A DNA stretch of 64,000 bases from Nageia nagi (GCA_050084985.1 JBITNC010000001.1:160828001-160892000); one strand, 5' to 3'; positions 1 through 64,000 are shown, counted from the first letter of the stretch. Notes: a model not told the origin generated them from the sequence alone. Program-made: numbers and translations.

Positions 1-1933
1 TTTAACACTTCTAAATGATGTGACTGTGTATTTTGTAGTAAAAATACATCTTACGTTGGAAGGCCTCCTTGAGGTAAGAATTTACCCTTTAACCCCTTTT
101 AAGTTGCACTTAAGGGGTGAATTTTCCTTTTGACCCCATTGAAGACCCCTTGAGGTGCAAATTTAAGAGAACTTGGATTATTAAAGGATATTTTGGCTCA
201 AATTTTGTCATGATCCACCTCAAGACACTCTATGACCTTGAGCACCATTGAGGATTTGAATGGATTATGTTTGAATAATGCTATGGTAATGATAAGTTTG
301 TAATGGGAATATGTGTCATTTGTGACAATTTGATGTTGGCTTCAAGATGATTTGACATAGGTCATCTCGAGATGAAGAATGATCCAAAGACCCTAAGGAC
401 CAAAGGTGTATTGGTGATGGGAATAGAAGGGTAAGAGGAGGAAATGATTGGTGTTGATTCACTGACACACCCTATGACCATTGTAAATCATGTAGTTGCA
501 TGTAGAATAATTGCTATGATTGTCTATTTCTTGATGAAAATATGTTTGCAAAAATGTGTGGATTAATCTTACTTTGTAGAATAAGGTGATCGTTGTAGGT
601 AAAGGTGTGTTTCCCTTATTTTGTGTTTTTGGAAATCCAATATGAAATGGAGGGAAAAAAGAAAAATAAATTTAATGGGGTAAAAGTTGAATATGAGTGC
701 CCATATTATTGCCACATGAGGCAAATAGTAAAAACACTATTAGAAAAATACTAAGGTCTCCTTTTGGTATTACAAGATATTTAATGAGTAGAGAAATAAT
801 GGAGTAATGAACCTACTTAGTTTTGTTTTCTTGTGTTAGGTATGGATAAAAGTTAACACTAATTTTTCAATTAGTTAAAAATGCTCTAGAGTATTTAAGA
901 CCATTTCAATCATTCACAACTTTAAGCAAACCTACCTTAAAAAAATTATTAAAGGTGTGAGAAGATGTTCATTTGAACACACTTGAACCCCTTTGGCTAT
1001 AAATAGGAGGGGTGGAACATTAGAAAAACACCTACCCATATATCTCTATTTCATTTTTGTTATTCTCAAGCTTGGGTGTAGAATGAAAACAAGTCTCTCT
1101 TCACTCTCCAAGACAAGGTTGCATTCTTTTGCATTTCTATAATGCCTAGTTAAAGTAGTCATATTTTGATATATTTAATGAGTTGTGTGAAAGTAATGTT
1201 TGATAAAGGCTCACAAAATTCAAATTTGATAGAATTCTTATACTATTAGAAGAGACATATTGAATATTTTGTTGGTATATTGTCTTTTCTTTTAAATGTA
1301 AAGGAGTATAGTTATTATTATTTAAGTTAATGGTAAGTTTTTGGCATTCTATGAAAAAAACAAAAGTTGTATATGAAAGGCATATGAACATATTTGTTGA
1401 AAAGTCTTATCATGTACTCTTGTTTAGGAAAGGAATAATAGATCATTAATATTCTTTTCAAGTTGTTAGAATTATGTACTAGTTGAATAGATAAGACACT
1501 ATGCACCCCATGCTATTTTTACTCACAAAATTCTATCTTGAGTTTTGCTCTTACCTCACGCCTGTCTTGAATGCTCTACAACAAGATTTCTTACCAGTTG
1601 GAAACTTTGGGTTGGCATAACTAGATGGAGTGGAGAGTAAAATTATATTCCATCCTCATGCTATGCATTTATGTTTGTTTCATTGCCTAAACAAATGTTC
1701 AATTGGGACTATTTTCAAATTATGTTGAGAAAGTCTTTAAGAGTTTGATATTGAATTTTAACATTACACCCCCTTTTTCAAATACTCTTAGATAGATTTC
1801 TACACTTTCATTTAGGGCTCATGTGGTGTCATGGACCAAAGATAGCAAAGGTTTTAGAGTTTGTCTTTATGTGCCCTATCATTGTGTGTATCCTGCTAAT
1901 CATTGCAAACCATAAAAACTTGCTTGCAATACA
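1..1933 (+). mobile_element. LTR-like segment (3' or solo LTR; left end outside window)
   Basis: TATA-like CTATAAATAGG at ~998 and a plausible LTR end ...TTGCTTGCAATACA at 1933. No PBS follows it and no partner LTR is in the window. Confidence 0.4.
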
Positions 1934-2673
1934 TTATTTTCAAATAATTCCTAGATTTATTTGTCTTTGTGGATAGGTGCTCATAATCTCTTATTCGATG
2001 AAAAACCTTTTTAACAACTTGGTGAAGGCTCCCCATTCCTTCCTATTGAGCTCACATAGTAATATATGCTAGATTCTTATGAAATAATGGCTCTCCTTGC
2101 CCCCAACTCCAAAGCCTTTTTCAAAACAAAAACCTTGAGTAAACTTCACCTTTTTATTTTTTTATTGAATTACTTGACAACATTGTCACCCTCTATTACA
2201 TCGACATGTGAAGGATAACTTCAAAACTTAAAAAAAAAATTACAAATAATATGGCATAATGTTACTATGATAAGTATGTAAAAAGGTACATGAACTAAAA
2301 ATTTAATGGATCCATCATCAACATATAAATTGAGTCACTAGATCTATGAAGAATGTTCTTTGTATGGCCAATATCCATTATTTTTTTTCTAATTGCATGC
2401 TATCTATGTGAAGGATAGGTTTAGTCACCTCCACTCTTTTGTGTTGGATGATGAATTTAACTTTTTTAATGGATTTCGCCAACACAACCTTGAAAACCCT
2501 TATGCATAGTCTTTTTCCCTATGAAGAACTTACTATGGTATAGTTAAATATTGATTAAATGATAACCAAAATGGAAAATAAATTTTACATATAAAATATT
2601 TAAGGTGAGTTAAAATTCCCAAATTATTAGTTAAAATTCCCAAATTATTATCTTTCATCACACCCAAAGTAAA

Positions 2674-4853
2674 TGTAATAATATAAGTATGAAATGTCAT
2701 ATGTAGATTAAGTATGAAGTAATTCCTTTAAAGGTACATTAATAAAGTATGATTTATTATTAATATAAAACTTTGATGAAAATTAAAGTTTTGAATTGAA
2801 ATATTTAGTATCAATATCAAGGCATACATGATCACAGTATGAAATTGATATTGTTATTATTTGCAAGATAGTAAACCAAGGAAAAGAGGTAGTTGAAAAA
2901 GGACCCAAAATCCTCCTAAGGTTTATAGAGATAGGAATCATATAATTTCCTTGCATTATGGTAAATTAAGAACAAATGGGTATGTCCTAATCCTCCTCCC
3001 TCCTTGTTCTTGACCCATACACCAAACGTCTACAAAGATGCTCGTTGACCAAAGGTCCATGGAGATGTTCGATGCTTGATACTCATTTTTCACATATCAA
3101 AGGAGTGTTCCACAATGAGACAAAGGAAAAAATACTAAATAACATGTTATACTTCATTTGTATTTCAAGATGATGATGAATTACCAAGTCATTAATAAGA
3201 GACTTGTATTAGCCTTATGATGCATTAATGTCCTTTGTAATAAGTTTATGAAAATTTTGTCATTATCTTAGATGTTGAAAAATGAAGTTATGAGGTGTAT
3301 TCAATCTTATTATAATTGATTATTAACTTAGAAATGATAAATAAGAAATGTTTTGTATTTATCTATTGTTAGTATAATGAATGGTAAATGAAAAGTAGGT
3401 GATTTTGTGTTTGGAAAATGCTAACATTGTGATTTAATGAGTTTTCTTATGAATAACCTTATAATTGTTACATGGTATGATTAATACTTTAATTATATAG
3501 AAGTAGGAATTAATATTTGTTCTTATGAAAATGGTTAATTAGTACTACAAATTATTAGAATTTGATGAAAATAATGTAGAATATATTCCTATAGAAGTAG
3601 GTTATTAATCCTGACAAATCCAAAATTATCCCAACAACTTAGAATCAATCCTAGATTTGTACTAAGGTTATAAATGACAATTCATGACCATTTGGGAAAC
3701 TTTAGGGACTCTTGGGCTCAAAATGGTTACAAATGGGACCTAATGGGATTAAATGGGATCATTTGGGATCCTTTGGGATGAATGCAAGAAAATAGTGGAG
3801 AACCTTCACCAAGTAGACCTACACTGCTAGATGATGAACAAAAGGAATATTCTTTATGTGAGGACCACTTAGTGCCACATTACTTTTATAGCAATAATGG
3901 CTAGACCTTACCTCACAACTCACTATTTTATGTATGCATGAGGACTTTTAAAAAGTAGTTTCATATACACGATACAATGTGTATGGCATAAATGAAATTA
4001 TGTGACTTCTTGAGTAAGCCTATAACCAAGACTTCTGAGGTACACCTCATAGGCAAAGATGAATGGTGTTAAACCCTAAAACTTGTATTGTGCATGGTGT
4101 CTTGTACCCTCTTTGCTATATGTTAACATTAGTTTATGTTTAATAGGTTATGGGTGGTTCTTTTTGTCAACACATTTAATAATAAATTAGACTAAACAAC
4201 CAGTTGAGGATATTGTTTAATATCCATAGCTCTCGAAGTTATGGGCATAGTGATGTCGAACCACATGGTGGGCCTAGCTGATAATTATGGGTATGCTAGT
4301 GACTCATATCCTCCAACAGGTGAGTTAGGTGTGGATAGCAATAAAAAAAACTACTATTATCAAGTGAGCGTAATTAGTAGTCATGCCACTTGCAGTTAGC
4401 AAATAGAGATATGATGATTATTCCATAAGCGATGCCACCCTCTCATAAGGAAGCTTTCCTAGGAAAAGCTACCTACTCCTATGAGATGGAGAGTTATCAT
4501 CAAGTGATGATGCTAACTTAATGAAAATGCAATCTCTCAGGTGGTATGGGCCTCAAGTAGAAAATCACTACATTGTGAACAAAAACCCTATGGCACATGG
4601 GACATGGAATAGGAATGGTGAGGTTACTTTTGAGTCATCTTCTCCATAGGGTGAGTGTTGAGAATTGAACACTAGAAAAGTTTATCAAGGTTGGTTACAT
4701 AGGGTTCTTGATCAATCTTGCCATGTGAGTGCTAAACTAGCTAGCAACGTTATCAAACTGATGTGGGATCGCCTGGTTTATTCCTAGAATATTGAGTGCT
4801 AAGCTAAATAATAAAAAAATTTAGGTATGAAATTTAAGGTTTTGGTTGATACA
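2674..4853 (+). mobile_element. possible degenerate Gypsy-type solo LTR
   Basis: Starts TGTAATA and ends GGTTGATACA, with LTR-like non-coding composition. Flanks GTAAA/AATAA do not form a clean TSD. Confidence 0.25.
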
Positions 4854-5654
4854 AATAATGGATGTGTTATAATTTTTTATGTTCTTTCTATCTTTTGAAT
4901 CTCCATTACCCTAAAGGCATAAAAAATGACTCACCTTATTCCTTTAAAATAATCTCCTTCATTATTTTGGTCAAAATTAGATCCTCAAAATTCAAAATTT
5001 TGTGGTGTGTTATGCATGCAAAACAAAAATAAAATAAATTTTTTTGATACATAGTGATATGCATGATCTATTAGAGTATGATCTAATATCAACATTCACT
5101 CGTAGTTGCATCACTACTTTACATTATAGTGATTAAACTCTCACTAGCTATTCTAGTAGCCATCAGCATACCTACATTGCAATCTAGGTTCTAGAGACAT
5201 TAAATCTAAATGGTGCATAGTATAATTTCAAATTTCCTCATATTTATATTCCCTCACCATAGTTGTGACAATAATAGGAGGCTTGTTGTCCTCTATTCAT
5301 GCTTCATTAGTAAAATGAGGCATGTTGATCGTACTCCCAATTTATATCCATTATTAGTCATCCATGACTTTGGATAGTAACTTATTCTTAGATTTTCATT
5401 GATTGACAAGGAACCAATGGAAACTCCCTATTTCATCAAATAACTTGATTACTATCATCCAAAGTCTTTATTCCAATTGTAGTCTTTGGTTTGAAAGAAC
5501 AATATTTTAAGCTTGATTTGCTTTTTCATCTAGAGTGTTTGATCCAACTATAGTCTCTATGTTAAAATAATAGTTTATGAGATCAATTTTCTATGTGTAA
5601 GATATCACTTTATCTCACTCTAAAACCCACACTAATATCTTTTTAAGTACATAA

Positions 5655-6145
5655 GAATTGTTTGACAAGATACAATTGAATTTCATGGACTAAAGTGAGA
5701 AATAAGATTCATGATGCAAATATAGTTTGATGGATTGCAATGGGAAATAAGATGCATGATGCAAATATAGTTTTATATCAACATTGAAAAATAATATGCA
5801 TGATCCAAATATAGTTTCATGGACTACAATGATGGATGTTAATAAATATGTTGTACCTCTTGATGTTAATATACAATATCCTTTGTATATATATATAATT
5901 TTGAAGCATAGTTTGTAAAAATCTTAATGAAAATTTTAGCATTTTCACATACTATTGTTGAGAATTAGGCATAAATTACAATGGGACTATTTTTTTCTCT
6001 TTCTATTCTATGTGAGAATTTTCTTCTTGAATCTTGTAAATTAAATGCATGATGCAAACATAATTTCATGGATTGCAATGATTGGAGGATATGCAATTCA
6101 TGGTTATAAAAAGGATTCCCTTAAACTCTTTGATTTGATGAAATA
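5655..6145 (+). pseudogene. PLS-class pentatricopeptide repeat (PPR) gene fragments
   Basis: Repeated ATGCATGATGCAAATATAGTTTCATGG-type motifs translate as MHDANIVSW-like. ~6046-6143 reads MHDANIISWIAMIGGYAIHGYKKDSLKLFDLMK, a typical PLS PPR motif. Confidence 0.85.
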
Positions 6146-7784
6146 ATTGAGAACCAACCCTAATAACATAATCTTTGTATGTATTGTACTTACATGTAAT
6201 AATGTAGTTCTAGTGAATAAAGGTTATAAATAGTTTAAAGCCTTATGTACTAAGGTCAATTACTACAAGACTTATGTAGGTATAAGTAAAATAATCTTTA
6301 GTGGGAATGATGTAAAATGGCTGCTTCCAAAAGGATTAACAATTTATTGTAGTAAGAATATGCCCTAAATACCCAATGAACTTCATTTATCTTCCTATAT
6401 TGATCTTCTCATATTACAGCAATACTTGCACTCCTTTATCTCTCTCTCATAATTACATTTTCCTCTCAATCTCTTCATGCTCATAATTTCTTCGCAAGCC
6501 TCTTTTTATTAGATTGAAGAGCCTAAGATTATAAATAAAGTGATATAAAATGTAGTAGATAGAACTTATTATGTATATCTACTATCTATAATTTCCATCA
6601 TCATTTTTGCATGTAATTTTAGCTTATTAGTTATCTCTCCAAAGACAAATAAAATCTCTTTGTAAAATATATAGAAAAAATACATAGGATTGAAAAATAC
6701 ATACAAAGGTTACAAAACACCTTACAACCTTGAAATGGACTATACCAATAGAAGTGTGACATGTTAAAATTAAATGAGACTTAAAAAAAATCAAAAGGAT
6801 TTGAAAAAGATGCAAGCTATCCAACCTCCATAATCCCCCTTGCACCCCTAACAAATCTGACACAGTGCAAATTTTGAGTATGCATGCAAATCTTCTAATT
6901 TAGGGATAAACAAACTGTATTTATCATTTTTAAGTTTATACATATTGCATTTATCTATTTTAGGTTAACCAAACAATGTATATAAAAAATATTGAAAAAA
7001 ACCTAAGTGTTGAAGTTAGAAGCTATCAAAATGGTCTTATAAGGATTTGAACCACATTTATGCTAGAAAATTACAATATTTTTACTAGCATACCATCAAT
7101 TGTAACATAAAACAAACCTAAAAATGTTTATATTTAAAATAAAAAGAGGATTATATGAAGTGGGATTAACTCCTTGCATCAGAAAAGAAAAGTGGACCCC
7201 ACCAATGCCTATTTTTAGTATTTGATGATGTCAGATTTATCATGGTATGAGGGGGTAATTCAAAAGGCTGCTTAGCCTACACCTTTGAAAAAATTGTATC
7301 AACCATATGCTTCCTTCTAGGCCAATTCATGCTAATAATGTACCTACCTTTTCACCTCCCATAAGTTTGGATCCATGTGTGAAAAGAACTTGTATGCCTT
7401 GCTTTATGCTCAGATCATAGTGGGTTTAGATTTGGTCAGGTAAGGTAATGGTCTGTGTTGGTTGAAACTATCCCTACTTGGTCATCATGCTTATTACCAG
7501 TCTACTTCATCTAATGTTTGTGTGAGCTATCCATCCGATGACTATCCCACATGGTGTCCCATGAGCCTACCAACCTGCATGATTGATGTGCTCTATTATG
7601 TATGCTTACAATGGATTGGTAGATTTGCATTATGTGGTAGCCAAATGTGCTTCTTATTTTTTTTCTTCTATACCAACATTCATGTCATTGCTTATGTAAC
7701 AATCCTCATTAGGGTGAAAGCAAGAAGTTTGGTCCACTTAAAGGGGAAGTGGGGAAAATCAGTGAAGTAAAAAACTCATTTTTG

Positions 7785-7876
7785 GAAAAATAAGGATCTT
7801 GATTTAGGTTTAGGATCCCAATAAATATCAATATTTCGATATATTGGGATCGATATTTAAATCTCCTATTTTTCCT
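7785..7876. repeat. nested inverted repeat / hairpin
   Basis: GATCCCAATA...TATTGGGATC inner arms, inside GGAAAAATAAGGA...TCCTATTTTTCC outer arms. Confidence 0.6.
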
Positions 7877-8905
7877 TAGATTTAGGCTTGCAAAAGGTTT
7901 GGTGAGCCAACACTTAGCCTTGGACCTACAAGTATATATTCATGGCAATTTTAATGGGAAATCTCAACTTCAAGCATACATATGATGGAATTTTTGGTAG
8001 AATTTTTTTATAAAATTAAAACCCATTATAGATTAAATATGTAGATTTAAAATATGTAATTCTTTTTACAACTGTATAAGATTTTATATTTTTTAATTAT
8101 TTTTTTAGTAAAAGTGGTCCATATACTTGAAATATGAGGGTATCATATTTTATTAATAAGTTTTTTTTGGGGAGATTTATGAAAAATAAATTATATAGGG
8201 ACAAGATTCATAGAATTATCTATAAGATTAAAAATAATTGAAAAAAGATTAAGTTTAGATCAAATTAAGGTGGACAAACATGAGCAATTTTCGAAACCAC
8301 AAATATACAAGGTAAAAAATTAATAAAAAAATATATTAATTGAAAAATTATGTAAAAATATCCAAGACAAGCTCCAATATATTAAGTATATTTTTCTAAA
8401 AGTATTTTAAAAAATACCTTGATTTTAGTCAAATTATGGTGGATGGACATGCGCCTGGTATGGTCCAAAAATACTTTTTTTTAAAGTGGTTTTTGTTAAT
8501 CCTAATGATTTTTAAATTCTATTATTTGAGTATTGGAAAAAATTATAGATTTGAAAATTAGACTCTGAGCACTACATTTTCACCCTATCGACCACTTATG
8601 ACCTCATTTACATGATTTATGAATATATATTTCATGATAGGTGCCCCAAAGGAACCAAAACCATGGAAGGTACATAAGTAATTACAAACTTGGAAGTAGA
8701 AGTGGGTAGCCAATAACATAGGAAGATGTCACTTAGTATGCAAAGAGGCTTCTACTGCATCATCTCCAACCATTCCTTGAATGGTGGTGATAAATTATGG
8801 TAGGAGAATGATGGTTGGTTTTGATTAGCTAAATGGATTGTTTATGTACTAGACTCTCTTTATTATGGTTTCAACCATCTTACATTTTTTTTTCTTGTTA
8901 TAGAT

Positions 8906-9373
8906 ATGGCTAACAATATTATATCATGTGGAAATAATCCTCAAGAGAATATGATACATGTATATGGTGTTCAAGGAGAGTGGTATGTTAAGCAGAATAA
9001 TAGTAAGCCACACTACATATGTGTTTATGGAGTTTGCCATATGAATGGGGGGTGGAAATGTGGTAATTGCCAAAGATTAAATATACATAGGAGAAAAAAT
9101 CACCCTAAGTTGGGAGATGTTCCAAAGAGACATAATCCAACATCTGATATCCCCTCCTCCACTTCTACTTATTCTACATATCAATATGAGCTTATGAGGA
9201 AAGATTTAAAAAAGGTACTTACCCAACAATATCAAAATAAAGTTTATAAAGAAAAACAAAAATGGTATCAAAAGGAAAATGTGTTGTCCTATGAAAAACT
9301 ATCCAAGAAAGCGAAGAAAACCATCAATGTAGAAATGCAAAAATATAAAGTTGAGGAAAAGAAAATGGATTGA
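8906..9373 (+). CDS. unidentified 155-aa ORF with Cys/His cluster and basic tail; probably transposon-borne exon
   Basis: Longest ORF in the window. Preceded by a pyrimidine tract plus TATAG acceptor; contains CVYGVC..WKCGNC and a Lys-rich C-terminus. No family recognised. Confidence 0.35.
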   Translation: MANNIISCGNNPQENMIHVYGVQGEWYVKQNNSKPHYICVYGVCHMNGGWKCGNCQRLNIHRRKNHPKLGDVPKRHNPTSDIPSSTSTYSTYQYELMRKDLKKVLTQQYQNKVYKEKQKWYQKENVLSYEKLSKKAKKTINVEMQKYKVEEKKMD

Positions 9374-9503
9374 AGCTTTTTATTTGAAAAAGGACTTGAA
9401 AGATTGAGGGCATTTGACTTTGGAGGAGATATTGACTACACATGTGGATGATAATAATATAAGCATGTTTTCTTATTGTATACATGTTTTTAACTATATG
9501 CAT

Positions 9504-10862
9504 GATCCATAAACTCTACTTCAAGATTTATTTTGGATCTTCACACTTTTTTCATATTAGTATTTATGAAAATAAAAATACACACCAAATAAAAAAACAT
9601 ACAAAAATGATGTATACACATAGTTACCCTAGTTTGATCGATGTGGTCTACATATCGCAAATAACAATCCATTATTATAGAGTCCATTTTACAATGTTAT
9701 TGTATGATCCTTCTTACTTCACTCTTTTATTTTTTGAAGCCAAACCACATGATCATTGTAGGATCTCCATTGAATCTTTTTCTTGAATATGACTCTCTTT
9801 TCAACAAAATTTCTTATATTTCCATTTCTTTTATTTTGAGATGATATCTTTAGAACCACTCTTTATTTTTTTTCTTTCCATCATGGTGATTATATCATTC
9901 ACTTCTTTATCTATGGTAATAATATTGTCCATGTGTTTTTCTTCTTCTATTCAAGCTTGAAATACACCTTCAATATTACTCTCATGGTTTTGTTTTTCCA
10001 TGGATTTTACAATAAAATGGAGTTTTCTACATTCTTTTCAATCCTACACTAACTCACTCCCCTTGGGAGGAAATCCACACTAAAGGACTTAACTTTTTCC
10101 ATATTCCATGTTCACTTTTATAACATTAATGGATTACAATTTGGAGTTTATGGTTATATGGTGATAAGATAATATTTGTTATTTTTCCTCCTTTACAGTA
10201 TGCTCTCTCACCCTCACAACAATAATCTCCCTCATTTGTATTCCTGTAGCATTATTTTGGCCTCCTATGGTTATATTCTCCTATCTTTTTGGATTTTGCA
10301 AAACTATTAAAACTATTTCTAGTGACATTTTATCATGACCATAATTCCAAATATCACAAAAATTTATTTAGGTGTTCTTGGATATATTTATCTAAATTGG
10401 TCCAAATTTTACATTTAAACTCCTTATTGGTAGCTCCTAGAATCATCATCAAGTTGGCATCCAACATAGATTTACACCTGGCAACTATCAAAATTGACTT
10501 AATGAACACATAATGATAATTTACCATTTTTTGAGCACCATAACTTTGAATTATTTAATCCAAATGCTTTCAAATTTTAATCACATGTTCACCATAATAC
10601 AAGGTACTAATGATTAAAATTTTAAAGCTATGAATCAACCTAATATGCTTTTGGTGAATCCATAAATAGAGCCTTCCATGCATATTTTGTATTTTTTATA
10701 TTTAACTTCAAATTTTACAAATCCCATAGCTCCATTTTATTTATCATTTGGAGCATTAAAATTGTGAAAGAGAGCTATTTAATATGGAAGAGAATAATAA
10801 AAAAAATTATAAACTTGAAAAATCACCTTTTTTTTAAAGACTTCGAAATCCATTTTAGATCA
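9504..10862 (+). repeat. ~1.36-kb direct repeat, copy 1
   Basis: Colinear with 11290-12682, from GATC(C/T)ATAAAC..CTACTTCAAGATTTATT to GACTTC(G/A)AAATCCATTT(T/C)AGATCA. Confidence 0.9.
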
Positions 10863-11289
10863 CTCGTCCCATTTAATGGGCTTTTGGTCCCACAAAAGCC
10901 TTGGTATCAAAATGATAAGGAAATAATTCCCACACAAATACCAATCTACTTCTTGGATTGGCTCAAATAATATGAATTTGCTTAGCATATCAAGTATATC
11001 ACTTCACATTCTTAACAAAACAATAAGCAAAAGATTTTTTATTCCAACATAGCTTCCTCAATCATCACAACTATTGAGAAAACATGCACTTCTTCCCACC
11101 ATAATTCATGTCAAGATAAATATTGCATTGAAAATATTTTTCAATTGCTAATAAAAATTTATGATGAAAAAAATGAAATTTTACCTCAACCTTTCATGCT
11201 TCCAATTTGTAAATCCACAAAAGCACCCATTTCACTTTTCAAACAAGCTCCATCAGTTCCCAATAATAAAACTCCTATGATACCTACTT

Positions 11290-12682
11290 GATCTATAAAC
11301 CCTACTTCAAGATTTATTATGGATCTCACACTTTATTTATTTTAGTGTTTGTAGAAATAAAAATGCACACCAAATCAATAATACACAAAATGATCTACAC
11401 ACATAGTTACCCTAGTTCGACCAATGTGGTCTACATCCAAAAAATAGAAATCCATTATTTTATATTCCATTTTACAATATCACTTGTATGATCCTTCTTG
11501 TTTCCTCTTCTATTTGTCAAATCCAAATCACATGATCACTGGAGGCACTCCACTGAACCCCTTTCTTGAAGATAACTCTCTTTTCAATCAAAGTCCTTGA
11601 GCATATTTCCACATCTCTTTTTCCAAAATGACATATTTAAAACTACACTTATTCTTTTTTTTTTTCCATGATGACGATTATATCATCTAATTCTTTCTCT
11701 ATGATAATAATCTTGTCCATGTTCCTTTCCTTCTTCTATGAAAGCTTGAAATACATCTCTAATTAGTCTCATATTTTTGTTATTTTCCATGGAGTTTACA
11801 ATAAAATGGAGTCTCCTACATTCTTTTCAATCCTACACTAACTCACTCTCCTTGGGAGAAAATCCATACTAAAGGAATTAACTTTTTCCATACTCCATGT
11901 TCCCTTTTATAACATTAAGGGATTACGAATTTGGAGTTTATGGTTACATGGTGATAAGATAATATTTGTTATTTTTCCTCCTTTACAATATGGTATCTCA
12001 CCCTCATAAAAATAATATCTCTTATTTGTATTCCTATAGCATTATTTTTGCCTCATGTGGTTATATTCTCCTATCTTTTTGGATTTTGCAAAACTATCAA
12101 AACTACTTCTAGTGCCATTTTTTCATGACCATGACTTCATGACCATAATTCCAAATGTCATGAAATTTCATTCAAGTGTTCTTGGATATATTTATCTTAA
12201 TTGGTTAAATTTTCACACTTTAAATCCTTACTAGTAGCTCCTAGCATCGCCATCAAGTTGGCCTCAAATGCATATTTGCACCTGATAGCTGTCATAATTT
12301 TGACTTGTCATGAACGTAGATTGATAATTTACTATTTTGTAAGTGCCATTAATTCCATGTATTTAATCCAAATGCATTCAAATTTTAAACACATGTTCAC
12401 CATAATATTAGGTACTAGTGACTAAAATTTTAAGCTATCAATCAACCTTATATACATATAGTGAATCCATCAATAGAGCCTTCCATGCATATTTTACATT
12501 TTTGATATTTAACTCCAAATTTTGAAAAGCCATAACTTACAAACCATAGGTCCATTTTATTCATCATTTGAAGATTTGGAATTGTTAAAGAGAGCTATTT
12601 AATATGGAATATAATAATCAACAAAATTATAAACTTGAAAAATGATCTTTTTTTAAAAGACTTCAAAATCCATTTCAGATCA
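11290..12682 (+). repeat. ~1.39-kb direct repeat, copy 2
   Basis: Diverged copy of 9504-10862, with long shared blocks such as TTCTTTTCAATCCTACACTAACTCACTC and GGTTATATTCTCCTATCTTTTTGGATTTTGCAAAAC. Confidence 0.9.
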
Positions 12683-12689
12683 ACGCATG

Positions 12690-14072
12690 TGTATTCGTAT
12701 TTTGCAGACCTTGTAGGCACATGATGGAGGAAACTTTTTCAACACTATAGAGAATGAACATGGTTATACCATGGATAAGTTATGCTTATTTTATTATGTA
12801 CAAGGTACTAGGATCATGGAGAACGAGTATGGAAACTCAATGTATAAGGTATACATTTTTATAATGTACATGCATATTTTTTATTGTTTACATATTTTGA
12901 ATTATATGCATGTTGTAGACAATGTAGGCACATGATGTAGGATAAGATGCCAATACCATGGAGAATGAGCATAGCAATATCATGGATAAGGTATGCATGT
13001 GTGAGGTTGTATGCATATTTTTAATTGTATACATGTGTATTTATATTTTGTAAACCATGCAAATACAATATTCAAGAAAATATGTTAATACTATGGAAAA
13101 CGAGCATGGAGGAAAAGATGCTAGGATCATGGAGAATGAGAATGACAACACCATGGATAAGGTATGCATTTTTTTAGTATATTCATTTTTTGTTGTATGC
13201 ATGTTGTAAAAAATGCAAGCATAGGATGCAAGACAAGATGTCAGGAGCATGGATAAGGTATGCATAGTTTTTAGTGTATGCATATGCGAGGTTGTATGCA
13301 TATTTTTAATTGTATACATGTGTATTTTTATTTTGTAAATCATGTAGACACATGATGTAGGAAAAGATGCCAAAACCATGGAGAATGAGCATGACAATGT
13401 CATGTATAAGTTATGCATAGTTTTTAGTGTATACATGTGTGAGGTTATATGCATATTTTTAATTGTATACATGCATATTTATATTTTGTAAACCATGCAA
13501 ATACAAGATGTAGGACAAGATGTTAGGACCATGGAGAATGAGCATAGAGGAAAAGATGTTAGGATCATGGAGAACAAGCATGAAAACACCATGGATAAGG
13601 TATGCATATTTTTTAGTATATAAATATTTTTGTTGTATGCATATTTTTAATTGTATGCATGTTGTAAAAAATGCAAGCACAAGATGCAAGACAAGATGCT
13701 AGGAGCATGGAGAATGAGCATGGAAATACCATGGATAAGGTATGCATATTTTTTAGTGTATGCATATGTGAGGTTGTATGCATATTTTTAATTGTATACA
13801 TGTGTATTTGTATTTTTCAAACCATACAGACACAAGATGGAGGACAAGATGCCACAACCATGGAGAACAAGCATGGTGATGCCATGGATAAGGTATGCAT
13901 GTTTTGAACTGTATGCATATTTTTTTGTTGAATGCATATTTTTTACTATATGAATATTTTGAAATGTATGTTTGTGTATTTGTATTTTACAAACCATGCA
14001 GACACAGGATGGAAGACAAGATGCCAACACCATAGAGAACAAGCTTAACAATATCATGGAGAATGAGGTAGG
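12690..14072 (+). repeat. tandem exon-intron array (about 10 units) encoding a 24-aa acidic repeat
   Basis: Units read TTTTG(C/T)A(G/A)|ACCATG...ATGGATAAG|GTATGC. The nine complete exons are 72,72,108,48,72,108,72,72,75 nt, all multiples of 3. Consensus peptide ~TMQTQDGGQDATTMENEHGDTMDK. Confidence 0.85.
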
Positions 14073-14165
14073 CCTCGATATTCTCCAACATGGGATATTC
14101 TCCATAATTAATTGATATTTTATGGATATATTTGGATTACTCATATGTTATATGATATATTGTAA

Positions 14166-15041
14166 CAAGATGAAACAAGCAAGACTTTGCCAATTATTGA
14201 CACCATCCCACTTGGTTGGCAACAAAAATTATATACTTCTTGAGATGGAAGTTTGAATCTATTTGCATATGTATACTTTGCTTCATTTGACCAGTGGAGT
14301 AAATGTGCTAATGGGTCCAATGCTTGTACATCTTTAGTTGTGGTTATTGCTGAATGGTTATGGAAAAACCCAACTTCCTTACCCAAAAAATTAAAGTTTG
14401 AAAGATTGATAGAAGTTGGATCTGCATTATGAATAAAGTTATGTGATGAGTGGTCATTAAAAGATAAGTTTCCTAATGGGTATTTTGATCTAGAAATAGT
14501 CTTATCAATGAATATGCAACCTTTAACTATAAATCATTCTCACTCAGAACTTGGATTCTTTAAGGTGGAGAGATTAGAAGACAAAATCAATTTTCTTAAG
14601 GCATGCAAGATATATCATCAAATATGGGATGAAATCAAATAGAATTTAGATTCAAGTATTTACATTATAAGTTGGAGTGATCATTTTTTTGTTCTAAATG
14701 TTGATAGAGAAGCTTATTATATAATATATACCCTTGGAGAATGATTGTATGTTGGATGTAAGCATGCATATATCTTGAAGTTTGATAAGGAAACAAAAAT
14801 ATATTGACTACTTAATACAAAAAAAAAAAAGATGAAGAACAAACATATTTTGTGTAAAGGAATTGATTGTTGTGGATTTTACATGAAAGACATTTTAGCT
14901 ATTACAACCCCTTTAATCCAAGTAGAGACATATTTTAAGAATGGTAAGGTGGATGACATCTCACTAAAGCGACTGCAAATTGATTTCTTATCAATTGAGT
15001 TATCAATATTAATTTTAATTATTTTTAAACATACCTACTAA
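14166..15041 (+). pseudogene. C-terminal domain of plant C2 NT-type / At3g11760 (F26K24.5)-like family, putative cysteine-protease fold
   Basis: A single frame with scattered stops reads GWQQKLYTS*DGSLNLFAYVYFASFDQWSKCANGSNACTSLVVVIAEW...FPNGYFDLEIVL...IWDEIK...IYIISWSDHFFVLNVDREAYYIIYTLGE*LYVGCKHAYILKFD...CKGIDCC...RLQIDF. This matches the recalled family motifs ASIDQRS..GESACTALV, SWNDHFF, YYIIDTLGERL and RLQIEF. Confidence 0.85.
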
Positions 15042-15155
15042 GTATCCAAGTCTTTCTTTTTATAGGTTCTAAATTGATGTGAAATATTAAATAGTTGAAC
15101 TTGTTGAAATTGACATATTTATGAAATTGATGTGAAGTATCATTTTATTTTGTAG

Positions 15156-15443
15156 CCCACATAGAATCCTTCTCCTATGCAGCCACATGATCCAATATTT
15201 GAAGTGGAAGAAGTGGTGGACCTATTGGACAAACATGCAAAAAAAGTTGGGCTTGGCAAAGTGCACCAAATCGATCCAAATGGTCCTTACCATACTATAA
15301 ATATTGGTGAAGGTAACATTTTAGTATCAATATTGGAGTTAATTAAAAACTCTTATAAGCTACCCATCCCTAATGATGGGGCTGATAACCTTGGAGAGGC
15401 ATTAAATGGCTTTGTCCTTTGGCCAACCAAGTATTTGACTAAG
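15156..15443 (+). pseudogene. exon encoding Tnp1/En-Spm-like (Transposase_23-type) domain
   Basis: Bounded by TTTTGTAG and AAG|GTAAG. Reads VVDLLD..KVGLGKV..DP..NILVSI..LPIPNDGADNLGEALNGFVLWP, the LPxP..LGEA..VLWP signature of TnpA-related accessory proteins. Further small exons follow at ~15521-15676 and ~15761-15821. Confidence 0.7.
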
Positions 15444-15869
15444 GTAAGCATGTTTTGAATTTTTCTTTTAGATGTAAAGTTGAGGCAAATTTCTTATAAT
15501 TTTCTTTTGATTGTTGTTAGTGCCAGAAATCTAAAAACATCAAACCACTAAACTTTTCACAACATACCGAGATAAATCCTAATGAGATAAAAAAATCCAA
15601 CAAAGGCTCAATGGTGGATATACAATAATGTATCTATAAGCAAGAATAAAAAACCAAGAATTAAGACACTAAGAAAGTAAGTATATATTTAACAATTGAA
15701 TGCTCTATACATATTTATGGATATATTTGTAATTAATTATACTTTTACAAATTATTGGTAGATTTAGAGATTGCTAGTGCTTTTAGCAAGGCAACATATG
15801 TTGATAATGAAAGAGATTTATAAATATATTTTTAAATCATTATTTTTTTTTAATCAACAACTAAGAAAC

Positions 15870-16070
15870 TAAATTGTAAATTTGATACATAGTTGTAATT
15901 TTGATAGACAATGTATAAGGTTGATACAACTATAAATTTTGATCATGATGTACAAACTTTGATAAACAATGTACAAGGTTGATACAATTTTAATTTTGAT
16001 ACAAAATACAAGGTTGATACAATTGTAATTTTGATTGAAAATGTACAAGGTTAATACAAGTTGATATAGT
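15870..16070 (+). repeat. degenerate ~37-bp tandem repeat
   Basis: Repeated TTTTGATA(C)A..ATGTACAAGGTTGATACAATTGTAA units. Confidence 0.7.
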
Positions 16071-16479
16071 GACTTAAAGTTTTAAGTGTCTATTGAGTTT
16101 TTTCCATGTGTGAGATTCTTAGTATACTACTAAAATTTATCTCTTTGAAGTTGTATTTTTCATGATGGTTTGAAAAAAGTGAATTCTATATTTTTCATGA
16201 TGGTTAAAAAAAAATGAATTATGTATTCTTCATAATTGAAATTTGAAAAAAGACATAAATATCAATGGAAATGAGTACACAAAAAATCCTCTGTTATGTT
16301 AAGAATCTTTATTTTGTTAGAGCCTAAATATGCTCCATCCTCTATTGTATTTTTTTCATTATTGAAATTTGACAAAACTTTAAATATGAAAGGAAATGAG
16401 TATAAAAAAAATACCAACAGTTCTTCTTTCAAATAGAAAAAATGAATTTTTCTATAGGAATGGATTAAAGTACTCAATG

Positions 16480-17022
16480 TGAGACTATTTTTGTGGGATA
16501 GTCAACTATTTTTTGGGATAGTCTATTATTTCCATGGGATAGTCTAGTATTTCCGTGGGATAGTCTAGTATTTCTATGGGATAGTTGAGTATTTTATTGA
16601 TTATTTTCCATGCAATAGTCAACTATTTCTATGGGATAGTCTATTATTTCATTGCAATAGTAGACTATTTCTATGGGATAGTCATTTTTTAGAACTTATT
16701 GATATGTATATTCAACTATTTCTATGGGACAGTTGATTATTTATGTGGTCATTTATTTCTATGGGACCTAATATGTATTCGACTATTTCTATTGGATATT
16801 TGACTATTTTTATGGGATAGTCTATTATTTCAATGCGATAGTAAACTATTTTTGTGGGACTTATTGATATGTATATTCAACTATTTCTGAGGGATAGTTG
16901 ACTATTTATGTGGAATAGTCATTAAATTATTTGTTATCTAATATGTATTCGAATATTTCTATTAGATAGCTATGGGATAGTGGACTATTTCAGCCAGATA
17001 GTCAACTATTTATATGGGATAG
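16480..17022. repeat. ~20-bp minisatellite with palindromic core, left part
   Basis: Many copies of GGGATAGT(CA/TG/CT)ACTATTTC, consistent with an ancestral ATAGTCGACTAT palindrome decayed at CpG. Confidence 0.9.
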
Positions 17023-18071
17023 TGTAAACATCCCCAAAAAATATTTTTATCCAAACTATTAGAGGACCTAATCATTTGGATGACTGTGTAACCGTCTAGA
17101 CAACTACATAATCATTCAAATGATCTTGATTGTTTATTTTTATAAAAAGGTAGTTAAAACATCATTTTACAAATCTTAGTAATTTTTCATGAAATTTCTT
17201 GAGTTTACAGAGCACTTACAAAATAGAAATGAGCATGAATAAGCAACATTGATCACTCATCACCATCAATTAAGATTTCCACCATGGACTAGCATCTGCA
17301 AGGTTATCTCACACCACCAAAGGTGGATTAGAGGTATATTTCCTATGAATTATGAACATACATGCATGTATCTTGTTTATGTGAGGGTTTTGTAGGTTTT
17401 GGAGAGTTGAAAGAACACTTGTATCCTCCATTATAGCATAGATTTGCTTATTTACATATGTTTGTGTGACATTTAAGCATTCCTTAGGCTAATATAATTT
17501 TAGATTCAAATCATTGTAAATATCCATTATAATTGCATCTTTTTGTATATGTGAGCATACATTCTTGATCATTGTAGCACTATCATTATGTAAATCATAT
17601 TAGATATTAATTATGGCATAGATCTTGTGCTCATATCATTATCTTGATTATTTATTGGGTGTTGGCATACTTTAGGCTTAAATCATCCATAATTTATCAT
17701 TTATTATCACTTTTCACCATTCTTGTCACATCATTTAACATTTGTTAATATATCCATTTGAATGTGGAAAAGGGAGTCTACTTTCTCTTTGAGCTAGGGC
17801 TTGCCCTACTTTATTGGACATAAGATCTTAAGTACTTGTAGTTAGAGGCTTCCCTTTAACATATTTTATTTTTTAGGATTCCCTAGACATATCAAGAACA
17901 TCAAGAACAAGCCATTTCTCATATTTTCCATGATCATTTGAGCACAAAGATCAACTCTAGCAAACAAATATCAACTCTAGCAAAGATTTACTTAATAACG
18001 TCTTTAAACCTTGAGGTTTTGTTGTAAATGGTGCCCTAATCTCTTTTTTCAAGGATATTTTGATGTTTACA
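17023..18071 (+). repeat. 5' LTR of Gypsy element
   Basis: TGTAAACA...TGTTTACA inverted termini; homologous to 33449-34558. Confidence 0.95.
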
Positions 18072-18074
18072 AAA

Positions 18075-18092
18075 TGGTGATCATGGTGGGAC
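18075..18092 (+). promoter_or_regulatory. primer-binding site (non-Met, Tat-type, CpG-decayed)
   Basis: TGGTGATCATGGTGGGAC lies 3 nt after the LTR end and resembles a TGGCGACCA..-type PBS. Confidence 0.75.
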
Positions 18093-19619
18093 AATGCTAG
18101 TCCTAAAACCCCAAGACATAAGAGGATTCTTGAGCCTTTTACTTTATTTTTGGTGCTTTAAAGTTTTGGATATTTCTTGCAATTCAGAGAGACTTTGTCA
18201 TTAATTTCAACTATAATTTGTAAGGTACCTTACTGGGCATGGATAAAAATGAATCTAAAAACCTTGAAGTTCCACTATAGATAGAAAATAAATCATCCTT
18301 CAGCTTACCGATCTTGATTGTAAATCATCCTTTATAGGGATGATTTTCATGGTCCCCATATAGTTGGTTGATTTTGACTATAGAACTAGTTCTACTACTA
18401 TTTTAGCATTTTCTTGCATTTAGATCTTATATATAGTAGGGATAGTAGTCCACTGTTAGGTTTTTCCATACAATTTTGGGTGTCCTTATCATAGGATGCA
18501 TCTATTGCCATTGTCATAGGGTTTTTATTCATTTATTTTAGCTTTTTAATTTTAACTCTAAGTGCACCTATAGTTGTCTAAATGACTTCTGATCACCCAT
18601 ACGAATGGCACTGTTACCACAATCATCCCTGTAATGGAAGATCCTATGTTAGATTATTGTAAATTTTATTCAACCAACCAACTTGGAGTAGGAGGGAATG
18701 TTCTTGGGCCTAGTGAGTTTTTGAATTTCTTTATATACTTGGTTAATACTATTTGGTTTCTCTTTGCATATAGGATTTCCACTTCTCCTTAGTGAAATTT
18801 GCATTGAATTTTGGGGGAGTGGTGCATACACTTGGAAATCTTGTTTGGTGCTTCAAATTTACATCTTGAGCAAGGGTTTATTTTCTATTTTGGGTTTTCT
18901 TTATTGATTGTTTGATCAATAAAAAGAATTGCTATTTTTGAATTATCATTTATTTGAAAAGTAAAATACAAATCTTATTGCTTTAGCATCCTTGGGGTGG
19001 GAGTGTTTTGAATTTTATTTTGAAAAGCAAGCATTTGGGAGGTGTAATTGCATAGTATTGTCATATAGTATTGCATCTCATATTTTCTTTCTTGTACTAA
19101 AAGTACATCACAAGCTTAGGAAGTGACTAGGGTACATGGATTTCATCACCATAGCCTAACCCATACTTGGATTTCATTACCAAGGTGGAGGGGTATTTGA
19201 GACACCCTTGTAAAATGATCTACCCCCTAGAGATTGAACCTTACCCAAAAATACCTAACTAGATACATCTTTAGGAAAACTAAAAAGAGTCAGAATTTAC
19301 AATTGCACCTAAAATTTATTCACTAAGAAAATAATACTTCAAATTGAAAAAGGAGCAACTAAACAAGATAAAAACCATTGCTATTTATCATTACTACTTC
19401 TTATCACTTTTTTTATCTTTTAAGTAATCATTTAGGGTGTTTGGTGTTAAGTGCATTTACATTAAACAAGATTGTTAACAAAATTCTAGGCTCTTTACTT
19501 AGTGATCTACTATTGTAAGCATCATTTGATTTCATTGTATGCTTTTAAGTTTATTTAGGGTTCTTGTTTGATCTATCCTATTCCACATTTTTCATTCCAT
19601 TTGATCTACCCTTTTCATC

Positions 19620-22420
19620 ATGTCACATCCTCCTTTTGGGGATGAAAATCCTTGGCATGTTCATATGGCTAAGACTAGAGCTCACCATAGGGCTAGAGAC
19701 TTAAAAGAAGAGGAATGAGATAACCAAGAAAATCAATCACATCCTCTTCCCTATTCATAGATTTCTTATATTAGGTCACACACACCCCATCATTCATCTA
19801 CAAATGAACCCGCTTCAACATCACCACATCTTTCATTTTATCATACTTTAGCAAGGTTTTGTTTCTTTGAGGATACCCCTAGAAAGGAGGGACAAGATCA
19901 TGTGATGACTCGTAGGGCCAGCCTATATAGGATAGAAGATCATCTTTCCATAGAGATACCTTCTACCCATCATTAGGGATACACCCTTAGGATAATTCTT
20001 ACCATGTCTTGTAGCATGATTTAGATTATTATGTATCTAGACCATGAACTAGTATTGTCTACCTTCTAATCCATCCTTCTAAGCTACATCTATCTCCATA
20101 TGAGATGTTTTTGAGTGATCCTATGATTTAGGGCTTGTATAAAGAGTTTAAACAAGTTTAGGTCCATCTTTAGGTGCACCTAGTAGGGATCCTTCACCCC
20201 AACCACCTCCCATCATGGATGCCCTATAGCCTAAGGTTTGTCCCTATGATGGAGAGACATTAGATGGTCACATATAAGATGCCTCTTTATCCCCTATCAC
20301 TAGGTCACATCCTCTTCATCCCACCATATGATACATCATTGATGATCCCCCTGATACTTCATATTATGATGAGCCTTTATTATGTTCCATATCACCCCCA
20401 TATGTTAGAGCATCACATGGTTAACCCCTTTGCACCCTAGAACCTTCACATTTATATCCCATTAGGGTCCTTCACATCTTACTCTAGGTGGAATGCCTAG
20501 GTCCTCACCTTCATGCCTTACAAATCTTGACCCTCATGTTTTAGCATACCATAAGACTCCACCTCCTCCTAATGATTAGGTTGGGTATTACTATGATGAT
20601 ACTCATATTACAAACCAACCTAAACATCAACTTGTGTCTCATCTAGCGTATGATCCTGAGCTAGTTCACCATGTAGGTTCTCATCCTATCCATCATATCA
20701 TACCTCATATTCATGTCTATCATCTGTAGCTATTTAGTTAGTCTAGAGTACATTAATGATAGGGGCCTTCCTCACACTCAATCGATCTACCACCAAAACT
20801 ACATTATTCATCTTCTTCTTATGTGGTGGTGCCATATTGATAAACATACACACATTAGGCTATAGATCCTAATCATGTTTATGCCCATACTATATCCCTT
20901 GTACCCCATTCTGATCCTAGGTATGATGAGTCGTATTATCTTTCCGAAGCCTCTTCACATGGGCCCACTCGATTTCTTGGTCAACATGAGTTGTAGCATT
21001 CATCGACTAGAGGGGTTTGGGTCAAAATCCTCTAAACCTTGGACCCAAGGTAACATTCGATACACAACCTAGTTATGATTAGTCATATAAATAGGATCTA
21101 GATCCATATTATGATAATGAATATGACTAGTACAACCTATATGATGATCAACCCATTAGCATCATATCGCAATAGTAGGCTATAGTTAATACCCAACCTC
21201 TCATAGTAAAATTTGAGATCTTAAAGAGGTTGAAGGACATGGGGCTTAAATTTAGTGAACATGGAAAAGCCAAGTTGCCATACACTTTGATTTGTAATGA
21301 GCCTATTCACCCAAGTGTACCAACAAAGACCTTTACTTATAAGTTTGAGATACCTAAAATTGACAAGTTCAAAGGAAAGGAATATCATAAGGAGCACCTT
21401 TTTTAGTTTATGTATTCATGCTACATTATTAGTAATAATGATGTGCTTATGCTTAGGACCTTCCCTATGACATTAGTAGGCTAGGCTCTACATTGGTATA
21501 ACAACCTCTCACAACATAATATTTATTCCTTTGAATAATTTATCGATAAATTATTAGACCATTTTTCCATCAATATATAGAAAAGAGCTTCAATTACAAA
21601 CTTTAGAAAATGCTCATAGTTCAATGATGAGTCTATATCAAATTATGTATTTAGGTGGAGGGCCATTATCATAGATATTCCTTATCCTTTATTGCAAGAA
21701 GAGCTAGTCAAATTATTCTATAGGAGCTATAATAAGCATATATCCTCTATAATCATAATCCAACAACATCATACCTTTTAGGAGGCATTAGCTCAAGCTA
21801 AGTTAATAGAAGAGGCTAAGATCCAATATGGGGAAATCAAACTAAGAAAGAAATAAAACAACACTTAGAAGTACTAAATTAATGGAAATAAACTTAGTAC
21901 TTCATATCAAAAGCTATAAAATAATTTATGTATCTCATGAGGTATCACGAACATAACCAATCATTCAGTTAGCTCCATAAAGGCCACCTAGGGTCAATGC
22001 ACCATCACAACCATAGAATCAAGAAAGACCTAAACCAAATAATGAACAAAATAATCAATAATATCCATATAGGCCTAGGCAACCTTGATAGCAAGGGCCA
22101 CATAAACCTTGGATACCTTTGGCCAAACTTGTTGAGGTGTTCTCAAAAAGATTCTAAATACATAGTTAGTCACTCTCCCTAAGGTCAAACCAAAAGATCC
22201 AAATGTGGAGAAACCAATATTGTATAATGATAATGAGTATTACATTTATCATAGAAAAAAATACATGATACAAATAAATGCAATCAATTGAGGAATACCA
22301 TTTAGATACTAATAAATAATGAGAAAGTAATGATAGGAAATCCAATTGCTCAACCCAATCAAAACTTGGGTGTGTTTCAAGACCCCTTACCTAGACACAA
22401 TAATAATGTAAATAAGATCT
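19620..22420 (+). pseudogene. gag: Gypsy gag (Pro/His-rich N-terminus, retrotrans_gag core, Cys/His motif)
   Basis: Probable start MSHPPFGDENPWHVHMAKTRAHH; core KFEIPKIDKFKGKE..KEHL..LMLRTFPMTLVG*ALHWYNNL at ~21340-21510; QPNQNLGVFQDPLP at ~22350-22392. Many stops. Confidence 0.75.
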
Positions 22421-22989
22421 CATTAGATCTTACATAATAAGTTATACATGATTATAATCCAAGATAGAATAATGAATTCATGGGATTCATGAATGTAGAT
22501 TCATATTTTCCCTTTGTAAAAGGTATTGATATAACTCCATACTTTGAGTTTACAAGTGTCATCGACCCACCTCTGGCATATCAGGTTGTAGAGATACATG
22601 ATAGTAATATGATTGGCATGACCACCAATATAGGTCAAGGTAATGATAGAGAACCTCCTCCTCCCTATCAAGATGTAAGAATCCAACAAACATTAAATCA
22701 ACCTCAAGTATATATTTAAACATAACCTCTTAGATCCTTGTGACCATTTAGACTTAGTTAGAACAATAGCTCTAGACCACATAGACAAAATTTTCTTTAT
22801 GGGACTTATTGTAGCAATCAACTGAACATAGGAACACTTTGAATAATACCTTGATAGATATTAATTTATATGGTAAAAAACCTAATTCTTTTGGAGACTT
22901 CATAGGGGTTATTCAAAGTGCCACTAGGCCTAGCATCACCTTCTTCCATGATAAAATTTAGCATTCTCATCCTAATAAGCCAAAGCATT

Positions 22990-25900
22990 CTACTTTGTAC
23001 ATTGTTGACCATGTGGATTCTTATCTGTCAAAAAGAGTGCTAATAGACAATGGGTCAACTATTAATGTCATATCATATATGGCTCTTGAGAGATTAAAGG
23101 TACCTATCAAGTTCTTGAATGCTCCCACACTTACCATTATGGCCTTTAACAATAGTTAGGAAATAATAATGGGCACAATCATCCTTCTAATGAAGGTTAG
23201 AGTTAGAGATATTGTAGCAACATGTCATGTGGTCAAGGATGAAATGCAGTATAATTTACTCTTAGGTCAACCATGGGTAGAATATATGGAGGCAGTTATA
23301 TAAACTTTGCACAAGTGTCTAAAGTATCTACATAAAAAAATGATCCATTATATTATAGGTGAACCAAACCCTTTCAGTCACTACAACTCTGAATTTTCCC
23401 CTAAGGCCCCTTATATGCCATTTAGACATCTTTTTCTCATCATCGTTCTCATGAATGATCATACTAATTTGGTGTTGTCCTATTCACAAGAACCTTGATC
23501 TTCTTGTTTATCTTTTAATCCCTCTACTTCATCCTCATAACCATCTTTCGCATCTCCCTTAAGTGTGGATCCCTATATATATCATGAGGGTAATTCACTT
23601 CAGGATTCTATGTAACCTTCTTCTAGTCATCATATCTAGTCCACACCCATATTTGGAAGTGACCAACCATCATATGATCATGTCCATCTACTTGATCAAT
23701 TCCATGTGTATTCCTCTTATATGGTTTTTGATTCTTTGTAAGAAGATGAGCCCTCTTCCTCTCACATTGGTCCTAATCCCCTTGACAAACATCCTGTTAA
23801 CTTGGTCATTTCACCATGTTCTGAGTTCATCAAGTATGAATATCTTGGAAAGGGGGTAATATCATATTAATGATGTGATTTTTCATATTCCCTCCATAAA
23901 AGACTTGGGAAGACCTACAAAATTTCCACTAGCTCCTAAATCTCTCATCCCACTATGCTCACACCCAAACCTTTCTTTCTTTATTTATGTAGGTGTTGAT
24001 TCACCCTAGGACATTCCTCTTGTTCATTATCTCAAGGAGAAATTTTGTACCAAAATATAATATCTTTCATATCCTGAATTGGTGTGTAAAATCTTTGCTA
24101 AATGGAAATAGCAAGGGTATAGCCTAAGCAAATACAAATAGGGACTAGTTCATGCTTTTTTTTTAGTTTGTTTCAATCCAATTGAGATAATCATAGTCTA
24201 GGGTTTCATGGCCCTAAAGTTAAACCTCTAGAAGAATAATTTTTTTTATCTTAATCTTCTAGCAGGGGAGATGGCACATGATGACGAGTATGATATCCAA
24301 TTGTGTTTTGGTCCATCTACTCCTCATGCTTCAAAGTGTTCCATCCTAGATAATTTCTTCCATGAACCTTTAGTTGGTCCTCTCCTTGATGTTTTGATGG
24401 TCTTTGTTAATGGTTTATCTTCTTTTTTTCCCTCTTTTGGATTGCACCCCATACAATTATGTTAGTTCTTTATCCATATATCTCTCTTTATATTTGTTAG
24501 GTTTATGTTTTGGTTTGCATGATGTTTTCTTTTTCTTCTAATTGCTTTGATGAAGTTGACTCATATAATTTGGCTTCCTTAATCAATATTTTGGATGAGG
24601 ATGATTATGCACATCTTCCCATTTTTAAGAAGTATGCCAAGATCTTTGCTTATATTTATACGAAAATGCCAGGTATGGAACCCAATGTTGTAGTCCATAA
24701 TATTATTACTCATCTAGACATGAAGCCTCTCAAACAAAAGCCTAGAAGAGTCAATCTCATAAAGTTTATTTATATTAAAGAGGAGATTCAAAAAAATTTA
24801 AATGCTAAGTTCATCCATTATATTGATTATCCTTAATGGGTGTCTAATATGGTCCCTTTCAGTAAGCCCACGGATCACCTTAGAGTTTGCACACATTTCA
24901 GAATCTTAATGCAACTTGCTCAAAAGATGACTTTCCATTGCCCAACATAAACACTCTAGTTGATAATATGGTAGGTTACAAGATGTTATCCCTCATGGAT
25001 GGCTTCTTGAGCTATAATTAGATTTTGCTCACCCTAGATGATCAACATAAGAATGCTTTCATGATACCTTTGGGGACTTACTATTACAACGTTATGCCTT
25101 TTAGACTCAAAAATGCTAGTGCCACCTTTAGAGTGCCATGACTTATGTCTTTCATGACATGATGCATGACATCATGGAGGAATATGTGGATGATTTATTA
25201 TCCAAATATAGAATAAAGGATCAACACTGGAAAGTCTTAGAGAACGTCTTCCAAAGGTTACCTAAGCATAATATCAAATTTAATCCTAGGAAGTATGTGT
25301 TTGATGTCACATCAGGTAAGTTACTAGGATTCATTATTTCCAAGAGAGGCATAAAGGTCGACCCTAAGAAGGTCACAACTATCTCTAGTATGCCTTTTCC
25401 ACTTGACATAAAAACCTTAAGGAGTCTTTAGGGAAAAATTTAGGCTATTGAATGGTTTATATCTCAACTATCTGACAAGTATCATACATTTAATGAGCTC
25501 CTTAAGAAAGGTGTAAAATTTGGTTGAAATCAGGGTTGTCAAAAGGCCTTTGATAACATTAAACATTACTTACTCAAGCCTCTAGTTCTCATTCCACCTA
25601 GATATGGTGTCCCCTTTCACTTATATCTTTTGACCACTAACTTGACCCTAGGAGTCATGCTAGCACATAAAAATGATCAAGAAAAGGAGCAAGCTATATA
25701 TTATTTTAGTTGTACACTTTCTACAACTGATCCCAAAATTTCCAACTTTATTGATACCCATATCATATTTTGTTGTGGCATCCCACATAAAATTATATCA
25801 GATAATGGGACACCATTCAAGAATCAGCATGTTAGAGCACTGTGCAATGGTTACCATATTTAGCATTCCTTCTCTACATCATACAACCCTTAGGGTAACA

Positions 25901-26470
25901 AATATTTTGAAGCATCTAATAAAACCATTATCATAATTCTAAATAACATGGTCAATGATAACCATAAAAATTGGTATGAATGCCTTCCCTATGCTTTTTG
26001 GGCTTATCGCACCAACATTAGGACACCCATAGGAGCTACCTTATTATCATTAGTCTATGGTGTCGAACTAGTCATACCCCTTGGGATAGAAATCTTGTCC
26101 CTTAGAGTTCAATTACAAGACCTCATTCTAGATGAGGAGGCTAGGAAGGCTCGATTAGACCAGCTAACCCTCCTATATGAATGATGGATTAATGCCATAC
26201 AACATCATAAGGTTTATTAGGAGTGATTGAAGTGAATATATAATAAAAATGTTTATCCCAAAGAGTTTAAAATTGGTTACTTAGAACTTAAGGAAAATTA
26301 GCAATAGTCACATCTTGAGAGGTCTTTACAAGATAAGTTTGCATCAAATTGGTTAGGGCCTTATATCATCAAGCAAAAATTTGGTATAGGTGCTTATCAT
26401 TTAGTAGATCTATAGGGTCAAGAGGAGATGGAGCCTATTGACATCCTTCATCTTCATCCATTCTACATTT
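22990..26470 (+). pseudogene. pol: Gypsy pol: protease, G-patch, RT, truncated RNase H, truncated integrase
   Basis: KRVLIDNGSTINV (protease ~23030); G-patch-like QGYSLSKYK*GL..LGF (~24100-24210); RT KDDFPLPNI, LSLMDGF, VMPFRLKNA, EEYVDDLL; IN GIPHKIISDNG, LPYAFWAYRT, NWLGPY. Confidence 0.92.
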
Positions 26471-29049
26471 AGTTTGCCTTGCCTTGTTTATTTATCTTTG
26501 GTTTTTCAACTTAGTTCATTTATGTTTGAATTTATCTTGTCATCTTGGCTTTGTTGTTGTAGAATGTTATCTTGATCTAGTAACCCATTTATCTACCCTA
26601 AGTGTTGAGGGATGGATTATGTCCATTCACTTCCTTGAGCTTAGGTGTGTGTACCATTTATTTTATTTTACCTTTTTTGGGTTCATAGAGGCCACTAGTC
26701 ACTCATCTCCCTATCATGCATCAATCCTTGTATCATCATGTTGTTTCTATCTTTTGGTCATCACCTTGAAATTATCATTCTGTTTACCTATTCTTTATCC
26801 TCATATGAGTCGAGGTTGTTGGACATTATCTTTGGCTTGTGATGAAGCAAGTACAATCTTGGACATGCATGGAAGTTAGCCCCAAAACAATTGAATCAAA
26901 CCAAGTTATTTGTATTTATTGGCATTTTATCTTATTTTTCATACATTCATTATTTTTATTTATCTTGGTTATTGTGTCAAGTCCTTTATATTCCACTCAT
27001 GCAAGGACCCCATCCTTGATATGTCCACATGTCCAACTATGTCACTTGTCACCACACATGATCTATGAATTCCTAATGAGGATACAACCACTTGCGTCTC
27101 AATCACCATATCGATCCTCCCGATAAATCGCTCCCTTAGGATTGATCATAGGCTATAGACTATCATGGTTTCTGAGGGAAATATCCTACAACCTTGATGT
27201 GACTTGTGATAATGATGGACTTGAGTCAATTTAGAGATGTGATCATTTTTTTCCTTGTTTTATCTGTGTTTATCTCTTTTATGGTCATTTTGATATCTCA
27301 TTTATTGTCATTTGTGCTTTTGTTACATTTTTTTTGCTTTCATGTTTTGCGATTGGTTATTTTGCCAAAATTCAATTTTATTTACCTTTCATAAATTGAT
27401 CTAACCTTGACTATTTAAAACACAAATAGTTTCATTAACTTCATGTTACTTTTGGTGTCACTAGAAAGTTAGTTTCATTCATTTTCGATCACATCTTGCT
27501 TATTTGTTTCTAATTTGAAGTTGACCCTTCATACTTGTGCGTGTGATCACCTTAGCATGTCAAACTAGGTCACATTATCATATCAACTTGTAATTTGTTC
27601 CTATTTTATCTCCTTATACCTTATTATGTCTTATCATATCATTTGAAGTTGTTTCATCATCATTTCATCAACCATTTTAATTCAGGGATAAAGGTCCTAA
27701 AATTTGACCCTTGTAAAAATTGGCTATTTGATTTTTCATTTTGGTTGATCAAAAGAAGTCTATTTTAGATATGTCTTTTTCTCTTATTTTATCGATATAA
27801 ATGTGATCATACCATCAATTTTCATAGCCTAACTTCATCGTTTGGTCAATTTTTATGAGTCATTTTGAAGGCTAGTCATAACAACACACTTTCAATGAGC
27901 ACTAAAGGGTTGTCACCCTAGTCTAGGTAGTCTTTTGTTTCAATTTTGAAAATAGGTCAAATTACCTCCTTTTTCAAACTATTTGATCCTACATTTAGAT
28001 TATACAACCATTTATCATATCATCAATACCATTTGTCAAATCATCAACATGGTCATTTGTTATTATCCATCAAATTTCAAAAAATTTCACTTTTTCACAA
28101 GTGTCATTTTTGCTTTGTTTCAATTTTGGTCCAATTTGGTTGTATTTTGGTGATGTCTTGGTTTAGTTTGTGATTATGTTTATCATGATTAGCATAAGTT
28201 GAGTCTATCAAAGGGCATCTCTTCCACATGCTCTTGCCTTATTTTACGTGCCCTCATGATAAAATTCGAACAAAATTTAAACATCCCTGCAATATTTTGC
28301 CTTGTGTTTTTTTGCTTTTAATGTTTAGTTCTTTATTAGGAATTTGTTTATCTTGTTTTGTAAGTTATTTATCACATTTTCATATTTCATTTTATTTTAC
28401 ATCATTATTTTAGAGTTTATTTTGGGTTCAATCCTTTTATTTGTGATCATGTGTTTGGTTTTGTTCATGTTTTGAAGACTTATTCATTATCTTATTCTTT
28501 GTCATTGTTCATTATGGATATTTTATGTTTGTTTCTAAATAATTTTTTTTGTGTCTATCATTATATTTATTCTTTTGTGTGTTTAAACATACAAGTTCAT
28601 TTACCCATTTGATACAAGTCCATTTTTAGGTCTTTCTTTTAGGTTCATTTTTGAATTTTTTTTATCATTATTCATTTAAATTCGTTTAAGGTCCTTTTAA
28701 ATTCCTTTTAGGTGTTCATTTTAAGGTTTATTTTAAGTTTTTTTAGGTTCATGTAATGTTGTTTACATGCATCCATCATTCACATTCATATCATATAAAT
28801 AAGTATAATATATACATTCATCCATAGCATTAAATATACAAGCATATAGGTCAAAAGGGAGTCATCATTTATCATATCAATGTCAAAATAAGTACATCCA
28901 TTGTAGGTCACATATACATAAAATAAATACATGCATAAATATCCATCATAAAGTGTGATCATATAAGTCAATGTTAATGTACATATACATGTGAGTGTAT
29001 CAAACTACCTATACAACATCATCACATGCACAATGACACCAAAAACATC

Positions 29050-31020
29050 CATGTCTACCTATCCACACCCCTATGGTGTGCTATCACCCTATCTCTTGTG
29101 TTGAATAAGGGGAGTGTTCATCCCCTTCTATCCCTCTACCTACATCTCTATCAGGCTACTCTCTCTCTCTCATGGCCTTGCTCTGACTAGTTGAGGGTGG
29201 TGACCTAAAAAATTGCCCAATGACTTGAGAAATGGCTCATCTAACAAACCCACCTACATCTACCCCTATCTTGCCACCTACCTCCATCCATATCATCATG
29301 GTTATCTCTACTATGGATAGCACTAGATGTCATACTAAGTGCCTCTCACTACGATGGCTCCTTATCATGCTATGAGACATGCTCCTTGCTATCGATGCTA
29401 CCCTAAAGGTCTCTAAGAACTTAGTACTACTACTCATACCACCTCTACCATTTCTTGTATAGCTAATACTATGATCTTAGTAGCCTTTTTTGTATCTAAT
29501 TGCATCACTACTAGGTCCATCTAGGCTTGCATCTTGCCCACATATACCTACATTGCATCATGCTTTGCTTATTATTGTGCCATTTAGGGGTTGAGCTCTT
29601 GCATCTCAAACTCTAGGGTCTTTCCCCTTAGCTCCCCTCTCTTTGGCTCATTCCCCTTTTGCTCTAGCTATCCAAAATATCCTCCTCCATCCTTAAATAC
29701 TCCTCCTCCTCTCCATCACCCTAAGCATCATCCTTGACCTCCCTCCTCATCCTCTTTGATCTCCTCATTTGCCACCTCCTCAAAACTTGGATTGACTCCT
29801 CCCTCAAGGACCCATGGTTCTATGATGGGAGCTCCCCTCTACCTCTCCATGATGAGCCACACATGTAGCTAGGTCTACTATGGGGCCCACTAGGTATCAT
29901 ACTTAGGCATGGTGCCCACATCATCCACTATTGCTTTGATTAAAGATGCATTTGGCATCACATCTAGATTAATGTACACTAACCCTATCCTAATCGGGGC
30001 ATTTCTATCCACCCTACCATATAAAACTAGCTCTAGTGGCACAACATGAATCAATCCAATTGGTATTAAACCCACTTGAATTTGAATATCTCCATATCCC
30101 TAATGTGGTATCCCCTGATGTATCTCATCCTAAAGGCACATACCAGCTACATGACATCCTCCACCCATACTTTCCCTCCCTGATTGGGATGATGAATGAT
30201 GTCATAGGGAGGAATTCCTACAAGCATATCTATGTACCAATTTGTGTTATCCCTCATGAGGGCATCTCCTAGGCCTCTCCTTCTCATGCTCCCAACATCG
30301 AGCATATGGAAACTCTATCCCTACAATTAGGGAGATGTCCCATCATCTTCAACCTATGTATGTCTACTAAAAGTATGTTTTTCCTCCCAAGATGAATCTG
30401 CTCCCATGTCCATATTTAGAGTAGGAGTGAGGTGCTCACATCTCACTATCCTTTAGCTATTATGGTTAGCTCTTTGCAAGTTTGTACTAGTAATGCTAGC
30501 CCCTAAGAATAAACTATGCTCTCAAGCACCATCCTCCTCACTACCTCAACCATTTTTTTAAGGGAACTTGGGTTTTAAGGAATCTAGAAAAATGAAAGAT
30601 GATATCAATAACATGGCTATCACCTCTCTCTATTCGAGGCATCCCTAATGATACATCATATCAATGAGCACCTCACCATTGTTGAGGTCCCACATCCTAT
30701 ACCCCTCTCTGACATACATTTTGATGACCATCCTATCTATAGCCATTGTGACTTTCTCTCCCTTGAGCGACACTCATAATATCCAATAGATGTCCTTGAG
30801 AGTCACTATCATCTCCCTTGTTTGGAGAAGAAAAGTGCATCGATTAGGGACAAAGTGCTCCCTGAGAGATATCATGTAGGAAGTATCTCTGTTAATAGGG
30901 AGAATCTTGGCTTCTCCTATGATCCCTACAATCTTTATCCAATCCTAATTTTCTTGGGTCAGTACAACTCTCACCTCTATCTAGAGCAATCAAAATTCGT
31001 GCCTAAGTTTCATATAGCAT
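29050..31020 (-). pseudogene. antisense extra ORF with aminotransferase-like plant mobile domain (PMD)
   Basis: Minus strand reads EHFVPNRCTFLLQTREMIVTLKDIYWIL*VSLKGE and FIFLDS...YS*GLALL...LLL*IWTWEQ, matching the PMD motifs TF....EMT.TL.D, YSWG.A.L and LLQ.W.WE. A purine-rich charged tail follows. Confidence 0.8.
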
Positions 31021-32654
31021 AAAGTTTGATGTATTAGTCTTTTATTTGTTTATCATGTCTATTGCTAAGTTAGGAGTCTCTATGTCTATGTTAGTCCTAT
31101 GTGTCACCTAAGATATCTTTTTGCATTTAATCTAAGTCATATTTTCAATTCTTTTCTTCACTTTTCTTTATAACAAAATCATCCTCTTAATGGGTGACTA
31201 GATTAACCTAGTCATCTAGATATTAGATGACTTTGTAGGTCATCTAAATAATTTTTATAATCATCCTTCATAAAGAATGACCCTCCAAATTAGATCATTC
31301 AAGATTAAAATGATTTGTATAGTCTAAAAATTGAAAAAAATAACATTATCAAGAGGATAATTTCAAATTGCAAATCTACATAAAAATTAAAACTTACATA
31401 TTATACAATAAAATTGGCTACTCTTCTATAATATCATAAATTTACGATTGGTTTTCCATTTACTATTTTATTTGTCGGTATCCCCTTTGTTATGTTTAAA
31501 CATGATAGGAGGATTCTTTCATTGTTTATGCTACTGCCTAGTGTCTGCAATCATTTCTTGCATTTGTTTGTTTTATTTTATCCAACTATGATGAATGGCT
31601 ACAACCACCATTCTCAAAATTCTTTGTCTATTGAAAAAACCCTTGCAATGTAATGATTATTCATATTTTTTCTAATTTTATAAATTCTACTAGGTGAGAT
31701 TTTTGTCATTATGTTTACCAACATGTGTTACTCTCCCCTCGTTATCCATAATCTTGTTGTTTTAACTATTTAAATTCATCAACAAAAGAGAGAAACAATA
31801 ACAAGGGTTTTCTTTTAAGCCTATGTTAATACAATTGGGTTTCATTTCTTATAACTACATGTTTAATCCTATGCTAAGAAAGCATTTATTTAATCCATTG
31901 TTCAAAATATGATAGAAAAACAAATGCGAACTTGCAAAGTCAAAGCACCAAAATAGAGGGCTTTCAAGTGTTAGGTGACCTACCTTCTTGGGGGAAGTTC
32001 TTCCCCACTGGATTGACCTCCTCCTAGTTTTGGTGCCTCCATGTGGTCTCATAATTGATTAGATTCCTATCAATAATCAGCTCACTATTGATCAAATAAG
32101 TCTTTCTATATTATCATCCACTTTGTCAGTTTCTAAGAAATGATAAACTAGCAGGGTCATAGTAAATAGTCTCAAGCTCCACACAATCATAGTAAACAAC
32201 TTTCATAGTAATAGTGCTCTTTAAACACCAAAATCCAACAGTCAAAATGATTCACAATCAAGTCAATTTTATCTTTTTATTTTTCTTTTTAACCTTAATT
32301 GGATCATCCATATGATTCTTAAATGCCTAGATGATTTGATAAACCCTAGTCATATGGATGATCCTTAATCATTCAAATGATTTTCTTGGTCTATGTGGTA
32401 CTTTATAACACCTCTAGTCATGCTCATCATTTCTTGTTCTATTCAATCAAACCATCAAACATCTTATCTTATCATCCATCACACCTTCCCATTTAAGGGG
32501 GAGAAATTCACACATGATTTTAAACTAATCAAATTTTTGCATTTTAAAAGGTACATCATTGACATCATTAGGGGCATGTTAGATGTATGGTCAATCTTTC
32601 TTTCATCATGAATGTTCACTAGATGATTATTATCTCGATATTATGGACTAGTAA

Positions 32655-32880
32655 TAACATATTTTGACATCATCATGCCTAATATTGTCACTTTAAGTTG
32701 ACATGATAGATTGGCAATCATCATAATTTGACATCATCATGTTTGATATGGTCATTATAGCTCATCATGGTGGATTATCAATAAACACATTCTAACATCA
32801 CCATGTTTGATATTATCAGCTCAACATGATATGATTGATTTTTGATCAACATACTCAGATTTCATCATGTTTAGCTTAGT
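32655..32880 (+). repeat. ~64-bp tandem repeat in Gypsy 3' region
   Basis: GACATCATCATG-type cores at ~32665, 32730, 32794 and 32858. Confidence 0.6.
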
Positions 32881-33435
32881 CATTCTTGTGCAAGCATCAT
32901 ATGCTTGCATGCTATGATCCCATGCTTGGTAGGTATGTGTGTCTTGATCATTTCCCTTCAAATTCTAGGAAAAAGTAGATGTAGACACCCTTTAACTGTT
33001 GGAGCAAAGCAAAGATCATTCCCTTTAAGTATTGGGGAAAAAAAGAGATCATTTCATGTTCAATACTTAGATTAGATTAAATTAAAGTTTTGTTTTACTG
33101 TTATAATGGTCACTTGGTCTACATGTCATATTTTTATTACAAGTCCATTAGCATGAGATCCAATCCTTTCTTATATGACCTATCATCCATAAAAACTAGA
33201 CTTTATGGGATCCTCATGGTGCTCAATTTCATCTTATACAACCTATCATGTGCTAAAACCAAATAGGGATCGAGTGATTAGGATGATCTTATATGACCTT
33301 TCATGTATTGAAAATAGATCTCATCTTGATCATTTTGCTATCATATATCATTTATCATTATCAACTATCATTATCAGTTTACCATTTAACCTTGTACTTC
33401 TGTACTTAGCTTCTCACAGGTTTGAAGCTCACAAC

Positions 33436-33448
33436 AAAAAGGGGTAAC
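33436..33448 (+). promoter_or_regulatory. polypurine tract
   Basis: AAAAAGGGGTAAC immediately before the 3' LTR. Confidence 0.8.
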
Positions 33449-34558
33449 TATAAACACCTCCAAAATATGTTTTTAACCAAACTATTAGAGGACCTAATCA
33501 TTCTAAAGACTGTGTAACCATCCAAATGACTATGTAATCATTCAAATGATCTTGACTATTTATTTTTTAAAAAAAGTAGTTAGGACACCATTTTGCAGAT
33601 CTTCATAATTTTTCATAGAATTTCCTAAGTTTTCAAAGCAGTTATAGAGAAAAAAAGAGCATAAACAAGTAACATTGAGTACTCATCACCATTAGTTAGG
33701 ATTTTGCAAGAAATCCACCATGGAATAGCATTTGCAAGGTTATCTCACACCACCAACGGTGGATTGGAGGTATCTTTCTTGTGAATGAATTATGAACATA
33801 CATGAATGTATCTTGTTTGTGTGAGGGTTTTGTAGGTTTTGAAGAGTTGAAAGAATACCTGTATCCTTATTATATCATAGATTTTCTTATTTACATATGT
33901 TTGTGTGACATTTAAGGATTCCTTAGGCGAATATCATTTTATATTCAAATCATTATAAAGATCCATTATAATTGCATCTTTTGGTATATGTGAGCATACA
34001 TTCTTGATCATTGTAGCACTATCATTATGTAAATCATATTAAATATTGATTATGGCATAGATCTTGTGTTCATATCATTATCTTGATTATTTTTGGGTGT
34101 TGGCATGGTTTAATCTTAAATCATCCATAATTTATCATTTATTATCACTTGTCACCATTCTTGTCACATCATTTAGCATTTTTCAATATCATTTATTATT
34201 AAAAATAGGTAAATAGCATATCATATTGCATTTATGCATAATTTCTTATCTTCTTTCCATCCATTTGAATGTGTAAAAGGGAGTCTACTTTCTCTTTGAG
34301 CTAGGACTTGCCCTACTTGATTGGATATAAGTTCTTAAGGGCTTGTAGTTAGAGGCTTCCTTTTAACATAGTTTATTTTGTAGGATTCCCTAGACATATC
34401 AAGAACATTAAGAACAAGCCATTTCTCATCCTTGCCATGATCATTTGAGCACAAATATCAACTATAGAAAAGATTTAGTTAATAATCTTTTTATACCTTG
34501 AGGTTTTTTTGTAAATGGTACCCTAACCTCTTGTTTGAAGGATCTTTTGAGGTTTATA
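33449..34558 (+). repeat. 3' LTR of Gypsy element
   Basis: Homologous to the 5' LTR. Termini decayed to TATAAACA...GGTTTATA; carries an extra block near 34190-34255. Confidence 0.95.
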
Positions 34559-34563
34559 GATAG

Positions 34564-34765
34564 TCATTTGTTTTTGTGGGACTTAATAAGACTATTTCAG
34601 TGGGATAGTTGACTATTTATATGGGATAGTTGATTATTTATGTGGGATAGTCTATTACTGCAATGCAATAATAGAGTATTTCACTGAATTGTGATATGAT
34701 TATTTATGTATTATAGTCTATTACTATAATGAGATAGTTTACTATTTCTATGGGATAGTCAACTT
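34564..34765. repeat. ~20-bp palindromic minisatellite, right part
   Basis: The same GGGATAGTTGACTATTT units resume immediately after the TSD. Confidence 0.9.
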
Positions 34766-36465
34766 ATTTTCTAGGTCAAGAAAGTTATAATTTGCTATAG
34801 TTTTATTATTTTGAATAATTTTTTATCATCAACTAATGATCATTTCATACTTAGTAAGCACTAATCAAAATGAAATGAAACATGGATTCCATTCAACCTG
34901 AAAGCATGTATGGATCATTATTCGGTAATATATAAATCTTTGGGATCAACTTACATGTATATGAAAAGATCAAATTTAATGTTGATATAAATAATGGATG
35001 GCAATCAATTAACATTCAAAATTTTAATCACTACACATTCATTCATGATATGGTACTAGTACATATTCAAAATGGTGTACAACATTTACCACATTATAGT
35101 ATGGGTCTTCAAAAATAAATTGATAATCAATCTCAAGGTCTTTAGAAGATTACATTGTACACAAACATATTTTCTACTCCCTACTTCTATCTATATCTAT
35201 TTCTCTTTCTCTATCTAAATCTACATCAAAGCTATGTTTGCAAGCCTTTTTGGCTCTTAAAATTGGAGGAAAACTTGCATTCAACATGGATGGTAAAGAA
35301 CACCTTCTAACTGAAATTCGATCAACCAAATCTCTTGTACATTTAATACTTGATCATGTGATTTATGGCAGCCATTCCCTTAAATTGATCACATGTTGCC
35401 TTAAAAATTTGAGCCAAATATTGTAACAAAATATCACCTACTTCCAAGGATAAAGTGCATTCAACTAGCTCAATCAATTTACACTTTCTTAATGTTGTTC
35501 GTTTAACCTCTGCTTCACTCAATTTGGTATAAACATCACTTTTTCCTTCAACTTCACTAATGGTACGTTGTTCAACCTAGATTAATGAGTGTAATAAATA
35601 TTATTTTAGATTGATATAAACTCTACAAGACATAAAATTAAAATAATTTAAACATACATCAAGTGGATTCCTATCAATCTAGTTGTCCATACTAACATCT
35701 TGCCATTTAACAAGGTTCAATTAAGAAACATAAATAACTCACAAAAGCATATATTTAAAGTATTTTAAAAAATATAGTGAACAAAGTATAGAAAATATCT
35801 TATCCAAGTTCTAATTATATCTCCTTTTCTTGTATATTTTGTGGGTTCTTATCAATCGAGTACTCTATACTATCATTATGCCATCATTCTTGTTATTAAA
35901 CATTTGACATTAGCTACATACAAACAATAAATTAAGAATAACAAAAAAAAATTAAAAACATATAATCATATCATTTAAAAAAATATAGTGAAAAAGGGCA
36001 CTCACAAGTGTCTCATTTCTTAATCTTTCTCACATCAAGTTTACCTTTATCATATGTTTGCATAGGTATCCTTGTTGTGAAAAAGGGCACTCACACATTT
36101 TGAATTTGGGATTGATTTGAAAAACTCTATATGCCTTTCAATCATCACTTTGACTTTGAACCCATGCATGTGTTGGCTCGGTATGGTAAAAAGTGACATA
36201 GATATCTAATATTTTTTTTCCTTGCACCATAATAGATTCTCAATCTTTTCAACCCTTATGTTGTGGTAAAAACTATTTTCCTTAAAATTTTGTGTCCATA
36301 GTAATGAACATACACAATAGTTTTCAAATTATGAACAAGCCAATCAACCCTCCTATGAATTGCAATAAAAATAGATTTTAACCATACATACTTCAAATGT
36401 GAGTGGTATGATTCAATGGCTTGATTTGTTTCTTGGACAACATGGGGCATGGTATGACAACATTT

Positions 36466-36969
36466 TGAGATAATTAAATTGTAACAAGAACAATCTTAAA
36501 CTACAAATATCACATGAAAGGTCTCATTCACATCCAACAAACTCACAAATAAGATAATCTCACAAAGTAACTCAAGATGTAAAGTGGTTCCTCCAACTAG
36601 GAGTACATCCACTAACTAGATCTTTACTTCAATCACAAATACAACTCTCTTACAATCCTTCTAATCTCAACTCCTACACTTCTATCCTATAGCATAACTT
36701 TACTCCATAATTGGTATGTGACCACAAAGAGGGAGCCTTCTATTTATAGGCCAAAATCCCTCTTTGGATCACCCTTTTATCTAATGTACAAAAGCATGAC
36801 ATGCACATCCTTTTACCCAAGGGGCATGCTCATGACATGGAGTGTAGGACAAGTTACATTATCATATTCACTTAAATACTTAAGGTATAAAATGATACCC
36901 TTAAGTATTAATGAATATACATAGAAGATTTAATACAAACTTTACAATAATGCATTATACATTCCAACA
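36466..36969 (-). mobile_element. solo LTR of Copia family
   Basis: TG...CA termini and TSD CATTT (36461-36465, 36970-36974). Homologous to the LTRs at 56218-56723 and 61856-62354. Removing it restores the transposase frame. Confidence 0.93.
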
Positions 36970-37247
36970 CATTTTGCCTACATGCCTATCCTACCAAGCC
37001 AACTATCATTGAAGTATTTCACAAATGTCTCTTCTTTTTATTGTTTTGGAAGCTTGATTATGGAGGTGGTTGCATCATCCTCATTTGAAGATGTATGCAT
37101 AATCTCACCTAACTATTTAAATATCTCTTGATGACATACATCATCCTTGACTTTGGCTATAAGATTTTTTAGCCATGCTCGAAGAACATGCCAAATGCAT
37201 AAATACACCTCACATTTAAATGCCTCTCCATTTCAAATGCATAAAAT

Positions 37248-37700
37248 CTATTACTAAAAAGGTTTTTTTAAAAATGCTATATAAGTTTTTAAGCAAATAT
37301 GATTGTTAGATGTAAAGCCAAACTTTGCAACATTTGCTAGCATTCTTCCAACATATGCCATGATGGGAGATGTAGAATAAGGTATAGTTTAAAATGATTT
37401 TGCATTGAATATTTCTATTTTGAATGCCCCAATATACATGTATGAAAAATGTAGAAGAAAAAATAAGAACTAAAAATTATTTGAAAATATGCATGATGAA
37501 ACATAGTTTTATTGACTGTAATGATTATAAGATATGCACATAAAAGGTTTTCTAAAAAAGGCTCTACAAAATTTTAGACAGATGCAAGTGTTAAGTGTAA
37601 AGGAAAAATATGCAACCTTTTCCATCATTCTTCCAACATATTCCACCATGTAACATATTTTAATTGACTATAATGATCATATGATATGCATAAATAATGT
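37248..37700 (+). pseudogene. PPR gene fragments inside transposase intron (antisense)
   Basis: Reads VFKQI*LLDVKPNFATFASILPTYAMMG, NAPIYMYEKC, KLFENMHDE and FRQMQVLSVKEKYATFSIILP. Confidence 0.8.
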
Positions 37701-39561
37701 TGTCACATCCCAACATACAACTAATTTCAAATATTGAATTAATAAAAGAAAATATTTAGAATATTAAATGAATAAAAGGAAATATTTATAATATTACCTA
37801 ATGGAATTGATCTCTATTGTGGAATCATATACCATGAATGCATTCAACATCCATGTAGGCTCATGTACAAGAACTTTGGTCTTGATTTTCTCCATCCATT
37901 GCTTAATATTTGAACTACATGCGCTAGAACAAATCACCTAAGAAATAGGAATCCCATTATGGTAGGTGTTAAATGCTAACAATATGTACAGCATAAACTT
38001 CATTTTATTGGTTTCGAATGTTGAATCTATAACTATCAAATTGTTATGTTCATACTTTATCATCCACTCTAGTTGTTCTAGTATTTGAATGCCCAAACCA
38101 AATGGCTACTCAACTTCTTGACTCTCCCCACCATGATACTCTTCATAGTGGAAAATTTTATCTTGATTAACACCTTACCAAATTAGAATGCTTTATGCAT
38201 CATTCTCATGGAACATGAACACCTTCTATTTCAAATTCTTTTAAAGATTGAGAATGTCCTTCTTAGTGAGAAAGTCATCTCTATTTGTTTTGCCTTTAAA
38301 TAATGTAATTTTTTCATGAACCATATTTTGATGCTTTTTGTGAATAACATCTACTAGTAATTCTAATAAGAGTAAATTTTGAACCCACTCAAGAAAACCT
38401 TTACTAAGATGCGGAGCATGGTATGCTCTAGTACCTTTAAAATTGCCAATCCTTTGCCCATGGCAAATTTTTCCATCTTGATCAACATGTTCCATTTCTA
38501 AGTAGGTTAACAATGCTAGATGAGGTTTCTTAGTAAGAATTTTAACACTAAAGTGATATTGAAATCCTTGTATGATGTGCTTTCTACTAGGTATACTATT
38601 GGCCCCTTTCTTCGGCCTATTATCTTCCTCATATCATACTTTAATGGCATCGATTTCTCTAAAATCCTTGTTTCCATATGAACACCAATATCTAAAAGAA
38701 TTACAAATTTTGAATATGTACAATTAAAACTTTGATTACATGTAAAGTATTAGATTATGATGCAAAAACATATTATAGTAAAACACAATATATTAAAGTA
38801 GATGACTTATTGAGTATAATTGAATGACCTATCCACCCATATGCATTCCCCTTCTTAGGATCTAACTTAATGATAGTATGTTAGTTTTCAAAACTTGTTG
38901 GACATATGGAAAACTTAGATTCTCCTTTAATGAAATTAGCAATTTGAATTTGTTCATCTCTTTCTTGATTTCCCAACACCATTTCCCATTGAATATGGTC
39001 ACGAAAAAACATTCTAACAAGAGGTTCATTTAGTGGGAGAGAGTTAATTATGTTCCACTTTCGTACCATGCTTGCTAGGTTGGCATAAAAAAGAATTCAA
39101 TTATACAATCTTTAAAGCCTTTTAGGAACCACATGCACTTGCACAATGCATATAACTAAAACATATTTATTATTTCAATATGGGGTACAAATGAAAAATT
39201 GATCATAGAAACACTTACTCCTAGGATTGCAACACAGTGCAAACCAATTAGGAAAAGCATACACCCAACTATATGAGGAGGATAAACTAAAGAGATTGGA
39301 ATCAAAATTTGTAAGAGAATTTGAAATGTAGGATAATATGATATTTTCTTTTTACTGAATGTGAAAGTATTCTTCAATATTCAATCAACTATATTTTATT
39401 AATATGCTTGCTACATGATTTATTTATCTTTGAATTTTTAAATTATAAATCTCTCCTTAAGATATTGGTCATTTGTCATTGTAGTGGCATTTGGATGTTT
39501 TTGGATATATTTTACTCTATAAGCTATTATTTTATCACTTGATGTTTATTTTGCATAAAAG

Positions 39562-39757
39562 AGAGCCTTATCCATATGAGTATTAGAACCTGCTTAGAAT
39601 GATGCCCTCTTGGCACATGAAGCAATAAGAAAGTGGAGCCCAAAGAACAAGTTACTTTTGGAATTGAGCTTTTGACAATTAGATAATCATATCATGCTTT
39701 ATATAAGAAGTCATTTGAAGAAGATATTGCTTCATATACACAGGGAGACTTCTATAA
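39562..39757 (+). pseudogene. annexin exon fragment
   Basis: Reads RALSI*VLEPA..DALLAHEAIRKWSPKNK..IR*SYHALYKKSFEEDIASYTQGDFYK|GTAC, matching plant annexin repeat 2 and ending at a GT donor. Confidence 0.85.
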
Positions 39758-40046
39758 GGTACATTTTTCATGTCATCATAAGGAATTTATATGTCAACAT
39801 TTAACTATAATTTCATCAATCAAATGCATTAATGTATTTGATTTGCATGCCTTTCCCTAGGCTTTAAAAATTAATTCCAAGGATATTGCTTCACATACAT
39901 AGGGAGACTTCTATAAGGTACATTTTTCATGTTATCATAAGGAATTTATATGTCAACATTTAACTATAATTTCATCAATCAAATGCATTAATGTATTTGA
40001 TTTGCATGCCTTTCCCTAGGCTTTAAAATTTAATTCCAAGGATATT
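39723..40046 (+). repeat. near-identical 159-bp tandem duplication
   Basis: 39723-39881 is repeated at 39882-40040; GATATT microhomology at the junctions. Confidence 0.95.
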
Positions 40047-40808
40047 CTATCCCTATACCATTGCAAAATATCACAAAAAAAGAAATGAGTTTCAAAGAAT
40101 CGATACACAAACTAGGTTTTCCTACTTGTTGACTTATTTTTTCCTAGTTTATTTTGAATTTTAATGTATATATTTTGTTAAATAGTTCCTTGAATGGTTA
40201 TTACTTTTCTATATAGTTCATTCTGTTGGTTTGTTTTGTATTTTGATGTATATTGTTTGTTTTTAAGTGAAATTAAGCTTTCCATTTGATATTGAATGTT
40301 GGCTATTTGTTGACTATTGGTCCTCTTCACTAATGTGACTATTGCACTAAGGGATAATTCTTAGTTGAATTTTCTATTTTGCAATTTTACATACCTTTTT
40401 ATTATGAGAGATATCACTTATGAAACCTTGAGTTTCCTACACTATACAAACTTGAAGAAATAATAATAGGAATTTACATTCTAGTTTGTGAGGTTTTTCT
40501 TTACCAATTTGTTTCTGAATAGTACAAGCATTTTCTCATTTTGAGTGAGAGAGAGAGGGAGGAATGGTGATATTCTTAATAATGTACATAAAAGAATGAT
40601 TATAGATGAGAGTCTTGATTACAACTAGATTTTATCACAATTTATTTGTGATTTCAATTGTAGATCTTGCAACATAGTTGAATGTTTTACATCATTAATA
40701 ATTTAGCTTATAATTATTCGAGTAATATTTTTCCTTGAATTGAAAGTCAAGCATTATGAAAAATTGGATTATGTAGTTGATACCTGAAACTTGCAATCTT
40801 GGTTGCAA

Positions 40809-40985
40809 GCAACCTTTGGTTGTTAACTTAAGGATTATGCTTTTTTGACTCCTGATTTATGGAGGGAGATAAGATTCTCAAAATCACCATTCTAGGAATA
40901 CACAGATTTGCTGGAAAAACCTGGTAAGGCACTCATTATTGAGGATGATGTTGAGAAGGAAGTTGGTGCAGCACCAACCTTAGAA
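40809..40985 (+). pseudogene. RPS2: 40S ribosomal protein S2 (uS5) last-exon fragment
   Basis: Reads [38 protein letters not shown], versus plant uS5 [33 protein letters not shown]. Confidence 0.88.
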
Positions 40986-41914
40986 TATAACTATTCATTT
41001 TGTTTTTTAATTAATTATCCTATTTAGATGTTATTTTATACTTCATACTAAATAGTGAAGACATCATCTTGTTGAGGCTTAGATTTTAGGCCTTACATTG
41101 AGAATTTAAGAACCTTGAATTTTAGGTTAGATTTGCTCTATTATTTTTCAACATTACATTTTTAGTGGCAATGCTTTGTAGTAATTTTATCCATTTATGT
41201 GAGATAATTTGGCTTTTTGACATTTTGTTAGAAAACATTTATATTTGATTGTTTTGCTTTTGTCTCTCAATTTTCAAAAAATTATATTTAGAAATATTGG
41301 GCCAAAGCACAAAGTATGTGCAAACTAGAAAACTGACTCATGGAAAAATCTCTTTCCTTTCTATTTTGATTAAAAAAAATAGGTCAATTAAAGCAACAAA
41401 AACTTGAAACAACTCTAGACTTGCAAAATATGGTGGAACACCGTAATTTTAAACCATGCAACATTCAAAGTCAAGTAAACTTAATCCATTACTATAAAAA
41501 ACACACAAAATGGTAAAAAAACCTTCGAATACATATTTTATTTACATAATAATTATAATCATCATGGGGTTCCTTTACTTCCATTGATTAAAACAAAGGG
41601 TGCTATAAGTTGATACAAAATTTTCGAGCAAGTAGCAGAATCTATTATGAAAAGATATTTAAAAACCTAAACATCCTAACTAAGCACTACTCTTCATCTT
41701 CAACATTTTCTTGTCTAGATTCTTATGGGCAAAATTTATCTTCCCAATCATACTACCTTTTTAATTTCATTATTTTGTCACATGAAAGAGTAAGCATTTA
41801 GGTTTTCAACACTAAAAATTTGAGGGGGGTGAACATACTCTATGACATATTTAGTAATGGGAGATTCATATAAATAATTTATATAATCACATATAAACAC
41901 GGCAAGGGAAGTTA

Positions 41915-42070
41915 TGCACATTCATCAAAGAGTAGTCGAGACTGGGTTTTCATCAAATATTGTGGATGTGAATGCCCTAATATACGTGCATGCAAAATGT
42001 ATTTTACAAGATGCATGATTCAGACACAGGTTCACAAACTATAATGATCATATGATATGCACAAGATGCA
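41915..42070 (+). pseudogene. PPR fragment
   Basis: Reads HIHQRVVETGFSSNIVDVNALIYVHAKC..KMHDSD..YAQD. Confidence 0.75.
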
Positions 42071-42409
42071 CTTGCCTAGATTTCTTGCTTTAATTCATCT
42101 CCTTCCCCTGCTACCCCTCACCTGCGCAGATTCTATTCACATAATGAGGTTCATTTGAATTGTAATTCTAAATGGTTTTGATTCCTCCGGACTGATTATG
42201 GATGAAGCATTAACTGTAGGTTGGTGGTAAGGACGTCAGATTGATTATGGATGGATGGATGATGCATGGATATATGCATCAATCGAATTGAGGTTGATCG
42301 GAGGAAAGAGAGCCGAGGAGGTGGGACCAAATAACTATCACACAGAAAGAGTTAAGCTGGTCAATTACAATGTAGGAGACAAATAACTCCAGCGAAGAAA
42401 ACCTGGAGC

Positions 42410-42720
42410 CTCCTCTTTGCATACATGTGTATCAAGGTATTTATAACCATAACATTTGATGCAAAACTATTTTTAATTACTCTTTGATGGATGTTCATAC
42501 CTTCTTCTAGAGCTCCACGATGAGAATCACAACCACATCCGATATAAATGGAGGCAAATTGATCTGCTATCACTACTATTGTTGTTTGATGCATTTGGTA
42601 AAACAATGCCAATATCTGTAGAATAAAGCCATATCAAACACTTTATGGGTTTTGGTCAAACTTCCACAGTTGATATAAGAAAACATAAATTGATTCGCTG
42701 CAACATCACTTTGTTTCCTC
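42410..42720 (-). pseudogene. PPR fragment
   Basis: Reads MFSYINCGSLTKTHKVFD..ALFYQMHQ..ALEEGMNIHQRVIKNSFASNVMVINTLIHMYAK. Confidence 0.8.
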
Positions 42721-42770
42721 TTATAAAAATCATCATGAACTAACTTATACATTTAATAAAAAAACTTACC

Positions 42771-43060
42771 CAATGATGAAGAAGAGCACTTCATCTTTTA
42801 AATCTTGCATCACTATTTGGTTGCCAATACCATATTGGGAGGCAAAAGAAACATGAACACCACCAAGATCGATTGTTGTTTTGTATATACTTTGTTTGGA
42901 GGACGTGGGAATGTAAAACAAGGATCTCAAGGTTGCATTCGTGGCAAAGTAATCTTCCCCATGGTAACATAATTTTGGATCTATGTCATTCTCGCAAATA
43001 GTTCTCAAATTATCTAGGGGAGTTCCATGGAAGGCATAGTGAATACGATATTCTTTACAG
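42771..43060 (-). pseudogene. ADP-ribosyltransferase / PARP-catalytic-like exon
   Basis: Stop-free exon between TTTGCAG and G|GTAAG. Reads YAFHGTPLDNLRTICENDIDPKLCYHGEDYFATNA..SLFY (FHGT and YF/Y motifs of HY-type ARTs). Confidence 0.65.
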
Positions 43061-43719
43061 CTGCAAATAAAATTAACAATGGCCTTTGTCAAACACAAAA
43101 TAAGTCTGATTATACTTCTATAACTATAGTATTGTTAAACATACAAGAAAATCTAAATAACTAAAAGATATTAATTATATAAATTCAATCTAAAATATGT
43201 AATCTATCCACGTAAAATATCTGGAATATTATTTTGAGAGATGCAATTTTGTATTGAGATGCCTTTTCTACAATTATGCTTGTAAAGAACATTGAACTGC
43301 ATAGATTCTCCTGCAAACAATCTCTTATTTATCAAATTTATTATAAAAATAAGGAAAAATATCTAAAATACCTTAAAATTTTCTTGAAATTTCAAAAATA
43401 CCCTCATAATTTCTAAACTATCCAAAGTATTCTTATCACATGAAAAAAAGGTGAAATAATATTACAAAATAATGAATAAACTATAAACTACCACTCTTCC
43501 CCATCTTGTGAAGAATAGTGCTCTTTCCTACCTTCTCTTTTCTGCATTCTAGTAGTCTCTTACACTTTCTCTCCTCTTCCTTGAATTCAAGAATATACAG
43601 TTCATTTTCACCTCTCATTTCTCCTGTACTACTTTTCCACCCATGCCCTTCTGAATTTCAACTTCTCATCATTGTTGCTACTATTCAATTATGAATTTTT
43701 AATCACCGCTTAAGTTTGG

Positions 43720-44509
43720 AGATCAATCAAATTTCTCCCAAATGCACCTTTCTCCCCTCTTACCATTTACCATGCAATAGGTTGGGTATAGCATTCAATG
43801 ACCTAAATAAACAAATAAATTTGTAGCTATACAAGTAACCAACATTGTGTTGTTAGGGCTAATGAGTGGTAGAAGCGAAACTGATGTTGCACAATAAATC
43901 TATCTCTGATGGCATTTTTAATTCTTATAATGAATCCTACAAAGAGGAGAAGAGGCTTGGGGAATAGTCTCCCTCATCTCTAAAGGAGAAAAATGATCTA
44001 GAACATCAAAATCATTGTAAACAATCCCAGGAGAAGGAGATTGATACCAAAGATCTAGGATATTCCAGTAGCATTGTCCTTGAGATGAGTACAAATGACC
44101 CTAATTATACTAAAGCATATGAAATTTCTCATGAAGATTCACAAATTCACTGCAAACCATAGGTGATTAGTACCCAAGAATTAGAATATTCTTATGGAGA
44201 TATAATTGAAAAGGAGAAGTTCCAGCTAGAGACCCCTCCATTTTTTAACATATAAATATATATTTAATTTCAAATCTAAACTCATAACAACATTTCATTT
44301 ATAATTTAGAAATCAATCGAATTTCTCCCAAACACACCTTTCTCCCATCTTACTATTTACCATGCAGTAGGTTAGGTATACCATTCAGTGACCTAAACAA
44401 ACAAAGAGATTTACAACTATACGGGCAATCAACATTTTGTTATTGGAGCTAACGAGCGATAAAAGGGAAATCGATGTTGGGCAAGTTTGTATCTGATGGT
44501 ATTTTTAAT

Positions 44510-44510
<1 letters not shown>
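43720..44510 (+). repeat. ~200-bp dispersed direct repeat (43720-43925 and 44309-44510)
   Basis: AATTTCTCCCAAA..CACCTTTCTCCC..TTTACCATGCA..GACCTAAA..GATGTTG occurs twice. Confidence 0.85.

Positions 44511-44511
<1 letters not shown>

Positions 44512-44543
<32 letters not shown>
44512..44543. repeat. (AT)n microsatellite
   Basis: Perfect AT dinucleotide run. Confidence 0.95.
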
Positions 44544-44545
<2 letters not shown>

Positions 44546-44659
44546 AAATTGTTGGATAAATGGTACATCTTCAATTACATGTAAATTTAATTGGATGACA
44601 TGTATGTAAATTAGGGAAAAATGACATGGGAGCTATTTGAAAAAAGGTAGAATACAATC

Positions 44660-45900
44660 ATGGCATTTACTATTGGAGCAATTTTCCATGTAATGTAGCT
44701 CTGAAAATTGGAATTAAATAAGATGCAATTGCTCATAACTATGAAGAAAGGATTTTAAAGTTTGATACACATCAATACATTGTTGTGTGCTCCAAACAAT
44801 AATCTCCTTAGTGTATTCATGCCTCCAAACTAGCAGACACCAATGAATTTATCATCAAGATATCAAATACAAAACACACATGCATGGATACCCAACATAT
44901 TTTCAACCATCATGTTGATATCAATTGGGTTGCTTCCAAGGTTAAGGCTAGACTATAAGATGTATCTACATATCATGCAACAAAAATTACAAAGGATTTG
45001 CGATGAAATGAGGGTGTCACCATATCCTATTTGCAATCATGGAATGAAAAAAAACATGCAAATAATGAGCTGATTGGGTCATTCGAGGATGGCTATTAAA
45101 GGTATGAAAGCATTATTCTTAGCTCAAACTTGCAAATTTGGGAAGCATTGTTGATGTTAAGGATGAGAATAGTCACTTCCATTATCTATTCATTGCATAT
45201 GATGCTGCTCTTCATGGCTTTTCTCATTATCAACCAAGATCAATGGCAAGCACTTGCAAGGGAAATACCTTGGAACATTGATGGCTTCCATAGGTGTTGA
45301 TGTGGAAGGAGCACTATTTCCAATTGCATTCATTATTGTTCCTACAAAGAATGATGCAAATAGGATGTGGTTCCTGACAAAGCTGCAACATGCCATTATA
45401 ATGCATGCTCCTATCAAACAAGAATATACTTTCCTATCATATCATTAGAAGGGCCTCATCAAAGGGTTTAAACATGCTTTCCCTACTGGTAAGCATGCTT
45501 TTTGCATGTGCCATCTAATTGAGAATTTTTGCAGGCTATTCAAAAATCTTATGATAGTTGGTTATCTATGGAAAGCAACATATGCATCAACAAGTGAATT
45601 TTAGATATAAATTGAACATATTTTAGTAATATATCAAGTATATACAACATGGATTCAAGACTCAGAGCCTAGATTTTGGGCAGCTACCTATTTTCAAGAT
45701 CGATGATTTTGGTATTTCACTTCAAATATTTCAAATTCATTTAATGCATGGATCCTTGAGGCACATGATAAGCCTATGATTTTGATGATGAAGCATATTC
45801 ATCATCAGATTATGATATGGTATGATGAATGGCGAGTGACTGGTTTTCATTTAGATTTGCATCTCATCCTAAGTTGGTTGGTTAGATTGCATCAACACAA
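44660..45900 (+). pseudogene. classical MuDR transposase (MULE domain)
   Basis: Reads INGKHLQGKYLGTLMASIGVDVEGALFPIAF..WFL..YTFLSYH*KGLIKG..HAFCMCHL..TSNISNSFNAWI. Confidence 0.88.
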
Positions 45901-47689
45901 AATAAAGACTTAATCTTAAAATATTGTAAGCTTGGTGTTGTTTGTTTGTTTACATTTGGATCAAGTTTTTTTCATTTTTCTTATATGTTTATCAAGCTTA
46001 CTTGTTTAAAATTCTTAAAATGGACTCTAATTTTGAAGATCCTTCAAGCTCTATCGTTCACACTTCTCAACAACAAATGGATCCATTTAAAAAATCTCAA
46101 AATGTGCAAAGTATACAAAATTTGGACAAAATCAACAAAGTGTACAACAACCTTTCTTGGATATTTCAAATACACTACAAGTTTCAATGGCAAACTCATA
46201 TAGTGTACCAAATTACTCAACTCAAAAGTATCACAAAATTTGAAAGCTTAACAAAATATTAATGCATTACAAAATCTTGTGGCATAACTATACCATGAGG
46301 CTCAACTTCAAGCAAAAGTTAATGTTGTATAACAAACTTTGTTGCATAATGCAACTAGTGCACAACTAAATAAATGTAAATATCAACAAGCTTAATAAGC
46401 CTCACAATTTAAAATGCAACATCAATCTTATAGGCAAAAAAATGGTAATCAAGGTCAAGATCCAAGACATGGAGATAGATTTCCTTCATTGGGAGAACCT
46501 TTATCTCAAATATTTAAAAAGTTTGATGAAGATAAATTACTAATATTACCAGAAGTTCATTGGGATCCAAGTTGGACATCTAAATATTGGTATATAGATG
46601 ATGACTTTTATAATTTTTATAGAGTCCAAGGGCATAGTACTGATTAGTACCTAGCTTTGAGGAAAGTGGTACAAAGCTTCATCAACTATTTAAAGTAGGT
46701 TTCCAATGGTCCATCAACAAATCCAAATCATAATTTAGGAGTATTCCAAAATCCACTACCTCAACTAAATGATATTCATGTTGGCTTAATTTTATTTTCT
46801 CAACAAATGAATGGCAATCATATACAAAAGCAACTAAAAGAAACAAAAGTTTTAAGTTCAAATATTATGGCACCAAGAGTACAAAATGCAATGGGGAAAC
46901 CATAGTTCCTACATTATCTAATGAGATAATAAATGAACCTATCTTACGAGTTGTTGAGTTGGGAGAATATATAATCTTGGAGGATATTTCTTTTCACAAT
47001 GATGATGAGATTGATACCCCATTATTATCCTTGGATGCTTCAGCATTTGGGGAATACACACATGTCAATCAAGGTTCATATGTGCCTCCATAAACTATAG
47101 GGTATGGCCTACACTCGATGTTGTTACTTGTTAGGACAACTTCAATCACTATTCAGTCACAACAACAAGTACAAGAAGTTGAGCAAACATCTTTTATGGG
47201 GATGGTAAATGAAACAAAAAAAGCTCAACTACCACCAATATTAAGATAACAAAAGAAACATATGGAAAAATAATCTCAAAAGAAAAATCTTATTACTTTG
47301 GAAGAATTTCCATCAGAAATAATGCAAAGAGTGCTTAAAGTAAATCTCATAACATTACCTAATGTAAAGCGCAATCCATATGCTTCAAAAAGACCTTAGT
47401 AAAAGAAGACAAATTATGTGATTATCATATGGTTAAAGGACATAATACCAATGGATGTAAGCTATTGAAACAAGTCCTCCACAAAGTTTTTGCATCAAAT
47501 AAATAAGTGTTGAGCTCCAACATATGGCATATCATATTGGAACATGGGAGTCAATACTAGAGCCTCATCCTCTTTTATGCTTATCCATTAGTGGATGCTT
47601 TAGGGTAGGAAAAAGTCACTCATATCCCACATTATACATGATCTTGCCATATTCATTGTATTATATTATTGTAAATAGATTGTTGCATA

Positions 47690-47815
47690 CAACCATTGTG
47701 TATCCTTGTATATAGCCATCATGTATCCATTGTATATAGCCATTGTGTATCCATTATTTATAGCCATTGTGTATCCTTGTATATATCTATTGTGTGATCA
47801 TTGTGTATAACCATG
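47690..47815 (+). repeat. ~23-bp tandem repeat
   Basis: CCATTGTGTATCC(A)TTGTATATAG repeated about five times. Confidence 0.85.
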
Positions 47816-48114
47816 GTGTTTTCCTTCGGGTATTAAAAAAAATAACATAAAAAAAAAGAGAGCAAAACTTGAGAAAGTGAATCGACTAAAAATCAAATGA
47901 AGAGCTAATTTGGTATCTTAACTAAAGAAAGGCTTTGAATACAAGAACTTAACATGATCAAAAAGCACTTATAATGAAAAATGATATTTTGTTGACCATA
48001 CCTTATTCATCCAGTTTCCATTATTTGAGAGGTGGGGTATTAGCTATCTCAAATCAAGATCAATACCACCTTATCCTACCACATTGGATTTCGCATTATC
48101 CTTGAGTATAATCC

Positions 48115-48400
48115 TTTACTTTCCATTTAACATAAGGAAAAGGTATCATTCTAGTGTTGTACTCATACTGTGAGCTTTATCCTCCTTATGATCCATTCAA
48201 CATGGGGTAAGGGGGGCATTTATTTATGATCCATTCAACATGGGGTAAAGAATTCACTATCCTCCATAACTATTTTGAGCATAATCCCTTGTGATCCATT
48301 CAACATGGGGAAAGGTTATCCTTAGCATTTTCATCTTTATGATCTATTTAACATGAGGCAAAGTTGTTATCTTGCTTTGCTTTCCATACACTGGGGCAAA
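48115..48400 (+). repeat. spaced GATCCATTCAACATGGGG repeats
   Basis: About six degenerate copies separated by variable sequence, typical of Tat-clade 3' UTRs. Confidence 0.7.
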
Positions 48401-51400
48401 ATCACTATTATCATGACCACATCCTTGAACTATAACATGTTATAAGTCAAGCACTTCACGTATTGCCCCAAGTTGGAATATACAATATTGATCTTATCTT
48501 AGAGAGCATTTCACATGTGTCTTATTATATTTTGATACATAGAATACCTACATTCATAAACTATTATTGGTTAGCAAAACATTATTGAGCATTACCATAC
48601 AAACATTGGTCAAATTCTAAAATTCTAAAATGATCAAATTCAAAAGTTCAAAGTTTCAAAAAGCTTAAATATCAAAATTTAAAAATTTCAAAATATCTTA
48701 CCTTCTAAATCAACCAATGCTTTGTTAAACTTCGCTTTGTTTATCCATAAAACCATCATTTAAGGGGCAAGTTACTTACATATATCTTATATGAATCAAT
48801 TCCTAAATCCTACAAGTTATGGATACATGGAAAATCATATATGTTAGCTCAAAACCATCATGTAATTTTATTTTTAACCATATGAATGTCACAAAATGGG
48901 TAGGTCTATGTATCCTTCCACACTAAGTTTTCACACGCGTAGCACACAACACATTGGGAAGAAAGTATTCTCTTTCCACACTTTCACACATCGATTTTTG
49001 AGCTAGGGCATATGATTTATTTTATGTTGTCATAAATTTAGACATATCCTACATTGATTCATAATTGGGATACATTTTACACTTGTTTCTCAACATTGGG
49101 TAAGTATAAATGCTTACATCCATAACTACATACTCATATTACAACCTAGCATCATTTGAATATTGAGTAGGTGTAAGAGCTTACAATTATATGCACTTAT
49201 ATTAGGGCAAGGTTGTTCCTAATGCACACACAACAAATTTCAAATTTCAAAAATTGAATTCAAAAGTGCAAATTTTTAATTTTCAAATGCAAAAAACTTC
49301 TATTATAAAAATGAAAAGTTTTATTTCAAAATTGAAAAGAAGTGTGTTCAAAAGAAAAATTGTTCAATTGTTCAAAGTTTTCAAATTCAAAGTATTAAAA
49401 AATTAGTTCACATTTTCAAATGTTCAAAGTTTTAGAATTGCCAAATGTTCAAATTTTAAAGTTTAAAATTGTTCAATTTTGTTCAAAAGTTCAAATTGCA
49501 AAATATTCAAGTATTTTCTCAACTAACATCCAAGTATCTACACTTGTTGAACTAAGTCTTTTGTGCAAAATACCTAGTCCAATAGGGAAAAATGTAGACA
49601 CTAAAAAATAACATTTTTTGAGTAGATATGTGTTATTGCATTAATATGGCTTGATTCATTACTTTATTTACTCCTAATATTTTATCATGCAAACTTTTCA
49701 AATGTTCAAATTAGACCAAAAAGTGACTTAAACACAAAAAAGGAGCAAAAGTGATATCTACTCATTTCACTTAAGTTAACCATGGAGGTATATAACTCAA
49801 TGTCAAATTAGAAATTGCTCTCCTAACTCATTATTGTAATTTGCTCACTTGTGATTTATGCTCATAACACTTTTGCTCTAAGATTGCTAAGAGGGTTTGA
49901 AGCTAGGGTTTGAAGGATTTTCTCAAGGGTTACATGCTTTTGAAGGATCTCTCACCATTACAAGCCAAGGATCTTCATGCTACCATACTTAGGGTAATAT
50001 TATTGTAACAAATATCAGTTCATATTTCAAATATACTTGTATGTTCAAGGTTTTTACAAGTTTTGGAGATCTCTCAACCATGGAAAAGCTTAGATCTATC
50101 AAGCATTGTATTCTCCACCAAATTATGTGCATATAGTATGAGGTTTAGGGTTAAATCATGATATCTTGCATTTTCACCATTAGAATTGTTGTTTGAATCA
50201 TATTAGCTTAAATATACATTGTGAACATTCACTGGATCTTATGAGTATCCTTGAATCTCATTGATTCAAGGATCTTTGCATTTAAAGCATTTTAAGGTTT
50301 TCAAAGTTTAAAGTGTTAGATCTTGAATTTAGCCATCAAAACATGTAAAGATTGCTTCCATATTTTGAATCCATCATTGAATTTGTCCAAAGAAGACATA
50401 AACTAAAGCATTTGCATAATAGGCATACATAATTCATTTGTTCTCAATTAATTGAGGGCTTGGGGGCTCACATGCCATTTGAAGTAAGGAGACTCACTTC
50501 ATGCTCACCTAGGTACCTCAAAGGGCCTAGGTTTGGAGGTCCCCTTTCCCATTTAGATGCATTTAGGGTTTCTTTATATTCTTACAAAGTTTGAGCTTCA
50601 TATTCCAAGATCTAGACCTACCTTTATCAAGATTGCTAACTAATGCTCATTAAGTAAAGTAGAGTTGTGTAATTTGAAGTTTATGTGTGTATTTGATTTA
50701 TTTATGCTAGTTAAGCTACATATAGCATGAATTTCAACATACAATTGGGTTGAGAGTTTATTGAGGATCAAGAAAGGTCTTATTCTTGTATGATATGCAT
50801 CCTACCCTAGATGCATAGTTTATTTCATACCAATCCATTATCACATCAAACACGTAGCAAATAATCTAATCCATGAATTATAAACATTTGTTCAATGCTC
50901 CATTCCTAATCTTGAGAGGGTAAAATCTCAATTAAGAACTACCTCTCTTTGTTGATCATGGAAAAATTTAAAAATATCACACAAGTGTTTAAAAACTTAT
51001 TTCATACTATCATTATTATTCAAAAAATTATCCATATCATTTCCATCATCTTCATACAACCCAACATAGGAAATAATGAGTAAAATTAAAATAACTTCTA
51101 AAGAATATGTAATATCAAATTCTTATAAAATCTACACTAATCATTTGAGATATATAACATATTATTTTATAACATTTATATTGAACCTTTATATTTTTAA
51201 ACTAATAAAGCAAATATCAAATGAGAATATTGAATCACAAAAGGTTAAACGAGGTCCATAAGAATCGATGTTGGAAATTAAAAAGGTCCTCTAAATATAG
51301 ACATAGTCTAAGCTTCTAAAACTTGTAAGGAGACGCAATTAAGACTAAGATAGACCTTTCTTTGTTTTTCTTTTCGGTTAAAGGCAATGGTCTATGTTAA

Positions 51401-54400
51401 AACGTTATTAAGTTGTTATGAAAAAGCGCGGAACAGAGTTCATACACATTTCATTTCCATGTTGAACATTTATGGCAATGATCTAAAAGAGGGAATGGAG
51501 TTTAGTCAGGTCATGAACTGAGATTTTGAGACATAGAGAGCTCCTATGCGAACGTTAATTCACCCACAATTACGTTTAACGATTATTCATGGTTTGAGCC
51601 CAACAATAAATTTTGAAACTTAAGAGACTCTATCAAAATGTCAAAAGAAACTAACTCGATTTACAAAAATTATTATGCAAGACAGAGAGTTCCATGATGA
51701 ATCCCGCCCAACTGATAACAAAATAAGATTTGTTGTAAAATATAATAGCTCATATTCATCAATGCCAGTAAGACTCAGCCAAACGGTTCCACTTCGACGT
51801 CTAAGGTGGTTGAGATAACTAAATCATGAGCATGCTACGTAAGGGGACGATACGAAAGCTAAACATGATAACAAAAGTCTATTGGTATATTCAGTATAAA
51901 GCAATTACAATAAAGTTGATCAAAGGTTTCAAAGCCTCCCAAAATAAACTCTAAATTGGGCTGAGACATTAAGATAATATTCATACAATATTACACAGGT
52001 AGGAAGGCTCTACCTGATCCAAGACATCACAACATTCTTCAATAATGGATATGTGAGCTTAGAAACAAAACTCAGCTCTGGAATATAATAGCGAAGGATG
52101 CCTTCCAAAGTCCTCAAACATACAATGAAATTCAAGAGAGTGCCTTTAAGGATATATGTACACCGTTAGGGAATGAATACAACTGTGATGGGATGATCCG
52201 CACCCATGGAACCCCAGCAAAAATTCATCTTTCTCTAAAAATTTGTGAAAATAAACCCAAATCAAAGTCATCTACTTCTTGAAAGATAATAGAGGCTTGT
52301 CGTCTCCTAAAAGTATTACAGACATTAAACCACACTTTCCCCAACTGAAGCAGACCTGTCCCATTCTGAGACAATTCTTCCCATGGGGTTCCAAAACTAC
52401 TAACATCCACCAAGACTGAGAGAATAGCTTGATTCAGAACGGAAAAGCATCGACATATTAAATATTCTAAATAAAGCAAAACACAAATTATCTCAAGCCT
52501 CCCGTACTCACATACCCTATGGGGAATCTGATAAGAAGGGGAGAGGAATCCCATTCGTAGAGGATAAAGGCTTGTAAAACAAGCAATGCAAAAGTCATCA
52601 ACCATTATAATAATATTAAAACACTTTAAAATAGTTTTATTTGACTATCATCTCTCTTCGTAGCCAGAAGAATACACGTAAACGTGAACAAAAGTGTACA
52701 ACACCACTCACATGCCATAAATATGAAATTTAAGATAACCATATTGTGAATATGGTTTATAACACTCAACACATATTCAAGAGATAAAATTATAAATTTT
52801 AACAATTAAATGCTAAAATTAGGAAGAGTACAGGATTTTAAAAAATTGGGGAGAAAGAGAGAAAGTGGAATCTCCTCCTTGCAGGAGAATCAAGACCAAA
52901 CTAAATGGTATGGAATTATTTTCATGAAACTGAAAATTTATAGGAAAGATTGGAATAATAATTCCAATGGAAATAACTATAGCACACCTCTTCACCTTTT
53001 ATTTTATAGGGAATATGGTGATCCCTTTTTGTGGTGAACTTTATTCAACATTTGTTCTAATGTCAAAGGGTTGAAATAGCTCTCAATAATTTAGAGACAC
53101 CTCGTGCAAGGTTCCAGAATAAATTGGAGGATGGGATATATATAGATTTGGGGTAGGTCAATTATTTTTTACCAACTTACCTTGAAAATAATATTTTTCA
53201 CTAGCTCAATAAAATTAATGGAGGTGAAAAAAAGTACTATGGTATAAACATAAATCAAGGTATCAAGATGATTTTATTTTTCTTTTGTAAATATTTAATT
53301 TACCGTGCTATTTAAAATTGAACAAAACATTTTTGCACACAATCCTACGTGAAGAGATCACCCATCCTGTAAGGTAAATTTCTTAGTGCACACAAAATAT
53401 CATAGGGGTCATACTTCATGCACACCAATTATCATGAAATGCATCTACATGATTTATGGTAGCCCTTATGGGCTGTCAACAATTAAATGACTAATCATCT
53501 TCTCACTCTTACCTATTTGTTCTCATGACCAACTCATCTTTGGTTACTTGGTTCTCTAATCTAACTCTCCTATTAAGTCGACCTGTAATCTACATCATAC
53601 ACAATCTCAAAGCCAACATCAAACCGATAAAAATATCATACACAAGCATGTCCAATTCATCTCATCACACAATTATTCTAAATTTATTTCAAATTCCTCG
53701 AAGTAAACAAGATCATAGCAAGTGTGAAATGGGTGAGTTGTTACAAACCACATTTAAAGAATGCATTTGGAATGGCCCCATCAAATACAAATGTATAAGT
53801 TTGAGTTTTTATTTAGCTTTTTGTGTAATGTATATAAATTTTATCCTTGGTTATTTTGATAAGATGCATATTTCACATAAACCACCATATACATTAACCT
53901 TAGGAATACCAACTACCATTTCTTTATTATACATATCTAGCATATTTTTGTAATTCAAATGCTCTAATCTAGCATGCCAAAGTTTTTAACTATCATCAAC
54001 ATACATTACAAGGCAATTCTCACCTCTTACAAGTTGAGGATAAAGTGCATATAAGTTATTTGAGAGCATACCTTCTCCAATTATTTCTCCTTCTCCATTT
54101 TTTTTATAAAGCATCCATTATCCTTGAATATTCTTGCCTTGTGAAACAATTTTCCTTACAAATATAAGGTTAGTAGGAAGGTTAGGATATATAGAACTTT
54201 ATTTAGAATATTTTTGCCTATTCTAACACTTCCTATACCTTCAACTATGATTTGGGAGTTATCCCCAACTGTAACAACACCATTATAGTCTAAATCTAGG
54301 ATAATAAAATGAGATTTGGAGTAATACATATGATTAGTACATCCTAAATTAATAATCTAAATATTTGAGTTTAAATCTTTATTACAAAATGTTAGATAAG

Positions 54401-55651
54401 TAACCATTGCTACATATGGAGTTTTAAGAAATTTCTTACAAATCACCTTGCATAATCCACTTGTTTGATTTTTTTCATGCATCCTAGGCTTCAAAATGTT
54501 ATAATTAGTCCCTTCAAGTATATTCTTTGGGACAAAATTAGTCACATCATTAGAACCTATTTATTGTTATAAAAATATGGTTAGTACATTTTATAATTAT
54601 TGATTTTTAAATGTACTAAGTCAAGCAAATAAATATATCATTTTAATTACCAAATGAAAAATATATACTTAACAAAACAATTTAAAATTCTAAAAAAAAT
54701 ATGATATAATATCATGAATTTATAAAATAATATTATAGAATAATATTATTTTTATGTTTTTCCCTCCTTTAAAACAAAATTAGTTTTATGTAAAGTATAA
54801 GTCTAAAATTATACTTATTTAAAGGAGGTATATATCTAATTTATGTAGATACATAACATTTTTTTATTAAAAAAAATAAATAACTTAAGTTTAACTATAG
54901 GTTATAAAACCTCTTCTTTAGTTCTTGATAAGTAAAAGTTACTTTTTGAGAAAAAATTTCACATTCTGAAAAACTACATGGACTATGTAAAAATAAAATT
55001 ACATAATTACTTAAAAAATACAGATTTATAAAAAAGTAAAAAAAATTTATCATAAAATTTTAAATTAAAATGTCTCATTTTTCTACTTTTGTGTGAAACA
55101 AAAATAACAATATAAAATTTACTTAACACTTATTAAAATTGTATTTTTAAAATGTTTTTATTTTTTTAAATTGTATATATAAGCGGCTAGGTGGATGCCA
55201 TAGCAACTAGAGGATGTCCCCATACGCTATACGACTTGATGGCTGCAATTGCTATGGATTTCATTTCTAGGGCACACAATTTTTTTTTAATTTTATAATA
55301 TAACTTTAATTTTTATTATATAAAACATTAGTGTACGAAATTAGCGAGGATATCAATAATTGTTATAATAGATATAACAATAAAAATATTTCTTAAAAAA
55401 TATAAAATTTTGAACATTATCAACATAATATTTAAAAAAGGATATATATTAAAGATTTTAAAAAGTTAAAATTAATACGTTTTAAATAAATTATTATAAT
55501 TTTGTGAACAAAATTATCTTCATATATTCTTTTTTTTTTTAAATTACATAAAGTATACATTTTTTAATTTAAATAACACAATATTTAACTTGTAGGAATT
55601 ATAGAAATAAAATGGTAGGGTTTCATATACTCATGAGACATCAAACTTGAT

Positions 55652-56217
55652 GCTCTGATACCACTTGAATGAAGAGAGTTTTCCAATAGAGTAAAAATAG
55701 CAACAAAATAATATTAACCCAAAATACCCAAATAGTTAATATTATGAGATAAACATTAACATTAATATATAGATGTAATTTTAAACATTTAACAAGATTA
55801 AACTCAAGAATCCAAACCACATAGCACAAGATATACAGTGGTTCACCCAATTGCTTAGGCTAGTACACTTTACCAAAGATCCTCTCTCTTATTTTATATT
55901 AGGACAACCTTGATCAAGAGTATAATAGCTTTCAAGAGACAAAATATATTTTTTGCATTTCAGTAGTAGCCTACAACCACCCATAGCTCTCCTATAAATA
56001 AGAGAAAATATGGTTGTTGTAAACTAGGAGTTAAGTGGAAGTGAAAAGGATACATATCCTTTCACTCTCCATTATGTACCACTAAGGAACAAGTGTCCAT
56101 CCATGAACGCCTATATGTTTGCCACATGTCAAACCATGACTCCAAGTCCTCTCCACTTGCTACCAAATCATCCATGCATGTCATCTTTGACCATAATATT
56201 GGTTTGATTGTTAAATA
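55652..56217 (-). mobile_element. truncated 5' LTR plus tRNA-Met PBS
   Basis: GCTCTGATACCA (minus-strand TGGTATCAGAGC) at 55652-55663 and LTR end at 55666. Interrupted at 56218 by a Copia LTR. Confidence 0.75.
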
Positions 56218-59200
56218 TGAAGGGATTGAACCTTAAAGAACTCAATCCTAGACTACCAAGATCTCTTGTAAGTTCACTCAAACATCAATTTACTCAAATA
56301 TATATCAATATCACAAATTGACACAAGATATAAAGTGGTTCCTCCAACTAAGATTACATGCACTATCTAAGATCTTTCTTACTTCATGAAAATAACTCTC
56401 TTACAATATTTCTATCTTCATCTTCTAATTACTATCCCAGAGCATAACTTTGCTTCACAATTTTGGTGAGTGATCACAAAGAGGGGGCCTTCTGTTTATA
56501 GGCCAAAATCCTTTTTTATATCACCCTTTTTAACCATTATACAAAGACATGACATGCTACTCCCTTTTACCCAAGGGGCATGCTCATGAGATGGAGTATG
56601 TGACAAATTACATTATCATATTCATTTAAATACTTAAGGTATCTAGGGATACCTTTAAGTATTAGTGAATTTACAAAGAGGAACATTACAAAACCTTACA
56701 ATAATATATTATATATTCCAACACTCCCTCTTAATGCAATATTGGGATAGTGTGAAGAAGAGAGAAGAAAAGGATAGTAAAAGAGTTCTCCTCCATTTAG
56801 ATACAATCAAAGATGAGAAATTTTTATATTTTTGTGAAGTAAACAAGATCTTAGTTTATATCTCACTACTTTACCAAATGATTTTCAATACAATCATTAA
56901 CCATAATTGGTTTCAATGTACATAAAATAATCATCCAATTGAAAGTTGATGTGAAGAGCCTCAATGAGTCTACACACCTAAAGTAAGTAACTTGCAATCT
57001 CAAAAGAGACCTACAAGTTACAAGCAACTCAAACAACAAAATCAGATAAATGCAACATGAACACATTCATATCATCAAAGATAAATGAATTAAATAATGC
57101 TATCAAAAATTGATCAATGGTACACTATAAGTCATCATGAAGATTCCAAGTCAATACTTATAGTCACCTATTGTATACAAAATATGTGTTGATTATCATT
57201 ACAAAATAGAGCATAACAAGATGCACATACGAGTTCCTCACACATGGATAACTAAATAGTGCTAAAAAATAGATATGAGTTCCTCACATATAGATAACTA
57301 AATAGTGCAAAAGATGGCCAATTAAATGCTTAAAAAAATTGTACAACAAGTTCCTCACACAGAACAAATTTACCATGAAGGTGTATAATAAAAACAACAC
57401 TATACAAAAAAAATCCTCCTTGGGGTGAAGTTATCATCACAAATATAAATTCAACGTAATAATTCAAACTTCACTCTCCCTTGAGGGAAACTTCACCAAC
57501 CTGATAGCATCCTTAATCTTATTGACCTAAGCTTTAGAAAGGAGCTTGGTGAAAAAATCAATGGATTTCAAGGTTGATGGACAATACTTTAGGTGTATGA
57601 TACCATCAAGAATCATTTTCCTGATTAAATGGACTTAGATTTTCACATATTTTATTCTTTAATAGAACACATGATTCTTAACTAAAGAAATATCCAACTG
57701 ATTATCTGAAAAAATTAGAGATAGGCCAACTTTCTCATACTTAATTTTTTTCAAAATATGCTTAAGCCAAATAGCTTCTTAGACTACAACAAACATGTCT
57801 TGGTATTCATATTCTATGGTGGTAAGAGAAATAGTAGGCTACTTCTTGGAAGCCCAAGAGATAGCACCTAAACCAATGCAAAACACATAGGTAGAGGTTG
57901 ATTTTCTATCATCTCTATCTCCCTCATAAATAAAATTTGAGAATTTTGAGAGAACAAATGAGGATAACTTGGAATACTTAAGAGCAAGATCCTTGGTCCT
58001 TGCAACATACCTTAAGATTTGCTTAACAATATTAAGGTACTCAACATATCATTTCTGTATGAATCATTCCATCAGATTCATTGTAAAGGTAATATCTAGC
58101 TTGGAAATAGTCAAATAAAGAAGATACCAATTAATTACCTATAAGTTGAGAGTTAAAGCTAAGGGAAATAGTGATTTTAGGAGAGATTGAGATCATAGCA
58201 TTTCTACACTCCTTCATTCCAAACTTTTGCAAGATGTATGATACATACTTGGATTAACTAAGATAAGTATAATCTTTGTATTGGTACATTTGCATTCCAC
58301 GGTAGTAGTGTAAGAGATCAAGATCAATCATTTCAAATATTTTCTTAAGTTTAGATATGCACTCTTGAATGATTTTATCATTATTCTCAGTTATTATAAG
58401 ATCATTCACATAAAAGAGAATCAATATCACGTATTTTTCTTAATTGAGCATATATAGATCAGAGACAGAGAAGCACTTAGAGAATCCAATGTCTACAAAG
58501 TATCATGAAATCTTCTTGTACTAGGCTCTAGGTGCTCACTTAAGTACATATAATGACTTCTTTAGCTTGTATACAAATGATTCTTTTCTTTTCATAATAA
58601 ATCCTTATGATTGATTCATGTAGACTTTCACATCTAAGTCACCATTGAGAAATTCACTCTTGATTTCAAGTTAAAAAGCTTTCCATCCCTGAGCTATTGA
58701 AAGAGAAAGGATTATTTTGACAGTAGGTATCCTTGCTATAGAAACAAAGCTTTTCTTATAATTCATTTCATATTTTTGAGTAAAACCTTTGGCCATTAAC
58801 CTTGTCTTATATTTCTTAATATTTTCAATTGAATTGAATTTGACCTTATAGATTCACTTATTACCAATCACATTCTTTTCATTAGGATAAGGGACCAAAT
58901 CCCAAGTTTTATTTTTCATAAGTACTTTATACTCCACTTTGATGGCTTCCATCCAACATTCATACTTTGAAGCTTCTTTGAATGATGAGGGCTCATTTTT
59001 GTTATCAATTTTGGTAAATAATGATTTATTCAAGGTCATGCTCCTATTTATTATTTATGTTTAAGAATTTTTCTTCTAGGATGACTTGTCTGCATCAATA
59101 TCCAACCAATTAAGTGCAATTGATGAATCATCTAGATCATCAACATCCTCATTAGAATCATATTCTTCAAGAAGTTCATTAAAATTTACATCCCTTGATA

Positions 59201-61855
59201 TGAACACTACTCTATAGGATGGAGAATAGATCATATAGCCTCTATGCTAACTATCATAACCAACAAAGATGCATTTTTCAACTTTTTTATCTAACTTTTT
59301 TTCTTTTCTTAGAAATAATATAGGAGAATGCTTCACGACCAAACACCCTAAGGTGGGAAATGCTAGGTTTTATTCCTATCCATACTTCAAAAAGATTTTT
59401 ACCTACAATAAATTTTATGGAATACGTATTCAAGATGTAAATTGTAGTGCTCATAGTTTCATCCCATAAGAAACTAGGAATATTTATCAACGTGCATCTA
59501 ACCATCTTCATAATTATCTTATTTTTTCTTTTGGTAACACTATTTTGTTGAGGAGTGTAAGGAATCATAAACTACATCTTGATTTCATACTTAATGCAAA
59601 AGACATTAAAATCATTACTATTATATTCTCTTCCATTATCTGATCTCAACATCTTGATTTTAAGGTTAGTTTGATTTTCAACTAAGGCCTTGAAATTTTA
59701 AAACTCTTAAAGGTTTGATCCTTGTGCCCAAATAGATATCCAAATGTCATCATACTGAAGTCATCAATGAAGGTTAAGACATAAGATGCTCCTTCAAGCG
59801 ACTTGGTCTAAAATGGATCCATCAAATCTAAATGCATAAGCTGAAGAGATTGAGATGCCATTATTGCTTTATCTTCTTCAAATCTTTATCTATTCATCTT
59901 ACTTAAGATGCACTTTTAACTTAAACCAATTGAATAAAAAATTAAAGGTAAATTTTTCACAAGTTCTTGATATTTCATGACTTGAATACTCTTATGGTTA
60001 AGATGCCTTAAATGTTAATGCCAAAGATTGCCTTTAGAATACACATTTATAGCAAGACACATCTTTGTTGAAATTTGATCCATAATGTAAATATCATCTT
60101 TCATTAACTCTTTAACTAATGTGGCAAGTTCTTTCTTAATGCACCAGGAGTGTGAGTTGAACTCAAATGAGTATCTTTTTCTTGCAACTTGAATCACGAA
60201 GAGAAGGTTCATTCCAAGCATATGAACATAGAGCACATTTTTAAGAATCTTTCAATGAATCAACACACTTTCAATTATTTGTAATTAAAGAATTGAATTA
60301 TCACCTATCAATACTTATGAAAATTTTCAAACTTATCCTTTTTAAAGCATAGGTGATTAGTGCATCCAGAGTCAACAATCTAATCGATTGAGAAGGAGCG
60401 AGTCAAGGAGTAGAACATAACAACAATTCCATATTTTATATTCTTTTTCCTTTTGAAGTTATTTACATTTCCATTACCCTTATTCTTTTCTTCTCTTTTC
60501 ATTTTGTAGGAATTAAATTATTTATGACCATAGATGCCATAAAAGTTACAATTTCCATCGAACTTTGCCTTAAGATTTGGTTTGCTTGCTTTACCTTTTC
60601 CATCTCTTTGCTTGTAATTGTTGTTGTTGCCCTTTTTCTCAAACTTATTGGAAGAGAAAGAATAATATTTCTATTGATGATTGAGCTTCTTCTTAAAAAG
60701 AGTTTTGGTTGCTCTTAGAGAAACATTATTATTCTTTATAGAAGAGATCAACACCCTTTTGTTTAGAGTTTCCTCCTACTTCAAAAGGAGCCTATAAAGA
60801 TTCTAAATGAGAATTTTTCTTCATCATCAAGCCTAGTCTCAATTATAGTTACAAAGTTATTAAACTTTGAAGAAAGGCTTTGGAAAATGATGAAGACTAT
60901 AAACTCATCATTGATCTAATTGCACTCACAAGCAATAAGTTGCGTCCTAAGGTTAATGATTTTATTCAAATAGATGGTAATATTTTAATATTCCCCTTGA
61001 CAAGATTGAAGTAACTTTTGGAGAATAGTGAACCTTCTTGAAAACTTAGATCCAAGGTAAATTTTCTTGAGCCTATCCTAAGCTTCCTTTGCTAAGGTTG
61101 ATGACAAACTCATAAGAAGCACTTCATTAGATATTAAAAATAAATCATAAAGGTTATCAACTCATTCTTCATATTGTATGTTTTAAGTGCCTTCTCATCT
61201 ATAGAAGCAACTAGCTCCTCATTAACTATTTGCCAAAGTTTTCTTGCTTGCAATTCAGCTTTCATTTGAGGTTCCTAAATACCAAAGTTGGAACCATTGA
61301 GAATGTGCTTAGGTAATAACGTATCTCCCATTTGCTACACAAAAATGTGAAAGTGTTAACCCATATAAGCATGTGGAATAGATTATCCAACTTTATATGT
61401 TTATTTTAAAACATCCATAAATATTTTAAAAAACAACCATACATGTTAAGTTTGATAAAAATACATGCTTAAATTGTTAAATAAAGTTAACATGTGCAAA
61501 TAGAAACTCATAATACATACCATGTATCCAACATTTTTGTCATCACCAAGTACCATAAATGTAGAGGGATAATGTTGAAGCTTGTTTTCTTGTCTAAAAT
61601 TAGGCTTTCACTTGGATTCCTGTAAGGTGGATCCCAGGTCCTACCAATCCTTAACCAGTTCACCTTGGGCAATAATATAATCTTACAAGGAGTACTAACT
61701 ATTTTTTAAAGTTATGATGTATATTGGATCAACCAAATTATTAATCTTGATTAAGTTTCAAGTATTTATCTTAGGTTATCAAGATAATCCTTGAATGGAT
61801 GTGTGAACATGTGGTATCACTACACACATGTCTATCCACCAATTGGAGTTATGTC
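56218..61855 (-). mobile_element. Ty1/Copia retrotransposon (3' LTR 56218-56723, PPT, internal region; 5' LTR not in window)
   Basis: LTR TG..CA termini, PPT TTAAGAGGGAG on the minus strand at 56724-56734, and gag-PR-IN-RT-RH order. Confidence 0.92.
57470..61331 (-). pseudogene. Copia gag-pol polyprotein, decayed
   Basis: MGDTLLPKHILNGSNFGI (gag), IVDSGCTNHL (PR), LWH (pre-IN), IKMLRSDNGREY and PYTPQQN (IN), EPSSFKEA..NKTWDLVP and LFYVNDLII (RT), DRKSTSTY (RH). Confidence 0.93.
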
Positions 61856-62354
61856 TATTGGAATGTATAATGCATTATTGTAAATATTTTGCAATAATCC
61901 TCCTTATAAATTCACTAATACTTAAGGGTATCATTAGATACCTTAAGTATTTAAGTGAACATGATAATGTAACTTATCCTACACTCCATGTCATGAGCAT
62001 GCCCCTTGGGTAAAATGGAGTGCATGTCATGCTTTTGTACATTGAGTAAAAAGGTGATTCAAAGAGAAATTTTGGCCTATAAATAGAAAGCTCCCTCTTT
62101 GGATCAACCATAAATTTATGGAGTAAATTTATGCTAGTTTATAGTGTTTAGGAGTTGAGTTTAGAAAGATTGTAAGAGTTCTTATTTGTGAATTAAGAGA
62201 GATCTAGTTAGTGGATGTACTCCTACTTGGTGGAACCACTTATATCTTGTGTTATCTCTATGAGATTGCTTTGTGAGTTTGTTATATATGATTTGTGAGC
62301 TTACATATGATTTTGGGAGTTTAAAGTTATTTATGTTATATTGCAACTCCTTCA
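61856..62354 (+). mobile_element. 5' LTR of a second, oppositely oriented element of the same Copia LTR family (continues off window)
   Basis: Homologous to the reverse complement of 36466-36969 and 56218-56723; contains TATA CTATAAATAG and is followed by a PBS. Confidence 0.9.
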
Positions 62355-62356
62355 TT

Positions 62357-62368
62357 TGGTATCAGAGC
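62357..62368 (+). promoter_or_regulatory. tRNA-iMet primer-binding site
   Basis: TGGTATCAGAGC lies 2 nt after the LTR end. Confidence 0.92.
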
Positions 62369-63766
62369 TCCTTGGAAGCTTCTCTTCACATCCTTGGTTT
62401 GGAAGATTTTTTTCTTGGTTTGGAAACTTTTCTTGTTGAGGTAAAACTAAGAGAAGATATAATATCCTTCCTTCTTGGTTATTGTTGGAGTATTGTATTT
62501 AGCTACTAGCATGTTATTTTTTTATGTGTTACTTCCTTTTTCTTAGCAAAATATGCCTAACAAATTGCAATTTTTTTTCTACTAACCCCTTATGTTACTT
62601 GTAATTTTTTTTAAATTCCTACAATTTAAAAAAAAAAAAGAAAAAGAAAAAAGAAAATGGGGTTATTATATATAATTTTTATTACAAAAACAATATTACA
62701 AAATTTGCTACAATATTTTTTTAAGGAATAATTTTTTTTTAAATGATTTTTAGTAAGCTTTATTTGCAAATTAGTGTACATATTACAATATATTTTCTAC
62801 AAAAGGGGGAGGTATATTGCTTTTATAAAAAAAGGGGGAATACTATTTTTTTCCTCCTTACAACTTTTTATTTCAATTATAATTTTTATAATATTTGGAG
62901 GGAGGTCTTTTTTTTACAAAAATAATTATTCTTTCAATTTTTTTTCAACCTTGTTATCACTGTTTGGGTAGCACTCTAGGGTTTGATTTATGGGTTGTTA
63001 GAATAAGGTCTGCCACATGTTATGCACTTATAGCCCTTCATTTGGCCCTTACATGTCCCTTGCATAGCTCCACTTGTACCCTCACTATTGGTTTCATCTG
63101 TATTCCCTCTTATCATAGCTCTTCTCCTACTCATCTCCCTACTCTACCATGATCTTTGCATGCCTCCTCTCTTGCAATTCTATCCAGCAATGAGAGGAGA
63201 AGCTAAAGTGGAGCAAACACAAGTGAAGGAGTAGAGCATGTCCTATGATGGGTGGCTCCCTCTTGGCCCCATTGCTCCACACTTTTGATCCTCTTGCACC
63301 CCTCTATCACCTTTCATTCATCTACCCCTCTTCTCCATTGTGTAGACCTTCACCCTCATCATTGGCAGTGGCCCCTTCTTATTTGTTTGCAAACCCTTCT
63401 CTTTAGTATGTAGCCCTTCATTTCTATGCATAGCCTCCCTTAATTTATGTGCATAGCCTCCACATTTAATATTTTTTAATGTTAAGATGGGGCATTTAAT
63501 TTCTTGCATGGCTTTCCTGCTTAGCATTTTTTTCCTTTTTTTTTTCTTTCAAAAAACCCATCATCACTCACTTGCCAACTTAATTACATAAAGTGGCATG
63601 AGGATTACCTCCCTTCATTTAATTCCTTGCAAGAATTGTAGATAAGTTAAATGATGGTGCTTTTATTTTTTTTCTTGTACTTAGTCAAGTATGTAATTTG
63701 CTTAACCCATCATTCCCTTTCTTTACTCTAGGTTAGACTCATTAACCATGATGAGTTAATTTTAAA

Positions 63767-63791
63767 ATATATATATATATATATATATATA
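63767..63791. repeat. (AT)n microsatellite
   Basis: AT dinucleotide run. Confidence 0.9.
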
Positions 63792-64000
63792 GTTTTTATT
63801 TTCTAAGTATTAAGAGGACATATGTTTACTTATTAAAAAATGGAGGATTTTTTTATTGAGGAGTATAAAATGTTTTTTTCCTTGATAAATGCTTATAAGT
63901 ATGGCAGTTCACTTAGGCATAATGATAATTATTAGTGTAAAAATGACTTTTTTTTCAAGGTAAAACTAGTTTTTTAACCTAAGTATCTAGTGATAATTTC

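What the first reader, a model, noticed from the sequence alone, without database searches (positions are those of the whole stretch)
12690..39069. Candidate new two-gene MULE: SWIM-type transposase facing a mosaic accessory gene that carries a putative non-ULP1 cysteine protease
Seen: after removing the Gypsy insertion (TSD GATAG) and the solo LTR (TSD CATTT), the region collapses to a plus-strand spliced gene (micro-exon repeats, then At3g11760-like domain, then Tnp1-like exon), a palindromic minisatellite, and a convergent minus-strand MULE-SWIM transposase. Known: maize MuDR has convergent mudrA/mudrB with intergenic repeats, and Kaonashi-type MULEs and some CACTAs carry ULP1 proteases. 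Inference: this is one element family whose accessory gene has recruited a different host domain in place of ULP1, possibly for anti-silencing or transposase regulation. I know of no description of this combination, but I could not locate TIRs or a TSD, so the linkage is unproven.
Basis: partly seen in the sequence, partly recalled or inferred. Interest (0 to 1): 0.85.

Follow-up and report, generated by a model that had tools for sequence, protein, structure and literature searches.

The report
Dead Mutator transposon carrying a deubiquitinase
This is a long-dead, retrotransposon-riddled copy of a plant Mutator-like transposon region in which a transposase gene faces a decayed, membrane-anchor-less copy of the recently described DUC ubiquitin-cleaving enzyme, a cargo not yet reported for plant transposons; the physical linkage of the two genes is likely but unproven here.

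Summary
A Ty3/Gypsy element (17023-34558, TSD GATAG) sits in a 21-bp dyad-repeat minisatellite, and a solo LTR (36466-36969, TSD CATTT) splits a minus-strand MULE/SWIM transposase. The plus-strand "At3g11760-like" domain (14181-14987) is a full-length catalytic domain of the DUC K63-deubiquitinase family (tblastn E to 3e-59).

It is dead: it has five in-frame stops, the catalytic Asp is now Tyr, and there is no C2 domain. Once that is removed, the tandem array and an upstream ORF (8906-9370) join the unit.

The "Tnp1-like" and "micro-exon" readings found no support. The plus-strand part is multi-copy: 529 diverged short contigs of another sequencing run tile all of 12690-17022.

I found no TIRs or TSD, and no external DNA was available to test the DUC-MULE linkage directly. 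The only DNA transposases in the window are two MULEs; no CACTA or Helitron protein was detected.

This scan had already found the same pairing on other DNA of this genome (s1-846858, s1-860984, and further unchecked notes).

Verdict: probably one decayed two-gene MULE, a new variant of protease-carrying MULEs.

The parts
8906..9370 (+). Open frame of 155 codons from ATG. It is Cys/His-rich, then Lys-rich. Candidate first exon or N-terminal part of the accessory gene; identity unknown.
   Evidence: Stop-free frame. It is contiguous with the tandem array once the nested LTR element is removed. No Pfam family, no homologue and no Atlas hit.
9454..9502 (+). Left edge of the 140-190-bp tandem array, cut off from the rest by a nested LTR element.
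   Evidence: Matches the array's 18-bp GTATGCATATTTTTAATT-type sub-repeats at many places in 12867-13952 (best E=6e-7).
9503..12682 (+). LTRs at 9503-10862 and 11289-12682; the interior is only 426 bp.
   Evidence: 1.4-kb direct repeats, 82% identical. TG..CA ends and TSD ATGCA (9498-9502) / ACGCA (12683-12687).
12688..14072 (+).
   Evidence: Exon-like and intron-like parts are equally conserved between units. Multi-copy in run X1.
14181..15041 (+). Pseudogene of a stand-alone DUC-type deubiquitinase catalytic domain in a single frame. Homology runs 14181-14987; the terminal stop is at 15039. Cys in GSNACTS and His-Phe in SDHFF are kept. The catalytic Asp position is Tyr. In-frame stops at 14241, 14430, 14640, 14742 and 14805.
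   Evidence: tblastn of DUC-family proteins, E to 3e-59, 40-48% identity over about 265 aa. phmmer of the 62-aa piece against 1.84 billion proteins gave 107 hits, and the C2-bearing ones carry NT-C2. Frame and stops. Comparison with IIDTLGERL of the relatives.
15165..15445 (+).
   Evidence: Sequence. Only a weak sub-threshold Pfam hit (Nodulin_C, E=0.0016). No homologue among proteins of 53-170 aa. Repeated in X1 and X2 contigs (records 4, 5, 12-14).
16486..17022 (+). Left part of the intergenic 21-bp minisatellite. The unit is about GACTATTTCTATGGGATAGTC, with a 6-bp dyad, and all units point the same way.
   Evidence: The motif ATGGGATAGT has 23 matches against 6.5 expected, and 17 of them lie in the two halves of the array (16486-17023, 34600-34759). 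This is the deepest part in X1.
17023..34558 (+). Nested Ty3/Gypsy LTR retrotransposon (17.5 kb), decayed.
   Evidence: LTR pairs. RVT_1 and RT_RNaseH_2 pieces followed by an integrase-like piece. TSD GATAG.
34564..34775 (+). Right part of the same minisatellite.
35346..39096 (-). Decayed MULE-type transposase with a SWIM finger. An N-terminal 130-codon open piece lies at 38244-38633. Core motifs are DSTFETNK (37941-38105), YDSTIEINSI (37797-37937), CIWHVLRAW (37116-37232) and ETNQAIESYH (36259-36465). The SWIM CxC..CxH is at 36033-36137. It carries 17 stops in the 506 codons of 38633-37116, a frameshift before SWIM, and an internal 285-bp duplication.
   Evidence: A protein 83% identical over 45% of the query (80 aa) exists in a Logan assembly (P0125).
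36466..36969 (+). Solo LTR inserted in the transposase coding region.
   Evidence: TG..CA ends, TSD CATTT at 36461-36465 and 36970-36974. Two more copies lie at 56236-56724 and 61858-62338. Excision restores frame f0.

Best explanation
The region 8.9-39.1 kb is one old, dead copy of a multi-copy two-gene Mutator-like DNA transposon, later broken by three LTR-element insertions.

Gene 1 (minus strand) is a MULE DDE transposase with a C-terminal SWIM zinc finger.

Gene 2 (plus strand, convergent) is an accessory gene. Its recognisable core is a stand-alone catalytic domain of the plant DUC deubiquitinase family without the C2 membrane anchor. It is preceded by a Cys/His- and Lys-rich frame and a tandem array, and followed by a further exon-like frame.

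The 3' ends of the two genes face each other across about 750 bp of 21-bp dyad-symmetric repeats.

Shown here: the domain identities, the decay of both genes, the nested insertions, and the multi-copy state of the accessory half.

Inferred: that both halves move as one unit. Also inferred is what the accessory protein did in active ancestors. Lacking C2, it would have acted off the membrane, probably in the nucleus. It may have been guided by its N-terminal part to the element's own repeat array, trimming ubiquitin from chromatin, repair or silencing factors to favour transposition. That would make it a functional analogue of the ULP1-bearing VANC/Kaonashi genes of VANDAL MULEs and of the VTD/OTU deubiquitinases of animal Helitrons. 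This copy can do nothing.
For: DUC identity: with the preprint.

No C2, ULP1, CACTA or Helitron protein anywhere in the window outside the Gypsy; the only DNA transposases are two MULEs.

Transposase identity.

The minisatellite is one continuous array split only by the Gypsy TSD, so the two gene ends were about 2.8 kb apart before that insertion.

Multi-copy: 529 short contigs of run X1 and 46 of X2 tile all 30 bins of 12690-17022. Most are 80-95% alike, and overlapping pieces run from the upstream spacer into the DUC domain and from the downstream exon onward.

Other copies carry TGG (the family's conserved Trp) where this copy has TGA at 14430.

Leads from this scan, not my own tests: s1-846858 (followed up as 'dead deubiquitinase gene inside a Mutator transposon') starts about 5.7 kb beyond the start of s1-846868, a 2.6-kb SWIM transposase between TIRs, which leaves a gap of about 3.1 kb. 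The same pairing is noted at s1-844077, s1-860979 and s1-856471.
Against: No TIRs and no 9-11-bp TSD could be found, even after allowing for the nested insertions.

Only the accessory half was laid on reads; the copy number of the transposase half rests on one protein hit.

A second, MuDR-like MULE transposase lies 6 kb to the right (44.8-46.1 kb), so this is a TE-dense spot where chance adjacency is easier.

The stop at 14640 is also a stop (TAA) in the 6 other copies seen. The deubiquitinase may therefore have been broken already while the family spread, which fits passive cargo as well as a working accessory gene.

No RNA or splicing evidence exists for a single mosaic gene.
Confidence: 0.6

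Rival explanations
1. Chance nesting. The DUC-bearing repeat (array, DUC, downstream exon, perhaps the minisatellite) is a separate, possibly non-autonomous, repeat of another class. It merely lies beside an unrelated dead MULE/SWIM transposase in a TE graveyard.
For: No common ends were found. The region has at least five other TE insertions and a second MULE. Many X1 and X2 contigs share only 16294-16346 and then run into different, mutually consistent sequence (loose ends), so the spacer is mosaic. One scan note reads a DUC copy as Helitron-borne.
Against: The same minisatellite runs from the accessory side to within about 570 bp of the transposase's last open piece, with no break other than the Gypsy TSD. 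No other transposase class is present in the window. Several other loci of this genome were noted with the same pairing, and one has similar spacing (not verified by me).
Confidence: 0.27
2. Linked but passive cargo. The DUC domain was picked up Pack-MULE-style or as a retrocopy, and was never a working accessory gene of the element.
For: The domain is a single uninterrupted frame limited to the catalytic part. The stop at 14640 is a stop in all 6 other copies seen. No homologues were found for the flanking frames that would show a conserved multi-domain protein.
Against: The complete ~265-residue catalytic domain was captured with its natural C-terminal end, not a fragment. Other copies are closer to the family consensus at several codons (Trp at 14430, Gly at 14571). 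Earlier follow-ups report copies keeping the catalytic His (not verified by me). The separate, convergent gene layout differs from typical Pack-MULE fragments.
Confidence: 0.3
3. A single-copy host DUC pseudogene (retrocopy or decayed paralogue) that happens to lie next to transposons.
For: It is homologous to host DUC genes. No close protein relative exists in the databases; the best is 55% over 60 residues.
Against: 5-9 distinct diverged contigs cover each DUC position in half of one run, and 529 contigs cover the 4.3-kb stretch. There is no C2 exon. This scan noted many further copies in the same genome.
Confidence: 0.03

Closest known systems
Kaonashi / VANDAL-type MULEs with a ULP1 (SUMO protease) domain fused to VANC (Arabidopsis, melon, rice, grapevine)
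   Same: A Mutator-like element with an extra gene that carries a captured papain-fold, ubiquitin-like-modifier protease. TIRs can be absent. Tandem short motifs in non-coding DNA are bound by the accessory protein (review PMC13317346).
   Different: The protease here is DUC-type (ubiquitin, K63-specific in the host enzymes), not Peptidase_C48/ULP1. No VANC homology was tested. The transposase is SWIM-bearing. Function and binding are only inferred.
Maize MuDR (mudrA/mudrB)
   Same: Two convergent genes with a repeat-containing intergenic region; a MULE transposase.
   Different: There is no mudrB similarity. MuDR has about 200-bp TIRs and 9-bp TSDs, and neither was found here.
Host DUC deubiquitinases (AtDUC1-3: At2g25460, At3g11760, At5g04860), bioRxiv 10.64898/2025.12.04.692294
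   Same: Homologous catalytic domain, with Cys and the His-Phe gatekeeper at the aligned positions.
   Different: No N-terminal C2 domain, multi-copy and diverged, and a pseudogene (5 stops, Asp replaced by Tyr). The preprint mentions transposons only for the VTD family and says nothing of transposon-borne DUCs.
VTD and OTU deubiquitinase domains of animal Helitrons/Helentrons (PMC9741609)
   Different: A different transposon superfamily and kingdom, a different active-site order (Cys-Asp-His in VTD), and a domain embedded in the RepHel protein rather than in a separate gene.

Membership tests
DUC deubiquitinase family | Sequence homology across the ~270-300-residue papain-like catalytic domain | tested here: met
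   tblastn E to 3e-59, 40-48% identity over 260-270 aa at 14208-14987. 107 family hits with the 62-aa piece.
DUC deubiquitinase family | Cys-His-Asp triad with an aromatic gatekeeper after His | tested here: not met
   Cys (GSNACTS) and His-Phe (SDHFF) are present, but the Asp position of IIDTLGERL reads Tyr (IIYTLGE*). This is a loss in this copy, not evidence against descent.
DUC deubiquitinase family | N-terminal C2 (NT-C2) lipid-binding domain, as in all embryophyte host members | tested here: not met
   No NT-C2 Pfam hit among 118 frames of the window. Full-length C2-bearing DUCs match nothing outside 14172-14987.
DUC deubiquitinase family | K63-specific deubiquitinase activity | not testable with these tools
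   This copy is a pseudogene, and activity would need an intact family member.
Mutator-like element (MULE) | MULE-type DDE transposase core | tested here: inconclusive
   Sub-threshold Pfam hits: ZSWIM1-3_RNaseH-like E=0.006 and MULE E=0.024, on a 55-aa piece. The motifs DSTFETNK, YDSTIEINSI, CIWHVLRAW and ETNQAIESYH stand in the canonical order. The pieces could not be joined for a tool search.
Mutator-like element (MULE) | SWIM zinc finger downstream of the core | tested here: met
   PF04434, E=1.6e-6, 28 bits against a cut-off of 19.6, at 36033-36137 (-).
Mutator-like element (MULE) | Terminal inverted repeats | tested here: not met
   No significant inverted pair flanks the unit. Non-TIR MULEs exist, and decay or further insertions may hide the ends.
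Mutator-like element (MULE) | 9-11-bp target site duplication | not testable with these tools
   The ends are undefined in this copy, and no other copies could be fetched.
Kaonashi/ULP1-bearing MULE | Peptidase_C48 (ULP1) domain in the accessory gene | tested here: not met
   No such Pfam hit in any frame of 58 aa or more outside the Gypsy. The protease domain is DUC-type.
CACTA (En/Spm) element | TNP2-type transposase or a TNP1 domain | tested here: not met
   No Transposase_21/23/24 hit. The 'Tnp1-like' exon has no significant match.
Ty3/Gypsy LTR retrotransposon (nested insert 17023-34558) | LTR pair, 5-bp TSD, and RT, RNase H, integrase order | tested here: met

The most novel reading that the evidence does not exclude
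A family of plant Mutator-like transposons has swapped the SUMO protease (ULP1) seen in VANDAL/Kaonashi elements for a nuclear, C2-less DUC-type ubiquitin protease. In active copies, this accessory protein would bind the element's own 21-bp dyad repeats and remove K63-linked or histone ubiquitin to escape silencing or to steer repair after excision. This would be a third, independent recruitment of a YopT/VTD/DUC-clan deubiquitinase by a mobile element.
Probability: 0.15. Interest if true: 0.8.

Novelty: new variant of a known kind. Interest (0 to 1): 0.5.

Why it matters
Protease-carrying plant transposons are so far known only with ULP1 (SUMO protease). Deubiquitinase-carrying transposons are known only from animal Helitrons. 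A MULE family carrying the catalytic domain of the just-described DUC deubiquitinases would show that plant transposons also recruit ubiquitin proteases.

It would add a membrane-free branch to a family described as strictly C2-anchored. It would also give a handle on why mobile elements repeatedly acquire enzymes that remove ubiquitin-like modifiers. This particular copy is dead and has no defined ends, so its value is as one more locus that supports and extends the architecture: an upstream frame, a tandem array and an intergenic dyad-repeat array.

Tried and rejected
- **The look-up of encoding contigs:** it was closed, so the neighbours of C2-less DUC proteins (P0108, P0123) could not be inspected.
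- **Public collections:** The search for related loci with the 130-aa transposase piece, and an exact minisatellite pattern, found nothing in metagenome contigs.
- **The search for homologous proteins:** no hit for the 'Tnp1-like' exon or for ORF 8906-9370. There was one 80-aa hit for the transposase piece.
- **PDB sequence search:** nothing found for two DUC pieces.
- **ESM Atlas:** it gave only implausible kinase look-alikes for the transposase piece and nothing for ORF1. I rejected these.
- **TIR hunt:** I used self-BLAST at several sensitivities, allowing for the nested inserts, and found nothing significant next to the unit.
- **TTAA|CCCT lead:** the end motif from s1-856447 gave one match, at 50147-50154, beside a small ACCCTA-motif cluster. 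There is no left partner.
- **Micro-exon reading:** no excess conservation of the exon-like parts.
- **Rfam:** no match in the window.
- **Tree of DUC domains:** the window copy has a very long branch (2.09) next to fern DUCs. It is too unstable to name a donor, and the careful search did not finish.
- **The search of earlier findings by sequence:** blank.
- **Joining of pieces:** The only read-through was inside a script, with X at each stop, for the tree.


Full report
**Setting.** The window is AT-rich plant DNA (about 30% G+C) and is packed with decayed transposable elements. Long bacterial-style ORFs are almost absent. I therefore worked from stop-to-stop frames and searched the pieces separately by reference. 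The only read-through was inside a script, with X at each stop, for a tree.

**Nested insertions.**
- The 17.5-kb element at 17023-34558 has LTRs about 85-87% identical. It carries RVT_1 and RT_RNaseH_2 pieces followed by an integrase-like piece, which is the Ty3/Gypsy order. It has a perfect 5-bp duplication GATAG.
- This element sits inside a 21-bp minisatellite that continues on both sides (16486-17022 and 34564-34775). The repeat units all point the same way. Each holds a 6-bp dyad (GACTAT..ATAGTC), and the motif is essentially confined to this array.
- The solo LTR at 36466-36969 has TG..CA ends and a perfect CATTT duplication, with two further copies in the window. Deleting it with one duplication copy puts the flanking transposase pieces back into one frame.
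Its 1.4-kb LTRs are 82% identical, its ends are TG..CA, and its duplication is ATGCA/ACGCA.
- The 49 bases to the left of that element match the sub-repeats of the tandem array to its right. The array therefore really starts near 9454, directly downstream of an open 155-codon frame (8906-9370). The unit begins at least 3.8 kb to the left of the reported start.

**The protease-like domain.**
- The frame 14181-14987 is a full-length catalytic domain of the family that contains At3g11760. A 62-residue piece found 107 proteins among 1.84 billion. Those proteins align to the window over 260-270 residues at 40-48% identity, with E down to 3e-59. The long ones carry an NT-C2 domain.
- A December 2025 preprint names this family DUC. 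It shows that AtDUC1-3 and a moss member are K63-specific deubiquitinases with a papain fold, a Cys-His-Asp triad and a Phe gatekeeper. It also says that all embryophyte members have an N-terminal C2 domain, and that the nearest structural neighbour is a Helitron-borne VTD deubiquitinase of zebrafish. An earlier follow-up in this scan (s1-860984) led me to that paper. I checked the homology myself.
- The window copy keeps the Cys (GSNACTS) and His-Phe (SDHFF). It has five in-frame stops and reads Tyr where relatives have the catalytic Asp of IIDTLGERL.
- No C2 domain lies anywhere in the window. It is therefore a dead, C2-less, stand-alone copy, not an intact one as a sibling note suggested.

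**The rest of the plus-strand 'gene'.**
- The segment 15165-15445 is open and has AG and GT borders. It gave no TNP1 or other significant Pfam hit and no homologue.
The micro-exon idea therefore has no support beyond splice-like dinucleotides.
- ORF 8906-9370 is Cys/His-rich and then Lys-rich, but it has no detectable relative.
- A single spliced mosaic gene remains a conjecture.

**The transposase.**
- On the minus strand, the pieces from 38633 down to 35346 carry the usual order of MULE motifs. These are DSTFETNK, YDSTIEINSI, CIWHVLRAW and ETNQAIESYH, followed by a SWIM CxC..CxH finger.
- The SWIM finger passes Pfam's cut-off (E=1.6e-6). The core gives only sub-threshold hits to ZSWIM1-3_RNaseH-like and MULE, on a 55-residue piece.
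- The gene is badly decayed. It has 17 stops in 506 codons, a frameshift before SWIM, an internal 285-bp duplication and the solo LTR.
- One 80-residue protein from a Logan assembly, 83% identical over 45% of the query, shows that at least one other copy exists somewhere.

**Is the accessory half repeated?** Yes. Two runs shared a few words with 14100-15500. When I laid their contigs on 12690-17022 at 80% likeness, 529 short contigs of X1 and 46 of X2 matched. They covered all 30 bins in X1. Most were 80-95% alike, and 5-9 distinct contigs lay over each DUC position in the half of the run that was read. Overlapping pieces run from the spacer into the DUC domain (14114-14412), and from the downstream exon on to 15846. 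The other copies read TGG, the family's conserved Trp, where the window has the stop TGA at 14430. At 14640 they also have a stop (TAA against TAG). The 'single-copy' refutation therefore fails, but the deubiquitinase may already have been broken in the lineage that spread.

**Are the two genes one element?** I could not settle this.

For linkage:
- The genes converge on one continuous repeat array, and their ends were about 2.8 kb apart before the Gypsy insertion.
- No CACTA, Helitron, hAT or Harbinger protein, and no ULP1, is present in the window. The only DNA transposases are this MULE and a second, MuDR-like one at 44.8-46.1 kb.

Against linkage:
- No inverted repeats or duplications bound the unit.
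- The neighbourhood is TE-dense.
- The spacer holds a 50-bp island (16294-16346) that many other copies share in a different context.

This scan's own notes list the same pairing at other places in the genome. Note s1-846858 was followed up as a dead deubiquitinase inside a Mutator transposon. It starts about 5.7 kb beyond the start of s1-846868, a 2.6-kb SWIM transposase between TIRs, which leaves a gap of about 3.1 kb, similar to the 2.8 kb here. Notes s1-844077, s1-860979 ('~13.7-kb two-gene MULE') and s1-856471 ('C2H2 finger plus NT-C2-family C-terminal domain') describe the same layout. One note instead calls a copy Helitron-borne (s1-858766). These are leads from similar readers, not independent proof.

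**Comparison with what is known.**
- A 2026 review of gene capture by plant transposons lists only ULP1 as a protease domain on MULEs (Kaonashi/VANC). It describes how VANC proteins recognise short repeated motifs in their own elements to lift methylation.
- Deubiquitinase domains (VTD, OTU) are known on animal Helitrons.
- The DUC preprint mentions transposons only in connection with the VTD family, and a text search found no paper linking DUC to transposons.

The combination therefore appears undescribed in the literature I could search, although this scan has already met it. I file it as a new variant of a known kind, a protease-bearing MULE. I put about 0.6 on the one-element reading, 0.27 on chance adjacency, and a small remainder on other readings, including the single-copy host pseudogene (0.03). 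Whether the cargo ever worked is a separate question. I put 0.3 on passive cargo, and that figure overlaps the one-element reading. The anti-silencing or pro-transposition role, and binding to the 21-bp dyad array, are inference by analogy only.

Noticed in passing
window 44834-45910 (+): A second, different MULE transposase of the MuDR/MURA kind. Its Pfam MULE hit (E=4e-4) is on 45203-45445, and typical downstream motifs follow. It lies 6 kb to the right of the SWIM-type one.
   Followed up: partly
window 42364-43134 (-): Open frames with a PPR-like look by eye (…NTLIHMYAK…) lie between the two MULEs. Pfam gave no hit. They recall a scan note (s1-844106) about MULEs loaded with antisense PPR fragments.
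   Followed up: partly
window 49904-50154: A small cluster of telomere-like ACCCTA motifs on the minus strand. It ends in the window's only TTAACCCT (50147-50154) and may be an end of the MULE family described in s1-856447. No partner was found on the left.
   Followed up: partly
window 399-513 and 53426-53544: An inverted pair about 70% identical over 119 bp (E=2e-5). The borders are not sharp. It could be two copies of a small repeat, or the ends of something very large.
   Followed up: partly
window 16294-16346: A 50-bp island that many X1 and X2 contigs share. Beyond it, on both sides, they run into different but mutually consistent sequence, so this piece also belongs to a more abundant repeat family.
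   Followed up: no
window 56236-56724 (+) and 61858-62338 (-): Two more copies of the ~490-bp LTR seen as a solo LTR at 36466-36969. They lie in opposite orientation around Copia-type frames (RVT_2, Pol_BBD, SH3_retrovirus; integrase-like frame at 59290-59571).
   Followed up: no
window 39723-40046: A young 159-bp tandem duplication (97% identical), just beyond the 5' side of the SWIM-type transposase.
   Followed up: no
window 37257-37365 and 37542-37650: A 285-bp-spaced internal duplication (76% identical) inside the transposase. It repeats a …YVGRM..VA.F.FT.N.ICLK…KPF segment.
   Followed up: no
window 15872-16072: A further tandem array (18- and 35-bp units, TTGATACAA..GTACAAGG) in the spacer between the downstream exon and the 21-bp minisatellite.
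   Followed up: no
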